DNA from: Methanobacteriota archaeon
Lineage (GTDB): Archaea; Thermoplasmatota; E2; DHVEG-1
Assembly: GCA_963769885.1 (NCBI GenBank)
Contig: CAVYNH010000004.1
Location: 160,001 to 224,000, forward strand
DNA: 64,000 bases
Reading direction: 5' to 3'
In this document: piece by piece, positions 1 through 64,000 of the stretch
Numbering within the stretch: position 1 is the first letter of the stretch
How the letters are laid out: each line of letters opens with the position of its first letter
Translations under genes and position numbers: made by a program
Notes under the pieces: model-generated
Databases searched by the model: none
Told to the model about the DNA's origin: nothing
What the model saw: the letters and a program-made list of their open reading frames with translations, nothing else

Positions 1-201
1 GGCCGGGCGATGGAGGAAGTCCGCGACTTCCAGGAGATCGACGTCACCAAGGACGGCGTCATCGACCAGAACAACCTGATGATGCTGGCCGGCAAGAAGA
101 TCAACCTGCGGGCGGGTGCCCGGTTCCTGGAGATCTTCGGGACGCATCCGAACGTGGTGAAGCGCATCAAGCACCTCGCCAGCCTGCAGTACGCCTCCTA
201 A
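1..201 (+). CDS. C-terminal end of an HtpX/M48-family zinc metalloprotease (5' truncated by window edge)
   Basis: Ends EIFGTHPNVVKRIKHL, matching the F-x-THP-x4-RI motif of M48 proteases. Confidence 0.7.
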   Translation, partial: GRAMEEVRDFQEIDVTKDGVIDQNNLMMLAGKKINLRAGARFLEIFGTHPNVVKRIKHLASLQYAS

Positions 202-208
202 AGGCTAC

Positions 209-539
209 ATGCGGATCTGGGATGTCCCGCCTCGTGATTTGTGCCGTAGCCATCTCCTCGGTGATCACCGGGAGCTGCATGCGATCTGGTCCATTCTCGT
301 TCATCAGAACAAAGGGTACGCCAATCATCCAGAAACACTGCGCTGGAAGGGGAAATAACGCGCGTTGTACCTGCGACATGAGCAAATAGTAAACGAGATG
401 GTACAGCGGGGGTACCGCCATTTCAGCCCCATTGGACAAATCATTTGCTCCAGGGGAGAGCCAGCAGGACGTCTTTGTCGATTCGCCTGATGAGCAAGTT
501 CGTTTGCTACGACAGAAAAAATGTGGATGCACTGTGTGA
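209..539 (+). pseudogene. Disrupted pyrimidine-dimer DNA glycosylase (T4 endonuclease V-like) gene
   Basis: Manual translation from ATG 209: MRIWDVPPRDLCRSHLLGDHRELHAIW...HPETLRWKGK, in-frame TAA at 356-358, then RALYLRHEQIVNEMVQRGYRHFSP; +1 shift near 421-430 gives LDKS...KKCGCTV-stop (537-539). Absent from ORF track. Confidence 0.75.
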
Positions 540-572
540 CTTCAGAGAAAAAAAATAGAAAAGGGGATGGTT

Positions 573-821
573 CTACTTTTGTCCGACGCCACCCCATTTT
601 GAGATATATATGATTCCGAGAACAGATACAAGTGTTATAACCACTGCTACGATTATTGCATAAGCTGCACCGGTCCATGTTGTTGGTCCAGTCGCAAGCC
701 AAAGTCCTGCAAGTGTCATTATCCCAACTATGATATCTTTCCAGATTAGAGCTATGATAAAACCAAATGCCGCTGCTATTGCTACTGCTATCGTGCTCTT
801 GATTTCTTTTATGGTTACCAT
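573..821 (-). CDS. Small two-helix membrane protein (DUF5654-like)
   Basis: AAAFGFIIALIWKDII motif, two hydrophobic segments, upstream GAGGTGA RBS. Confidence 0.7.
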   Translation of the reverse strand: MVTIKEIKSTIAVAIAAAFGFIIALIWKDIIVGIMTLAGLWLATGPTTWTGAAYAIIVAVVITLVSVLGIIYISKWGGVGQK

Positions 822-896
822 CTCTCACCTCTCTCCTTTTTGCTACTAGAAACAATTTCTTTCTATATAATCGTTATGGATTTAGAAAAACACACG

Positions 897-1907
897 TTAT
901 TCGAGGGGTATCAATGTTTTTCCATACAGGAGGCGGAACCAGCAGAGCGGCCAGACAATGATGGCGCCGAGAATGAGGAGCAAGCCGCCGGGTCCGATGG
1001 CGGAGAGCAGCATAACCGAAAGGACCAGGGGGACGAGCAGGAGGCTGAGCCCCTCGTGAACCCCGGTGATACGCAGGAAGGTGTTCCGTGAGGGTGACGG
1101 GCCACGCAGGAGGAGTGCCGTGGTCACCAGAAGGAGCATTGAAATAATGATGTAGCAGACGAGTGGGATTGGGAGCCCATCAATACTGCTTGCGACCAGA
1201 CCCAATGCGAACGGCAGGCCGAGAACCACGAGAAAGGCGACAGAGATGCCGGCAGCGTAGACGCGGAACACCCAGGGAATCGTGGTCTTCCCGTTTGTCG
1301 CGGTGACACCGAAGACGGTCGGTGAGGTGTAGACCTTGCTCTTAGCGTCCTCCTCGACGTCCTTGAGATTCGCGGTGATGCCGACACTGAAGACCCACTG
1401 CAGGTAGAATGCGGTGGCGACGAGCCATACCACAAGGTTCACCGAGCCCTGAGTGTAAACTGCGCCTGCAAGTGTGAGGACGAACACCCCAAGGCCCAAG
1501 ACGCACTCCAGAAACGGGAGGCGTTTGTTCAGTATGTTGTAAGTCACGGCGCACCCGATCGCGGCCATGACAAGCCCGAGGGAGAGCAAAGACTCCACGG
1601 ACAAAGAGAGGATCAGCATACCGATGAAGGCGAATATAGTGATGATGACCGCATGACGTTTTGGGACCCTGCCCTCAAGCAGCGGGCGTGCAGCGACATA
1701 TCGAGAGCGGGCGTCGACCGCCATATCCACGATGTCGTTCTGCACGAATGTGAACACATGATACAGGCAGCCCATGAGCAGCAGCAGCAAAAGGACCGGC
1801 GGATGCGCCTCATGATTCGCCACCGCCCCGAACACCGGCGCAAGCCCCAGAAACAGCATACCGTAGGGACGGATCAACCGCAGGTACTGCCCGAGCCTGC
1901 CGACCAT
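897..1907 (-). CDS. UbiA-family prenyltransferase
   Basis: LIRP start, NDIVDMAVD and ANLKDVEED aspartate-rich motifs, RPL..G, multiple TM helices. Confidence 0.9.
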   Translation of the reverse strand: MVGRLGQYLRLIRPYGMLFLGLAPVFGAVANHEAHPPVLLLLLLMGCLYHVFTFVQNDIVDMAVDARSRYVAARPLLEGRVPKRHAVIITIFAFIGMLILSLSVESLLSLGLVMAAIGCAVTYNILNKRLPFLECVLGLGVFVLTLAGAVYTQGSVNLVVWLVATAFYLQWVFSVGITANLKDVEEDAKSKVYTSPTVFGVTATNGKTTIPWVFRVYAAGISVAFLVVLGLPFALGLVASSIDGLPIPLVCYIIISMLLLVTTALLLRGPSPSRNTFLRITGVHEGLSLLLVPLVLSVMLLSAIGPGGLLLILGAIIVWPLCWFRLLYGKTLIPLE

Positions 1908-1911
1908 CCCA

Positions 1912-2265
1912 CTACCTCAACGCAGTTTTCTCCACCCACTTCCCCTCGCCCTCCCACAGCCGCACTGAGGCCAGGGGTAGCTTGTCCTGCAGTCGCGCCC
2001 AGATCCACTCGATCAACGACTCCGCCGTCGGATTTGCGACCACGTCGTTTAACAGCTGATGGTCCAAGACTGAGATGACCTCATGGCGGACGATGTCCTT
2101 GACCGCGGAGAAGTCCATGACCATTCCGTTCTTCCCCACCGGACCCTCGGCGACGACCTCCAGGCGGTAGGTATGCCCATGCGTCTGCCGGCAGGGCCCC
2201 TCATGGCCGGGGATGGAATGCCCGGCGTCAAACACGAACTCGCAGCCGATCCGCATCGTACTCAT
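1912..2265 (-). CDS. queD: 6-carboxy-5,6,7,8-tetrahydropterin synthase
   Basis: FDAGH, C-x3-HGHTY, MVMDF, LDH..LN, NPTAE motifs; start at 2265 or 2256. Confidence 0.93.
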   Translation of the reverse strand: MSTMRIGCEFVFDAGHSIPGHEGPCRQTHGHTYRLEVVAEGPVGKNGMVMDFSAVKDIVRHEVISVLDHQLLNDVVANPTAESLIEWIWARLQDKLPLASVRLWEGEGKWVEKTALR

Positions 2266-2331
2266 ACCCGGCCACAACACACACCTGCGATATTAACAAT
2301 TCGGACCCACAAAATTAGAGGAATCCAGGAT

Positions 2332-2356
2332 AGGGCTGTACAACAAGCCTTTATAA
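2332..2356 (+). promoter_or_regulatory. Conserved AGGGCTGTACAACAA element abutting a TTTATAA TATA box
   Basis: 14/15 identical to 44190-44204; TATA ends 24 nt before ATG 2380 (leaderless spacing). Confidence 0.6.
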
Positions 2357-2379
2357 GCATGAGCCCAACCCTATCCCTG

Positions 2380-2517
2380 ATGATGGTCATCGGACTGCTC
2401 ACCAGCGAGGAAGAAGCCAACGAACTGCAATACATCGCCACGGTCTGCACCCTCGAAGAGCGCATCCACCGCATCGTCCACATCGCTAGAATCAAAAACA
2501 TCAGCACAAACTACTAA
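2380..2517 (+). CDS. 45-aa microprotein, probable paralogue of 44253-44372
   Basis: MMVIGLLTSEEEANELQYIATVCTLEERIHRIVHIARIKNISTNY; host-like codons; aligns ungapped with the 44253 ORF. Confidence 0.6.
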   Translation: MMVIGLLTSEEEANELQYIATVCTLEERIHRIVHIARIKNISTNY

Positions 2518-2543
2518 AATAAAACCCTCGTTTTCTCCCAACG

Positions 2544-3407
2544 ATGACGATCCTCCTGGTCTCCTCCAGCGAAGACCCCGCCAGCACCAACATCAAAGAC
2601 GGCCTCCTACAGCAACATGCTTGGCAGCAGACCGCCACCTTCTCCAACGCCCCCGCCTACACCTCCCCTACCCTCTACGACATCGTCCTCCTCACCATCC
2701 CCGACAGAAAGATCCGCCATGAACACCTCCAAGACGAAGTCACCGCAAGCCTCGGCATCACCCCAACCCTCGCCATCTTCCTCAGCCGCCACCGCAGCAA
2801 GACCGGCCCACCCACCCTCACCGTCCACCCCATCGGCAACTACGCCGCCGCCGAGTTCGGCGGCCGCCCCCAGACCCTCGTCCCCGCCGCCCCCCACATC
2901 CAGACCCAACTCCTCCGACTCATCAACACCCGCGTCGCCCAGACACAACTCCCGTACAAGGTCTGCTTCGAAGTCACCCACCACGGCCCCTACCTCACCA
3001 TCCCCACCCTCTTCGTCGAAGTCGGCAGCACCGAGACCCAATGGCAAGAAAAACCACCCGCCGACCTCATCGCCAGCGCCCTCCTCGACCTTCTCCCTAC
3101 CATCCCTATACTTAAACCCGATGTCCCGGTCCTCGTCGGCATCGGCGGCGGCCACTACGCCCCCCGCTTCACTGACATCGCCCTCCAACGACAGGCCAGC
3201 TTCGGCCACATGCTTCCCACCTACCACATCCAAGACGCAATCGATGAGCACATGCTCGAGCTCGCCTTCGCCGAGACCCCAAGCGTCACGGGCGCCTACC
3301 TGCACCGCAAGGAACTCAAGAAATCACAGGCCACCGCGCTGACGAAATGGTGCGACGCGCATGGCATCCCGGTCGTCTCGAGCAACAACCTGCCCCTGCT
3401 TCAGTAA
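2544..3407 (+). CDS. dtdA: Archaeal-type D-aminoacyl-tRNA deacylase
   Basis: DPAS.NI, SRHRS, LTVHPIGN, EVTHHGP, FVEVGS, GGGHYAP motifs. Confidence 0.93.
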   Translation: MTILLVSSSEDPASTNIKDGLLQQHAWQQTATFSNAPAYTSPTLYDIVLLTIPDRKIRHEHLQDEVTASLGITPTLAIFLSRHRSKTGPPTLTVHPIGNYAAAEFGGRPQTLVPAAPHIQTQLLRLINTRVAQTQLPYKVCFEVTHHGPYLTIPTLFVEVGSTETQWQEKPPADLIASALLDLLPTIPILKPDVPVLVGIGGGHYAPRFTDIALQRQASFGHMLPTYHIQDAIDEHMLELAFAETPSVTGAYLHRKELKKSQATALTKWCDAHGIPVVSSNNLPLLQ

Positions 3408-4322
3408 CCCCACCCCCGCCAGCACATGCGCCAGCCGCAACGGCTCTGGATGTTTCACCCGCGACGTCTTCTTCACGATTTCCACACACGACTCAAGCGA
3501 CATCCGATGCCCCGGCGAGACGTACAACGGCCGCGTCGCCGACCCCGAACACACCGCGACACCACGACGCTCCCCATCCACAAACACATCCGTCCCCCGG
3601 ACCTCCCCGCAGAGACGACTCTTCGCCACCCCGACCGTCGGCGTATCACAGACGACGCCGGCATGGCTCGCGAACCCACAGCGCGCCGGATGCAGGATCC
3701 CCTGACCATCCAGGAGCACCACAGACGGCGGTGAAGACGCCATCTTCAGCAGCCGCTCCACGAACGGCACCTCACGATACGAGAAATACGTCGGGATGAA
3801 CGGAAACCGCGTCGACAACGACACCGTCCGCTCCTCCACCACGGCCCCCGTCTTATAATCCACCGCCACATACGCCCCACACGCCTTCGCAAACTCACTC
3901 CTTGGATACGCCACGTCGATCCCCGCGACAACCTCCAGCGGCGGGAAATCATCCTCGACCCGCACCCGCTCACCGAGTTTCTGCTGCTCACGCCGCAGCC
4001 GACGCAAGGGAAACTCCGTCGAAAACTCATTGAAGAACACCCGATGAAAATCAACAATCATTCCATCCTGGACCTGCACATTCTCACGCGCAAGCCGACG
4101 CACCTTCTCCTCAAGCCCCAGACCGAACCCCCCGAGCCGACCATCGGAATGCACAACCTTGAAACACGGCATCCCCTCCGGATCCGGGTTCTGGTTCATC
4201 ATCCGCCCCACCGCCCGAGACGCCACAATGTCCCCCAACGCCGCGGCCACCGCCCCATACGACGTCACATGACCAGCCGGCACCTGACGCACCAAATCAT
4301 ACGTATACGCAATCAAATCCAT
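3324..4322 (-). CDS. O6-alkylguanine alkyltransferase (Ogt-like) domain fused to endonuclease V
   Basis: N-term VPAGHVTSYG, RAVG, PCFKVV; C-term GIDVAY, YRE, LDGQGILHP, GVAKS, SPGH, PEPLRLAH; likely ATG 4322. Confidence 0.9.
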   Translation of the reverse strand: MDLIAYTYDLVRQVPAGHVTSYGAVAAALGDIVASRAVGRMMNQNPDPEGMPCFKVVHSDGRLGGFGLGLEEKVRRLARENVQVQDGMIVDFHRVFFNEFSTEFPLRRLRREQQKLGERVRVEDDFPPLEVVAGIDVAYPRSEFAKACGAYVAVDYKTGAVVEERTVSLSTRFPFIPTYFSYREVPFVERLLKMASSPPSVVLLDGQGILHPARCGFASHAGVVCDTPTVGVAKSRLCGEVRGTDVFVDGERRGVAVCSGSATRPLYVSPGHRMSLESCVEIVKKTSRVKHPEPLRLAHVLAGVGLLKQGQVVARDDRDAMRVAPFRQRGGL

Positions 4323-4403
4323 AAACAACACAAGGATACCAGGAGAGGCGCTAAAAACCTTTCCCACCAAGTTTAAACCACCACCACCCAATCCCCCCAC
4401 CCA

Positions 4404-5180
4404 ATGGGATTCCTCAAATTCCTCGGCACCGCCGGCGCCCGCTTCGTCGTCATGCGCCAGCTCCGCGCCAGCGGCGGCCTCTGGCTCAACCTCGACGACA
4501 CCACCCTCCTCATCGACCCCGGCCCCGGCTGCCTCCTCCGCTGCCTCCACAGCCACCCACCCCTCGACCCACGCACCCTCGACGGCATCCTCCTCACCCA
4601 CCGCCACCTCGACCACTCAAACGACATCAACATCATGATCGAAGCCATGACCAACGGCGGCTACCACAAAAAAGGCACCGTCTACGCCCCCCAGGATGCC
4701 CTCACCGACGACCCCGTCATCCTCAGACACGCCCAACACCAAGTCAACACCCTCCAAACCCTCCACCCCACCCACACCTACACCCTCAACACCCTCACCC
4801 TCACCACCTCACCACCCCTCCACCACAGCGTCGAAACCTACGGCCTCACCATCCACGGAAAAACCCAAAGCATCGCCCTCATCACCGACACCGCCTACTA
4901 CCCCGACCTCACCACCCAATTCCCCGCCGACATCCTCATCATCAACGTCGTCCTCCAAGACAAAAAAGACGGCATCCAACACCTCAGCCTCCCCGACGCC
5001 GAAACCATCATCGCCGGCAACCACCCCCACCTCGCCGTCCTCACCCACTTCGGTATGACCCTCGTCAAAGCCCAGCCCCACACCGTCGCCCAAGCCATGG
5101 CCGAACGCCTCGGCATCCCCGTCATCGCCGCCACCGACGACCTCACCCTCCCCCTCCCCTACACCCACCCAACACCCTGA
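4404..5180 (+). CDS. MBL-fold metallo-hydrolase
   Basis: FLGTAG, LIDPGPG, THRHLDH, LTHFG motifs. Confidence 0.9.
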   Translation: MGFLKFLGTAGARFVVMRQLRASGGLWLNLDDTTLLIDPGPGCLLRCLHSHPPLDPRTLDGILLTHRHLDHSNDINIMIEAMTNGGYHKKGTVYAPQDALTDDPVILRHAQHQVNTLQTLHPTHTYTLNTLTLTTSPPLHHSVETYGLTIHGKTQSIALITDTAYYPDLTTQFPADILIINVVLQDKKDGIQHLSLPDAETIIAGNHPHLAVLTHFGMTLVKAQPHTVAQAMAERLGIPVIAATDDLTLPLPYTHPTP

Positions 5181-5215
5181 AAAGACCCACCACATTCCCT
5201 TCACCCAAAGACCCT

Positions 5216-6202
5216 ATGGACACCAGCCTCACCCACCTCCCCCGCTACAAAAACATCCTCTCTGGCAATGGCATCGCCGCCTACCTCACCACCAAACACC
5301 AGACTGTCGCTTATACCGACACCATGACCATTGACGAACTCTGGAAACAACACGACATCCCAGACCACTCCCCACCTCCCACTGATTCCTCACACAGCCT
5401 CCTCGGCCTCAAATGCACCATCGCACAGCGCATCCTCACCTCCTGCACCCTCTGCGAACGCCGCTGCCACACCAACCGACGACAACACCAGGGCCCCTGT
5501 CACACCCAACACTCCCACATCACCACCGAATTCCTGCACACCGGCGAAGAACCACCACTCATCCCCTCCCACACCATCTTCTTCTCCGGCTGCCCCCTCC
5601 ACTGCGCCTTCTGCCAAAACCACGACATCAGCCAGACCACCACCGGCACCACCATCCCACCACAAGAGCTTGCCCGCATCATCGCCGAACGCCATATCCA
5701 CGGCGCCCGCAACGTCAACTGGGTCGGCGGCGACCCCACCCCTAACCTCCCTTATATCCTCACCGTCCTCACCCATCTCATCACCAACACCCCCCAGATC
5801 TGGAACTCAAACATGTACTACAGCACCGAGACGATGCGCCTCCTCGACGGCATCATCGACCTCTACCTCACCGACTACAAGTTCGGCAACGACGCCTGCG
5901 CCATACGCCTCGCCGACGCCACCAACTATACCGCTGTCGTCCAGCGTAACCATCTTCATGCCGCAGAGACTGCGGATGTCCTCATCCGCCACCTCCTTCT
6001 TCCAAATCATTTCGAGTGCTGTACCATCCCTGCTCTCGATTGGATTGCCTCCAACATCCCCTCTGCTGTCGTCAACATCATGGCGCAATATCATCCTGAC
6101 TACCACGCCAATGAGTACCCCGATATCGCCAACACCATCGCTATCCAGGATTACCGTACCGCACTGAACTACGCTGAAACCCTCGGCCTGCATCTCATTT
6201 GA
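5216..6202 (+). CDS. Radical SAM protein (PflX-like)
   Basis: CTLCERRC plus CPLHCAFCQN, GGDPTP, IRHLLLPNH, MAQYHP. Confidence 0.88.
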   Translation: MDTSLTHLPRYKNILSGNGIAAYLTTKHQTVAYTDTMTIDELWKQHDIPDHSPPPTDSSHSLLGLKCTIAQRILTSCTLCERRCHTNRRQHQGPCHTQHSHITTEFLHTGEEPPLIPSHTIFFSGCPLHCAFCQNHDISQTTTGTTIPPQELARIIAERHIHGARNVNWVGGDPTPNLPYILTVLTHLITNTPQIWNSNMYYSTETMRLLDGIIDLYLTDYKFGNDACAIRLADATNYTAVVQRNHLHAAETADVLIRHLLLPNHFECCTIPALDWIASNIPSAVVNIMAQYHPDYHANEYPDIANTIAIQDYRTALNYAETLGLHLI

Positions 6203-6238
6203 AAAACAACCGAGAAAAAACAGAGGAGAGGAGCGGGG

Positions 6239-7003
6239 TTATCGACGATGGTTCCAGGCCGGGTCGTCGAACATCTCTCGACGGTACCTTCTGGCGTACG
6301 CGGATTCCTCCGATGTGAGATAGCCGGGGTTGAAGGTGACGTCGAATTCTTCCTCGAAGCCCTTTCGCATGGCCAGGGCCGTCTCGTCGAAGGAGACGTC
6401 ACGGCCGAGGACAGCTTTCATCGAGGTGACCCTTTGCCGGGCATCGGTGATCAGTTTGTCCTTCAGCTTCTCATCGGGGACTTTGAGCAGCGAGAACATA
6501 GTGTCGACGTCGACATCGAGGAGGATGGTCCCGTGCTGGAGGACGACGCCCTGTTTACGCGTCTGGGCGTTCCCTGAGATTTTCTTGCCCCCTGCGAGGA
6601 TATCGTTGATTGGGGCGAAGCTGCTGTCGATATTGAGCTGTCTGAAACCGAGGATAAGGGCGTTGCAGATTCGTTCATAGCTTTGGATGATGTTCTGTGG
6701 CATCGCAGGATTGTTCTCCTCGATGACGATGCTGTATGTTAGTTCCGCGTCGTGGTAGACGGCGCCCCCGCCGGTGATGCGTCGGACGACGTCGACATGG
6801 TGCTGGTGGCAGGCCTGGAGGTCGACTTCCTCTTCGAGGCTTTGGAAGTAGCCTATGGAGATGGCGGGCGGCTGCCAGCGGTAGAAGCGGACGGTGGGGG
6901 GGACGAGGTGGCGGCGGTGTGCCTCAAGGATGGCACGGTCAATGGCCATGTTGGCAGATGCGGTGTTCGCACCTGTTTGAAGGAGTCGCCAGGGTTCGGT
7001 CAT
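6239..7003 (-). CDS. lplA: Lipoate-protein ligase, catalytic (N-terminal) subunit
   Basis: NMAID, RRITGGGAVYHD, KKISGNAQ, QHGTIL; ATGA overlap with upstream gene. Confidence 0.9.
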   Translation of the reverse strand: MTEPWRLLQTGANTASANMAIDRAILEAHRRHLVPPTVRFYRWQPPAISIGYFQSLEEEVDLQACHQHHVDVVRRITGGGAVYHDAELTYSIVIEENNPAMPQNIIQSYERICNALILGFRQLNIDSSFAPINDILAGGKKISGNAQTRKQGVVLQHGTILLDVDVDTMFSLLKVPDEKLKDKLITDARQRVTSMKAVLGRDVSFDETALAMRKGFEEEFDVTFNPGYLTSEESAYARRYRREMFDDPAWNHRR

Positions 7004-7296
7004 GGGAGGCACTTCAAGATGGCTTGGGTGAGGCCTTCGGGGGTGAGGCCGATGAGTTGGAGGTGGTGGGTGTCGATGAGGGAGGTTATTTTCTGGTGGA
7101 GGTCGTGCTGGGTGATAGGGGTGCCGGGGAGGCCGGTTTCGAGGATGTCGATGGCTTCTTCGGGGTAGGCGAAGAAGTCGCCGGTGATCTGGATGGTGGT
7201 GATGGTGTTGGTGGCGGGGTCGGTGGTGAGGGTGAGTTTGATGAGTTTGCCGTGGGGGTCTTTGTAGGTGATCTTGGTTGGGGTGGGTGTGGTCAT
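7000..7296 (-). CDS. Lipoate-protein ligase accessory (C-terminal domain) subunit, LplB-like
   Basis: GKLIK, I.ITGDFFAYPEEAI..LE..L.G motif. Confidence 0.85.
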   Translation of the reverse strand: MTTPTPTKITYKDPHGKLIKLTLTTDPATNTITTIQITGDFFAYPEEAIDILETGLPGTPITQHDLHQKITSLIDTHHLQLIGLTPEGLTQAILKCLP

Positions 7297-8162
7297 GGGG
7301 TGGCCTTGCGGGCGTGGGTGTAGGTTTGGTGGGCGTGGTAGGAGCTGCGGACGAGGGGGCCGGCTTCGATGGTGTGGATGCCGAGGGTGTGGGCGTAGGT
7401 TTTGAGGGCGTGGAATTCGGTGGGGGTGTAGTAGTGGTGGATGGGTTCGTGGTGTGTGGTGGGTTGGAGGTATTGGCCGATGGTGAGGATGTCGATGTTG
7501 GCGGTGTTGAGGTCGTGGAGGGTGTGGTGGATTTGTGCTGTAGTTTCGCCGAGGCCGATCATGAGGCCGGATTTGGTGGTGATGGTGGGGGCGATTGTTT
7601 TGGTGGTTTTGAGGAGGGTGAGGCTGGTGGTGTAGTTGCCTTGGGGGCGGATGGTGGGGAAGAGGGGTTGGACGGTTTCGATGTTGTGGTTGAGGATGTC
7701 GGGGTTGGCGTCAAGGATGGTGGTGAGGTGGGTGATGTTGCCTTGGAGGTCGGGGATGAGGGCTTCGATGGTGGTGAGTGGGTTGCGTTCACGGATTGCG
7801 GTGATGGTGGTGGCGAAGTGCTGGGCGCCGCCGTCCGGGAGGTTGTCGCGGGTGACGCTGGTGATGACGGCGTGGGTGAGGCTGAGGGTTTTGACTGCGG
7901 TGGCGACGTTAGTAGGTTCGGTGGGGTCTAGGGGGGTGGGGGTGCCGTGGTGGACGTGGCAGTAGCGGCAGTGTCTGGTGCAGGTGTCGCCGAGGATGAG
8001 GAAGACGGCGGTGCCAGCGGCGTAGCATTCGGCGAGGTTGGGGCATTTGGCTTCGTGGCAGATGGTGTGGAGGTTGGCGGATTTAAGGAGGGTAGTGATG
8101 GTCTGGTAGGTGGGGCCGCCGGGGATGGGGGTTTTGAGCCAGTCGGGGTGTCGTCTTGGCAT
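7293..8162 (-). CDS. lipA: Lipoyl synthase
   Basis: CHEAKCPNLAEC, CTRHCRYC, HNIETV, KSGLMIGLGE, RSSY. Confidence 0.96.
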   Translation of the reverse strand: MPRRHPDWLKTPIPGGPTYQTITTLLKSANLHTICHEAKCPNLAECYAAGTAVFLILGDTCTRHCRYCHVHHGTPTPLDPTEPTNVATAVKTLSLTHAVITSVTRDNLPDGGAQHFATTITAIRERNPLTTIEALIPDLQGNITHLTTILDANPDILNHNIETVQPLFPTIRPQGNYTTSLTLLKTTKTIAPTITTKSGLMIGLGETTAQIHHTLHDLNTANIDILTIGQYLQPTTHHEPIHHYYTPTEFHALKTYAHTLGIHTIEAGPLVRSSYHAHQTYTHARKATP

Positions 8163-8213
8163 AGGTGTGGGATGTTTAGGGGTGGGGTGGTTTTTGAGGT
8201 TTATGGTTTGTGG

Positions 8214-9428
8214 TTAGACGCCGATGGTGACTCTGAGGAGGTCGCGGAGTCCTGGGCTGGCGCCGAGGATGAGGATGCCGATTTTGAGGAGGTTGATGAG
8301 GCGGGGGTAGCGGTCGGTCTCGTGTTTGTAGGCGATGTCGAAGAGGTAGATGATGAGGAGGATGAGGAGGATTTTGATGAGAGGGTAGAGGGGGGGCCAG
8401 ATCGTGAGGAGGGCGTTGGAGGCGGGGTGTTTTTCGAGGTAGGGGGGGAGGCCGAGGTGGAGGGGGTCGGAGATGCTGAGGTAGCTGCTGACGCCGTCGA
8501 GGGTGTGGCCGGCGAGCATGGCGAGGTTGAGGGGGTTGGCGTAGGCTTTGAGGGGGGTGTTGCGGTAGTGGCGGCCGATGGCCCAGGTTGTTGTGGTGAC
8601 GAGGGTGACGATGAGAAGGTCGGCGGCGAGGACGGCGAGGTAGGTGCCTTGGGTGGGGCTCCAGGGGGTGAGGATGTAGTGGGCGATGAGGGCGGTGGAG
8701 GGGAGCAGGACGAGGAGGCCGCCGGAGAAGACAATGAGGTTGAGGCTTGGAATCCGATTTTTATATCCGGTCCAGGCGAGGGGGAGGAAGGCGAGGAGGG
8801 AGAGGGCGGTGAAGACGAGGGGGTGGAGGGGGGCGACGCCGCCGGTGTTCCCAGTGAGCCAGAGGAGGGTGTAGATGAGGTCGCCGAGGAGGAAGACGCC
8901 GAGCAGAAGGAGGGTGATGGCGCGGGGGGAGTGGTTCTTTGAGAGACGTCGTTCGGCGTAGAGGCCGAGGAAGAGGAAGACGAAGACGTAGAGGGCGGTC
9001 TGGACATAGAGGAGGGGGGAGATGAAGACGTAGACTGCGGGCGGGGTGAAGAAGGCAGTGTCTTCCAGGACTCTGGTAACCGGGCCGAAGAGGATGTAAG
9101 GCAGCAGGGCGAGGCAGAATCTCCAGTCGATTTGAATCTCGAGGCGTTTGAGGAGCTTATAAATGCCCAGGATGGCGAGGATGAGGATGATGCCGTAGGT
9201 GATCTCGGAGACGAGGGTGTAGCCTTCGTAGGCGGCCACGCCATGATAGACGGCAGGGTGGCTTTGGGCGTCCGCCATGACCGGGCCCCAGTAGTACTGC
9301 CAGATCCAGTGGTCGTAGAACACCGAGGGGAACAGGAGGCAGCCGGCGACGACGATAAGGACGACAAGGAGGGTGAGAAGGAGGCTGAGGCTGAGGAGGT
9401 GGCGGCGGAGGAGCGCGGGGGTCCTCAT
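8214..9428 (-). CDS. DUF63-family archaeal membrane protein
   Basis: YYWGP, RVLED, HTLDG.S, YLEKH, LGASPGLRDLLR motifs; many TM helices. Confidence 0.85.
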   Translation of the reverse strand: MRTPALLRRHLLSLSLLLTLLVVLIVVAGCLLFPSVFYDHWIWQYYWGPVMADAQSHPAVYHGVAAYEGYTLVSEITYGIILILAILGIYKLLKRLEIQIDWRFCLALLPYILFGPVTRVLEDTAFFTPPAVYVFISPLLYVQTALYVFVFLFLGLYAERRLSKNHSPRAITLLLLGVFLLGDLIYTLLWLTGNTGGVAPLHPLVFTALSLLAFLPLAWTGYKNRIPSLNLIVFSGGLLVLLPSTALIAHYILTPWSPTQGTYLAVLAADLLIVTLVTTTTWAIGRHYRNTPLKAYANPLNLAMLAGHTLDGVSSYLSISDPLHLGLPPYLEKHPASNALLTIWPPLYPLIKILLILLIIYLFDIAYKHETDRYPRLINLLKIGILILGASPGLRDLLRVTIGV

Positions 9429-9567
9429 GAGGCGGGCAAAGCCCCAGGCGGTTTATAAAGGCTGGCACGTGGCATCGTCGGCAGAATCCAGGAGGAGGTA
9501 GGGGTCTATAGGGAGGGGGGGATAAAAAAGTAATATAACGAACCTCCGGTTTACCTACTAGAGGCTC

Positions 9568-10665
9568 ATGGAGCGATTTAGTAAGCTGAAGTCCATGATT
9601 TTCCCCCGGGAGGTCGTCGTCGGGCATAACACGACAGACCAGATCAAGGGGATGTGCAACCGGTTGCTCATCGGCAACAAGGTCCTGCTCGTCTGCGATC
9701 GGAACACGCGGAAAATCTCCGGGGATAAGATCCATAAGATCCTCGCGGGCTCCGGCTATGAGGTTGAAAACGTTATCCTAGCGCAGCCGCTGCTGGCGAG
9801 GCGCCGTCGGCCGGTCGCCTGGCCGACCGTGCGGGAGGTCGCCAAGGTCGTGAAGGCCGCGGAGAAGACGGACTCCGAGATGCTCTTGGGCATCGGCGGC
9901 GGCTCGGTCATCGACGTCACCAAATTGGCTGCGTATGAATTATCCAAGAATTTTATCAGCATCCCGACGGTCGCATCCCACGACGGGATTGCGTCCCCGC
10001 GTGCCTCGCTGAAGGATCGGAAGGGATCCCTGTCGAAGACCGCGGTTTCCCCGATTGCGGTGCTGGCGGACACGGCGGTCATCTCCAAGGCGCCGTACCA
10101 GATGCTGGCGTCCGGATGCGCGGACGTGATCTCGAACCTGTCCGCAATCAAGGACTGGGAGCTGGCCCATCGATTGAAGAACGAGGAGTTCAGCAACTTC
10201 GCCGCGTCACTGTCGCAGACGTCGTCACAGCTCTTACTGGAGAAGGCGGAGGACATCCGCAGCGGGCTTGAGGAGGCGGTCTGGCAGGCGGTGAAATGCA
10301 TGATCGTTTCTGGCGTCGCGATGAGCGTGGCCGGGACAACGCGTCCGGCGTCCGGCGCGGAGCACATGTTTAGCCACATGCTGGATATGATTGCACCGGG
10401 GAAGGCCCTGCACGGGGAGCAGTGTGGGGTGGGCGCGATCATGATGATGTATCTCCATGGTGAGGACTGGGAGCGAATCAGGGATAGCCTCAAGACCATC
10501 GGGGCTCCGGTGAACGCTAAGGAGCTGGACATCCCGAAGAAGAAGATCATCCAGGCGCTGCTGGGGGCGCCGAAGATCCGCCCGGAGCGGTACACCATCC
10601 TCGGCGACCAGGGGTTGACTGAGGAGGCCGCGAAGAAGCTGGCGAAGATTACGGGGGTGATCTAA
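9568..10665 (+). CDS. egsA: sn-glycerol-1-phosphate dehydrogenase
   Basis: GIGGGSVIDVTK, PTVASHDGIAS, RPASGAEH.FSH, LHGEQCG. Confidence 0.95.
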   Translation: MERFSKLKSMIFPREVVVGHNTTDQIKGMCNRLLIGNKVLLVCDRNTRKISGDKIHKILAGSGYEVENVILAQPLLARRRRPVAWPTVREVAKVVKAAEKTDSEMLLGIGGGSVIDVTKLAAYELSKNFISIPTVASHDGIASPRASLKDRKGSLSKTAVSPIAVLADTAVISKAPYQMLASGCADVISNLSAIKDWELAHRLKNEEFSNFAASLSQTSSQLLLEKAEDIRSGLEEAVWQAVKCMIVSGVAMSVAGTTRPASGAEHMFSHMLDMIAPGKALHGEQCGVGAIMMMYLHGEDWERIRDSLKTIGAPVNAKELDIPKKKIIQALLGAPKIRPERYTILGDQGLTEEAAKKLAKITGVI

Positions 10666-10667
10666 CC

Positions 10668-11093
10668 GTGGTGATCGTCACGCTGATCGGTGAGGACCTG
10701 GCGGTGGAAGGCACGGAGTTCACGTACCTCGGGGCCAACAGCGAGTGCCGCAACTGCCAACTGAAGACCGTGTGTTTTAACCTGAAGCCGGGTCGGAGTT
10801 ACCGGATCATGAAACTGCGGGACAAGCGGCATGCCTGCTCGGTGCATGAAGGGCAAGTCGTCGTCGCTGAGGTTGAAGAACTCCCGATCCTTGGGATGAC
10901 CGACCAAGAGGTGACGCCGGGCGTGACGATGCGGCTGTATAAGTATAATTGCCGGAATCTCTCGTGTCCGTACCTCGAGGCGTGTACGAACCCGGTGATT
11001 CAGCCGGACCGCAGCTACGTCGTCAACCAGGTGCGGGGGAAGGTGGACTGCCCGCGGGGCGCCACCCTGTACCGAGTCGAAGTCAAAGAATAG
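10668..11093 (+). CDS. UPF0179-family protein
   Basis: VTLIG..LA..G.EF.Y.G...C..C.....C pattern and further Cys pairs. Confidence 0.85.
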   Translation: MVIVTLIGEDLAVEGTEFTYLGANSECRNCQLKTVCFNLKPGRSYRIMKLRDKRHACSVHEGQVVVAEVEELPILGMTDQEVTPGVTMRLYKYNCRNLSCPYLEACTNPVIQPDRSYVVNQVRGKVDCPRGATLYRVEVKE

Positions 11094-11107
11094 AAAAGAA
11101 GCTGTTT

Positions 11108-12274
11108 TTATTTCGTGGCGATTTCTCTGCTGAGGAGCTTGACCTTGTCGAGTTTTTCCCAGGTGAAGTCCGGGTCGTTGCGGCCGAAGTGGCCGTAGGC
11201 CGCGGTCTTCTTGTAGATCGGGCGGCGCAGGTCCAGGACCTCGATGATCTCCCGGGGTTTGAGGGGGAAGAACTGGCGGATTAGCGGCTCGATGGAGTCG
11301 AGGGGGACTTTGTTGGTGCCGAAGCAGTCGATGTTGATGCTGACGGGCTCGGCGACGCCGATGGCGTAGGCGATCTGCAGCTCGCATTTGTCGGCGAGCC
11401 CAGCGGCGACGATGTTCTTGGCGATGTACCGCGTGGCGTAGGCGCCGCTGCGGTCGACTTTAGAGGGGTCCTTGCCGCTAAAGGCGCCGCCGCCGTGCCG
11501 TCCGATGCCGCCATAGGTGTCGACGATGATCTTGCGGCCGGTGAGTCCGGCGTCGGCGTAGGGGCCACCGCGGACGAAGGAGCCGGTGGGGTTGACGAAG
11601 AACTTGGTGTCCGCGTCGATCCACTCCTGGCAGATGGGGGCGATGATGGTGTCAACCACATCTTTTTTGATGCGGTCATAGGCGACGCCGGCGTCGTGCT
11701 GGGTGGAGACGACGATGGCCTCGGCGCGCTCCGGTTTGCCGGTCTCGTTGTATTCGATGCTGACCTGGGATTTGCCGTCGGGGCGCAGGTAGGGGATCTC
11801 GGTTTTCTTGCGGGCCTCGGCGAGGCGTTTGGTGAGCTTATGGGCGAGGCAGATGGGCAGCGGCATGTATTCCTTGGTCTCGTTGGAGGCGTAGCCGTAC
11901 ATCATGCCTTGGTCGCCGGCGCCTTGTTCGTGGTGGGCTTTTTCGGTGACGCCTTGGCTGATGTCGGGGCTCTGTTCGGTGATCTGGACCCAGACGCTGC
12001 AGGTCTCCCATTCGATGCCGTACTCGGATTTGGTGTAGCCGATGCCTTTGATGGTGTCGCGGACGACGTGGGGGATGTCGACGTAGCCGGCGGTGGTCAT
12101 TTCGCCGAAGACCATGACGCCGCCGTTCTTGGTGGCGGTTTCGATGGCGACGCGGCTGTTTTTGTCCTGGCGGATGGCCTCGTCGAGGATGGCGTCGGAG
12201 ATGAGGTCGCACATCTTGTCGGGGTGTCCTTCGGTTACGGATTCTGAGCTGAGGATGATCTTGCGTTTGGCCAT
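11108..12274 (-). CDS. metK: S-adenosylmethionine synthetase, bacterial/eukaryotic type
   Basis: [49 protein letters not shown]; likely ATG 12274. Confidence 0.96.
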
Positions 12275-12425
12275 AAGGGATTTTGCCTCCTCCTTGGCGT
12301 TGGATGAGCCAAAGACAATGCTCAGAGGCTTATAAATATTTTTTAAAAACAAAAAAGGCCGACAGGAGAAGATGGCTGCTAAGACTTACGAATGAATGGG
12401 GAGAAAAAAAGGATGAACCGTTGAG

Positions 12426-12827
12426 TTATCCCGTTTTCCTTGTCGTCCAGGTATCCTCATCCAACCCGTTGTACAAATCGTCGAACGAGACGTTCTTCAC
12501 CTGCTTCTTATCCATGAGCTGCCCATGGTCCCCGCCGCGCTCCTTGGAGTACCGGGCGATGGTGTCCTTCTTCAGCCGCCAGTAATGCGTCCGCCATTCC
12601 CGGCCGTCGTACAGCGTCGTCTCCTCCCGCTCCGTCGTCAACATCCCCTCTTCCTCAAGGATGTAGAACAGCTGACGGTCCTCGGGGTCCAACACGTTGT
12701 CAATAACACGGTCGTCAAACCCGAAAATATCCATGACGAACCCTGCGTCCCGGCGCGCCTCCTCGATGTCGATGCCGACGCGGTTCGCTATAGCCTTCGA
12801 TAAGTCATCCAACGTAATAAGGGTCAT
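12426..12827 (-). CDS. Conserved archaeal protein (DUF6015-like)
   Basis: FGFDDRVIDNVL..EDRQLFY.LEEEG.L...REETTL.DGREWRTHYW pattern. Confidence 0.75.
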   Translation of the reverse strand: MTLITLDDLSKAIANRVGIDIEEARRDAGFVMDIFGFDDRVIDNVLDPEDRQLFYILEEEGMLTTEREETTLYDGREWRTHYWRLKKDTIARYSKERGGDHGQLMDKKQVKNVSFDDLYNGLDEDTWTTRKTG

Positions 12828-13026
12828 CCTAAAATCTCCATTCCTGCTTTCTCTTCCTTCAACTCGGACGTTCCGCCGCACCCCACCGCACTGGGATGCG
12901 CCGTACTATTTGCACAGACCTTTTATTTAAACCTTTGCCCCACGCTTGGGAAGAACGTGGGAACCCCCACGACCTCCAAGAAGCAACAACGCAAATAAAT
13001 CGCCACGCCCATCCCCCCAACCACAC

Positions 13027-14071
13027 ATGCAACCACCACTTGCATCGGCACTCTATAAAAGGCTTTCGGACCTCACAAAAAAGGACCTGAACCTCCATAT
13101 CGTCCTGCTCCCCGACTTCTTCCTTGACCACTTCCTCAGCATCACCAACCCCGCCGACGTCGAAGCACAAATCCGCCGGCTCGCCGCCCAAGGCGGCGGC
13201 AACTACCCCAACATCCCCCAGTTCGTCCAGCAAGGAGGCAACGCGGCCAACACCGCCCTCGGACTCGCCAGACTCGGCGCCCACCCCAGCCTCATCTGCC
13301 GCACCAACCGGTTTGGCCACCACCTCCTCCACTACTTCCTCGCCCCCAGCGGCGTCGACCTTACCCACGTCAAAACCGATGGTACCCTCGCCATCACCAC
13401 CGCCCTGGAACTCGGCGACCAGCGCACCAACGTCATGCTCGGCGACCCCGGATCCGTCGCCGACTTCTCACCCGATGTCCTCACTGATCAAGACTACGAC
13501 TGCATCACCGAATCTGACCTCGTCGCCGTCCTCAACTGGAACCTCAACCACTACGGCACCAGCCTCGCCACCGACGTCTTCCGCCACGCCCGACGCCACC
13601 ACGTCACCACCTTCTTCGACACCGGAGACCCCTCGCCGAAGCTCCACGAAGTCCCCACGCTGCTTCGCGAGGTCCTCACAGCGCCGCTCGTTGACGTCTT
13701 CGGCCTCGACGAAAACGAACTGCGCCATTACAGCGGACGAACACCCTCAACACAGGAGGAAATGATCGATGCGGCACAGTACCCTAAAGAACAGAATCCC
13801 GGCACGGCTTGACCTGCACACCAGCGCCTTCTCCTGCTCACTGGACGGCGGCTGCACCGTCGTCCCCACCGAGACACTGCCTCGAATCGTCCGGGCAACG
13901 GGCGCCGGCGACTCCTGGAACGCCGCGAACCTGCTCGCCAGCCTGCTGCAGTTCCCCACCGAAGAACGCCTGGCCTTCGCGAACCTCGTCGCCGGCCTCT
14001 ACATCTCGTCTGCGGACCAGCAGCCCCCGACCTTGGACCAGGCAAAAGCCTGCCTCAAGTCACAAATATAA
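13027..14071 (+). pseudogene. PfkB-family carbohydrate kinase split by a +1 frameshift near 13782-13784 (possibly sequencing error)
   Basis: GGNAANTA, FFDTGDP in first frame; TGAGDSWNA in second; removing one C from CAGTACCC yields AAQYLKNRIPARLDLH. Confidence 0.8.
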
Positions 14072-14188
14072 TAATCCCGCGGGCAGACTGACACTCGTCA
14101 GGAGGCATCGTGTTTTATCTTAAAAAGTGATAGAATTTTCACTATTTATATAATAAAATTTAAATACCTATCTCCTCTTCGGTTATCT

Positions 14189-14254
14189 AGAATGGGGGAG
14201 TCGGACATTTTCTCTTAAATCTCTCCTCACCACCTTCAAACATCCCCCCATTCT
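14189..14254 (+). ncRNA. Candidate small structured RNA between convergent genes
   Basis: 10-bp terminal inverted repeat AGAATGGGGG / CCCCCATTCT about 23 nt after TTTAAATA (14159-14166). Confidence 0.3.
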
Positions 14255-14261
14255 CTCCTTC

Positions 14262-15515
14262 TTACGAGAAGAGATAATTTGCCGCTCGCTTCGACACTTG
14301 CGCCCGATGCCGTTCATCGGTGATGACCATGACCGCCCAGTCAGGGGCGAGTCGGGAGCGGATCGCGGAGGCGATTGGGGTGAACTCGTCCAGTGACCGT
14401 CTCTTCTTGTTGTCTTCGACGCCGATCTCGGTGAGGTTGATGCGCGGCTCGGTCCTCAGGATCTCCTGGCGGGGGACGTCGAGGATCAGGTGGCCGGCGG
14501 GGATTTTCAGGGCGTCCTCAAGGTCGCGTTCCTTGGCCTTGCAGGCGGCAGCGTCCTCCAGGCCTCTGACGACCTTCTGCTGTGGTTGAGAGAGGTCGTT
14601 GAAGGAGGCGGCGTACGCCTGTTTGAACAGGGCGCGGTACTTCAAGCGCGTCATGATCTCGTCTTGGTACGGCCCTTTGCCTTTGAGGGCGTGGATGATC
14701 TCCGCGTCGGTCATGCGGTAGAAGAGGAACGGCTTCTTGTCCGGCGCGGTCTCCAGAGCTTTGAGCAGCATCAGCTCTGCGATGCGGACGGTCTTGTTGA
14801 AGTAGACGGAGGAGTACATGAGGCCGCGTGCCATGAGGATGTTTTCGACGGCGCTGACGCCCTTGCGTTTCACCATGATCGTGTTGCGCAGGATGGTGAT
14901 CGTCTGGAGGAGGCGTTGCAGGTCGATCATGCCGTAGGCGACCCCCGTGTAGTAGGCGTCCCGCATGAGGTAATCCAGCTGGTCGACGTCGATGGTGCTG
15001 CAGAGGAGCTGGCCGAGGTACGGCATCTTTGGGGTGTGGCCTTGGATGATCTTGCCGATGAGCTTCGTGTCTAAGTTTGCTTTGGTGAGGACGGTGTGGA
15101 CGGTGGGTGAGGGCAGGTATTTTTTTTCGCGTGGTTCGAAGACGTCGTAGTCGCCGTTGATGAGGCGGAGGGTGAGGCCGACGTGGTCGATGCCGAACCG
15201 GGTCATGAGGATGGATTCGAGGGTGTGGCTGAAAGGTCCATGGCCGATGTCGTGGAGGAGGGCGGCGGCGGTGAGGGTGTCGCGGTCGTCTTTGAGGTTG
15301 AGGGTGTCGCAGAGTCTGGTCATGATGGCGGCGGCGCCGAGGGAGTGTTCGAAGCGGGTGTGGTGGGCGCCGGGGAAGACGAGCTGGGCGAAGCCGAGTT
15401 GTTTGATGAGGTGGAGGCGTTGGATTTCGGGGGTCTGGAGGAGTTTGAGGAGGAGTCCGGTGACTTTGATGTCGCCATGGATCGGGTCTCTGACGTACTT
15501 GGAATTATTGTTCAT
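14262..15515 (-). CDS. HD-domain phosphohydrolase (dNTP triphosphohydrolase-like)
   Basis: RDPIHG, QRL..IKQLG, HTRFEHSLG, LLHDIGHGPFSH, DQLDYL.RD. Confidence 0.92.
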   Translation of the reverse strand: MNNNSKYVRDPIHGDIKVTGLLLKLLQTPEIQRLHLIKQLGFAQLVFPGAHHTRFEHSLGAAAIMTRLCDTLNLKDDRDTLTAAALLHDIGHGPFSHTLESILMTRFGIDHVGLTLRLINGDYDVFEPREKKYLPSPTVHTVLTKANLDTKLIGKIIQGHTPKMPYLGQLLCSTIDVDQLDYLMRDAYYTGVAYGMIDLQRLLQTITILRNTIMVKRKGVSAVENILMARGLMYSSVYFNKTVRIAELMLLKALETAPDKKPFLFYRMTDAEIIHALKGKGPYQDEIMTRLKYRALFKQAYAASFNDLSQPQQKVVRGLEDAAACKAKERDLEDALKIPAGHLILDVPRQEILRTEPRINLTEIGVEDNKKRRSLDEFTPIASAIRSRLAPDWAVMVITDERHRAQVSKRAANYLFS

Positions 15516-15568
15516 TGGTGTCGGGTGGGAAAATCGGGCGGCGGCTTAAGAATACTTGTGTCTGGTTT

Positions 15569-16406
15569 TCAATAAGTGTCTGGCAGGAGGTAGATATCGA
15601 TCCATGTTGGTGTAATAGTTCCGATGGGATTGTGGAAGGTAAATTTTCGGGGTAAAAGGAGCCGGGGGAATGGTAGGAGTCCCAGTGGAACCCCACTCGC
15701 TCCATCATATATGGTTAGTATTGCTCGGAACGTGATGGATTCACTGTTGTTAACGACTTCTTTGACTAAGCCCCAAACGTGGGTGATGTCGGGTGGGATT
15801 CCATCGCATACACACATAGAGAGGCCTGCATTATCGTAGGCGAGTATTTTGAATGTAAAATTTCCATTTGGCAGAGGGTGATGGAGGATGCAATAGTACG
15901 GAGGCTCTGAATCATTTCCGATGAGCTCTTGACCTTGGTAGAACTCGATGCGGTTGACACCACTCGTAGCGTCGTCGGCAACCACGTAGGAGCAGAAGTT
16001 ATTCCTTGACACATGCCGGCATTTTTCAACATAAACGGGTACTATCGTATCCATCTTGAAAGGCTGTTGTTTGTATGGTTCGTAGTTGCCTGCGTTGTCA
16101 ATCGACCAATACGTAATCAAATGTTGTCCATCCCCTGAGACGTTAAATGGATAATGGTAAGTCATCTCTTCGCCGCCATCGACTTTATATTTAGTACCTG
16201 CAGACCCCTGATTCGTTGTCGATGGCCGTCAAGGTCACACGGACTTGCGAGACATACCAGTCGTTTTCCCCCATCGTACCGTACAAGGAACAGGTTGTGA
16301 ACGGCGGCGTCACGTCATCCCGCGGCGGCATCCCTGAGCTCGTGAAAATAATAGGTTCAGTAACGAGGAGTAGCAGAATGAGCATCGCGGTGTTTCGTTG
16401 TCTCAT
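15569..16406 (-). pseudogene. Secreted Ig-like/OmpL47-type repeat protein, copy 3, split by +1 frameshift near 16193-16204
   Basis: ORFs 16191-16406 and 15569-16165 join (ESGV..TKYKVDGGEEMTYHYPF) into a full-length paralogue of the two upstream genes. Confidence 0.8.
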
Positions 16407-16430
16407 TTTTTACCAGCTATCCTTTTCTTT

Positions 16431-17258
16431 TCAAGTAGGGAGTGGGAAGAGGTAGATGTCGATCCAGTGGGGGCTGACCTCGCCGTCGTAGTAGGAGAAG
16501 GTGTAATTACGGGGTAGGAGGAGCCGAGGGAGAGGGAAGAGAGAAAACGGATGTCTATTCGCGGGGTCGTACATGGTGAAGACCGCCCGGAAGGTGACCA
16601 ATGTGTTGGTGGAGTTGATGTCGGTGACGATCCTTTTGACGTGGGTGATGTCTTTGGGGGTGGGGCCTAAAATAAAACATGAGAGCCCAGCGTTGTTATA
16701 GGCGATACCTTTCACCGATATATTCCTCTGTGGATGATGAAGGATGTAACAATAAGGAGGCGTTGAATCGATCTTGACGAGTTCTCCGTTACAGAAAAAC
16801 TCTACCCTATTTACTCCACTTGTGTGGTCCTGAGAATCGACGCCAAAGCAAACCTCATTCAAGGAGACGTGTTGGCTTGAATTGTAGGTTGGCACAGTCG
16901 TATCAATCTTGACTTCTTGGACATGCCACGGCTCGACGTTGCCCGCATTGTCAACAGAGTAATAGAATATTTGGTGAACACCGTCCCATGCGATGTCGAA
17001 CGGCGCGGTGTAGACGAGGAAGGAGCCGCCGTCGAATCTGTAGAACGTGGCGTTCACGCCCGACTCGTTATCGACCGCGGTCAAGGTGATGCGAACCGAC
17101 GATATGTACCAGCCGTTGTCCCCCAGCGTCCCGCTCAACATGATGGTCGTGACCGGCGGCGTCACGTCATCGCGCGGAGGCATCCCTGAACTCGTGAAAA
17201 TAATGGGGTCGGCTACGAGGAGCAGAAGAATAAGCATAACGATATTTCGGTGCTTCAT
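16431..17258 (-). CDS. Secreted Ig-like/OmpL47-type repeat protein, copy 2
   Basis: Signal peptide, DDVTPPVTT, D.ESGV..T.Y..DG, YSVDNAGNVE, SGVNRVEF. Confidence 0.85.
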   Translation of the reverse strand: MKHRNIVMLILLLLVADPIIFTSSGMPPRDDVTPPVTTIMLSGTLGDNGWYISSVRITLTAVDNESGVNATFYRFDGGSFLVYTAPFDIAWDGVHQIFYYSVDNAGNVEPWHVQEVKIDTTVPTYNSSQHVSLNEVCFGVDSQDHTSGVNRVEFFCNGELVKIDSTPPYCYILHHPQRNISVKGIAYNNAGLSCFILGPTPKDITHVKRIVTDINSTNTLVTFRAVFTMYDPANRHPFSLFPLPRLLLPRNYTFSYYDGEVSPHWIDIYLFPLPT

Positions 17259-17281
17259 TTTTTACCAACCATCCTTTCCTT

Positions 17282-18118
17282 TCATGGAGGGAGCGGGAAG
17301 AGATAGATATCAATCCAATGCTGCTTGATTTCCCCGTCATAATTGGTGTAGGTGTACATTTTGGGAAGCAGGAGCCGTGGGAGTGGCAGGGGAGAACATG
17401 GATTCCGGTTCGCCGGGTTGTACAAAGTGAAGATTGCCCTGAACGTGATCGAGGTATTTGTGCAGTTCACGTCGGTGACGATTCCTTTGATATGGGTCAG
17501 ATCGAATTCGATAGTCCCGACGGAGATTGACAGCCCAGCATTGTCAAAGGCGATGATTCTCATTGTCGAATTTTTTGGGAATAACCATTTAGGGTGTATA
17601 ATACAACAATATGGTGGGTCTGAATCATTTTGGACTAGTTCTCCATTAAAATAGAACTCGACCCTGTTCACACCGCTTCCATAGTCGTCTGCATCCGCTC
17701 CAAAACAGTATTCTGTCAAGGAAACATGCTTGTAAGGAGTATAGGTTGGTGGGGTTGTATCGATCTTCACGTTTTGTGTATGCCACGGCTCGACGTTGCC
17801 CGCATTGTCCACAGAATAGAATTCGAACGTATGAATTCCATCCCCAACAACGGTGAAAGGACCCGTATAAATGTGGATGTCCCCTGAATCAATCCGGTAA
17901 AAGGTGGCGTTCACCCCGGATTCGTTGTCGATGGCAGTCAAGGTGACATTGACGTTCGAGATGTACCAGTTATTTGCCCCGTTTGGAGCAGGTGGGTTCA
18001 AGGTCGCGGTGGTGACCGGCGGCGTCACGTCGTCACGCGGTGGCGTCCCCATGACGAACCCAGCCGACAGCAGACTACCGAGAAAGCACAGGACCAGGAT
18101 CTTTTTTGATGCAGGCAT
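17282..18118 (-). CDS. Secreted Ig-like/OmpL47-type repeat protein, copy 1
   Basis: Same motifs as neighbours; shared C-terminus LPRLLLP...WIDIYLFPLP. Confidence 0.85.
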   Translation of the reverse strand: MPASKKILVLCFLGSLLSAGFVMGTPPRDDVTPPVTTATLNPPAPNGANNWYISNVNVTLTAIDNESGVNATFYRIDSGDIHIYTGPFTVVGDGIHTFEFYSVDNAGNVEPWHTQNVKIDTTPPTYTPYKHVSLTEYCFGADADDYGSGVNRVEFYFNGELVQNDSDPPYCCIIHPKWLFPKNSTMRIIAFDNAGLSISVGTIEFDLTHIKGIVTDVNCTNTSITFRAIFTLYNPANRNPCSPLPLPRLLLPKMYTYTNYDGEIKQHWIDIYLFPLPP

Positions 18119-18139
18119 CGGACCTCCTTCTATTTTCCC

Positions 18140-18589
18140 TTAAAGGTTGATCCATCGGACGACGACAGATGCGTTTTCATTCCCATCATCGACCGAGAGC
18201 GTGAACTTCCAGAACTTCGAGCTACCGCGAGTAAGTGTCCATTCAAAGGGCCCTGATGTAGCCGTGTATTGAAGAACGCCATTTATGAAAAACTCGACTC
18301 GGGTAACGCCTGGACATCCCGACACGTTTGCGACAAACGTCATCGCGGGGCTATGAAAAATGAGAAGCACCGGAAACGGCAGGATCTTGCTCATATTGTA
18401 ATAGATACCATTCCGAGGCTCAATCGAGATGTTCCCGCCCAAGGACGCGCCAGTACATAGCGCAGTCCCCGTCCGAACCGCCAACCGACCGCCAACCAGT
18501 CCCACGATTAATGTTACAAAAACCAGAACCAAAAGCACCGCACGGGCACTTCGCCTAAGGGTATTGTGCATATGATACCTCCCTCTCAT
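18140..18589 (-). CDS. Secreted/membrane-anchored Ig-like domain protein
   Basis: N-terminal hydrophobic helix; GVTRVEFFING....T...GPFEW motif. Confidence 0.7.
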   Translation of the reverse strand: MRGRYHMHNTLRRSARAVLLVLVFVTLIVGLVGGRLAVRTGTALCTGASLGGNISIEPRNGIYYNMSKILPFPVLLIFHSPAMTFVANVSGCPGVTRVEFFINGVLQYTATSGPFEWTLTRGSSKFWKFTLSVDDGNENASVVVRWINL

Positions 18590-18727
18590 AGAAAATAAGC
18601 ACTAAGCGATTAATAAGACTATCGACCACGCCTTATCAACAGGAGCACCACGCCCGGACCACAACGCTCAAAAATCACGAACCCATTTGCACATAAAACC
18701 CGTGAAGATGGAAGGAGGGAACCGCCA

Positions 18728-19003
18728 GTGACGAAGCCAATCCTGTTTTCACTTGAACACTGCCCGAAATGCGACCAGACCAAACACCTCCTCGCCACCC
18801 GCACCGACATCGACATCATCACCTTCCCCCATGACCTCTCCGCCTGGACCAGCCAGGACCGCCAGTTCGCTGAAACCCACGACGTCCTCGAAGACCTCAA
18901 AATCACCGCCCCGATTCTCTGGAAAGACGGCGAAAAAACCATCGGCTACCTCAGAATCAAAAAATGGCTCCAAGACACCGCCACCCAGACAGAAACTATT
19001 TAG
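18728..19003 (+). CDS. Glutaredoxin-like protein
   Basis: CPKC near N-terminus, TAPIL cis-Pro motif, GGAGG RBS. Confidence 0.75.
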   Translation: MTKPILFSLEHCPKCDQTKHLLATRTDIDIITFPHDLSAWTSQDRQFAETHDVLEDLKITAPILWKDGEKTIGYLRIKKWLQDTATQTETI

Positions 19004-19109
19004 CCACCCCTCTCTTTTCAGAAAAATACCCTGATGACTGAGCCTCGATGAGATTCGAAAACGCAAACTCCAGGACCTCAGCCGTCGCTACATGAAAGGA
19101 GAACCCCAA

Positions 19110-19436
19110 ATGGCCACCGCCCCCAACGCCCCGATCCACATCACAGACGAGGAATTCGACGCGGCCATCAAGAAATACCCGAACCTCGTCATCGACTGCT
19201 GGGCCCCCTGGTGCGGCCCCTGCCGCATGCTCGGCCCCGTCATCGACGACCTCGCCAAAGAACTCCAAGGAAAAATCACCTTCGCCAAACTCAACGTCGA
19301 CGAAAACCCGCAGACCAGCATGAAACACCAGATCATGAGCATCCCCACCCTCCTCCACTTCAAAAACGGCCAGCTCGTCAACCGCCTCGTCGGCGCCCTC
19401 TCAAAGGAAACGCTTAAACAGCAGCTCGGCGTATAA
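19110..19436 (+). CDS. trxA: Thioredoxin
   Basis: WAPWCGPC, KLNVDEN, SIPTL; AAGGAG RBS before ATG 19110. Confidence 0.95.
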   Translation: MATAPNAPIHITDEEFDAAIKKYPNLVIDCWAPWCGPCRMLGPVIDDLAKELQGKITFAKLNVDENPQTSMKHQIMSIPTLLHFKNGQLVNRLVGALSKETLKQQLGV

Positions 19437-19443
19437 ACCCCCT

Positions 19444-19977
19444 GTGACAACTACCACGGAACCACCCCTCAAGCCGCTCCTTCTCTTCATCCTCCTGCTC
19501 ACCCTCATCACGGTCACGGTCGGCTGCACCCAGACCACCACACCGCCGGTCTGGGACGACTTCACCTTCACCACCATCCTCGGTGAAACCAGGAACCTCT
19601 CCGATTACCGCGGCAGCCCCGTCCTCCTCGACTTCATGGGCGTCGGCTGCGACCCCTGCCGACGAGAAATGAACGTCCTCTCCCAACTCCACCACGACTA
19701 CCCCACCCTCACCATCATCTCCATCGACGTCTGGACCACCCAAGGCGAGACCGCCCAGAGCATCCAACAACTCAAAAAAGACTTCCTCCTCCAAAACATC
19801 ACCCTGGACTGGACCTTCGCCCTCGACGACGCCCAAGGCAGCCTCGCAAAAAAATACGCGATCACCGCCGTCCCCTACCTTGTCCTGTACACAAAACAGG
19901 GAAACCTTTATTACTCGCACCTTGGTTATGAGGAATATTCGACCCTAGCGCCCAAGGTCGAGGCAATCACCAGTTGA
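19444..19977 (+). CDS. Exported TlpA/ResA-like thioredoxin-fold protein (possible lipoprotein)
   Basis: Signal ending VGC, LSDYRG.PVLLDF, CDPC, AVP. Confidence 0.85.
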   Translation: MTTTTEPPLKPLLLFILLLTLITVTVGCTQTTTPPVWDDFTFTTILGETRNLSDYRGSPVLLDFMGVGCDPCRREMNVLSQLHHDYPTLTIISIDVWTTQGETAQSIQQLKKDFLLQNITLDWTFALDDAQGSLAKKYAITAVPYLVLYTKQGNLYYSHLGYEEYSTLAPKVEAITS

Positions 19978-19987
19978 GGGAGATACT

Positions 19988-20479
19988 ATGAAGAAATTTA
20001 TCCTAGGAATCCTCCTAATCTCAACACTGACTATCGCTATGAGCGCCGCCGCCGCCGAAACCAAGATCCCCATCCAAGTCGGACCACTCCACTACAGCCC
20101 CACCACCCCGGCAGCGAAATCCACCGTCACCTTCTCTGCGAACGTCACCGGAGCCCCCACCCAAGTCAACCTCTGGTACCACGAATGCAAACCCGGCATG
20201 TGCTACAGCGACCAAAACATCACCATGACCAAGAACAACGCCTCCCTCACCCTCTTCGAAGCCATCGTCACCTTCAGCCACGCTGACGCCACCTTCGTCA
20301 TCGCCCACGTCCTCATCAGCGATAACGGGAGCTGGTTCGCTGGCGACGACGTCAACATCACCCTCACCCCTCCACAAAACGGAAACAACTCAGGGAAGAA
20401 GAGCCCCGGCTTCGAGGTCGTCCCCGTCATCGCCGCCGTAGCAGTTGCTCTTATCATCCTCCGTAAAAAGCGATCCTAA
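19988..20479 (+). CDS. Secreted PGF-CTERM surface protein
   Basis: Signal peptide, CKPGMC, C-terminal SPGFE + TM helix + RKKR. Confidence 0.85.
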   Translation: MKKFILGILLISTLTIAMSAAAAETKIPIQVGPLHYSPTTPAAKSTVTFSANVTGAPTQVNLWYHECKPGMCYSDQNITMTKNNASLTLFEAIVTFSHADATFVIAHVLISDNGSWFAGDDVNITLTPPQNGNNSGKKSPGFEVVPVIAAVAVALIILRKKRS

Positions 20480-21291
20480 TGAAGATCCAGCCAAAACGAC
20501 TAATCTCTGAGTTCAGCCTCCTCATCGCAGCGAACCTCGGCGCCTTCGGCATCAAGACCGGGTTCTGCTATCCTTTTTTTTACTGTCAAGCCTGCCCGGC
20601 CGCCGACGCCGCCTGCCCCCTGCGCGCCCTTGAACAAAGCGTCTTCCGCGGCTCCATCACCTGGAAACTCCTCGTCTACCCCCTCATGATCCTCGGCGCC
20701 GTCGGCATCGCCACAGGGCGCGCCGTCTGCGCCTGGGCCTGCCCAATCGGATTACTCCAACGCGGCACCGGCCACGTCGCCCGAAGGGTAAAAAAACACC
20801 CCATCGCAAAGCGACTCGGCTCCTGGAAATACGAGAAATACCTCCGCTACAACAAATACGCCATGGTCGTCGTCTTCGTCTTCCTCACCTCCCTACTCAT
20901 CGGGTTCATCTTCACCGACATCTGCCCCGTCGGCGTCCTCGTCGGCACCCTCCCCATCCTAGCCCTGAACCCCGGCAAGTTCGTCCCCAACTACTTCTTC
21001 CCCATCGCCATGATCATCTTCGCCCTTTTCCTCATCCTCATCTTCACCGTCGAACGCGGCTGGTGCCGCTACTTCTGCCCCGTCGGCGCCCTCCTCGCCC
21101 CGATGAATAAGGTCAGCATGCTCCACATGGAGGTCGACACCGCCGGCTGCAAACACTGCAACCTCTGCATCAACATCTGTCCCATGGGCATCGACGTTCC
21201 CTCCATGCACCGGGACCCCGAATGCATCCTCTGCGGCAAATGCGTCGATGCCTGCCCCCACCACCTCGTCAAGTACAAGGTGAAATCATGA
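20479..21291 (+). CDS. Membrane 4Fe-4S binding protein (NapH/MauN-like polyferredoxin)
   Basis: GRAVCAWACPIG, RGWCRYFCPVG, two CxxCxxCxxxCP motifs, TM helices. Confidence 0.9.
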   Translation: MKIQPKRLISEFSLLIAANLGAFGIKTGFCYPFFYCQACPAADAACPLRALEQSVFRGSITWKLLVYPLMILGAVGIATGRAVCAWACPIGLLQRGTGHVARRVKKHPIAKRLGSWKYEKYLRYNKYAMVVVFVFLTSLLIGFIFTDICPVGVLVGTLPILALNPGKFVPNYFFPIAMIIFALFLILIFTVERGWCRYFCPVGALLAPMNKVSMLHMEVDTAGCKHCNLCINICPMGIDVPSMHRDPECILCGKCVDACPHHLVKYKVKS

Positions 21292-21908
21292 AACGATTAC
21301 TCGCCGTCCAAATCGGCATCATCCTCGTCCTCGCCGGAGGCATCCTCTACTCCTCCGGCGTCTACACCGCGGTCCAGGACAACATCGTTGAGGTTCTCTG
21401 CCTCAGCTGCATCAAACTCGAGCCGAAGACCTCCGTAGCCTTCACCTTCCTGACCGCCACCGGCGCCCCACACCCCCTCTTCATCCGCGAGAACCTCACG
21501 GCCGCCCCCATCATGATTATGTACAGCGAGGACGTCTGCGCCGCCTGCGAAGAGATGTACCCCGTCGTCAAACACATGCTGAACGTCACCTTCGACAAAG
21601 ACGACATGGTCTACACCCACACGACTTTCCAAGGGGAGAATGTCACCTTCTTCTTCATCAACATCGACCACACCACCGCCCAGCTCCGCGACACCCGGCC
21701 GCTCTACGACAAGGAACACGTCGACGGCCTCCCGATGTTCACCTTCATCACGCTCCGATACGACGAAGGCACCGTCCACCCCTACTACACCAGCGTCTAC
21801 GGGACCCTGACTCTTCCGAATTCAGCCGAACGCGAGGCTTTCCTCGCCAACATCCTCACCGACAGCATCCACCTCTACCACGAAAACAGAATCGGCTACC
21901 AGCCATAG
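21288..21908 (+). CDS. Membrane-anchored thioredoxin-fold protein
   Basis: ATGA overlap with upstream stop; N-terminal TM helix, CLSC and CAAC motifs, GLP. Confidence 0.7.
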   Translation: MKRLLAVQIGIILVLAGGILYSSGVYTAVQDNIVEVLCLSCIKLEPKTSVAFTFLTATGAPHPLFIRENLTAAPIMIMYSEDVCAACEEMYPVVKHMLNVTFDKDDMVYTHTTFQGENVTFFFINIDHTTAQLRDTRPLYDKEHVDGLPMFTFITLRYDEGTVHPYYTSVYGTLTLPNSAEREAFLANILTDSIHLYHENRIGYQP

Positions 21909-21952
21909 AAAAGAGAAAAAGGAAAAAAAGGGGAAAATGAACGCGCTTTCCC

Positions 21953-22117
21953 TTACAACTCGCCGCTTCTGATTTTTTGTCTTAGGATGTCAAACTGAGC
22001 GCGGGTCAGGGTGCAGATGTTGTTCTTTTCACCGATTATCACGCGGTCTTCGCGCACGTCGACAACCGGGCATTTTGGAGGCGTACATACGCCATCGTGG
22101 CAGAGAACGACTTTCAT
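21953..22117 (-). CDS. 54-aa Cys-rich small protein (not in ORF track)
   Basis: MKVVLCHDGVCTPPKCPVVDVREDRVIIGEKNNICTLTRAQFDILRQKIRSGEL; AAGGGGA RBS and TTTATAAA upstream. Confidence 0.7.
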   Translation of the reverse strand: MKVVLCHDGVCTPPKCPVVDVREDRVIIGEKNNICTLTRAQFDILRQKIRSGEL

Positions 22118-22393
22118 AGTTATCCCCTTACTTATTGGTGTTTATTAAAGCTCTTGAACTTTATAAAGATTATGGTTGTCTCTATCCTAAAACGCATTAT
22201 GTTTAATTAAAATCGGGCTTGTTATTGGGTCTTTTCGTTAAACAGACTTAATCTTTTCTTTGCACAGGAATATATGTAAAACGAACATTACGGGTAAAAC
22301 GGTGAAAAAAATCCAACACATAAGAACATTATTTCAATCATATACTTTTTAAACAGATTCATCATATGAGATTTTATTGATGAGGGTATTATT

Positions 22394-22999
22394 ATGAGTG
22401 AATATCCATATTGTCAGGCAAGAAACAAAATTAAGCCATTTTTTGAGAAAATACAAAGTATAGGAAAGCCAGATAAAGTAACTGTAAAATGGTTAACTAG
22501 CATTGGTTATAAATCATCCAATGACCGCACGATATTATCAGTTTTAAAATTTATCAATTTTACTGATGAAGCAGGAGTTCCCACCAATAAATGGCAACAA
22601 TATAAGAATAAGTCAAAATCAAAAATAGTAATGGCTCAAGGAATTCAAATGGGTTATTCTGAACTATTTAAAATATATCCAGATGCTAATAGCCAAGGAA
22701 GAGTAGAATTAACTAATTTCTTCTCAGAAAAAACAGAAGGCGGAAGTGCGGTAGTAGAAAAAATGGTTAGTACATTTACGGAATTATGCTCCTTGGCCGA
22801 TTTCGGTTCGGTTGGAGAAGTATCAACAGAAGACGAAAAGACTACCGATACTGAACAAAAAACAAAAAAGGGAGATACCAGCTATAGTGGAAAAGGATAC
22901 ATCATCAATATCAATATTCAATTAACTGTGCCGGAGACTACTGATGGTGATGTATACGAAAAATTTTTTGCAGCAATGAAAAAGCATCTTTTCTCTTGA
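22394..22999 (+). CDS. DUF5343-like protein
   Basis: YPY...FFEKI....P.KV...WL..IG.KSSNDR.I..VLKF..F.D..G.PT; C-terminal ININIQL.VPET.D..VY..FF. Confidence 0.75.
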   Translation: MSEYPYCQARNKIKPFFEKIQSIGKPDKVTVKWLTSIGYKSSNDRTILSVLKFINFTDEAGVPTNKWQQYKNKSKSKIVMAQGIQMGYSELFKIYPDANSQGRVELTNFFSEKTEGGSAVVEKMVSTFTELCSLADFGSVGEVSTEDEKTTDTEQKTKKGDTSYSGKGYIININIQLTVPETTDGDVYEKFFAAMKKHLFS

Positions 23000-23005
23000 G
23001 CAAAT

Positions 23006-23539
23006 ATGAAATCTTTACAAGAAATTCTCGATAAAACAAACAAGTTTGAAGAAGAAGCACATAGAATTTTTTCTAAACATGAAGGAACAAAATCAGGAAC
23101 AGTCACACTTACCCAAACTCAAAAAAGACTAACTTGTTTATCTCTTAAACAAAATGAATTATTACAAGAAGCTATAAAAAGTATAAAAAATGAATTATAT
23201 CGAGGAGCCTATGTTCTTGCCTGGGCAGCGTTTATAGATTTTTTAGAAGAAAAACTTGCATCAGATGGATTGGTCAAAGTCAAACAACATAGACCTAATT
23301 GGAGTAAGTTTAAAACAATCGAAGAGTTAAGAGAAAACGTTCCCGAATTTCAATTAATTGATGTGGCACACGATGTTAATCTCTTGACAAAAGCTGAGAC
23401 TAAAACTATACAGGGTTTACTATCAAAAAGAAATGAATGTGCTCATCCAAGTTCTTATACTCCTCGTTTTGCTGAGAGTCTTGGATACCTTGACGAAATA
23501 TTCAATCGCATTGAACAGATACAAAAAAGAAATATGTGA
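23006..23539 (+). CDS. HEPN-domain protein, putative RNase
   Basis: EAI......YR.A.VLAW helix and C-terminal RNECAH (Rx4H) motif. Confidence 0.75.
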   Translation: MKSLQEILDKTNKFEEEAHRIFSKHEGTKSGTVTLTQTQKRLTCLSLKQNELLQEAIKSIKNELYRGAYVLAWAAFIDFLEEKLASDGLVKVKQHRPNWSKFKTIEELRENVPEFQLIDVAHDVNLLTKAETKTIQGLLSKRNECAHPSSYTPRFAESLGYLDEIFNRIEQIQKRNM

Positions 23540-23638
23540 AACTATACAAACAAAAAAAGAATCTCTCTTCTGAGAAGTTTTCTAATTTCTCTAGAAGATT
23601 TAGTAATTCGTCCGTTTATCCATTAATCAAAAAATGTT

Positions 23639-24145
23639 CTATCGTCTAGACCTTCTTGCCCTCCTTGGTCTCCTTTCTGTAACACAACTGCATTTGGTAT
23701 ATCCTTCTTTCTCTAACAGTTCAATAGCATGAGAGTCTTTAATCCCCACTAATTTCGTCTTTTCGCCTTGATAGTGGCTGCATTTGGATATGTGAATAAT
23801 TCTTTTCCCTTCATCAACAAGATATGTTGAAAGTCTTGAGTTTCTTTCTGCTCGAAGAAAAACTGTTGCTGCTAATACAACGAAAAAAAACATTGCTACA
23901 AGCAGGATAGCTGTCTCCGCAATTTTTGTTTCGAGCGGGGTTTGCTCATTTAGAATAGTATTTAATTGACCTCCGATCCAAACTACCATACCACCAGCAA
24001 TACCAGCAATAAATCTCTTTGCAAAATCATGATAGACCTTACGTTCCTGTTCAGCAAATTTACGCAAAGTCAATATGTAGTAAGCAGAAATTGCTGAAGT
24101 AGTTATTAGAAGTATAGCTAACGAGGCTAGCGTTATAATTTCCAT
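23639..24145 (-). CDS. Three-TM membrane protein with C-terminal His/Cys metal-binding domain
   Basis: Three hydrophobic segments then IIHISKCSH...A...GYTKCSC and Arg-rich tail. Confidence 0.65.
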   Translation of the reverse strand: MEIITLASLAILLITTSAISAYYILTLRKFAEQERKVYHDFAKRFIAGIAGGMVVWIGGQLNTILNEQTPLETKIAETAILLVAMFFFVVLAATVFLRAERNSRLSTYLVDEGKRIIHISKCSHYQGEKTKLVGIKDSHAIELLEKEGYTKCSCVTERRPRRARRSRR

Positions 24146-24420
24146 GCTTCAGGTATTCTATTGAGCTGTAAAATATCTTTCCTTAATTCACAGTCATACC
24201 CAGGCGGAGAGTTGGGTGGCGTGATGGGGTCTAACTTCCCTGCAAGTTGTTCCAACGCCTCAGTCTGAGTCAAAGATATAGAAGGAAGTCATGTGTAGAA
24301 AATTATACCTGGATGGAGATATGGAAATATAGATTATGCTGTTTCTATACAAAATTTTATTATGTTGAATCAAAAACCGACCCTCTTGTAAAGCAGTTTG
24401 GAAGTGGTTTTTCGTCTTTG

Positions 24421-26286
24421 TTACCGTCGGGTCTGCATGATCCATTGCAGAATGTTTTGGAACGGATGCAGGGACAGTGCTTTCTGCAAGAGTAGATAAT
24501 GGAATGTAGGCTCTAGCACCGGCGTCGCAAGACTGACCGGGATGATCTCGTAGTCCGAGACATTATCGATATTGATAATCTTTATCTGACCTGAAAACTG
24601 GGACTTAGGTTCATCGGGAGCAACCATGGAAACATGAACCGTCAGAGCACCGGCATCCGGTGTAAGATTAGTACCCGATGAGGGAGTAAACGTCCATGTC
24701 CCCCACGTCGGGTAGGAGTCAACCTTCCAATTGAGGAAGGAAAGCTCGTCGCCGATGTTCGCAACGGTGAAACTCCCCTCAACCGTCGCCCCCGGCTTGA
24801 TGTTCGACCAGGACAGCGATCCAGTGCACTTTAAATCAGGAATATACTCGACGTGGATTTGATTGTAGTAGAGATAATTGCCAATGGTCAGGTCCCAATT
24901 GGAAACCCCCATGTCAAGCGATTTTGAAAACGTGTACTTTATCTGCACAGAGCTCGCCGGGACAACGCCGACGGTCACAAAGCCCTGGTCCCGGCTGTAC
25001 ATATACTGCGAAAAATCCAACGTAACTCCATCGACCTTCACGCTATCAATCCGTTGAATATTCCTATTTTTAAGATAAAACAGTCGGCTGCCAGCGTCGA
25101 ACGTTTCGGTCACGGTATAGTCGTCTCGGGTTGGGCCAACGTTGCCGAACACGATCTTTTCGACGACGCTGGTACCGCCAGAGGTCCATGATGAGCTCGT
25201 CGGAAGTCCGGTTCCATTATTGAGAAAGATCCAGGTGTTCGTCCACCAGCCTCCAGTTGCAAGGTCAAGCTTGTTATCCCAGTTGACATCTGCCAACTCG
25301 ACCGCCGATCCGTACCCCACATAATGGCTCCAGGAATGGGTCGTGGCGAAAAACCCGCTAGGAAGTCCGCTGTACTGCTTAATTAGACCGCTGCCTCCCT
25401 GCTGCGTGTTGTCTGCCGTGAAGAGGTCGCGAAGGCCATCGGCATTGACATCGCCGGAGGTCATCAAATTCCCAAACTGGTTTGCGCTATCGCTTGTGAA
25501 CCAGCTTGCCGTCGTCTCAAGGACTCCCCCCAAGTTCCTATAGACCCGAGTTTGGGCGTACGAGGCGACTCCTGCGAGATCGAGCCATCCATCAGTGTCA
25601 GCATCAACCCAATGGACAGACTCCATGATATCTTGGTCGCTGGATTGCCAGCTCGGAGTTGACTCAAGAGTACCACCGATATTACGATACACCAGGGTGT
25701 GGTAGTGGACCCCTGAATAGGAGTCTCCTGTTGCCACTGCCAGGTCGGGGCGTCCGTCGTTGTTCATGTCGCCGAAGTCCACGACAAAGGCATGACCGAT
25801 CAAGGTCGCACTCCAATTTGCCTGAGAGGACAAGGTGCCATGGTTGTTCAGGTAGACGCGAGCAACGTGGCCTGTCGAGCTTCCGGATCCCAGGTATGCG
25901 ACAGCGACGTCGAGCCACCCATCGCCGTTCACATCAGCCACATCCAAATGCCCGTTGTATCCGACATCAGCTGATTGCCAGTTCGCCGTTGATGAAAGCG
26001 CTCCGTCCCCGTTATTCAAGTACACATTGACGTGGCCCATTGCCATGTCGTTCCCATCTGAGATGACGAGGTCGAGCCAGCCGTCGTTGTTGATGTCAGC
26101 AAACTCCGCTCCCGTGGAATAACTTGGGTTACTCGAGATCCAGTCTGGCGTCGTATGATACGGACCATCCACTGGCGATGATCTTTGTGAGGGAGTACCC
26201 TGCGATGGTTGTCCCATGACGAATAGTGGTAAGAAACCGACGATGGATACGGCAATGAATGCGCTGAGAATCTTTCTGTTTTTCAT
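24421..26286 (-). CDS. Secreted FG-GAP/VCBS-repeat beta-propeller protein
   Basis: Signal peptide; repeated D(I/V/M)NxDGxxD(L/V) motifs; C-terminal Ig-like segment. Confidence 0.88.
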   Translation of the reverse strand: MKNRKILSAFIAVSIVGFLPLFVMGQPSQGTPSQRSSPVDGPYHTTPDWISSNPSYSTGAEFADINNDGWLDLVISDGNDMAMGHVNVYLNNGDGALSSTANWQSADVGYNGHLDVADVNGDGWLDVAVAYLGSGSSTGHVARVYLNNHGTLSSQANWSATLIGHAFVVDFGDMNNDGRPDLAVATGDSYSGVHYHTLVYRNIGGTLESTPSWQSSDQDIMESVHWVDADTDGWLDLAGVASYAQTRVYRNLGGVLETTASWFTSDSANQFGNLMTSGDVNADGLRDLFTADNTQQGGSGLIKQYSGLPSGFFATTHSWSHYVGYGSAVELADVNWDNKLDLATGGWWTNTWIFLNNGTGLPTSSSWTSGGTSVVEKIVFGNVGPTRDDYTVTETFDAGSRLFYLKNRNIQRIDSVKVDGVTLDFSQYMYSRDQGFVTVGVVPASSVQIKYTFSKSLDMGVSNWDLTIGNYLYYNQIHVEYIPDLKCTGSLSWSNIKPGATVEGSFTVANIGDELSFLNWKVDSYPTWGTWTFTPSSGTNLTPDAGALTVHVSMVAPDEPKSQFSGQIKIINIDNVSDYEIIPVSLATPVLEPTFHYLLLQKALSLHPFQNILQWIMQTRR

Positions 26287-26390
26287 ATTGTTCCCCCACA
26301 AACTACACGTTTGAAATGACTGAACCTATTAATAAGACCTCAGATACCAGGAAATCCCCCTAACAGAATAATATAGATTATGACTCCTGC

Positions 26391-27761
26391 TTAAATATAA
26401 TCAGCAACGATAATCGACCCTCGATCCACGTTTGAGATAATTCTCAGGCGTCCCTTCTCGATCTGCGCCACCGGCCGCACCGAGACCGTGACTTCTGGCC
26501 CGACCTTCTGTAAGAACTGCGCCTGCAGGAATCGACAGACCTCCTCATCCGACGGCATGGTAATCGTCGGGTCCAACTCCACGAGAATCTCAATGGACCG
26601 GAGATCGTGCTGGACAATCTTCGTGTTTTTCACCTTTCGCGTCCGCATCTCATAGAGCAGCTTGCTGAAGATCTCCGCAAAAGAAGCCGGCAACAGCATC
26701 CGGCCGCCGGGCAGAATCAACGACAGGTCGTCCCGACCATAAATCCGGTTAATCAACTGCCCTGACTGCCCGCAGGGACAGGAAGCCTCCTTAAGGCTGA
26801 CGATGTCGTTGACTGCATTGTACCGAATTATCGGTGTCCCTGCACCATAGAGTTTGGTAACCACTAAGTTCCCAGCTGTGCCAACGGGAACCGACTGCCC
26901 TTGACGGACAACCTCGAGGAAGAGGAGATCGGAGAGCACATGATAGCCGCCATGCGTGCATTGGAACGCGATCGGCCCGGTTTCTGTCGCCCCGTACACT
27001 TCGTACACCTGTGCGTTAAAAGCCTGCTGGAGGATCTTCTTCAATGAAGGGTCGAGGATGGAGCCAGTCGCCGTGATGATACGTGGAACCACCTGGGCGC
27101 CTTGCCCCTGCTCCTTGAGTAAGGCGAGATGCCCCAACATGCCGACGTAGCCCCAGATGCAGTCCGGCTGGAACCGTTCGAGTGCATTCATGACTTCATC
27201 GGGTGGTGAGTTGGTGTCCAGCCATTGGACGTTTTTGAACAACAATGCGTTCGTGCGACCGACGCCGCGGTTCACATACCCGCTCTCCGCGGTATGGGGC
27301 GCGAAGTCTCCGATGATGCTGATGCGGTCGCGGCGCCAGCGAATGCCATAATGCTGCAGCATCCGCAGGTACCCTAAAAGTCCGATGACGACTTCGGAGA
27401 GGTCCACGTACACGGTGAGGGATTTCCCGGTCGTCCCGGAGGTTGCGACCTGGATCAGCCGGTCTCGATGGGTCTTTGTGGAGACGATACCGTCAGGGGA
27501 GTAATCCGTGATATCGGTCTTGGAGATCATGGGCAGTCTGGTGATGTCAGAGATTCCATTAATGGAAGGGGGATCAATGCCAGCCTTGGTGTAGATCGAC
27601 TGGTACATGGGTACGGTTTGGGCGAAGGCGAGGAGGCGGCGGAGCTGCCGGTCTTGGTAGCGGTGGAGTCGGTCCTCGTCCCAGCGGGAGAGCCGTCCCA
27701 TGTCCATCGCGTAGCTTTTCAGCATCCGTGACAGGAAGATAGGATTGCGGAAGGGATCCAT
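26391..27761 (-). CDS. Phenylacetate-CoA ligase/F390 synthetase-like adenylate-forming enzyme
   Basis: TSGTTG, YGATE, PIIRY, GRDD motifs. Confidence 0.88.
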   Translation of the reverse strand: MDPFRNPIFLSRMLKSYAMDMGRLSRWDEDRLHRYQDRQLRRLLAFAQTVPMYQSIYTKAGIDPPSINGISDITRLPMISKTDITDYSPDGIVSTKTHRDRLIQVATSGTTGKSLTVYVDLSEVVIGLLGYLRMLQHYGIRWRRDRISIIGDFAPHTAESGYVNRGVGRTNALLFKNVQWLDTNSPPDEVMNALERFQPDCIWGYVGMLGHLALLKEQGQGAQVVPRIITATGSILDPSLKKILQQAFNAQVYEVYGATETGPIAFQCTHGGYHVLSDLLFLEVVRQGQSVPVGTAGNLVVTKLYGAGTPIIRYNAVNDIVSLKEASCPCGQSGQLINRIYGRDDLSLILPGGRMLLPASFAEIFSKLLYEMRTRKVKNTKIVQHDLRSIEILVELDPTITMPSDEEVCRFLQAQFLQKVGPEVTVSVRPVAQIEKGRLRIISNVDRGSIIVADYI

Positions 27762-27829
27762 GGGATAGGTAGGGATTGAACCGATTACTTAAATAGCTGT
27801 CCCTTATTAGACCGGCGTGTAGGCTGCCA

Positions 27830-29173
27830 ATGAATATCCTGATCGTCGAGACGGTGTGGATGGGACGCGAGCGCTACGGGGTATTCGATACGGCGTTGTT
27901 GACCGCGTTTTCGATTCTGCCCACGCTGCAGGCGCGGCAGTTGGCGGCGATTACGCCCAAGCAGCATGCGGTTACGCTCATCAACGAACGATACCAGCAG
28001 ATTGACTTTGATTGCGGGTATGATGTGGTGTTGATAAATTTCACGACACCCACGGCTCCCCGGGCGTATGCGATTGCGGATGCGTTCCGATCGCGGCATG
28101 TCCCGGTAGTGCTCAGCGGGATCCATGCCTCGGCGGTCCCGCAGGAGGCCAAGGAGCATGCGGACGCGGTGCTGCTCGGACGCGGGGAGCCGGCCTGGCC
28201 TGGGGTGCTTGAGGATCTCAAGAAGAGGTCATTGAAACCGTTCTATCCGCCGGTCCCGTATCCTGCGGAGGGGTCGCTGCCGGATTCGAAGGTAGAGCTA
28301 CCTGGGTTCGTGGTGATGGGCGCGGTGGAGGCGTCCCGGGGATGTCCGTATCGGTGTGAGTTCTGCCCGGAGTCGCATCTCTCAGCGGATCAACCGTTCG
28401 TTCAGCGGCCGGCGGAGGAGGTCGTGGAGGAGGTCCGTCGGCTTCCGCAGCGGATCGTCATGTTCTATGATGGAACGTTGACGGCGGATCCGGGGTATGC
28501 GAAGGCGTTGTTTTTCAAATTAAGGGGCGTGGGGAAGCGGTTTTTTGTGAATGGGAACGTGGATGTGTTGGCGCGTGACCCTGAGCTGGTACGGTTGTCT
28601 CGGGAGGCAGGGTGTCTGGGCTGGTTCATCGGGTTTGAGTCGGTGTGTGAGGCGTCGTTGGCGTCGTATCGGAAACGGACGAATCGGCTCGCGGAGTATC
28701 GTGCGGCGGTCGAGTCAATCCATCGGTATGGGATGGTAGTGTTCGGGAGTTTCATGTTTGGGGCGGATGCGGAGTCCACCTCGGTTTTCGAGGAGACGCG
28801 GCGGGTGATCGAGGAGCTGGGTCTGGATGTGGTCGATTTTTGCGTGTTGACGCCGCTGCCGGGGACGCCGTTGTTTACGCGGTTGGAGAAGGAAGGGCGG
28901 ATTCTGACCCGGGATTGGTCTCGGTATACGTTGAACCAGGTCGTGTTTGTACCGAAGCAGATGACGGCTGAACAGTTGCTTCGGGGGACGCAGGGGTTGT
29001 TCGCCTGGTTCTATAGTCCGAAGAACACGGTACGGCGGTTGGCGCGGAGCCTGCGGCTGGGGCTGTTGCCGTTTTGGGTGGTCGCGGGGCGTAATCTTGT
29101 GGCGACCATGGGGGCGCGACGGCTGCTACAAAAAGATGCGGTTTTAGAGGCCGAGGACGCGGAGCGTCAGTGA
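27830..29173 (+). CDS. B12-binding domain radical SAM protein
   Basis: SGIHAS, SRGCPYRCEFC, IGFES, TPLPGTP. Confidence 0.9.
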   Translation: MNILIVETVWMGRERYGVFDTALLTAFSILPTLQARQLAAITPKQHAVTLINERYQQIDFDCGYDVVLINFTTPTAPRAYAIADAFRSRHVPVVLSGIHASAVPQEAKEHADAVLLGRGEPAWPGVLEDLKKRSLKPFYPPVPYPAEGSLPDSKVELPGFVVMGAVEASRGCPYRCEFCPESHLSADQPFVQRPAEEVVEEVRRLPQRIVMFYDGTLTADPGYAKALFFKLRGVGKRFFVNGNVDVLARDPELVRLSREAGCLGWFIGFESVCEASLASYRKRTNRLAEYRAAVESIHRYGMVVFGSFMFGADAESTSVFEETRRVIEELGLDVVDFCVLTPLPGTPLFTRLEKEGRILTRDWSRYTLNQVVFVPKQMTAEQLLRGTQGLFAWFYSPKNTVRRLARSLRLGLLPFWVVAGRNLVATMGARRLLQKDAVLEAEDAERQ

Positions 29174-30595
29174 GGTTGTCGCGTTTTTGCCTGTCGTGTC
29201 GTAGGCGATGGCGGTCACGGTGTGGGTCTGGAGACCGAGGGAGATTTTCTTAATCGGCCATTTATAGGAGAATGGTTCGCTGGTGAAGTTCTTGACGTGT
29301 TTGCCGTCGATGTAGAGTTCAACGCTAGCGATGCCGGAGTCGGTGTCGGTTGCCTTGACCGTGATGGTGGGGCGGCCGAGGCAGAGGGTGACCTTGGGCT
29401 TGAATTTTGTGAGAATGTGCCGGTTCATCAGGTTTAGGGTGTTGGCGACGGGGAAGGTGATGCCGACTGCGGGTGGGAGGTTGCCGCCGGGGACGATGAG
29501 GGTGGCGTTGCTGGCGTCGATGAAGTAGGCGGTGAACGGCCCTTTTTCCTCTTCGGAGGCACCGCTGGGGTTTGAGTACTCCTTGGTCCCGGAGCGGCTG
29601 TAGAGGGCGGCCAGGATCGCGGTGTTGTCGAAGTCGGTGGTATTCCCGGTGATGGTGTAGTTTTTCATCCATTGCCCATAGGGCTGGATCGTGATGGTCT
29701 CGTTGGCCAGGATTTTCGTGAGGCCGTAGTGGTAGATGCCGGTGCCGCCGTGGTAGGCCCAGCTGTTGCGGTCGGTGTTGAAGACGCGGAGGGTCCCAGT
29801 ATAGGTAGAGTCCGTGTAGCTTGTGATGTTCACCGTGATGGTGGCCATGCTTGAGGTGTTTGTGGCGGTGATGATGAGCTGGAGGGCTGGCACGCTGCGG
29901 TTGGCGGCTTCGGCGATAGCCGCGGCGATGGTTTCTTTGGTCTGGGTGCCGACGAGGATCTTGTAGCCGCCGTCGACGAAGAGCGCTGGGTAGGCCTTGA
30001 CGTTGTAGGCGGTGGTGCGGGCCTCGGCGTCGCTGCTCATGTCGTCCACGTACGCGATGTAGGAGAACGCCTTGTCCTCTTCTTCGAGGGCGTGCAGGGC
30101 ATCGGCCACGGTGGGGCAGTAGACGCAGCCCGTGTAGGTCGCCTCCTCGATGAAGACATGGTGTGCCAGCGACACGTTCTGCTGCTTGACGGTGATGACA
30201 TAGAAGGTGCTGCCGTCGCTGGAGGGGTTGCCGGCCTGGTTACCGGCCGCGTCTTCCACGAGGACGTAGTATTCGTAGTTCACCGCGAGGCCTCGTGGGA
30301 TCGCGATGAGGGCGCTGCCGTTGAGCAGTGAGGTGCTCGTCCAGTTCTTCTCGCCGGCCTTGCGATAGTTCAAGGTCGCGTTCGTTACCTCAATATCGTC
30401 GCTGAATGTCGCCTTGATCTGAACGGTCTTCCCCGTGAATGCGGTGGTGTTTCCGGTGACGAAGGAGATGATCGGCGGCGTCGTATCGGAGTTCGCATTG
30501 TTCTGCATGTTCGCGTATAGGTAGACGTAGACGGAGGAACCGGCGAGGGCCGCGATGACGACGACTACGAGGACACGTTTCAGGAGACGCTGCAT
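29144..30595 (-). CDS. Membrane-anchored secreted protein with thioredoxin-like (Omp28-like) and Ig-like domains
   Basis: N-terminal TM, VFIEEATYTGCVYCP, AYP..FVDG, C-terminal D.DSGI..VE.YIDG. Confidence 0.75.
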   Translation of the reverse strand: MQRLLKRVLVVVVIAALAGSSVYVYLYANMQNNANSDTTPPIISFVTGNTTAFTGKTVQIKATFSDDIEVTNATLNYRKAGEKNWTSTSLLNGSALIAIPRGLAVNYEYYVLVEDAAGNQAGNPSSDGSTFYVITVKQQNVSLAHHVFIEEATYTGCVYCPTVADALHALEEEDKAFSYIAYVDDMSSDAEARTTAYNVKAYPALFVDGGYKILVGTQTKETIAAAIAEAANRSVPALQLIITATNTSSMATITVNITSYTDSTYTGTLRVFNTDRNSWAYHGGTGIYHYGLTKILANETITIQPYGQWMKNYTITGNTTDFDNTAILAALYSRSGTKEYSNPSGASEEEKGPFTAYFIDASNATLIVPGGNLPPAVGITFPVANTLNLMNRHILTKFKPKVTLCLGRPTITVKATDTDSGIASVELYIDGKHVKNFTSEPFSYKWPIKKISLGLQTHTVTAIAYDTTGKNATTSLTLRVLGL

Positions 30596-30777
30596 AAGCA
30601 AAATTAATATTATTCTATGAGATATTTAAAACCTCCTGTGGCGTCTCCGAGAAATCCGGATGGAGACCAAGCACAATGTTCTTAATGGCCCGTATTATTG
30701 CCCATCCTCAAGACCGTCACCCTTGACTCACTCACGGTTCACGACCTTCCCAGGGAGCAATTAGGATCCACCGGACT

Positions 30778-31689
30778 ATGACCAGCTACGCCGTCAGCCA
30801 CCTTGAGAAACTCGAATCCGAGGCCATCTTCGTCCTCCGCGAGGTCGCCGCCCAGTTCCACCGCCCCGCCCTCCTCTTCAGCGGCGGCAAAGACAGCATC
30901 GTCCTTTCTCACCTCAGCAAGAAGGCCTTCCAGCCTGCCCCCATCCCCTACCCCTTCCTGCACATCGACACTGGCCACAACTTCCCCGAGACCCTCGTCT
31001 TCCGTGATAATCTCATCAAACGTCTCGGCGTCCACCTCATGGTCGGCAGCGTCCAACACAGCATCGACACCGGCAGAGTCGTCGAAGAAAAAGGCCGCTA
31101 CGCCAGCCGCAACCTCCTGCAGACCACCACCTTACTTGACAGCATCCGTGACCACAACTTCGACGCCGCCATCGGCGGCGGACGACGCGACGAAGAAAAA
31201 GCACGGGCCAAAGAACGCTTCTTCAGCCACCGCAACGAGTTCGGCCAATGGGACCCCAAGAACCAACGCCCCGAACTCTGGGACCTCTACAACGGCCGCC
31301 ACCACCACGGCGAACACTTCAGAATCTTCCCCCTCAGCAACTGGACCGAACTGGACGTCTGGCAGTACATCCTGCAAGAACACATCGAGATCCCCTCCAT
31401 CTACTTCGCCCACAAACGCCTCGTCCTCGAAAGAAACGGCGTCCTCCTCGCCTACTCCGAATACCTCAATCTCAACGACACCGACCGTAAGCACATCAGC
31501 GAACGGCTCGTCCGCTGCCGCACCGTCGGCGACATGACCTGCACCGGCGTCGTCGAATCCACCGCCACCACCGTCGAAGACATCATCTCTGAAGTCGCAG
31601 CCAGCCGACGCAGCGAACGCGTCAGCCGCGCCGACGACCTCAGATCAGACACCAGCATGGAAGACCGCAAACGAGAAGGCTACTTCTAA
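30778..31689 (+). CDS. cysD: Sulfate adenylyltransferase subunit 2
   Basis: FSGGKDS, GGRRDEEKARAKER, WDPKNQRPELW, MEDRKREGYF. Confidence 0.96.
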   Translation: MTSYAVSHLEKLESEAIFVLREVAAQFHRPALLFSGGKDSIVLSHLSKKAFQPAPIPYPFLHIDTGHNFPETLVFRDNLIKRLGVHLMVGSVQHSIDTGRVVEEKGRYASRNLLQTTTLLDSIRDHNFDAAIGGGRRDEEKARAKERFFSHRNEFGQWDPKNQRPELWDLYNGRHHHGEHFRIFPLSNWTELDVWQYILQEHIEIPSIYFAHKRLVLERNGVLLAYSEYLNLNDTDRKHISERLVRCRTVGDMTCTGVVESTATTVEDIISEVAASRRSERVSRADDLRSDTSMEDRKREGYF

Positions 31690-31690
31690 T

Positions 31691-32959
31691 ATGACCGACC
31701 ACCCCACCACCAAAGAAATGGAGCTCCTCCGCTTCACCACCGCCGGCAGCGTCGACGACGGCAAAAGCACCCTCATCGGCCGCCTCCTCTACGACACCAA
31801 AACCATCTTCCAAGACCAGCTCGACAGCCTCCACCGCTTCGCCGTCCAACGCGGTGAAACCATGAACCTCGCCTTGCTCACCGACGGACTGCGAGCCGAA
31901 CGCGAACAAGGCATCACCATCGACGTCGCCTACCGCTACTTCTCCACCCCCCACCGCAAATTCATCATCGCCGACACCCCCGGCCACGTCCAGTACACCC
32001 GCAACATGGTCACCGGCGCCAGCACCGCGAATCTGGCCGTCATCCTCATCGACGCCCGAAACGGCGTCGTCGAACAGACCCACCGCCACCTCTTCATCGC
32101 CAGCCTGCTAGGCATCCCCCACTTCGTCATCTGCATCAACAAAATGGACCTCGTCGACTTCAAAGAAGATACCTACGAAGAAATCAAAGACGACCTCAAA
32201 GGCTTCACCGCCAAACTCAATATCCCCGACGTCACCTACATCCCCATCAGCGCCCTCCTCGGCGACAACGTCGTCAACACCTCCACACACATGCCCTGGT
32301 ACAAAGGACCCACCCTCCTCTACACCCTCGAAAACATCAACATCACCAGCGACGAAAACCTCGTCGACTGCCGCTTCCCCGTCCAATACGTCATCCGCCC
32401 CCGCAACGACACCTACCACGACTACCGCGGCTACGCCGGCAAAATCGCCGGCGGCATCTTCAAGCCCGGCGATACCGTCACCGTCCTGCCCGCCGACCTC
32501 ACCACCGAAATCACCAGCATCGAAACCCCCACGGGCCCCGTCACCGAAGCCTTCCCCCCCATGTCCGCCGTCATGCAACTCAAAGACGACATCGACATCA
32601 GCCGCGGCGACATGATCGTCCGCGAACACAACCAACCAAAAGTCGGCCAGGACATCGACCTCATGGTCTGCTGGATGAATGCAACCCCGCTGCAGCCCAT
32701 GAAAACCTACATCCTCCGCCACACCACACGAGAAACCAAGGCCATCGTCCGCACCCTCTACTATAAACTCGACATCAACACCCTCCACCGCATCGAAAAC
32801 GTCCCCGAACTCGGCCTCAACGAAATCGGACGCATCTCCGTACGCACCGCCCAGCCCCTCCTTTACGACAGCTACCGCCGCAACCGCGTCACCGGCAGCC
32901 TCATCCTCATCGACGAACGCACCAACGAAACCGTCGGGGCAGGGATGATCCGTGACTAA
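31691..32959 (+). CDS. cysN: Sulfate adenylyltransferase subunit 1 (GTPase)
   Basis: GSVDDGKSTLIGRLL, EREQGITIDVAY, DTPGH, NKMD. Confidence 0.96.
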   Translation: MTDHPTTKEMELLRFTTAGSVDDGKSTLIGRLLYDTKTIFQDQLDSLHRFAVQRGETMNLALLTDGLRAEREQGITIDVAYRYFSTPHRKFIIADTPGHVQYTRNMVTGASTANLAVILIDARNGVVEQTHRHLFIASLLGIPHFVICINKMDLVDFKEDTYEEIKDDLKGFTAKLNIPDVTYIPISALLGDNVVNTSTHMPWYKGPTLLYTLENINITSDENLVDCRFPVQYVIRPRNDTYHDYRGYAGKIAGGIFKPGDTVTVLPADLTTEITSIETPTGPVTEAFPPMSAVMQLKDDIDISRGDMIVREHNQPKVGQDIDLMVCWMNATPLQPMKTYILRHTTRETKAIVRTLYYKLDINTLHRIENVPELGLNEIGRISVRTAQPLLYDSYRRNRVTGSLILIDERTNETVGAGMIRD

Positions 32960-33491
32960 ACACCCATCACGCGGCGTCACCGTCTGGTTCACCGGACTGC
33001 CCTGCAGTGGCAAGACCACCGTCGCCGACCACGTCGCCGACCGTCTCAAAATCCAAGGCTACCCCATCGAACGACTCGACGGCGACATCGTCCGTAAAGA
33101 CCTCACCAAAGACCTCGGATTCTCCAGACAAGACCGCGACGAAAACCTCAATCGCGTCACCGCCCTCGCCGCCAGTCTCACCACCCAAGGCAAAATCGTC
33201 CTCGCCACCTTCGTCTCCCCCTACCGCGACCGCCGCGAAAAAAGCCGCGCCGCCATCCCCGACTTCCTCGAAATCTACGCCCGCTGCCCCATCGAAGTCT
33301 GCATCCAGCGCGACGTCAAAGGCATGTACAAGCAAGCCCTCGCCGGCCGCCTCAAAGGCTTCACCGGCATCGACAACCCCTACGAAGAACCACAACAACC
33401 CGACCTCATCCTCGACACCGACAAAGAAACCATCCAAGAAAGCACCGAAAAAGTCATCGCCCTCCTTAAAACCAAAGGCTACCTCAAGTAG
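32952..33491 (+). CDS. cysC: Adenylyl-sulfate kinase
   Basis: WFTGLPCSGKTT, LDGD, RDVKGMY, FTGIDNPYE. Confidence 0.96.
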   Translation: MTKHPSRGVTVWFTGLPCSGKTTVADHVADRLKIQGYPIERLDGDIVRKDLTKDLGFSRQDRDENLNRVTALAASLTTQGKIVLATFVSPYRDRREKSRAAIPDFLEIYARCPIEVCIQRDVKGMYKQALAGRLKGFTGIDNPYEEPQQPDLILDTDKETIQESTEKVIALLKTKGYLK

Positions 33492-33499
33492 CCCTCCCG

Positions 33500-34318
33500 C
33501 TACTCCTCATTCACCCGATAAACCCCACGGCGATATTCAATGAGGCCCTCATCCGCCATCTTCTTAAGAATCTCCTGGGCCCGGTGCACCGGTGTCCCTG
33601 CCTTTTCCGCAAGCACGACCGCCGAAGCCGGACTCTGAAGCAGCAGTCGAAGAAGCTGGGCGCGCATCTGCCGATCCGAACCCTCGAATCGGGACTGACG
33701 CGTCCGAGGCGCGATCCCAGTCCGCCGCGCCGTCACCACCAACGCCCCGTAATCCATGAGCGCATTATGCCACTCCCGACTCCGCCCCCGCGGCAGACAC
33801 CGTGATGCGAGAGTCCATAACTCATGATCCGACGCCGACTCCGGCACCTCAAACTCAGCCACCAGAATCCGCCGGATGTTTGTATCCACCGTCACCAGGT
33901 CCTCGTTCGCCGCAAAGATACGCACCGCCGAAGCAGTATATCGCCCTACCCCGGGGACCGCATGATAGTTCCGCATCGCCTCCAACACATCCCCATCAAA
34001 CCGCTCCACGATGACACCCGCGGCCCGATGCAGGTTCACCCCCCGAGAATTATACCCCAGACCCATCCACGCCCGCAGGACCGCCTCCCGGGAGGCCGCG
34101 GCCAGCGCCTCCACCGCCGGCCAGGCCTGCACCCACCGGACATAATACGAGACGACCCTGGCAACCTGCGTCTGCTGCAACATCACCTCCGAGACCAGGA
34201 TACGGTACGGATCCGTGGTCTCGCGCCACGGCAGCGACCTGCCATGCTCCCGATAAAACCCTAAAACCCGTTCCTGAAACCCTTGAATCAGCTCCTCCGA
34301 GACCCCCTCGAGCGCCAT
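33500..34318 (-). CDS. MutY-like HhH-GPD adenine glycosylase lacking the Fe-S motif
   Basis: LPWR, SEVMLQQTQV, GLGYNSR, PGVGRYTA, VDTNIRR; no Cys cluster after MDYGA. Confidence 0.85.
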   Translation of the reverse strand: MALEGVSEELIQGFQERVLGFYREHGRSLPWRETTDPYRILVSEVMLQQTQVARVVSYYVRWVQAWPAVEALAAASREAVLRAWMGLGYNSRGVNLHRAAGVIVERFDGDVLEAMRNYHAVPGVGRYTASAVRIFAANEDLVTVDTNIRRILVAEFEVPESASDHELWTLASRCLPRGRSREWHNALMDYGALVVTARRTGIAPRTRQSRFEGSDRQMRAQLLRLLLQSPASAVVLAEKAGTPVHRAQEILKKMADEGLIEYRRGVYRVNEE

Positions 34319-34375
34319 GTCAAATGCAGGAAAAAGGGTAGAAGTCTATCAAGTTTTGCCCAAAAAAGGAGAGTA

Positions 34376-35060
34376 TTAAATCCGGATCACGAAGAAACCG
34401 ACAACGAAGGCATCAATGTTCGCCTCAGTCCGTCCCACCCGAACGCGGATCGTCGGCTCACCCAGACCAAAGACAAGCGACCGCAGAATCTGCGTCTCCC
34501 CAGCCTTAATCGAAATCGTCCCGTTCCGGGTACTGCCCCAGGAGGTAGATCCCGTTATCCAGGGAAATCGAAAACGGCGTTTCAACCAGATCCTCAGTCC
34601 CGATGTTCGTGACCCTGGCCACCGGACCGATGCCGCCGGTAATCTCAATCGAGACCGGGCTTGCCAGGATGATGGTGAAACTCGCGTTCTTCGGAAACTC
34701 CACATTGCCCGCCTTGTCATCAGAATAATACGTCACCGTGTGCAGACCATTCCCCGAGACAATGAACTGCCCCCCATACACCGAGAAATTCCCAGAATCA
34801 ATCTGATAATACGTGGCATTGACCCCGGACAGATCATCCGAGGCGTTCAATAACACCGTCACATTACTGATATAGTTCTGCCCCTGCATGATACCTTGGA
34901 GAACACAGGTCGTGACCGGTGGGGTCGTATCGTTCCCGCTGAGACGTGCACCGCCCCCTATTTGTGATGGTGGGGATGGGGTAGCGGCCATCGACCAGCC
35001 CGAAAGGCTAGCCACGAGAAAACAAAGTAGGATGAAAGTGCGTAGTGGCATAGTCTTCAT
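34376..35060 (-). pseudogene. Secreted OmpL47-type repeat protein split by +1 frameshift near 34528-34530 (possibly sequencing error)
   Basis: DTTPPVTT, SGVNATYYQID, YSDDKAGNVE; removing one C from CAGTACCC joins LGQY to RNGTISIKAG...VVGFFVIRI. Confidence 0.75.
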
Positions 35061-35230
35061 TAGACTCCCCACGTATCTATACCAGAGGGAATTAATAAGG
35101 TTTCTCCTTCAAGTCTTACCAGAACAACCGTTACACACCATGCAGTGTAGTGAAGGCCAGAGACTGTGCTGACTGAGACGTTTCTCCCGTAAACGCGCGT
35201 TTCCAGGGTCAAAAGAGGGGCACCATCTCG

Positions 35231-37390
35231 TCATTGAAGAATCTGCACTCGGAAATGCCATAGAATCCCGATATGGTCCAGGAGCCAGTGTAATAGAGGA
35301 AACACGGGTCGTTCGACGATGAACGGCATCCGGACATGGAGGCTCCCCCAGTCGCTTTCGACGCCGTACACATCCCGGGCTTTGCATCTAATCGTATAGG
35401 CACCACGTTTCGCCCAGGTATGGGCGATGGTTTGGATCTGCCCAGAAGGAAATGGTCCGATCCAGCCACTCGTAGTATTGTCTCCCCAGTCGATGAAATA
35501 GGAGAGGGTATCGTTGTTTGAATCGGTTGCGACCACCGTATAGTTGTAAGACCTGCCTGGTTTTCCGGTCGCGGGCCCGTCAATGGTTGGGGTCGTTGGT
35601 GGGATGTTGTCTCCGGCAATGAACGCCCAGGTGGAGTCGCAGGCGATGATACCCACGCCGTCAGTGACCGTGAGGGTGACGGTGTAGTTTCCGGCGGTGT
35701 GGTAGGTGTGGGTGGGGTTCTGCTCGTCAGATGTCGCGCCGTCGCCGAAGGTCCAGTGGTACTGATAGGGTGGTGTGCCGTTCTCGGCTGATCCGGTGAA
35801 GTGGAGGGGGGTTTCGACGGCGCCATGATAGGGGCCGTGGGCGTGGGCGATGCAGCCGCCGATGATCGTGAAGTCTGCGGGGGAGATGGCGGTGGCGCTG
35901 GTGGTGCTGGTGGTGACCGTGATTTTGACGCGGCAGTGGGTTGATCCGGTGCCAGCGACGAGCCATTGGTAGCAGCCGTTGTCTAGCAGATCCGTGGCAA
36001 TGGGATACCAGGGTCCTGAAGGACCAGTGAGGGAATAGAAGAGGTCGACTGTGGCATCGCCTTGGGCTAGGGGGACGGCGGAAAGCCAACGGATGTTGCG
36101 GATGGCGTTGCCAGTGAAGGTTTCACCGCCGTAAGGGGATCTGAGGTGGACCGACAATGCGGTCGGCTCTTGCCAAGGGGAGATGGCGCATAGGACGTTG
36201 TGCGATTGTTCGATGACGAAGATGACGTCTTCGCGGCCGTCGTGGTCGAAGTCGCCGTCGACGCGCAACATGACGCAGTCTCCGGTCATGAAGAAGGTAG
36301 CATCGGCAGACCAGTATCCTGTACCGTAACCGAGGTAGACTTGGGCGACGTTGGTGGTAAAGGTCATGATGTCTAGGTATCCGTCGGCGTTGAGGTCGCC
36401 GCATTGAACGCGGTAGTCTCCGGTTGTCGGGAGGCCGGTGGAGGCTTGGGTCCAGGTGTTATTGTTTTTATGGTAGAGGTAGGCGCGGACGCCTTGGTTG
36501 TCGTAGGAGATGGCGAGGTCGTCGGTGCCGTCGTTATTGAGGTCGCCGTGATCGAGGCCGACGGCGACGGCGGTGGGGAGTCCGTTTTGGCTGAGGGTGA
36601 AGTTGAAGTGGCCGTCGCCGAGGTAGACGTTGGTGTTGTATTTAGTCCCGATGAAGTCCATGTTTCCGTCGGCGTTGATGTCGCAGGTTTTGAGGTCGTC
36701 GTTGGTGTTGTCGATGGTGTTGGTCCATTTGTGGGTCCAGGTGCCGTTGCCGTTGTTTTTGTAGACGTGGTAGCCGTTGCCGTAGCCGAAGGATTGGCTG
36801 ACGAGGTCGAGGAGGCCGTCGTTGTTGAAGTCGGCGAAGTCGGTGGCGCCCATGCCCCAGGTTTCGCCGCCTGTTCCGAGTCCGGTGGCCCAGCCGGTCC
36901 AGTTGATGCCGGTGCCGTCGCCGAGGGCGGCGCCGATGAGGGTGTCGCCGAAGCCGGGTGTTGAGCTGTAGTCGTGGTGGATGCCCCAGGCGATGTCGGG
37001 GTGGCCGTCAAGGTTGAGGTCGCCGATGGCGCAGCCGCCGTAGCCGAAGTCGCCGGTTTGGTGGATGGTCCAGGTGCCGGTGCCGTCGCCGAGCCAGGCC
37101 ATGATGCCGTGTTCTTGGGTGTTGATGTAGGGGTTGCCGTGGTCGCCGACGCTGAGGATGTCGAGGTGGCCGTCTTGGTTGATGTCGGCGAGTTCGACTT
37201 CCATGGGGCCGCCGTCAAGGCTGGGGGTGTTGAGGCCGGTGGATTTGGGGATGAAGGTGAGTTGGTTCGAGGAGGGGCGTGCCCCGGCGTTGGATGATCG
37301 GGCGGTCCAAGGGGTCAGAGATGTTGAGCAGAGGAGGATTGTTAAGACGCCCGCGAAAAGGATGCGGTGAAGCGGTGTGTGGTGGTTCAA
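35231..37390 (-). CDS. Secreted FG-GAP-repeat protein with PKD domains
   Basis: Signal peptide, about seven DxNxDGxxD repeats, WTFGDG..S...NPTHTY and DWGD PKD motifs. Confidence 0.9.
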   Translation of the reverse strand: MNHHTPLHRILFAGVLTILLCSTSLTPWTARSSNAGARPSSNQLTFIPKSTGLNTPSLDGGPMEVELADINQDGHLDILSVGDHGNPYINTQEHGIMAWLGDGTGTWTIHQTGDFGYGGCAIGDLNLDGHPDIAWGIHHDYSSTPGFGDTLIGAALGDGTGINWTGWATGLGTGGETWGMGATDFADFNNDGLLDLVSQSFGYGNGYHVYKNNGNGTWTHKWTNTIDNTNDDLKTCDINADGNMDFIGTKYNTNVYLGDGHFNFTLSQNGLPTAVAVGLDHGDLNNDGTDDLAISYDNQGVRAYLYHKNNNTWTQASTGLPTTGDYRVQCGDLNADGYLDIMTFTTNVAQVYLGYGTGYWSADATFFMTGDCVMLRVDGDFDHDGREDVIFVIEQSHNVLCAISPWQEPTALSVHLRSPYGGETFTGNAIRNIRWLSAVPLAQGDATVDLFYSLTGPSGPWYPIATDLLDNGCYQWLVAGTGSTHCRVKITVTTSTTSATAISPADFTIIGGCIAHAHGPYHGAVETPLHFTGSAENGTPPYQYHWTFGDGATSDEQNPTHTYHTAGNYTVTLTVTDGVGIIACDSTWAFIAGDNIPPTTPTIDGPATGKPGRSYNYTVVATDSNNDTLSYFIDWGDNTTSGWIGPFPSGQIQTIAHTWAKRGAYTIRCKARDVYGVESDWGSLHVRMPFIVERPVFPLLHWLLDHIGILWHFRVQILQ

Positions 37391-37696
37391 CCTCTGTTCC
37401 CCCGTTCAGATTCATTAGGTGGTGCCGTATTTTAATGTTGTGCTAAGGAGGGGTGGGTTATCCTTGGTTCTTTTGGTGTGGTAGTAGGTGTAACCCGAGG
37501 AAGTCAGCCTGGTTTTCGTCTGCTCGCAGGGGGAATCCGGGTCGCCGACGCAGCACAGACCGTGCCCCGGATATTCTACCATTAATTTCCTATTCCCAAT
37601 CTGTAACTTAAGTAAGTCTCGCTATTCAAAACTATGTTAGAAGGAATTCTATATTATTATATCTGCAAGAAATAGAAATGACGTATGAAGGATGAA

Positions 37697-37724
37697 AAAA
37701 GCGCAGGGGAAGGGATTTGAACCC
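37697..37724 (-). repeat. Copy of tRNA-Leu 3' end (att-like)
   Basis: AAAAGCGCAGGGGAAGGGATTTGAACCC, 27/28 identical to 40022-40049. Confidence 0.9.
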
Positions 37725-37752
37725 TTGTTTATCGGTACATAGGCGATTTTTA

Positions 37753-38601
37753 CTAGGGAACATATGTTGCTGTTGCAAGAGCTTGACCAAGGTAAAAACT
37801 TATTTTATCAAATTGATTAACGGGGAACCAAATCCTGAGTCCTTTAAAACCAATTAGCCAGTTCAAATTATCATTTATTGATTGCAACCCTTTTAATCCG
37901 AAAGACACCCCTCGGTAGCCGGAATTAATTGTTACCACTGTCCACAGTAAAAGAGGGCTAAACAAATTGAAAATCAACGAAGGAATCCCTACGACAGCAG
38001 ACAGTAATAATGGAATAGCCACCAACATTGCAAGATTAAGATTATTAAAATGAAACATCCCATAGGTAAAAAGCATAAAAAGAATTATCATAGGTAAAGT
38101 CAGCAACCCAAATATTACATCATTTCCTGCTAACACCGAATACATGGACAGCAAACAAAAGACATTGCTAAACGCTAAATGAAATTGAGAAAACCTAAGA
38201 GAGCCCACCAGTTTTTCAACAGCAGGATGAACTTGATCTGCCGTCACCAACTTCTGTGCCTTTTCAACACTCATACCTTTTGGCAATAGACCATACTTAT
38301 TGAACTCCACGACTGCTTCCTTGAAGATAGGAACCGCTTCTTCCCTGGTTGTCGTCTGGTTCAATCGTGCTTTGAAATCAACAAGATACTGCTGTAGGTT
38401 CTGATACTGTTGCCTGGTGAGTTTCACAGTGGTATCCCCAAATCCCTGGATACCACAGGCTTGAGTAGTCACTTCAACAAGGTCATTAGTTAGTGATGCT
38501 TTGGCCACATTGAAGTTGATGCTTGGTGCGACTGCAACACCAATGAACAAAAGAATGATACCAATTGCAGAACATTTCCCAATCAGAGGATATTTTTTCA
38601 T
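37753..38601 (-). CDS. Hypothetical secreted/membrane protein (AT-rich)
   Basis: 282-aa ORF with signal peptide and internal hydrophobic stretch. Confidence 0.8.
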   Translation of the reverse strand: MKKYPLIGKCSAIGIILLFIGVAVAPSINFNVAKASLTNDLVEVTTQACGIQGFGDTTVKLTRQQYQNLQQYLVDFKARLNQTTTREEAVPIFKEAVVEFNKYGLLPKGMSVEKAQKLVTADQVHPAVEKLVGSLRFSQFHLAFSNVFCLLSMYSVLAGNDVIFGLLTLPMIILFMLFTYGMFHFNNLNLAMLVAIPLLLSAVVGIPSLIFNLFSPLLLWTVVTINSGYRGVSFGLKGLQSINDNLNWLIGFKGLRIWFPVNQFDKISFYLGQALATATYVP

Positions 38602-38741
38602 CTATTCTGCCCCATTTGAAAATGAAGAATACTTCTCTATTTAAAATCTCCGTTAACGTGATTTCTCCAGAAATGAACCGGTATTTCGGAGTTCAAATCA
38701 TTTTTTTGTATTCTAGAATTCTTCTCCAGTAAAAATAAGAA

Positions 38742-38761
38742 AAAAGTGCAGGGGAAGTGAT
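38742..38761 (-). repeat. Second, shorter copy of tRNA-Leu 3' end
   Basis: AAAAGTGCAGGGGAAGTGAT, 19/20 identical to 40022-40041. Confidence 0.75.
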
Positions 38762-38893
38762 ACCAACCTCAAGTTTAAATCTCACGGATCCGTGGGGGGG
38801 TACCTGGTTCCCTCCTAGTGGATTGTTCAATATTGGCCTGTTCTTTGGTTTGTTGAGCAAAGCGGGACTGCTCGTCTTAAATCAGCGAAACAA

Positions 38894-38916
38894 GGGACCG
38901 AGGGTGATTTGAACCC
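38894..38916 (-). repeat. Degenerate tRNA 3'-end fragment (T-arm intact, different acceptor strand)
   Basis: GGGACCGAGGGTGATTTGAACCC; last 11 nt equal 40039-40049. Confidence 0.5.
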
Positions 38917-39020
38917 ATCTCATATATCCGATATAGTAAAACCCAAAACAACCAAATCAGAATGAACTTCAGCCTTAAAAAAACGACAGGCACAATAAGA
39001 ATTTGTTGGAAGTGCAGAAC

Positions 39021-39785
39021 ATGAACGAGAATGCGTTGTACGAGGCTATTTTCAAACGAAAATCGGTTAGAGATTATGACCCAACGCCCATTGACTCCAA
39101 GCCCCTCGAAGAGATTTCAACGAATTTGCAGTCCTTAAAGCCAATGGTGACAGGGATTAAGACAGAGTTCAGGATTATTTCGCCAAATCAAGTAACCAGA
39201 AAGTTTAGCAACAAAGCGCCCCACTTCATTGCGGCGTTCTCAGAAGCAAAAGACGCTTACAAAGTCAATATTGGGTTTATGCTTCAACAAATGGACCTTT
39301 ATTTCTCGTCGAATGGGTTAGGCAGTTGTTGGTTGGGGATTCCGCAACCGACCAAAGACGTGGTAGATTCTTCAGATCTTGAGTTTATTATTCTGATGTC
39401 ATTCGTAAATTCAAAAGAAACACTTCACAGGACGAACGTTTCGGAGTTCAAAAGAAAGCTCCTTTCGGATATTACCAACATCAAAGATGCTGACGAGTTG
39501 TTAGAACCAGCTCGTCTTGCTCCGTCAGCGGTAAACATGCAGAACTGGTATTTTACTGGCAATAAGAGCGCAATCCATGCCTATTCAAACAGGGCTGGAT
39601 TTCCTATTACTTTCGTTGGGGGAAGTTATTATCCTGTCAACATGGGCATTGCTCTTTACCATTTGCAGCTAGCGGGACAGCACTTTGGGTGGAAAACCAA
39701 ATTCGTCTTCGACAAGTCAAAAGATAAAAGTCCCCCTAAGAATCTGGATTACGTTGCAACCGTAGAGAGGGCATTTAACCTATAG
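39021..39785 (+). CDS. Nitroreductase-family protein (tandem domain)
   Basis: IFKRKSVRDY, GLGSCWLG, ARLAPSAVN.Q.W. Confidence 0.9.
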   Translation: MNENALYEAIFKRKSVRDYDPTPIDSKPLEEISTNLQSLKPMVTGIKTEFRIISPNQVTRKFSNKAPHFIAAFSEAKDAYKVNIGFMLQQMDLYFSSNGLGSCWLGIPQPTKDVVDSSDLEFIILMSFVNSKETLHRTNVSEFKRKLLSDITNIKDADELLEPARLAPSAVNMQNWYFTGNKSAIHAYSNRAGFPITFVGGSYYPVNMGIALYHLQLAGQHFGWKTKFVFDKSKDKSPPKNLDYVATVERAFNL

Positions 39786-39790
39786 TGAAA

Positions 39791-39810
39791 TGCCCAGGGC
39801 GGGTATTTGA
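39791..39810 (-). repeat. Highly degenerate tRNA 3'-end-like fragment
   Basis: TGCCCAGGGCGGGTATTTGA resembles TGC-x-GGG-x-GGGATTTGA of the tRNA end; begins 6 nt after the nitroreductase stop. Confidence 0.35.
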
Positions 39811-40026
39811 TTTTAAGTCATCCAGACAAGAAAAAAGAATCAGAGTGCCGCAGGAGGGGATACTGAGCCGGGTTAAATACCCCCGTCCTATTATAGCTGA
39901 ATCTGTGTGGGTCTGGAGGCAGCTATAGGAGGTTTTTTTCAGACTGAAAGGTTCAAATCTCTTTTTTTAACCACAATAGCATTCATTGTGGTTTCACTAA
40001 GGTTTTCTCCTGTAGAACGGTAAAAG

Positions 40027-40111
40027 TGCAGGGGAAGGGATTTGAACCCCCGAACCTCTACAGGAACAGATCTTGAGTCTGTCGCCGTTGACCGAGCTTG
40101 GCTACCCCTGC
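40027..40111 (-). tRNA. tRNA-Leu(CAA), no intron, CCA not encoded
   Basis: GCAGGGG acceptor stem, anticodon arm ACAGA-CTCAAGA-TCTGT, long variable arm, GGTTCAAATCC T-arm; AT-rich TATA about 30 nt upstream. Confidence 0.96.
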
Positions 40112-40239
40112 ACTCTCCACCGTCAATCCATCGAACCATAATAAATATTTAGGTAAACACCCACCAGCAGACAAATACAATCAAAAATCCTTTTAAACCA
40201 ACAACAAGCTACCATCCCCCAACCAAAACGAGGAGACGG

Positions 40240-41262
40240 GTGAGAACCATCGAAACCAAAACCATCGGAGTACTCTCCAGCGGCGGCGACGCCCCCGGCA
40301 TGAACGCCGCCCTCCGCGCCATCGTCAGAACCGCACTCAACTACGGCCACACCCTCTACGGCATCAGACGCGGCTACGAAGGCCTCATCAACGACAACCT
40401 CGAACCCCTCACCCACTACTCCGTCAGCAACATCATCAAAAACGGCGGCACCATCATCCAAACCGCCCGCAGCCCCGAATTCCTCACCCCACAAGGACGA
40501 CAAAAAGCCTACGACACCATTAAAAAACACGGCATCACCAGCCTCATCGTCATCGGCGGCGACGGCAGTTTCCACGGACTCCACGAACTCATCCTCGAAC
40601 ACGGCATCCAAGGAATCGGCGTCCCCGGCACCATCGACAACAACCTCTATGGCACCGACTACACCATCGGCTTCGACACCGCAGTCAACACCGCCCTCGA
40701 CGCCATCGACAAAATCCGCGACACCGCCACCAGCCATAGCAGGCTCTTCATCATCGAAGTCATGGGGCACACCTCCGGTTACATCGCCCTCTACACCGGC
40801 GTCGGCGGCGGTGCTGAGGAAATCGTCCTCCCCGAATCCCCCGTTGACCTCAGCAAAATCTGGGCACGCCTCAACATGGGACGCGCCCACGGCAAAAAAA
40901 GCAGCATCGTCGTCGTCGCCGAGGGAGAACGCACCGGCGGCGCCGCAGCCGTCAAAGCCCACATCGAAAAATACAGCGACTGGGAAGTCAAAGTCAGCAT
41001 CCTGGGCCACATCCAACGCGGCGGCGACCCCACCGCCTTCGACCGCCTCCTCGCCAGCAGACTCGGCTACGAGGCAGTCTACGCCATCATGCGCAACGAG
41101 ACCGACAAAATGGTCGGCATCATCGATAAAACCGTCACTCTCACCCCACTGGCCGATACCTGGACGAAGAAAAAAGAACTCGACCTCTCCTACCTCTCCA
41201 TGAATGACATGCTTTCTTCGTACCATGAACCGCTTCAACAGACGAGCCGAATCATGATATAG
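40240..41262 (+). CDS. pfkA: ATP-dependent 6-phosphofructokinase, bacterial type
   Basis: SGGDAPGMNAA, IGGDGS, PGTIDN, EVMG, LGHIQRGG. Confidence 0.95.
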   Translation: MRTIETKTIGVLSSGGDAPGMNAALRAIVRTALNYGHTLYGIRRGYEGLINDNLEPLTHYSVSNIIKNGGTIIQTARSPEFLTPQGRQKAYDTIKKHGITSLIVIGGDGSFHGLHELILEHGIQGIGVPGTIDNNLYGTDYTIGFDTAVNTALDAIDKIRDTATSHSRLFIIEVMGHTSGYIALYTGVGGGAEEIVLPESPVDLSKIWARLNMGRAHGKKSSIVVVAEGERTGGAAAVKAHIEKYSDWEVKVSILGHIQRGGDPTAFDRLLASRLGYEAVYAIMRNETDKMVGIIDKTVTLTPLADTWTKKKELDLSYLSMNDMLSSYHEPLQQTSRIMI

Positions 41263-41413
41263 GCGAGCAGGCGCGGGCACCCATGGCGGACCAAGTGAAC
41301 ATAGAGGGCGTCCCGATACAGCTTCTCAACCAGTTTCTTTGCCATAAGAAGCACAGTGCCCCCAGGACTATAAATATCCTCGAAATACGTTCGGCCACAA
41401 CCAAACAAACCCA

Positions 41414-42169
41414 TCAGAAACGCTGGACGATCCTCTGTTCGAGATTCGAGAGTAACGTCTCCGTATCAGGGAGCTCCTCAAACGAAAAAGGATAGCGGAC
41501 CTCGACAAGCACCAGCGGTTCCGCAGGCGCCAAGCCAAAATCCACGCGCGCGTCCGGTCTTTCGAACGCCATTCGGATATCAGACTCCGTCAACTTCCCA
41601 AACCCAATACGGATCAATGCGGCCACGATCCGTCGGACCTGATGCCATAAAAACGTCTGCGCACAGAATTCCAATATCAGGAACTGCCCCGACGGGACGA
41701 TTGAGAGGTGATCAAGCCGCCGAATGGGGTCCTTGCCTTTCTCCAGCTTCGCGAAATTCCGGAAATCATGCACCCCCAGGAACAGGGGGGCCGCATGCTC
41801 AATCGCCGCACAATCCAGACCCTGAGTCCGGAGATAGTACCGATACCGTCGTACTTCAGCATACCGGGGATAAAACGACTCCTCTACCTCGCGGGCACCG
41901 TAGACAATGATCTCTGTTCCAGGACCAGGCATGTGCGCCCGCAGCTGCTTGACGGTCATTGGAGTGGAGAACGCCACGACGTTGCCGAGCGCTGAGACGC
42001 CGCGGTCGGTTCTGCTCCCGGAGCGATACCGCGCCGCCTCCAGACTTTGGATGGCGCCCCACTCCTGGAGCATGGATACAAGGTCGCCTTCGACTGTGCG
42101 ACGCCCAGGCTGCCTGGCGAATCCTGAGAAGTCCCGGCCATCATATGCGAACTTCACAGCCACCCGCAT
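41414..42169 (-). CDS. truA: tRNA pseudouridine(38-40) synthase
   Basis: YDG..F.G..RQP, SRTDRGVSA, G.HDF.NF, FLWHQVRRIV. Confidence 0.93.
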   Translation of the reverse strand: MRVAVKFAYDGRDFSGFARQPGRRTVEGDLVSMLQEWGAIQSLEAARYRSGSRTDRGVSALGNVVAFSTPMTVKQLRAHMPGPGTEIIVYGAREVEESFYPRYAEVRRYRYYLRTQGLDCAAIEHAAPLFLGVHDFRNFAKLEKGKDPIRRLDHLSIVPSGQFLILEFCAQTFLWHQVRRIVAALIRIGFGKLTESDIRMAFERPDARVDFGLAPAEPLVLVEVRYPFSFEELPDTETLLSNLEQRIVQRF

Positions 42170-42171
42170 AG

Positions 42172-43203
42172 TTAGTCTTTCTCAGGAAGCAGATAATCAA
42201 GGTCGTTGATGCGGATGACCGCGGTTTTTTCCTTGGAAAACGTGTGCTTTTTCGGCTTGGGGATCGTCGTGATCTTATATGAGTCCGGATCCATGAGCTG
42301 GACCTCGGTCGGCGTCTGGCTGACCACAATCATCTCTTTTCTCCGGATGGAATCGGTAATCGGCGTCGCCTGCTGCAGAGTCTTGGCGTCGACGGTTTCA
42401 TCCACCCAGGTGGCGAGGTTCTGTAGCTTGGCTTTTGTCCCGTGGATGCTGCGGACCCGCATGGGTTTGCGCTGGTAGAGGAGGAAGTCCCCAGGTTGGT
42501 ACCGGGGGAGGCGAACCAAGTAGGTGATCCGGTAGAGCTGTCTGCTGTCCTTCATGCCGACGTTGGAGGCGGATTGCTTGAACTCGCCGCCGTACTGGTC
42601 TTGGAGTCGGCGGGCGATGGTCTGGGCGACGGCCTTGTCGCTGAGGAAGAAGTCGAGGCCTTCGCGTTTGATTTCGTAGTCGGTGATGTAGACGTTGCGT
42701 TTGCCTTTTTGGGCGTTGCCGACCTGGGTGGCGACTTGGGCCTCGAGGCGTTCGAGTTCCTCAGGGGTGAAGGTGCGTTGGTCCGCGCGGATCTGCAGGA
42801 TGGCTTCGTAGTAGCCGCCGGCCTCTCGGCTGCAGACGTCGCAGGTGATTTTTTTGAGGCGGACGGTGAGCGGGTGCTGCTCGTGGACGGTCTTGCCGCC
42901 GACGGTCCCGGAGACGGTGATGAGGCAGGAGAGCATGCGGTCCTGTTCCTTGCAGTCGGCCTGGAACGCGGGGTTGTGCAGTTCCGGGGCGACGGTGAAG
43001 GCGCCTTTGAGGTGCCGTTGGAGGGCCTCTTCGAAGGTCTCCTGGATCCAGGTATTCTTGTATTTGTAGGCGTCGCAGCGGGGACAGGTGGTGATGTCCA
43101 GGATGGCGGGTCCTTTTGAGAACCTGGTTGTCTTAAGGTAGCAGGCGAGGCAGACGCCGTTTTTGTAGAGCGGGCCTTCGGTGCCGCATTCGACGCAAAA
43201 CAT
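42172..43203 (-). CDS. NMD3-family ribosome biogenesis protein
   Basis: Four CxxC pairs, YYEAILQIR, R.TY.VRLP; alternative TTG start at 43224. Confidence 0.9.
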   Translation of the reverse strand: MFCVECGTEGPLYKNGVCLACYLKTTRFSKGPAILDITTCPRCDAYKYKNTWIQETFEEALQRHLKGAFTVAPELHNPAFQADCKEQDRMLSCLITVSGTVGGKTVHEQHPLTVRLKKITCDVCSREAGGYYEAILQIRADQRTFTPEELERLEAQVATQVGNAQKGKRNVYITDYEIKREGLDFFLSDKAVAQTIARRLQDQYGGEFKQSASNVGMKDSRQLYRITYLVRLPRYQPGDFLLYQRKPMRVRSIHGTKAKLQNLATWVDETVDAKTLQQATPITDSIRRKEMIVVSQTPTEVQLMDPDSYKITTIPKPKKHTFSKEKTAVIRINDLDYLLPEKD

Positions 43204-43220
43204 ACTCTTTCCTAGCTGAT

Positions 43221-44099
43221 TCAATGCCGCTGGGTGAGGTATACGCCGTAGATTATTAAGCCTGCGCCGAGGAAAAACACGGGAGTCATGTGTTCTCCGA
43301 GGGGGATGGCGATGAGGAGGGTGAACAGGGGGATGAAGGTGAGGTACACGCCCGCCTGGCTGGCGTCCATGTGGGCTAGGGCGTAGTTCCAGGCGAGATA
43401 GGCAACGATGGTGCTGCCGACGGCGAGGTAGAGGATCGCGCTCCAGCCGAGCAGCGAGGTCTGCTGGAGGCTGGGGATGAGGCTGCCGGCGACGATGGGC
43501 AGGTAGAAAAGGGTGCCGAGGGCGAAGCTGTAGGTGGTCACGGTGATCATGTCGTAGGTCTGGAAGAGACGCTTACTAATGATAGAGAAGATGCCCCAGC
43601 ACAGCGAGGAGAGGATGACGAGGCCTGCGCCCAACAGGAAGAGGCTATTGACCGTGACGGTGGCGAAGTCGAGGTTCGAGAGGATGACGATGACGACGCC
43701 GGCGAAGGACAACAGGATGCCCAGGATTCGGAGACGCGCCGCGGCCTCTCTGAGGAAGAGGATCGAGAAGAGGGCGATGAACAGGACGTCGGTCTCGGTG
43801 AGGACGGAGGAGATGGAGGCGTTGGTGTACGCGATCCCGACGTACTGGAAGACGTACAGGAAGGTGACGCCGGTGAGGCCGAGGACCGCCAGCCAGACCC
43901 ATTCCTTGCGCGGGATCCGCGGATTGGACCGTCTGACGAAGAAAATCAGCAACATCAGAGGCGTCGCGACAAGGAATCGCGCAGCGCCCAGGACCACCGG
44001 ATCCATCTCCGCGACCGCGAACCTCACGACCACAAACGAGCCACCCCAGACGAGGGCGGCGAGCAGGAGGAGGCTAGAGAGGAGTGCCTTGCCGGGCAT
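43221..44099 (-). CDS. EamA/DMT-family transporter
   Basis: Ten TM helices, WG.SF, duplicated EamA pattern. Confidence 0.92.
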   Translation of the reverse strand: MPGKALLSSLLLLAALVWGGSFVVVRFAVAEMDPVVLGAARFLVATPLMLLIFFVRRSNPRIPRKEWVWLAVLGLTGVTFLYVFQYVGIAYTNASISSVLTETDVLFIALFSILFLREAAARLRILGILLSFAGVVIVILSNLDFATVTVNSLFLLGAGLVILSSLCWGIFSIISKRLFQTYDMITVTTYSFALGTLFYLPIVAGSLIPSLQQTSLLGWSAILYLAVGSTIVAYLAWNYALAHMDASQAGVYLTFIPLFTLLIAIPLGEHMTPVFFLGAGLIIYGVYLTQRH

Positions 44100-44189
44100 A
44101 GCGCTTCTTCGAGCCTGGACAACATCGCAGGCTTATATTAACCAGCCGAGAAAAACCCGTTTGGGTACCGCGTGTACAGAAACTGGGCG

Positions 44190-44215
44190 AGGGGTGTACA
44201 ACAACACCCTTTAAA
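44190..44215 (+). promoter_or_regulatory. Conserved AGGGGTGTACAACAA element abutting a TTTAAA TATA box
   Basis: 14/15 identical to 2332-2346; extra TGTACA at 44173-44178. Confidence 0.6.
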
Positions 44216-44252
44216 CAAAACGGAGAAAACAGGGGGTGAGGTGTGATGAGAC

Positions 44253-44372
44253 ATGATGATTGTCGGCCAGGTGGCAAGCAAGACGGAAGCCCTTGAGATT
44301 GAAGACATCGCGAAGTCCTTTGTCGTCGCGAACCGCGCCCGGACCCTCGCCCAGAAACTCCATGAGGCGTAA
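44253..44372 (+). CDS. 39-aa microprotein, probable paralogue of 2380-2517
   Basis: MMIVGQVASKTEALEIEDIAKSFVVANRARTLAQKLHEA; GGGGGTGAGG upstream; not in ORF track. Confidence 0.6.
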   Translation: MMIVGQVASKTEALEIEDIAKSFVVANRARTLAQKLHEA

Positions 44373-44376
44373 GACC

Positions 44377-44481
44377 ATGACCGCAGCCACGCAGAAAAAG
44401 AAGAAGAACGTCCCGACGGACATCCCCATCGTCTGGGTCAATATCGTGGAGACTCCGGGCCCGTCCGACGCCTTCCTATAG
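44377..44481 (+). CDS. Possible 34-aa microprotein
   Basis: MTAATQKKKKNVPTDIPIVWVNIVETPGPSDAFL starts 4 nt after previous stop; GAGG upstream. Confidence 0.35.
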   Translation: MTAATQKKKKNVPTDIPIVWVNIVETPGPSDAFL

Positions 44482-47247
44482 CTGCTCGACACGAACCGGG
44501 TTTTTAGGGTTTAGCTTTTTTTTTTCGCCACTGGGTTCCTCGACTTTGTGGCCGCTCTCCAGGATGCCCTTGGCGAACTCCGCGTACATGTCGTACTCGA
44601 TCTTGTACTCACCGGGGTCCCCCTCGGAGAACTTGAAGTTCTTTTCCCGGCACAAGGCGATCATCGGGTAGTTGTCCTTGAGGACGACGCCGTAGATCTT
44701 CCGGATGCCCTTGTCCCGGGCAATCGCGAACGTGTAGTCGATGAACTCGGAGCCCAGCCCGAGCCGCTGGTACTTGTCAGAGACCACGAGCGCGAACTCC
44801 GCCTCCTCAGGCTTCACCGGATCAGAGATCAACCGCGTCACGCCCAGGAACCGACGGGTGCCGTCCTCGGTGACCTCACCGACGATGGCTATCTCCCGGT
44901 CGTAGTCGATGTTGCAGTACCGCGTCCTGACCTCATGCGGCGTGTCCTTGATGATCCGGAAGAACCGGAACCGCACCGTCTCCTCCGAAAAGCTCTTGAA
45001 CATGTCCAGCCACAGCAGTTCATCCTCAGGCTTGATCGGCCGCAACAAGACAGCCTTACCGTCCTTCAGAGTCACCGTCTTCATGTACTTTGTCGGATAC
45101 GGGCTGATGATCAGATGCGGATGCTTCTCCGGCTCCGGGTCCAACACGATCCGCGCGTCGACCGCGGTCAGGTCGCTGCCCTCCGGGATCAGCGGGTTGA
45201 TGTCGACCTCCTTGATCTCCGGATGGTCGATGATCATCTGAGAGAACTTCACCATGGTCTCCTCCACCCGCCGCATGTCCACCGGCGGGATGCCACGGTA
45301 GCCTTTTAACAGCTCGTAGGCCTTGGTCTTCTCCATGATCCGCTGCGCCAATACCTGATTTAGTGGCGGGAAGCCAATCGCCCGGTCCTTGAACAACTCG
45401 GTATAAATGCCGCCCAGCCCGAACAAGATCACCGACCCGAAGATCGAGTCCTTCTTCGACCCCAGGATTAACTCGTACGTATGGTTCTTCACCTGCCGTT
45501 GAATCGTCACCCCAAGAATCGTTGCGTCCGGCACTTTCTGCTTCGCCGTCGCCGTCATCTGCTGGAACGCGGCCTTCACCTCAGCCGCCGAATGCAAATC
45601 AAGGACGACGCCGCCGACATCCGTTTTATGCGTGATCTGCGGCGACAGAATCTTCATGACAACCGGGTACCCAATCTTGTCCGCAGCCGCCGCGGCCTTC
45701 TCCGCGGTCTCCGCGATACTCGGCTTCGTCGTCGGAATCCCATACAACTCCAGGAATGTCTTCGCCTCACTCTCATTGAGGATCATCCGCTGCTCCTTTT
45801 TCGCGGTCCGGATAATCCGCTGCAGGATCTCCTTATGCGCCGCCGTCCGGATGTTGAGCTCCTCCGGCGTCTCATAGAGCTGCGACAGATGCCGCTCATA
45901 GTGATACAGATACATGTACGCCTCTACCGCCTCCTCCGGGCTGGGATAGGAGGGCACGTTGTTGCGGTTCAACGTCTCCCGGGCATGATACACGCTGGCC
46001 TCCCCAATCAACGTCGTCAGGATCGGCTTCGTCGTACGCCGCGAGATATCAATCAACCGCTCCGCCAGCTTATTCGGATCCGCCATCACCTGCGGCACAC
46101 AGATGACCAGCAGCCCATCGATGCCCTTATCCTCCAGGCAGATGTCGATGGCCTTCTGATACCGCTCATCGTCGCCATCCCCGATGATATCCACCGGGTT
46201 CCCATGGCTCCAATGCAGCGGCAGCACCTTGTTCAGCTTCTCCAGCGTCTCCGGCGCCAATGCAGCGAGTTTCCCGCCATGCTCCACGATTGAATCCGTG
46301 GCCAATACACCAGGGCCACCAGCGTTAGTGACAACCGCGATGTTTGGGCCCATCGGACGCGTCTGCTTCGCCAGAATCGCGGCACAGTCAAACAAATCCA
46401 TGATGTTCTTCACACGGACGACACCGCTGCGCCGGAAGGCGGCCTCATAGATGGCATCCTCACCGGCGAGCGCCCCCGTATGGGACGCCGCGGCCTTCGC
46501 ACCCTCCTTGAACCGACCAGACTTGATCACAATAATCGGCTTCGCCCGCGCAAACGCCTTCGTCGAACTCATGAACTTCCGGGCATCTGTAATCGACTCC
46601 ACATACAACACAATGCTCCTCGTATGGATATCCATCCCGAAGTAGTCGATGAGGTCGCCAAAATCCACATCCAGCATCGAGCCCACCGAGACAAACGAGC
46701 TGAACCCGACATTCGCAGCCGCTGCCCAGTCCAGGATCGCACCGCATATCGCACCGCTCTGCGACAACAGTGCAATTGAACCCTGCAGCGGCATTGAACC
46801 CGCGAAGGTCGCGTTCAAATTCAGAAACGGCATGATGAAACCGACACAGTTCGGCCCAAGGATACGCAGATTGTACTTCTTCTTCAGTTCCAGGATCTGC
46901 TGCTCCCGGGCGACGCCCTCGGGACCGATCTCCTTGAACCCTGCAGAAATAATCAAGATCCCCTGAATCCCCCGCTTCCCGCACTGCTCCACCACGTCGG
47001 CGACGATGGCGGAATGGGTCGCGATGATCGCGAGGTCCACGACCTTGGGGACATCGTTAATCGATGGGTACGCCTGAACACCCTGGACGCTCTCATGCTT
47101 CGGGTTCACCGGGTACACGACCCCGATATAACCGGAGCCTATGAGATTGCGGAAGATGCGGTACCCAGCGGTACCAGGAGTCTCGCTTGCGCCAATGACG
47201 GCGATACTCTTGGGCTTGAAGATCCTATCTAACGTCAATCCATCCAT
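44476..47247 (-). CDS. ADP-forming acyl-CoA synthetase-like / GNAT fusion (Pat-type protein acetyltransferase)
   Basis: SIAVIGAS, GPNCVG, ASHTGALAG, TNAGGPG, ITHKTDVGGV, then LRPIKPED...QRLGLG GNAT. Confidence 0.92.
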   Translation of the reverse strand: MDGLTLDRIFKPKSIAVIGASETPGTAGYRIFRNLIGSGYIGVVYPVNPKHESVQGVQAYPSINDVPKVVDLAIIATHSAIVADVVEQCGKRGIQGILIISAGFKEIGPEGVAREQQILELKKKYNLRILGPNCVGFIMPFLNLNATFAGSMPLQGSIALLSQSGAICGAILDWAAAANVGFSSFVSVGSMLDVDFGDLIDYFGMDIHTRSIVLYVESITDARKFMSSTKAFARAKPIIVIKSGRFKEGAKAAASHTGALAGEDAIYEAAFRRSGVVRVKNIMDLFDCAAILAKQTRPMGPNIAVVTNAGGPGVLATDSIVEHGGKLAALAPETLEKLNKVLPLHWSHGNPVDIIGDGDDERYQKAIDICLEDKGIDGLLVICVPQVMADPNKLAERLIDISRRTTKPILTTLIGEASVYHARETLNRNNVPSYPSPEEAVEAYMYLYHYERHLSQLYETPEELNIRTAAHKEILQRIIRTAKKEQRMILNESEAKTFLELYGIPTTKPSIAETAEKAAAAADKIGYPVVMKILSPQITHKTDVGGVVLDLHSAAEVKAAFQQMTATAKQKVPDATILGVTIQRQVKNHTYELILGSKKDSIFGSVILFGLGGIYTELFKDRAIGFPPLNQVLAQRIMEKTKAYELLKGYRGIPPVDMRRVEETMVKFSQMIIDHPEIKEVDINPLIPEGSDLTAVDARIVLDPEPEKHPHLIISPYPTKYMKTVTLKDGKAVLLRPIKPEDELLWLDMFKSFSEETVRFRFFRIIKDTPHEVRTRYCNIDYDREIAIVGEVTEDGTRRFLGVTRLISDPVKPEEAEFALVVSDKYQRLGLGSEFIDYTFAIARDKGIRKIYGVVLKDNYPMIALCREKNFKFSEGDPGEYKIEYDMYAEFAKGILESGHKVEEPSGEKKKLNPKNPVRVEQL

Positions 47248-47379
47248 CCAACTTCCCTCCTGTTCGTTGGATATAAATTATACTTGCAGAGGTACGCAGC
47301 CCTGAGAATGCCATTCACTATTTAATAGTATCGAACCAGTTCATCAGATTCAAGTAAAAGAAAGAGGGAGGGCAGGCGA

Positions 47380-50946
<3,567 letters not shown>

Positions 50947-51100
50947 TCAGAGAATTTGGAGAATCCTAGTGGTTCTCCCATCTTCCGTGTCTTATCTGGT
51001 ATGGGGTATTTTGGGACTGCTCATAAATATTTGGATACAGAGTGCATAAATATGCCAACTGAAGAAACTTGTCTTTCCCTTGCAAGTGTATCATGCTCGC

Positions 51101-51457
51101 TTAGAACATGAGGGAGTACATCTCTGCAGTGTTGATGATCTGTATTTTCCTCTGAAGCTTCAGTCTTTTATCATCTGGATCTATGTTTTTAACAAGTTCG
51201 TAAGCTTCTTCTCGATATTGTAATAAGACGTCGGATGGGACGATAAATACTTTTTGGAGAAGCAAGCCGAGGATCGTGTTGAATTGTTTTAGGGATAGTC
51301 CGGATTTTGCTAAAAGCTCTGTTTTGTGTTTTTCCAGTTCTTCAAAAATGTACGATGGAAAGAGGAAATAGCCTTCGCATTCCAAGATTATTTTTCTTGT
51401 GACTGAGTTCTTGATGAGTGCCGAGAAGAGGATGTTCGAGTCGAGAACGACCTTCAA
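51101..51457 (-). CDS. PIN-domain (VapC-like) toxin, apparently internally deleted
   Basis: VVLDSNILFSALI, EEL, DPDD joined directly to KRLK. Confidence 0.75.
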   Translation of the reverse strand: MKVVLDSNILFSALIKNSVTRKIILECEGYFLFPSYIFEELEKHKTELLAKSGLSLKQFNTILGLLLQKVFIVPSDVLLQYREEAYELVKNIDPDDKRLKLQRKIQIINTAEMYSLMF

Positions 51458-51681
51458 CTGAGGAACCTCTTTGTCGCCGATGCCTTGATTTTCTTGTTGA
51501 ATTCCTTGACATCATCCTCAGAGAGCTTGCTTTTCTGTGCGAGTTTCTCCGCGAGTTGGAGCATTTCAAGACGTTCTACAATGGCTTTTCGTGCGACCTC
51601 GCTCCATCTGACTTCTGAAAAGTATTTCATTTGCTTGAAGACATCGTCTGGGATTGAGAGTGTGATGTTACTCATATACAT
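51454..51681 (-). CDS. Ribbon-helix-helix antitoxin
   Basis: NITLSIPD......MK...E.RWSEVARKAI; overlaps PIN start. Confidence 0.85.
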   Translation of the reverse strand: MYMSNITLSIPDDVFKQMKYFSEVRWSEVARKAIVERLEMLQLAEKLAQKSKLSEDDVKEFNKKIKASATKRFLS

Positions 51682-51738
51682 GATTATGTGATTTCACATA
51701 TATAAGTGTTTTCGATTTACGCAGATGACCATATAAAA

Positions 51739-52773
51739 TCAAAGTTCCCAGTAGTCGCTGAGGCGCCGTTTCAGGTCTGTGAGCATGGCGTCAACGGCGC
51801 TGGGGTCTGAGTCCCTGGTCTCCGGCTCGGTGATGACGTTTGTGTCTCCGAGGAGGCCGCTGACGATGTTGCCGTAGGCCTGGATGCAGCTGTCGCTGTT
51901 GTAGCCGCCGCCGAAGAGGACCGTGAGCCTGTTGCAGGTGTCTTTGGCAAGCTTCGCGACCTGCGCCCCGAGAATATGGTAGGTCTGCAGGGTGAGGCTG
52001 AGGTCGGCGAGCGGGTCTGCGTGATGCGTGTCGACGCCGGACTGGTAGATGATGACCTCGGGGGAGAACTGCATCGTGAGCGGGGGGATGATCTCATGGA
52101 AGGCTTTGAGGTAGTTGGGACCGGCGGTGCCGGGCGGGAGGGGGAGGTTGACGGTGTAGCCTTCACCGGGTCCGCGGCCGATGGCGTCGATGTCGCCGGT
52201 GCCGGGGTAGAGGGTGCGGCCATCCTGGTGCATGCTGATGTTCAGGACGGTGGGGTCCTCATAGAAAATATCTTGGGTGCCGTTGCCATGGTGGACGTCG
52301 AGGTCGATGATGAGGAAGCGTTTGAGGTGATGGGTGTGGCGGAGGTGTTCGATGGCGACGGCGATGTCGTTGAAGAAGCAGAAGCCTGATGAGCTGGAGC
52401 GGCAGGCGTGGTGGAAGCCGCCGAGGGGGTTGACGGTGAGGTGGTAGCCGTCGAAGAGTTTCTCGGCGGCGAGGATGCTGCCGCCGGTGGCGAGGCTGGC
52501 GATTTCGAAGATGCCTTTGGGGGCGGGGGTGTCCGTGGAGAGGTAGCCGCCGTGCTCGCTGAGGTACTGGACGTGCTTGAGGTACTCTGGGGTGTGGACG
52601 CGCAGGAGGTCGTCGTAGGTGGCTGGCGTTGGGGTGAGGACGTCGAAGTGAGAAAGGAGGCCGAGGCGGGCGAGGTGGTCGCGGGCGCTGCGGGGTTTGT
52701 CGCCGATGAGCGGGTGGTCAACACCGAGGTCGTATTTGTTGAAGTCGTCGTGGTAGATGAACGCGTTCTTCAT
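51739..52773 (-). CDS. Zn-dependent histone deacetylase-family/AcuC-like deacetylase
   Basis: GGFHHA, GFCFFND, DLDVHHGNGT, YPGTG, GVDTH..DPL, GGGY. Confidence 0.93.
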   Translation of the reverse strand: MKNAFIYHDDFNKYDLGVDHPLIGDKPRSARDHLARLGLLSHFDVLTPTPATYDDLLRVHTPEYLKHVQYLSEHGGYLSTDTPAPKGIFEIASLATGGSILAAEKLFDGYHLTVNPLGGFHHACRSSSSGFCFFNDIAVAIEHLRHTHHLKRFLIIDLDVHHGNGTQDIFYEDPTVLNISMHQDGRTLYPGTGDIDAIGRGPGEGYTVNLPLPPGTAGPNYLKAFHEIIPPLTMQFSPEVIIYQSGVDTHHADPLADLSLTLQTYHILGAQVAKLAKDTCNRLTVLFGGGYNSDSCIQAYGNIVSGLLGDTNVITEPETRDSDPSAVDAMLTDLKRRLSDYWEL

Positions 52774-52810
52774 CGCGTGCGGTGGATGGGTGGTCGGGCT
52801 AAAAATCTTC

Positions 52811-53218
52811 CTATAGAGGTGTCTCGGCTGGTCGTTTGTGGAAGAGGGTTTTTTGTTTGATGAAGTACCAGAGCATGATAAGGGGGAGGACGAGGAGTGC
52901 GAGTCTGAGCAGGATGTAGGGGGTGATGTAGCCGTAGTAGAGGTCGGAGACCATGGTAAATGCGTAGAGGATGGCGTAGAGGAAGGCGAGGATGGAGAAG
53001 GTCATGACGGTGAGGCGCGCCCAGTTCTGGAGTCGGAGGAGGCCCCAGCCGGCGAGGACGAGGAGGATGCCCATGAGAAGGAAGATGGTACTATAGACTG
53101 AGCTTGATTCTGAGGTGGCGTAGACGAGGAGGAGGTCGGTGCCGATGAGGATCCAGAAGACGGCGCAGAGCAGCACGCCGATCGGCAGGAAAGGGTTCTG
53201 GTCCGATGCCATGGCCAT
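52811..53218 (-). CDS. Four-TM hypothetical membrane protein
   Basis: Four hydrophobic segments; GL..L..WAR motif. Confidence 0.75.
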   Translation of the reverse strand: MAMASDQNPFLPIGVLLCAVFWILIGTDLLLVYATSESSSVYSTIFLLMGILLVLAGWGLLRLQNWARLTVMTFSILAFLYAILYAFTMVSDLYYGYITPYILLRLALLVLPLIMLWYFIKQKTLFHKRPAETPL

Positions 53219-53224
53219 ACGGGC

Positions 53225-53659
53225 TCATCCGCGGCGGCGCCGGAACGCGAGCACCGTGACGACAAGGACGAGGGCGCCGAGGGCGAAGACGGTCTCGAAT
53301 CCGGGGGTCCCCAGCGCCGTCGGTCGACTCTGATACGCGCTCTGGTTCCCGGTCATGTACGACGGGATATTCCATTCCAGGTACGACGACCCGGCGGTGT
53401 AGATGATGAGCATCACCAGCCCGAGGATCAAGATGAGCAGGCGGAGGGTCCGGTCGATCCCTTCGAGGCGGAGGCCCGCGACGATCAAGGTGCAGATCAG
53501 GCCGCCGACTGCGAGCAGTTTCACGGAGGCGGAGACGCGATACGGCACGAGATCCGTGGCGCTCCCGGGGAACACGGTGCTGATGATTCCTCCGACGAAC
53601 AGCAAGACGATTCCCGCGGACACTCCGAGCACTACCAGCCCTCTCACGACGTTCTTCAT
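53225..53659 (-). CDS. Three-TM membrane protein with PGF-CTERM-like tail
   Basis: Three TM helices then TPGFE + TM + RRRR. Confidence 0.8.
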   Translation of the reverse strand: MKNVVRGLVVLGVSAGIVLLFVGGIISTVFPGSATDLVPYRVSASVKLLAVGGLICTLIVAGLRLEGIDRTLRLLILILGLVMLIIYTAGSSYLEWNIPSYMTGNQSAYQSRPTALGTPGFETVFALGALVLVVTVLAFRRRRG

Positions 53660-53674
53660 GTGGTCTTATTCCTC

Positions 53675-53968
53675 CTAATAATGGTACGTTGACATCAATA
53701 TGACGTTGACCAGGAGCAGGATCACCCCGAAGATTAGGAGGAGCACCTTGGTGTCCCGGTCGATTTTCTCCACGAACACTGAGCCGAGGATCATGGAGAG
53801 GCAGACGATGCCCATCCCCGACAGCTTCACGACTTCTGATACCTGCGCCGGGACCTGATACGATGTCGTACTCGGACCCAGCACGATGTTCGAGACCATC
53901 CCCAGGAAGAACAGGATGATGCCGCCCACGAGTCCGAGCGTGAACAGGTTATATTTATCCATCCGCAT
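53675..53968 (-). CDS. Three-TM membrane protein, paralogous to the N-terminal part of 53225-53659
   Basis: Shared LG...GI..F.G, VS..VKL, IDR....L.LI.G pattern. Confidence 0.75.
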   Translation of the reverse strand: MRMDKYNLFTLGLVGGIILFFLGMVSNIVLGPSTTSYQVPAQVSEVVKLSGMGIVCLSMILGSVFVEKIDRDTKVLLLIFGVILLLVNVILMSTYHY

Positions 53969-54161
53969 AGTCCAACATCCTCACCTAAATCATAACGCTG
54001 GATGCTTAAAGAAGGTTTCTCAGATAAAATTTTGATTAATCACTCCCCAGACACACCATCTCAGGAAGAGTTAAACACAAATAGTTCCTCATCATTACCA
54101 AACACCAAACCTGTATCCGCTCCTATGCATCTCTCTTGGGGGATAGGGACCATAGCACCAC

Positions 54162-55175
54162 ATGGAACAATCAACTATGAGCGCACCACACCCAAAACCA
54201 GCCTCTTCTAAACCCACCGTCGCCCTCTACTGGGCGGCCAGCTGCGGCGGCTGCGAAATCGCCATGCTCGACCTCGACGAAAAAATCCTCGACGTCGTCA
54301 ACGCCGTCGACCTCATCTTCTGGCCCGTCGCCCTCGACACCAAATACAAAGAAATCGAGGCCATGCCGGACCACAGCATCGACGTGTGCCTCTTCAACGG
54401 CGCCATCCGCACCACGGAAAACGAACACATGGCAAAACTCCTGCGCAAAAAAGCCAAAATCCTCATCGCCTTCGGCGCCTGCGCAGTCTCTGGCGGCATC
54501 CCCGGCCTCTCCAACCTCACCACCAAAAAGGACACCCTCACCACTGCCTACCTCGACAACCCCAGCACCCCCAACCCCACCAAGACACTCCCACAACCCC
54601 ATACGAAAGCCAAAGAAGGCGACCTCACCATCCCAGACCTCTACGAAACAGTCAAAACCCTTGACCAAACCGTCCCCGTCGACTACTACCTCCCCGGCTG
54701 CCCCCCACCCACTGACCTCATCCTCAACGCCCTCACCGCCATCACCACTAACACACTCCCAGAAAAAGGAACCGTCCTCGCCCCCTTGAAATCCGTCTGC
54801 GATGAATGCCGCTTCAAAAAAACCGATAAGAAAATGACCACCATCACCAGAATCCAAGACCTCGACCACACCCCCGACTCCTGCCTCCTCGACCACGGCC
54901 TCATCTGCCTCGGACCCGCCACCCGCGGCGGCTGCAAAGGACGCTGCATCGACGCCAACGCCCCCTGCACCGGCTGCGGCGGACTCCTCCCCAACAGCCT
55001 CGACCAGGGCGCCGCCATGATCACCGCCCTCGCCAGCCTCCTCGGAATCGAGACGGAAGACAAAACCACAGACCACGACCTCGACATCCTCCTCGCCAAG
55101 ATCCAGGACCTCGCCGGCACCTTCTACAAATACACCCTCCCAGCCTCCCTCATCAACAAGCGGAGGACCCCATGA
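54162..55175 (+). CDS. mvhG: F420-non-reducing (group 3c) [NiFe]-hydrogenase small subunit
   Basis: SCGGC, FGACA..GG, PGCPP, VCDEC, C.G..TRGGC...C....PCTGC. Confidence 0.9.
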   Translation: MEQSTMSAPHPKPASSKPTVALYWAASCGGCEIAMLDLDEKILDVVNAVDLIFWPVALDTKYKEIEAMPDHSIDVCLFNGAIRTTENEHMAKLLRKKAKILIAFGACAVSGGIPGLSNLTTKKDTLTTAYLDNPSTPNPTKTLPQPHTKAKEGDLTIPDLYETVKTLDQTVPVDYYLPGCPPPTDLILNALTAITTNTLPEKGTVLAPLKSVCDECRFKKTDKKMTTITRIQDLDHTPDSCLLDHGLICLGPATRGGCKGRCIDANAPCTGCGGLLPNSLDQGAAMITALASLLGIETEDKTTDHDLDILLAKIQDLAGTFYKYTLPASLINKRRTP

Positions 55176-56635
55176 CCAAGACCATCACCATCGACCCCAT
55201 CACCCGACTCGAAGGACACGGCAAAATCACCATCTTCCTCAACCAAAACGGAGACGTCGACAACGCCTACCTCCAAATCCCCGAACTCCGCGGCTTCGAA
55301 CGCTTCACCCAAGGCCGCCGCGCCGAAGACATGCCCCAAATCACCTCAAGGATCTGCGGCGTCTGCCCCGTCGCCCACCACATGGCCGCCACCAAAGCCT
55401 TGGACGCCGCCTACCACGCCCACCCCCCACCCACCGCCCAAAAACTCAGAGAACTCCTCTACATGGGCTACCTCATCTACGACCACATCCTCCACTTCTA
55501 CTTCCTCGGCGGACCAGACTTCATCGTCGGCCCCGACGCACCACCCGCCAAACGCAACATCCTCGGCGTCATCGAAAAAGCAGGCCTCGACGTCGGCAAA
55601 GACGTCATCAAACACCGCGCCTACGGCCAACAGATCACCGCCATCCTCGGCGGCAAAGCCACCCACCCCGTCTGCGGCATCCCCGGCGGCGTCACCAAAG
55701 GACTCACCACCGAGGAACAACAACGAATCCGACCCATGATCGCCAGCTGCAAAACCTTCGCCCAGTTCACCCTCAAACTCTTCAACGACATCGTCCTCCA
55801 AAACAACGACTACCTCAGCCTCATCAAATCCGACGCCTACACCCTCAAGACCTACAACATGGGCCTCGTCGACCACCACAACCACGTCGCCTTCTACGAC
55901 GGCACCATCCGCGTCACCGACCCCACCGGTAAAGAATATCTCACCTTTCAACCCCAAGACTACGCAAATCACATCGCCGAACACGTCGAACCCTGGAGCT
56001 ACATGAAATTCCCATACCTCAAAACACTCGGCTGGCACGGCCTCACCGACGGCAAAGACAACGGCATCTACCGCGTCGGACCCCTCGGCAGACTCAACGC
56101 CGCCGACGGCATGGCCACCCCCCACGCCAACAAAGAATACCAACGCCTCATGGAAACCCTCGGCAAACCCGTTCACTCAACGCTGGCCTTCCACTGGGCG
56201 CGACTCATCGAACTCCTCTACGCCACCGAACGCGCCCAAGAACTCATCGACAACCCCCACATCACCTCCACCCAGATCCGCGTCCCCGTCGGCACACCCA
56301 CCGAAGGCGTCGGCGTCGTCGAAGCCGCCCGCGGCACCCTCATCCACCACTACCAACTCACCCCCGACGGTCTCATCAAGAAAGCCAACCTCATCGTCGC
56401 CACCACAAACAACGCAGGCGCCATCACCATGTCCGTCCGCGACGCCGCCAAAGCCGTCATCCACAACGGCACCGTCAACGACGGCCTCCTTAACCGTATC
56501 GAGATGGCCTTCCGTGCCTACGACCCCTGCTTCGGCTGCGCCACTCACACGCTGCCCGGCGGCATGCCGCTCGCCGTGGACATCTACGACGCCCGTAAAC
56601 GCCTTGTTCACTCCCTCTCGCAGAACCTCTCCTAA
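55172..56635 (+). CDS. mvhA: F420-non-reducing [NiFe]-hydrogenase large subunit
   Basis: TRLEGHG, RICGVC, EAARG.L.H, DPCFGCATH plus cleavable tail. Confidence 0.93.
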   Translation: MTKTITIDPITRLEGHGKITIFLNQNGDVDNAYLQIPELRGFERFTQGRRAEDMPQITSRICGVCPVAHHMAATKALDAAYHAHPPPTAQKLRELLYMGYLIYDHILHFYFLGGPDFIVGPDAPPAKRNILGVIEKAGLDVGKDVIKHRAYGQQITAILGGKATHPVCGIPGGVTKGLTTEEQQRIRPMIASCKTFAQFTLKLFNDIVLQNNDYLSLIKSDAYTLKTYNMGLVDHHNHVAFYDGTIRVTDPTGKEYLTFQPQDYANHIAEHVEPWSYMKFPYLKTLGWHGLTDGKDNGIYRVGPLGRLNAADGMATPHANKEYQRLMETLGKPVHSTLAFHWARLIELLYATERAQELIDNPHITSTQIRVPVGTPTEGVGVVEAARGTLIHHYQLTPDGLIKKANLIVATTNNAGAITMSVRDAAKAVIHNGTVNDGLLNRIEMAFRAYDPCFGCATHTLPGGMPLAVDIYDARKRLVHSLSQNLS

Positions 56636-56644
56636 GGAAAGATC

Positions 56645-57115
56645 ATGAAGATCCTCATCCTCGGCATCGGCAATCCTATCCTGCAGAACGACAGCGTCGG
56701 CCTGCGCATCGCGGACGAACTCGAAACCATGATCAAGGACCCCGAGGTCAGAGTCGACACGGTCTACACCGGCGGTTTGAACCTCTTGGACTGCATCCGT
56801 GGCTTCGACAAAGTCATCCTCATCGATGCCGTCAATGATACCAAGGAGATCGGGACGGTAAGCCGGTATCAACTCCATGAGCTTCCCCCAGGGCATTCCT
56901 GTAACCTGCACGACTGCTCCCTGCTGGAGGCCGTGCAGTTAGCCAAGGCGCTCGGCGATACGAATATCCCTCAGGACATCGTTATCATTGGGGTCTCGGT
57001 GCCCCCAGCTGTTGAATTCGGTGAGAACCTCAGCCCCATGGTTGAACAGGCCATCCCGAAGGTTTTGACTAGTGTCCTGACTGAGCTCGACCAAAAAACG
57101 AGGAGAAGGGCATGA
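56645..57115 (+). CDS. Hydrogenase maturation protease
   Basis: [21 protein letters not shown]. Confidence 0.92.
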
Positions 57116-57534
57116 CGGAGAAAGAATTCGAGCCGAACATCATCGGGTTTCTCTGCAACTGGTGCAGCTACGCTGGTGCGGATTTGGCAGGCACGAGCCG
57201 GATGAAGTACCCGCCGAACCTCAAGGCGATCCGCGTGATGTGCTCGGGGCGGGTCGACCCCGCCTTCGTCCTTGAGGCGCTGTCCCGTGGCGCGGACGGC
57301 GTACTCATCGCGGGGTGCCATCCCGGAGACTGCCATTATCAATCTGGGAACTACAAGATGAACCGACGGATGCGGCTGCTGCGCAAGCTCGTCGAGGAAC
57401 TGGGCATCGAGCCGCAACGAATCCGTTTCGAGTACATCTCGGCCGCGGAGGGACAGAAGTTCGCCTCGGTCGTCACAGAGTTCGTCACCGAAATTAAGAA
57501 GCTTGGCCCGATGACACCCGCAAAACCCGAGTAA
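57112..57534 (+). CDS. mvhD: Hydrogenase iron-sulfur subunit
   Basis: [25 protein letters not shown]. Confidence 0.95.
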
Positions 57535-57540
57535 TTCTTT

Positions 57541-59583
57541 TCAGCTGGGATTGCCGCCGGCATAGTCAACCGGGGCGACGAGGGGTTTTTTCGTCCCATA
57601 ATACAGCACCTGTTCTGCTTTGCTGCCGTAGCGGTACACGGTGACGCCCTTACAACCGAGCTCCCAGGCCTTCATGTAAATTGCCCGGATATCACCGACG
57701 GTCGCATCATGGGGGAGGTTGACAGTCTTGCTGACGGCGTTGTCGACATGGCGCTGGAAAACAGCCTGCATCTGGAGATGGGATTCTGGGGATATATCCG
57801 CTGCCGTGACGAAGATCTTCTTAAGGTCCAGGGGAAGGGGGAGGTTTTTGACTGATTTCGTTTTTGCGAGTTTATCGATGAGGTCGTTTGTGTAGAGTCC
57901 GCGTTTGAGGAGGGCGAGTTTGAGGGGTTCGCTGACCTCCTGGAGGAGTTTGCCTTCCATGACGCGGCGGTAGAAGACCAGGGCGAAGACAGGTTCGATG
58001 CCAGAGGAGCAGCCAGCGATGATGCTGATGGTGCCGGTGGGGGCGATAGTAAGGTGGGTGGCATTGCGCATAGCTGGATAGCGTGTGGCCCAGGTGCTGT
58101 CTTGGAAGGCAGGGAAGGAGCCGCGCTGCTGACCGAGTTCGACTGATTTTTTGATGGCTTCTTTTTGGATGAAGCGGATGAGACGGTCAGCAATCCTGAG
58201 CCCTTCGTCGCCGTCGTACGGAATCTGGAGGGTGTAGAGGAGTTCGGCGAGGCCCATGACGCCGAGGCCAATCTTGCGGTGCTCTTTGACTATCTTTTCC
58301 GTTTCGGGTAGTGGGTATTTGTTAGCGTCGATGACGTCGTCGAGGAATTGGACGGTGAGGCGGACGGTGAGGCGGAGTTTGTCCCAGTCGATTTTTCTCT
58401 TGGGTGTGATCATTTTCATGAGGTTGATGCTGCCGAGATTGCAGGATTCGTAGGGGAGGAGAGGGACTTCACCGCAGGGGTTCGTAGCTTCGATGTTTCC
58501 GATTTTTTTGAGGGTGTGGCGGCGGTTGATCTCGTCGATGAAGAGGAGGCCGGGGTCGCCGGTCTCCCAGGCGCTTTGGGCGATGAGTGAGAAGAGGTCG
58601 GCGGCTGGGATTTTCTTGATGATTCTATTGGTTTTAGGACTGCGGAGGCTGAGGGGCTCGTTCTTTCTGATTTTCTTCATGAAGGCGTCGGTGGCGGCGA
58701 CGCTGATGTTGAAGTTGGTGAGGCGTCGGCCGGTTTTGGAGGTGGTGAAGTCTTCGATGTCGGGGTGGGTACAGTGGAGGATGCCGATGTTGGCGCCGCG
58801 TCGTTTGCCGCCTTGTTTGATGACGTCGGTGGTCTGGTCGTAGATGTTCATGAAGCTGACGGGGCCGCTGGCGACGCCGCTGGTGCTGCGGACGACCGCG
58901 CCTTTCTCGCGGAGGCGACTGAAGCTGAAGCCGGTGCCGCCGCCAGATTGTTGGATGAGGGCCATGTGTTTGAGGGTGGTGAAGATGCTTTGGAGGCTGT
59001 CTTCTATTGGGAGGACGAAGCAGGCGGCGAGCTGGCCGAGGGGGGTGCCGGCGTTCATGAGGGTGGGGCTGTTGGGGAGGAACTCGAGGTTGGCCATCAT
59101 GTGGTAGAAGGCGTCTGCGGTCTCCTGGATGTTGCCGCCGTACTGTTTCTCGGGTGTGGCGATGGCGTCGGCGACGCGGTGGAAGAGCTGGGTTGGTGTC
59201 TCGGTGATGTGGCCGGTTTCGTCGCGTTGGAGGTAGCGTTCTTCGAGGACTTTGAGGGCGTTGGCGCTGAGTTTGAGGTCGTCTTTGATGTGGAAGTAGG
59301 TTTTAATCTGGCGGGCGGGGCCGCGGCTGCGGCGGTAGAGGCTGTAGGCCATGAAGAGGCGTTTGTCGTAGGCTTCGAGGGCGTCTTCGACGTGGTCTTG
59401 GATGGTCTCGATGTCCGTGACGTCTGTCGGTGGGAGGCTGCGGGTGACTTGGGCGGCGAGGCGGGCGGCGGCGGGGTCGTCGTGGATGTCGATGGCGGCC
59501 ATGGCCTTGCGGATGGCGGCAGCGATCTTGTCTTGGGTGAAGGGGACGAGTTCGCCGGTGCGTTTCCTCACCTGGGTCGGCAT
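57541..59583 (-). CDS. nrdJ: Adenosylcobalamin-dependent (class II) ribonucleotide reductase with ATP cone
   Basis: VRKR.G ATP cone, PNSPTLMNAG, ACFV, TNPCGE, IAPTGTIS, SKTVN, KGVTVYR. Confidence 0.93.
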   Translation of the reverse strand: MPTQVRKRTGELVPFTQDKIAAAIRKAMAAIDIHDDPAAARLAAQVTRSLPPTDVTDIETIQDHVEDALEAYDKRLFMAYSLYRRSRGPARQIKTYFHIKDDLKLSANALKVLEERYLQRDETGHITETPTQLFHRVADAIATPEKQYGGNIQETADAFYHMMANLEFLPNSPTLMNAGTPLGQLAACFVLPIEDSLQSIFTTLKHMALIQQSGGGTGFSFSRLREKGAVVRSTSGVASGPVSFMNIYDQTTDVIKQGGKRRGANIGILHCTHPDIEDFTTSKTGRRLTNFNISVAATDAFMKKIRKNEPLSLRSPKTNRIIKKIPAADLFSLIAQSAWETGDPGLLFIDEINRRHTLKKIGNIEATNPCGEVPLLPYESCNLGSINLMKMITPKRKIDWDKLRLTVRLTVQFLDDVIDANKYPLPETEKIVKEHRKIGLGVMGLAELLYTLQIPYDGDEGLRIADRLIRFIQKEAIKKSVELGQQRGSFPAFQDSTWATRYPAMRNATHLTIAPTGTISIIAGCSSGIEPVFALVFYRRVMEGKLLQEVSEPLKLALLKRGLYTNDLIDKLAKTKSVKNLPLPLDLKKIFVTAADISPESHLQMQAVFQRHVDNAVSKTVNLPHDATVGDIRAIYMKAWELGCKGVTVYRYGSKAEQVLYYGTKKPLVAPVDYAGGNPS

Positions 59584-59671
59584 GGTGATTCATATCATGG
59601 TGTTGTTATTAAAACAATGTCCTCAGGAGAGGGGTGGATTACAGAAAAACCATGCGGGATGGGGGGACGGC

Positions 59672-59872
59672 TTAGGCGTTCTTCATGTCTTCGTCGATGA
59701 GCCGGTCCAGATCCTTGTCCACGCCCTGCTTGCGGGCGATGTTCTGCAGCTCCGCGATGACGTTCTCCCAGAGGACCTGCTGGGCGAGGGCGTAGTCCCA
59801 CATGTCCAGGCGCGTGGGCCCGTCCGCATTCTTGAACTCCTCGATAAACTCTTTCTTATCGTTGTCGTCCAT
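59672..59872 (-). CDS. 66-aa acidic helical protein, paralogue B
   Basis: MDDNDKKEFIEEFKNADGPTRLDMWDYALAQQVLWENVIAELQNIA... Confidence 0.75.
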   Translation of the reverse strand: MDDNDKKEFIEEFKNADGPTRLDMWDYALAQQVLWENVIAELQNIARKQGVDKDLDRLIDEDMKNA

Positions 59873-59877
59873 ACTCG

Positions 59878-60054
59878 CTATTCTTCCGTTATGCGTGCCT
59901 TGGGGTTCGCCGTCTGCGCGATCGTCGACATCTCGGCCAGGAGCTCCTCCCAGATGGCCTCCTGCTCGACCGCGTAGTACCACAGGTCCAACTTCTTGGT
60001 GATGTCCGCCTTCGTGAAGTCGCTGAGGAAGGCCTTCATTTCGTCCTCATTCAT
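59878..60054 (-). CDS. 58-aa acidic helical protein, paralogue A
   Basis: MNEDEMKAFLSDFTKADITKKLDLWYYAVEQEAIWEELLAEMSTIA... Confidence 0.75.
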   Translation of the reverse strand: MNEDEMKAFLSDFTKADITKKLDLWYYAVEQEAIWEELLAEMSTIAQTANPKARITEE

Positions 60055-60200
60055 GGCTGATCCGAATCCCGTACCGGCGTTTCCGTTTGCGTTTCGATAG
60101 AATACCTCACAAGTATATAAGCCCAACGTGTTCGCCGCCCCCTGCTTCCCTGGAGAAAACCAATGGGTTAATAAGACTATAGGATGTTGGCGCTGGCCGC

Positions 60201-60863
60201 ATGATTTCTGTCGTGTCCTTCGACCTTGACGGCACCCTGACCACGTCGTCGTTCGCAGACGCCGTCTGGCTCGACGGCCTGCCCCGGCTCTACGCACAAA
60301 CCACCGGCAAAGACCTCGCCGCTGCGAAGCAGGAGCTGTTCGCGGAGTACGACCGGATCGGCGACCAGCGCCTCGAGTGGTACGACCCCGCCTACTGGTT
60401 CGACCGCTTCCACCTCCCCGGCGACTGGCGCACCATGCTTTATCAGAACCGTTCTCATATCGCCTGCTATCCGGACGTACCCGTGGTCCTCCCCCGCCTC
60501 GCCACACACTACACGCTCATCGTCAGCTCCAACGCGAAACGCGAGTTCATCGACATCGAACTCCAAGAGCTCCACCTCCGCGACTGCTTCACCCACATCT
60601 TCTCCTCCACCTCTGATTTCCATACCGTCAAGAAGGTCACGGAGTTCTACGCTATGATCTGCCAACGACTCAATGTCACACCCTCGCAGATTGTCCACGT
60701 CGGCGATTCCAAACGTTTCGATTACGACGCCCCGCTGGCGGCGGGGATCTCCGCCTATTTCCTGGACCGCACCAGTAAAGAACATGGACCTTTCGTGGTT
60801 CATACGCTTCTTGAATTCGAAGACAAACTAATAAAAAATGAAACGGGGGTTTTGCCCCTATGA
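60201..60863 (+). CDS. HAD-family hydrolase
   Basis: FDLDGTL, SSN, KK, HVGD....D. Confidence 0.92.
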   Translation: MISVVSFDLDGTLTTSSFADAVWLDGLPRLYAQTTGKDLAAAKQELFAEYDRIGDQRLEWYDPAYWFDRFHLPGDWRTMLYQNRSHIACYPDVPVVLPRLATHYTLIVSSNAKREFIDIELQELHLRDCFTHIFSSTSDFHTVKKVTEFYAMICQRLNVTPSQIVHVGDSKRFDYDAPLAAGISAYFLDRTSKEHGPFVVHTLLEFEDKLIKNETGVLPL

Positions 60864-61068
60864 CCCCGTTCAGCCTTCGTTCCTCAACGATTTATGAAAA
60901 ATTTGATATAGAGTCACAATGACCTGAGTCAAAGCGAAATGGAAGGGGATTAGAATTGTGATATAGAGGGAGAAACATTCTTATGATAGAGTATTATAAT
61001 TTTTTTATTGAATTTCAGTTTCAGGGGGAGTATTTATTAGCGGGAAGAAAACCCAGGGTTCAAAACCA

Positions 61069-64000
61069 GTGTATCACCCGATTTTAAAAAAACAAAATGA
61101 AAAAGACCGGGAAACTGGAATCGATATTATCGAAGAAGTTCCATGGGGTACTCATTTATGTCAATTCTACCAGACTAAAGAGGACCTCCTCGACATTCTC
61201 GTCCCATATTTTGCGAAAGGATTGCAGAACAACGAGTTTTGCATGTGGATTACCTCGGAGCCGTTAAATGTTGATGAGGCAAAAAGAGCGTTAAAGAAAG
61301 CACTGAAGAACGCGGATGACTACTTGAAAAAAGGACAGATTGAGATTCTTGATTCGACCGAGTGGTACACAAAATCTGGTAAATTCAATGCGGATGAGGT
61401 GTTAGCAGCATGGATAAAAAAGGAGGCGTTGGCACGGAAAAAAGGGTTTTATGGCCTGCGACTCTCTGGAAATACATTCTGGCTTGAGAAAAAAGATTGG
61501 CAGGATTTTACGAAGTACGAAGAAGCCATCAACCAGGTTATCGGAAATTATCATATGATTGCCATTTGTTCGTATTCACTTGATAAATGTAATGCATCAG
61601 AGATTATCGATGTGGTGAGCAATCATCAATTTGCTTTGATTAAGCGAGAAGGCACCTGGCATCGAATTGAAAGTCCCGAAATCAAGAAATCCGAAGACGA
61701 ACGAATGCGTCTGATGCAAATGATTAACCAGGTTCAGGATGGGATAATCGTTACTGATTCCGACTACCGCATTACCTATTGGAACAAAGGCATGGAACAA
61801 ATTTTTGGATATCGTCAACCCGAAGCATTAGGGAAAATCCCGCTAGAAATATTACGGCCAACCTATGCCCCAGGCGAACGTGAAAAAATCCTTGATGAAA
61901 TGAATCGGCTTAGTACCTCCAAAAATATAATCCATACTAAGCATCGCAATGGAACTGATATTTTTGTTGAGATGCATGCGAAACGTCTAGCAGATAAATT
62001 TGATAATACTTCTGGGTATGTCGTCACATATCGGGATGTAACTGAACGAAAAAAAATTGAAGACGCATTTGCCAAGCAACATGAGGAGCTCCAGACTATT
62101 TTTGACACAGTGCCAGCGTTGATTTTTTATAAAGATAAACAAAATCGGCTCATTCGGACGAATAAAGCATTTGAAAATGCTATGGGTCTACCAAGGGAAA
62201 CGCTCGAGGGAAAATCGTGTTTTGATTTATATCCACGAGAACAAGCCGAGAAGTATTGGAAAGACGACAAACAAGTGATGAAGACCCGTAAAGCAAAATA
62301 CGGCATCATAGAATCAATGGACACTCCAAGCGGTACATTGACATATCTAACAGATAAAATCCCGTATATTGATGAGCAAGGTAACCTCGCAGGGGTCATT
62401 GGCTTCAGCGTTGATATCACTGAGCGGAAGCGGACGGAAACCGAACTGCGGCGCATCGAGTGGCTGTTGACCAAGCATCTTCATTCAACAACCCAACAAG
62501 ACCAGCAGCGTTTAATTATCAGTAATCAACCCTATGGTGATCTCACCAGAATTAATCAATCTAGACTCATTCGTGACTCCGTTGGAAAAGACATTTTAGT
62601 CAATATCGTTGAGGATTACCTTAGCCTCCTCGATACTTCAGCTGCGGTGTATGAGAAAAACGGCGACTATGCGCTAGGCATCTTTACTTCAGGCTGGTGT
62701 CGATTCATGGACCTCGCATCTCGCCGACTCTGTAAAACCACTAATAATTCCAAGGCACTCGCCTCGGGGAAATGGCTCTGCCATGAATCATGCTGGACGA
62801 AAGCTTCCAAGAAATCCATAAAGACGGGGCAGCCTGTTGACATAGTGTGCGACGGTGGTATCCATCTCTTCGCCGTACCAATTCGTGCGGGTGGGGAAAT
62901 CGTTGGTTCTATCAACTTTGGATATGGAAATCCACCTCGAGATCCAAACGAACTTCATGAATTGGCTGTTAAGTACGGCGTGGATTTTGAGGAGTTACGA
63001 AAGAATGCCGAAGCATATGAGGTTCGCCCCCCCTACATCATCGAACTCGCAAAACAACGACTCCAATCATCAGCACAACTAATTGGTGAAATCGTTGAAC
63101 GTAAAAAGGCTGAAGAAGCATTCCTACGAGCAAAAACGGAATGGGAACTGACGTTTAACAGCGTACCTGATCTCATCGCGATACTGGACAAACAATATAA
63201 AATTGTCCGCGTCAATAAAGCCATGGCACAGCGGCTGGGCAGACCCTCGGAACAGTGTAATGGTTTGACGTGTTATTCATGTGTTCATGGGGCGAACAGG
63301 CCACCTTCTGCCTGTCCGCATAGATTAACATTAAGGGATCGGAAGGAACACACGGCGGAGGTCCATGAGGATAAACTTGGTGGTGATTTCCTAGTCACTA
63401 CGACGCCACTCTTTAACGATGAAGGTGAAATGATCGGGAACGTACATGTCGCCCGTGATATCACTGAGCGTAAACACGCCGAAGAGATTCGGATGGAAAG
63501 CGAAAATCGATTGAACAGAGCGCAAGAATTATCGCATCTTGGCAGTTGGGAGCTCAATCTCATCACTAACCAACTCACGTGGTCCGATGAGGTCTATCGG
63601 ATTTTTGGTATGCAACCGCAAGAGTTTGATGCTACCTATGAGGCGTTCCTTCAATCAGTGCATCCAGATGATCGAGCTGCTGTTGATGCTGCGTATTCTG
63701 AATCCCTGCGTGAAGGACGAGATATCTATGAAATAGAACATCGAGTGGCCCGAAAAAACGGTGAAATCCGTGTCGTTTTTGAAAAATGTGAACATATCCG
63801 GAATAAATCCGGCAAAGTCATTCGATCGATGGGAATGGTGCAGGATATCACCGAACGCAAGCATGCGGAAGCAGAACTCACCCGACTTGCGTCGTTTCCA
63901 GAAAAAAATCCTAATCCCATCGTCGAAATTAATCTCACTGGAAAAATTCAGTACCTTAATCCAATATCAAAGAAAGTGTTCCCGGATTTAGAGACGAAAC
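61069..64000 (+). CDS. Multi-sensor signal transduction protein, MEDS-PAS-PAS-PocR-PAS-PAS-PAS (runs off window; start uncertain)
   Basis: Open frame 1, missing from ORF track as it has no stop in window: [11 protein letters not shown]...LRLSGN (MEDS), repeated D(I/V)TERK, W.CHESC...C.GG.....VPI (PocR). Confidence 0.88.

Follow-up and report, generated by a model that had tools for sequence, protein, structure and literature searches.

The transcription-associated bias of bacteria and mammals makes the coding strand G+T-rich. In unicellular fungi, the coding strand is C-biased at the 5' end and G-biased at the 3' end, with fourfold sites and amino acids affected (PMC3315797), and the leading strand of yeast is A+C-rich (PMC3459929). 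We analyzed a 64-kb stretch (hereafter, the window) from the genome of an uncultured wetland archaeon (Thermoplasmatota), in which + strand blocks of a few kb are C/A-rich and G/T-rich by turns; the skew is genome-wide. This alternation had been claimed in the initial annotation, and GC and AT skew in 1-kb windows confirmed it, with block limits that agree with those listed earlier. The window is the local face of a genome-wide, DNA-level strand asymmetry, the footprint of a strong local process acting on one DNA strand. The asymmetry is confined to this Thermoplasmatota genus, apart from weaker forms in a sister genus or two.

In 1-kb windows, GC skew reached -0.58 at 4.5-5.5 kb and +0.61 at 7-8 kb, with AT skew opposite in sign. 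Third codon positions hold most of the signal, and their keto index, K3 = (G+T-C-A)/n, reached ±0.9; spacers carry it too, and amino-acid usage more weakly. The gene at 4404-5180 (+) has a GC3 of 0.88, a GC3 skew of -0.91 and an AT3 skew of +0.87, and the GC3 skew of LipA (7293-8162, -) was -0.94. In 500-nt bins the standard deviation of K3 was 0.50, versus a mean of 0.081 and a maximum of 0.098 in 200 permutations of the window's third positions. At fourfold sites, C went from 0.44 to 0.85, G from 0.34 to 0.04 and T from 0.12 to 0.025, with A steady at ~0.09 and the complement on the partner strand; domains of either sign are near saturation (fourfold C or G of 0.78-0.85). On the G-rich strand A and C are depleted and T is unchanged. 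A and C are the two bases prone to deamination, and a context check found no dependence of the depletion on the surrounding sequence. The claimed shift in amino-acid usage also held, LipA having 52 Thr and 24 His in 289 residues and its same-genus orthologue 29 and 15. Low-GC stretches at 22-26.3, 37.5-40.1, 50.9-51.7 and 61-64 kb lack the skew.

Regarding the spacers (n=163), they share the sign of their flanks (r=0.87; K of +0.25 versus -0.22), and codon positions 1 and 2 follow the third (K1, r=0.76; K2, r=0.41). Because spacers carry the same skew, these data support a skew that attaches to the DNA strand and its location, and not to codon choice. The profile had been described as a sawtooth, and some asymmetry of that kind exists genome-wide, but it is only moderate, with 32 abrupt G/T to C/A drops versus 17 abrupt rises (13 versus 2 at a higher threshold). 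Abrupt switches occur in both polarities, as at window position 6.2 kb and around 282.5 kb of contig C4.

Table 1. Features of the window. Strand refers to the gene or genes named; K3 is the third-position keto index, "own" K3 being read on the coding strand; G001 and L141 are a same-genus genome and a third lineage.
Feature	Coordinates	Strand	Observations
PTPS, discordant	1912-2280	-	Pfam-verified
C/A-rich block (+ strand)	2501-6200	+	K3 -0.49 to -0.87; DTD (+), Ogt-EndoV (-), MBL-fold (+), radical SAM (+)
Ogt-EndoV fusion gene, discordant	3324-4616	-	Own GC3 skew +0.54, AT3 skew -0.68 (G/T-rich); antisense between + genes; PF04493 3.9e-53, PF01035 2.3e-22; same orientation in G001
G/T-rich block (+ strand)	6239-12352	-	LplA, LipA, DUF63 (-) K3 up to +0.90; MetK (-) +0.4 to +0.6; weak stretch over the discordant pair in the next row
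G1P-dehydrogenase-like (Fe-ADH_2) and UPF0179, weakly discordant	9568-11093 (9568-10665; 10668-11093)	+	Own K3 +0.23, +0.14; G001 +0.18, +0.15; Pfam-verified
C/A-rich block	12426-14000	+	DUF6015 (-) weakly discordant; PfkB kinase (+)
DUF6015, discordant	12426-12881	-	Pfam-verified
HD-domain gene	14262-15515	-	Own K3 -0.80, -0.41, -0.25 along 5' to 3'
Tandem Big_7 paralogues	15569-18942	-	Intermediate GC3; weak skew grading from left-block to right-block sign; fewer copies in G001
C/A-rich block	19092-21908	+	K3 about -0.55 to -0.70; thioredoxin, AhpC-like, ferredoxin-type genes
Low-GC unskewed island	22000-26301		GC3 0.17-0.63; missing from the collinear G001 contig
B12-binding radical SAM, discordant	27830-29173	+	Own K3 +0.48; PF04055, PF02310, PF13282; within G/T-rich block 27.0-30.5 kb; adjoins convergent Big_7 gene 29144-30601 (-)
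C/A-rich block, CysH/CysN/CysC-like operon	30778-33491	+	K3 -0.70 to -0.85; abrupt start at divergent spacer ~30.7 kb
HhH-GPD glycosylase with TrmB-like tail, discordant, and next ORF	33500-35072	-	Glycosylase 33500-34318, Pfam-verified, own K3 +0.58; C/A block decays across both, reaching zero at ~35 kb
FG-GAP/PKD gene	35231-37390	-	+ strand G/T-rich; own K3 fades -0.75 to -0.17 (5' to 3')
Low-GC unskewed island	37500-40111		Ends at tRNA-Leu(CAA) 40026-40111 (-); missing from G001; bordered by the strongest skews of both adjacent blocks
C/A-rich block	40240-42169	+	PFK (+) K3 -0.95 to -0.38; skew runs on into convergent discordant TruA (-), +0.21
TruA, discordant	41414-42169	-	Pfam-verified
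G/T-rich block	42172-44099	-	NMD3 and EamA (-), both concordant
Pat (ADP-forming acyl-CoA synthetase + GNAT), discordant	44476-47247	-	Own K3 +0.14 to +0.50
nifJ-type PFOR	47380-50934	-	+ strand G/T-rich; own K3 -0.61/-0.76 to -0.10; fade repeated in G001 and L141
G/T-rich block	51739-53659	-	Deacetylase and two small ORFs; abrupt end at divergent spacer 53.7-54.1 kb
C/A-rich block, NiFe-hydrogenase small and large subunits	54162-57534	+	K3 -0.70 to -0.87; decays to ~0 over HycI, MvhD
Ribonucleotide reductase (nrdJ-like)	57541-59583	-	+ strand G/T-rich; own K3 -0.75 to -0.29
HAD hydrolase, short weak C/A-rich block	60201-60863	+	
MEDS/PAS sensor gene, unskewed	61069-63999		Lower GC; beyond the HAD hydrolase

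Genes opposing their block had been said to follow the physical strand and not their own coding strand, which we found for nine window genes, all of them Pfam-verified. Pat, named among them, does have reversed skew but is not opposed to its neighbours, being co-directional with both; its reversal recurs in G001 (+0.28) and at the metagenome locus L141. Elsewhere in the genome, 13 of 20 randomly drawn reversed genes gave strong Pfam matches, GluRS, RNA polymerase subunit D, archaellin, PFK and AsnA among them; genome-wide figures depend on a custom gene caller with a training accuracy of 97%, which may have miscalled perhaps 15% of the reversed genes. Across the genome, the physical skew of the neighbours explained more of a gene's skew (R2 of 0.56) than the gene's own strand did (0.17), and among Pfam-verified window genes alone the order was inverted (0.25 versus 0.36), so that in neither set is the own strand a full explanation. 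Even where a gene opposes both of its neighbours, its skew correlates with theirs (r=0.51), and the physical K3 of adjacent genes correlates equally across divergent (r=0.49) and convergent (r=0.50) junctions, with ~70% of pairs of the same sign. At divergent spacers, a high amplitude on one side goes with a low one on the other (r=-0.57, p=3e-12). Expression level is not the explanation, because a co-directional ribosomal-protein cluster swings through K3 values of -0.82, ~0, -0.75 and +0.71; reversal also affects the highly expressed RpoD and archaellin (both +0.42). According to these results, polarity is a feature of chromosomal location more than of the gene and is only loosely coupled to gene direction.

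By comparing the window with its relatives, we found G001 (contig C44) to be collinear throughout, with every opposing gene in the same relative orientation. K3 of G001 orthologues correlated at r=0.78 and deviations within genes at r=0.72, while fourfold identity was near the expectation from composition alone (near-saturated). The net difference between the two species was mostly G<->C (387), with A->C (167) next and T->C (119) after it. L141 shows both the reversal of Pat and the fade along nifJ. Two further lineages preserve the pattern even in its gradients within genes, although their silent sites have largely turned over; it is maintained and not inherited. Skew divergence between species showed no link with neighbouring indels (rho=0.21, p=0.21).

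The canonical origin, where orc1/cdc6 lies beside two ORB boxes flanking an A/T-rich stretch, calibrates the polarity of the skew. K3 is +0.77 on the left flank and -0.2 to -0.7 on the right, where the genes are discordant; this left-minus-right difference of 1.0 is uncommon, only 6.6% of spacers exceeding 0.8. The strand running 5' to 3' away from oriC is C/A-rich on both sides, on one of them against gene direction, the same sign as reported for yeast leading strands (PMC3459929). The oriC-associated skew is local (~4 kb) and not replichore-wide, and no large-scale skew trend was seen along the genome. The ORB core motif occurs exactly once genome-wide, at this origin with one near-copy beside it, and at none of the other switches.

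The reading we favour, tentatively, is locally anchored strand-specific DNA synthesis or single-strand exposure, possibly filtered by NucS. In zones of ~2-6 kb, every weakly constrained position of one strand (fourfold sites, spacers and partly codon positions 1 and 2) is pushed towards C. A local DNA transaction would treat the two strands unequally across a few kb. One strand could be repeatedly re-synthesized through recombinational or gap repair or replication restart or, equivalently, the partner strand could be repeatedly long single-stranded. NucS/EndoMS cuts G/T, G/G and T/T mismatches and hardly A/C, C/C or A/A (PMC4838380); owing to this specificity, A or C newly placed on the re-made strand would survive, and newly placed G or T would be eliminated. 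It was the sole mismatch system found in the genome, where searches found neither MutS nor a Y-family polymerase. Since NucS and UDG, without MutS and Y-family polymerase, are common to family members that lack such skew, gene content does not account for the restriction to this genus. We found no description of such a process for archaea in the literature. A strand-asymmetric process acting from many local foci had been proposed in the initial annotation; the dependence on strand and place stands, given the spacers and the orthologues, and foci are possible, but motif searches at switches, ORB boxes and indels revealed no common anchor for the domains. Some observations run against local synthesis or exposure. 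The net interspecies difference is dominated by G<->C, and polymerases seldom form C/C mispairs. The flat A while C doubles is predicted by neither simple deamination nor NucS-filtered replication errors, and the abrupt switches of both polarities, the lack of a shared anchor and the better prediction by own strand in Pfam-verified window genes point the same way.

One could argue that transcription drives the asymmetry, its sign being set by the net transcription direction, read-through and antisense included, with a G/T-rich template. Indeed, the coding strand is the C/A-rich one in ~70-75% of skewed genes (69-74%), switches at divergent junctions run from G/T to C/A (35:2) and at convergent ones from C/A to G/T (30:4), and onsets favour promoter-sized gaps (20% of 200-400 bp gaps versus 1% of tight junctions). 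The fading described earlier for nifJ, nrdJ, the HD protein and PFK is real in own-strand K3 (Table 1), and long genes as a class fade 5' to 3' from -0.40 to -0.25 (p=5e-12), as do co-directional runs with gene rank. This fade, the promoter-gap onsets and the 'concordant' junction switches fit a promoter-started process and count against locally anchored synthesis or exposure. Six of the nine discordant window genes lie directly downstream of a convergent, strongly skewed gene, and the 5'/3' bias of fungal coding strands offers a parallel (PMC3315797). However, the skew of concordant genes spills into opposite-strand neighbours as often upstream (37 divergent pairs) as downstream (35 convergent pairs), with an amplitude of 0.50 already at the junction that falls to 0.25 with distance and a reach of ~1.5 kb on both sides, and in ~70% of divergent pairs a gene is already discordant at its 5' end. 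Pat is reversed within a co-directional run in three lineages, highly expressed genes are inconsistent in sign and strength, the genes right of oriC are discordant, and the bias of bacteria and mammals has the opposite sign. Long read-through, which had been suggested as a cause, does not suffice alone, because upstream spill equals downstream spill and ~70% of divergent pairs share one sign; the ribosomal-protein swing also contradicts it. We consider transcription an unlikely primary driver.

Less probable still is a self-reinforcing asymmetry, in which the G-rich strand suffers more exposure or damage each time the duplex is opened, so that skew begets skew with no fixed initiation sites. 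Possible routes would be R-loops from G-rich transcripts of either sense, or single-strand binding proteins shielding the pyrimidine-rich strand. Near-saturation in both signs, polarity kept between species despite silent-site turnover, abrupt switches of either polarity with no anchor motif, and the loss of the readily deaminating A and C at unchanged T would all agree with it. Nevertheless, R-loops predict G-rich coding strands in expressed genes and the majority are the opposite, the depletion showed no dependence on sequence context, and the idea, purely inferential, leaves the strict junction polarity and the oriC link unexplained.

We regard many replication origins as highly improbable. 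This model, likened to human N-domains and yeast origin surroundings, takes each abrupt G/T to C/A switch as an origin and the gradual return as a zone of random termination. The polarity of the true oriC is that of the abrupt switches and of the A+C-rich yeast leading strand (PMC3459929), drops outnumber rises as given above, and ~70% of skewed genes lie along the putative fork direction. Yet the ORB core is confined to oriC, which makes the dispersed canonical origins put forward previously unlikely, and the skew of oriC itself is local. The model would need ~230 origins in 2.1 Mb, for which we know of no archaeal precedent, and the amplitude far exceeds, to our knowledge, any known replication skew. 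Plateaus at zero (5 kb in the ribosomal-protein cluster) and the opposite abrupt switches are also unlike linear N-domains.

Selection on codon usage or mRNA composition, for C/A-rich unstructured messages or for NNC/NNA codons read by G34/U34 tRNAs, is scarcely credible and was rejected: most genes do use C- or A-ending codons on their own strand, but spacers have the same skew, 25-30% of skewed genes favour the opposite codons (fourfold G reaching 78%, translation and transcription genes included), the sign flips within some genes, and opposite-strand neighbours share the physical sign. Least of all do we credit recent inversions or transfers that retain the skew of a former context, which the bare pattern alone would suggest and which we rejected at genus depth: the opposing genes are not recent inversions because G001 is collinear with equal orientations, their reversed skew is found in G001 and L141 too, gradients span gene borders and change inside genes, and the truly foreign DNA here is unskewed. 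That DNA comprises the low-GC islands, which are missing from G001 and recently acquired; their flanks showed a modest effect on skew only.

In 1-kb profiles across the window, GC skew on the + strand ranged between -0.58 and +0.61 with AT skew of the opposite sign, and the borders of the alternating C/A-rich and G/T-rich blocks described in the initial annotation agree with these profiles. Third codon positions carried the overwhelming share of the signal in the window genes. We have defined K3 as (G+T-C-A)/n at these positions, so that negative values denote C/A richness; a gene is called concordant when its coding strand is C/A-rich and discordant, or reversed, when it is G/T-rich, while physical values refer to the + strand. 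In 500-nt bins of the window K3 had a standard deviation of 0.50, and permuting the third positions 200 times gave 0.08, with a maximum of 0.098. Low-GC stretches (22-26.3, 37.5-40.1, 50.9-51.7 and 61-64 kb) were unskewed. Throughout the assembly (2.09 Mb, 7 contigs, 55% GC), in which the window occupies C4:160001-224000, the median absolute GC skew per kb was 0.17 and the 90th percentile 0.39, and the genome-wide correlation of GC with AT skew (r=-0.78) points to a single axis, C+A versus G+T. The genome fell into 458 domains of constant sign (median length 2.5 kb), and showed no large-scale trend, the mean physical K3 per 50 kb being close to 0.

The asymmetry was present at the DNA level. 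All-site skew in spacers tracked the sign of their flanks (r=0.87; +0.25 versus -0.22 in the 163 spacers with same-sign flanks), and the equivalent measure at codon positions 1 and 2 tracked K3 with r=0.76 and 0.41, respectively. Protein composition was affected as well: LipA, singled out in the initial annotation for its Thr and His content, contains 52 Thr and 24 His among its 289 residues; the protein of its congener has 29 and 15, which amounts to a gain of 23 Thr and 9 His. At fourfold sites, unskewed native genes contained C 0.44, G 0.34, T 0.12 and A 0.10, while the C-rich strand of skewed genes contained C 0.85, G 0.04, T 0.025 and A 0.085; reversed genes showed the complement of the latter pattern. 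Neither the 5' nor the 3' neighbouring base influenced the depletion, hence there was no APOBEC-like signature. Selection on codon usage for translation or on mRNA was excluded, given the same skew in spacers and the existence of discordant genes, and an assembly artefact was excluded because three independent assemblies show the pattern.

To classify genes, we performed a Pfam scan of 62 window ORFs and considered as native those with GC3 >= 0.65. Forty Pfam-verified genes qualified: 26 with a C/A-rich coding strand, nine reversed and five neutral, which makes 9 of the 35 skewed genes discordant. All nine gave clear domain matches and are therefore not shadow ORFs; the genes reported earlier as opposing their block are thus real and carry the skew of the physical strand. 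Pat was reversed though both of its neighbours share its strand. Archaeal genes in the window include those for the archaeal D-tyrosyl-tRNA deacylase, DUF63, UPF0179, NMD3, MvhD and a NiFe hydrogenase, and the closest named records were uncultured Thermoplasmatota/Thermoplasmata MAGs from sediments and wetlands.

Location of the features discussed (window positions, or contig and position elsewhere in the same genome)
Feature	Location	Strand	Remark
Ogt-EndoV	window 3324-4616		reversed gene
G1P-dehydrogenase-like	window		reversed gene
UPF0179	window		reversed gene
DUF6015	window		reversed gene
B12 radical SAM	window 27830-29173		reversed gene
HhH-GPD glycosylase	window 33500-34318		reversed gene
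TruA	window		reversed gene
Pat	window 44476-47247		reversed gene
PTPS	window		reversed gene
Skewed gene	window 4404-5180	+	GC3 0.88; GC3 skew -0.91; AT3 skew +0.87
S-adenosylmethionine synthetase	window 11108-12352		bacterial-type; PF00438/02772/02773
Big_7 paralogues	window 15569-18942		four or five, in tandem
Strain-specific low-GC island	window 22000-26301		GC3 down to 0.17
Low-GC island at tRNA gene	window 37500-40111
ORF without known family	window 37753-38601		in the island at the tRNA gene
TM1586-type nitroreductase	window 39003-39785		in the island at the tRNA gene
tRNA-Leu(CAA)	window 40026-40111	-	exact end of the island
ATP-PFK, window copy	window 40240-41262		PF00365; own-strand K3 about -0.8
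ATP-PFK, second copy (locus L014)	C6:561055-562176		PF00365; own-strand K3 +0.64
nifJ-type PFOR, fused	window 47380-50934
Ribosomal-protein supercluster	C4:271.9-288.2 kb	all +
Distal part of the supercluster	C4:283.6-288.2 kb
orc1/cdc6	C6:260359-261630		single gene, preceded by 400-bp spacer
NucS/EndoMS gene with orc1/cdc6	C6:259505-261630		co-directional
orc1-adjacent spacer	C6:261.7-261.9 kb		ORB-core boxes
Genes to the right of oriC	C6:262-265 kb
ORB-like palindromic 12-mer	C7:507948		intergenic

Beyond the window, genes were called with a logistic model whose inputs, the S/W and R/Y content at each codon position, were picked to make the caller blind to the keto/amino axis; a classifier on raw base frequencies was not used, being biased against reversed genes. 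The caller reached a training accuracy of 97% with the window ORFs; of 47 verified genes it found 45, and it misses some strongly reversed ones, such as Ogt-EndoV. Genome-wide, 686 skewed genes were concordant and 278 discordant. Of 20 strongly reversed genes drawn at random outside the window, 13 had strong Pfam matches, among them GluRS, RNA polymerase subunit D, archaellin, a second PFK and AsnA; the match rate of window candidates was 77%. Physical K3 was explained by a gene's own strand with an R2 of 0.17 and by the physical K3 of its neighbours with 0.56, a contrast to which miscalls have probably added somewhat. For the verified window genes the values were 0.36 (own strand), 0.25 (neighbours) and 0.51 (the two combined). 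The influence of neighbours is nevertheless real, and the possibility raised at the outset, that gene strand fully accounts for the skew, does not hold at either scale.

Regarding junctions, about 70% of divergent and about 70% of convergent native pairs shared one physical sign. Where the sign did switch, it went from G/T to C/A at divergent junctions (35:2) and from C/A to G/T at convergent ones (30:4), and amplitudes flanking divergent spacers were anticorrelated (r=-0.57). Same-sign pairs with one discordant gene were as frequent in divergent as in convergent arrangement (37 versus 35). In both, the skew of the discordant partner peaked at the junction and faded over about 1.5 kb, and that of the concordant partner was flat. 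Read-through transcription would place discordant genes downstream, an expectation that this equal upstream and downstream spill-over does not meet, and read-through from convergent neighbours was rejected as the cause of all reversed genes. The concordant fraction was independent of position in the domain (where the C/A strand starts at its 5' end it equalled the overall value, 0.69), and more than 9 kb into long co-directional runs 42% of genes were discordant and 32% concordant.

Expression level does not appear to be the determinant either, according to the swing along the ribosomal-protein supercluster, where K3 ran in order through -0.82, -0.64 and -0.53, stayed near 0 for 5 kb, returned to -0.5 to -0.75 and then reached +0.42 to +0.71. 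Other expression proxies gave -0.21 (EF1A), -0.51 (EF2) and -0.45 (thermosome). The sequence is placed in a wetland metagenome study by the run index. No RNA run was listed for the window, and the nanopore metatranscriptomes of that study contained next to none of its words.

Several features appear to be linked to promoters. Long genes (450 aa or more) had, third by third from the 5' end, K3 values on their own strand of -0.40, -0.38 and -0.25 (p=5e-12), and K3 also faded with rank in co-directional runs. Strong C/A onsets at co-directional junctions were common only where gaps reached 200-400 bp (20%, versus 1% at tight junctions), and average skew upstream of them was still concordant. The 3' shift of a gene was equal for tight or wide downstream gaps, which gives no sign of two-sided foci at co-directional gaps. 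Switches took less than 0.5 kb at divergent spacers and about 1.5 kb at convergent ends. Abrupt drops outnumbered abrupt rises 32:17, or 13:2 at a stricter threshold. The sawtooth proposed in the initial annotation therefore exists, but is only moderate, with abrupt switches of the opposite polarity as well (window position 6.2 kb; around C4:282.5 kb). Strain-variable DNA did not behave as an anchor: skew divergence between the genome and its same-genus relative G001 was not related to adjacent indels (rho 0.21, p=0.21, n=36), and the skew shift at island flanks was only about ±0.13. In a genome-wide k-mer comparison, the 6-mer CCGAGG/CCTCGG occurred in six of the seven most strongly mirrored divergent spacers versus 3 of 55 weak ones, an enrichment that we do not trust, with seven cases and thousands of k-mers tested.

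Transcription, including antisense transcription, is a possible but less probable cause of the pattern than the process favoured below. The 5'-to-3' gradient along genes speaks for it, and the number of discordant genes shows that a gene-by-gene effect would be insufficient alone. A self-reinforcing asymmetry seems to us quite improbable.

Comparison with relatives places the pattern on an evolutionary scale. An 83.9-kb contig of G001, a lake-sediment MAG (CAIRCU010000044.1), is collinear with the whole window, and every opposing gene has the same relative orientation in it, which excludes their recent inversion, the alternative that the initial annotation had considered; recent transfer is excluded as well. 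The low-GC islands are absent from this contig and are thus recent arrivals, so far without skew. K3 of orthologues correlated between both genomes (r=0.78), with an amplitude in G001 of 0.57 of that in our genome, and deviations within genes did so with r=0.72, nifJ being not fully saturated. Fourfold identity was often no higher than expected from composition (0.62 versus 0.57; 0.57 versus 0.56), so both lineages maintain the pattern. A third lineage from another metagenome (L141), with 88% amino-acid identity on nifJ, repeated the fade along nifJ and the reversal of Pat; with a further metagenome locus, L140, the genus has at least four members; no near-identical strain was found in the metagenome collection, where the best nifJ amino-acid identities were 92% and 88%. 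Most other family members have a GC content of 0.28-0.37 and only an ordinary purine skew: keto/amino skew was limited to our genome, G001 and G014 and, more weakly, the family members G015 and G005, and showed no general correlation with GC content across 22 relatives (rho 0.15). The GC content of G014 is 0.46 and that of G015 0.40, and both are less skewed than our genome. On the C-rich strand, the extra skew of our genome over G001 corresponded to net differences of 387 G->C, 167 A->C, 119 T->C and 56 G->A. On the G-rich strand, A and C were depleted and T was unchanged at fourfold sites, which are too saturated to polarise.

One switch coincides with a replication origin. The spacer next to the orc1/cdc6 gene contains two boxes with the core of the archaeal origin box (ORB), of which one is an exact copy (TTCCAGTGGAAA) and the other carries a single change, separated by a long A/T run. 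K3 was +0.77 to its left and between -0.17 and -0.70 for about 4 kb to its right, where the genes are thereby discordant. The left-minus-right difference was 1.0, and just 6.6% of spacers exceeded 0.8. These signs imply that the strand leaving oriC 5'->3' is C/A-rich, the same sign as in yeast, whose leading strands are A+C-rich (PMC3459929). One could argue from this switch that the domains reflect many canonical replication origins, which is unlikely: skew at oriC was local and not replichore-wide, and in a genome-wide check the ORB core was found in no other spacer at a switch. An intergenic palindromic ORB-like 12-mer (TTCCATTGGAAA) lies at a strong G/T->C/A switch on contig C7 (left-minus-right 1.05); it may represent another origin-like site or be there by chance.

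The gene for the mismatch endonuclease NucS/EndoMS lies directly downstream of orc1/cdc6, beside this origin. The genome also encodes UDG, and neither MutS nor a Y-family polymerase was found in it; this content is the same in unskewed relatives and separates nothing. EndoMS/NucS cuts G/T, G/G and T/T mismatches well, T/C and A/G less, and hardly cuts C/C, A/C and A/A (PMC4838380). If one strand were consistently the newly made one, a NucS filter would keep changes to A or C and remove changes to G or T, which would yield the observed axis. The fit is incomplete, as it explains neither the rise of C alone nor the restriction to the genus.

Our favoured reading, held tentatively, is a locally anchored, strand-specific process of DNA synthesis or single-strand exposure, perhaps filtered by NucS. 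Such a process would have a loose association with oriC and with spacers that contain promoters, and its tracts would be a few kb long with soft ends. Its more specific form, which we put forward with greater caution, is that the genus may run an undescribed DNA transaction that repeatedly re-synthesises or exposes one strand over 2-6 kb at a few hundred fixed zones, oriC included; candidates would be origin-independent, recombination-primed DNA synthesis and strand-specific heteroduplex correction by NucS. If so, its imprint would be strong enough to raise genome GC, recode proteins and match the asymmetry of mitochondria, and the sequence itself maps where the process acts and in which direction.

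In order to contextualize these results, we compared them with known systems; no description of such a pattern in Thermoplasmatota or other archaea was found in the papers searched. Vertebrate mtDNA, with its AC-rich L strand and GT-rich H strand (PMC1794132, PMC4182315), shares the A+C versus G+T axis, a similar strength at fourfold sites, an AC-rich sense strand in most genes, gradients along the molecule and shifted amino-acid usage, and its minority-strand gene ND6 follows the physical strand as Ogt-EndoV and Pat do here. Both AC- or GT-rich fourfold strands and opposite-strand genes with physical skew, as a mitochondrial-type process would give, were thus found. Unlike the 16-kb mitochondrial molecule, with one polarity and one asymmetric mode of replication, the 2.1-Mb chromosome has several hundred domains of alternating polarity. 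The spectrum also differs: in mtDNA, C->T and A->G transitions on the exposed strand leave both A and C enriched, whereas here only C rises and A is flat. The depletion of A and C on the G-rich strand agrees with such a spectrum, but T shows no rise, and most of the net difference between the two species is G<->C.

The bacterial GRINS show intense, abruptly changing GC and TA skews that correlate with each other, are most pronounced at third codon positions and shift amino acids between Gly/Val/Cys/Trp and Pro/Thr/His/Gln (PMC8256042). Their cause is unknown, with a suspected link to gene conversion (PMC8256042). Mean absolute GC and TA skews above 0.15, correlated with each other, were also found here: GC skew reached 0.61 in 1-kb windows, and the genome-wide r of -0.78 between GC and AT skew means that GC skew has a positive correlation with TA skew. 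GRINS are further defined as duplicated stretches of more than 500 bp, over 80% identical to another copy, inside gene clusters (PMC8256042). In contrast, the skewed blocks of the window are single-copy, its only repeats being three Big_7 paralogue pieces of 214-227 nt with 71-77% identity in a weakly skewed stretch, and skew extends over all of the native chromosome with its spacers.

Yeast origins and human N-domains (PMC3459929) resemble our genome in having many switches, sharper in one polarity, with gradual returns, and the A+C-rich leading strand of yeast has the polarity seen at oriC. Their amplitudes are tiny and their domains measure tens of kb to Mb, whereas here silent sites reach ±0.9 over 2-6 kb and the one ORB-bearing origin found has a local skew. 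In unicellular fungi (PMC3315797), coding strands are C-biased at the 5' end and drift to G at the 3' end, with effects on fourfold sites, flanking non-coding DNA and amino acids. That pattern follows each gene at a far smaller amplitude, while here at least a quarter of skewed genes are reversed from the 5' end and opposite-strand neighbours have a common physical sign.

Replication, transcription and repair can be read from sequence alone mainly through the compositional asymmetry of the strands, which in archaea is usually weak. In our genome it attains the strength known from animal mitochondria, but is spread over hundreds of small domains incompletely set by gene direction. Should the cause be local DNA synthesis or repair, the asymmetry would chart, at base resolution and for an uncultured organism, the initiation zones and tract lengths of the process; it would be a natural test, over evolutionary time, of the specificity of NucS/EndoMS, which sees keto-type mismatches and misses amino-type ones, and may explain the skews of bacterial GRINS. 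In practical terms, gene callers and detectors of codon usage or HGT are misled, because shadow ORFs often outlength the true genes here, and phylogenies built from such proteins may be distorted by skew-driven amino-acid changes.

Other observations concern the islands and individual genes of the window. The island that ends at tRNA-Leu(CAA) is missing from the collinear G001 contig and resembles an element that has inserted at this tRNA gene. The strain-specific island, with no counterpart in G001, encodes a DUF5343 protein, two unknown ORFs and a 626-aa FG-GAP repeat protein. The tandem Big_7 (bacterial Ig-like) genes have repeat units 71-77% identical at a spacing of about 852 nt; G001 has fewer copies, which marks them as a locally expanding surface-protein family. 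The 3' end of the Ogt-EndoV ORF shares 84 nt with the DTD gene, and its 5' end, if the first start codon is used, up to 213 nt with the MBL-fold gene. The HhH-GPD glycosylase has a C-terminal match to a TrmB-like winged helix (PF01978, 8e-5); such a combination of a repair enzyme and a regulator-type domain in one protein is unusual. The two ATP-PFK paralogues are oppositely skewed. Finally, the window carries a S-adenosylmethionine synthetase of bacterial type, and the next-best matches of nifJ outside Thermoplasmatota are bacterial (Halanaerobiales, Desulfovibrio).
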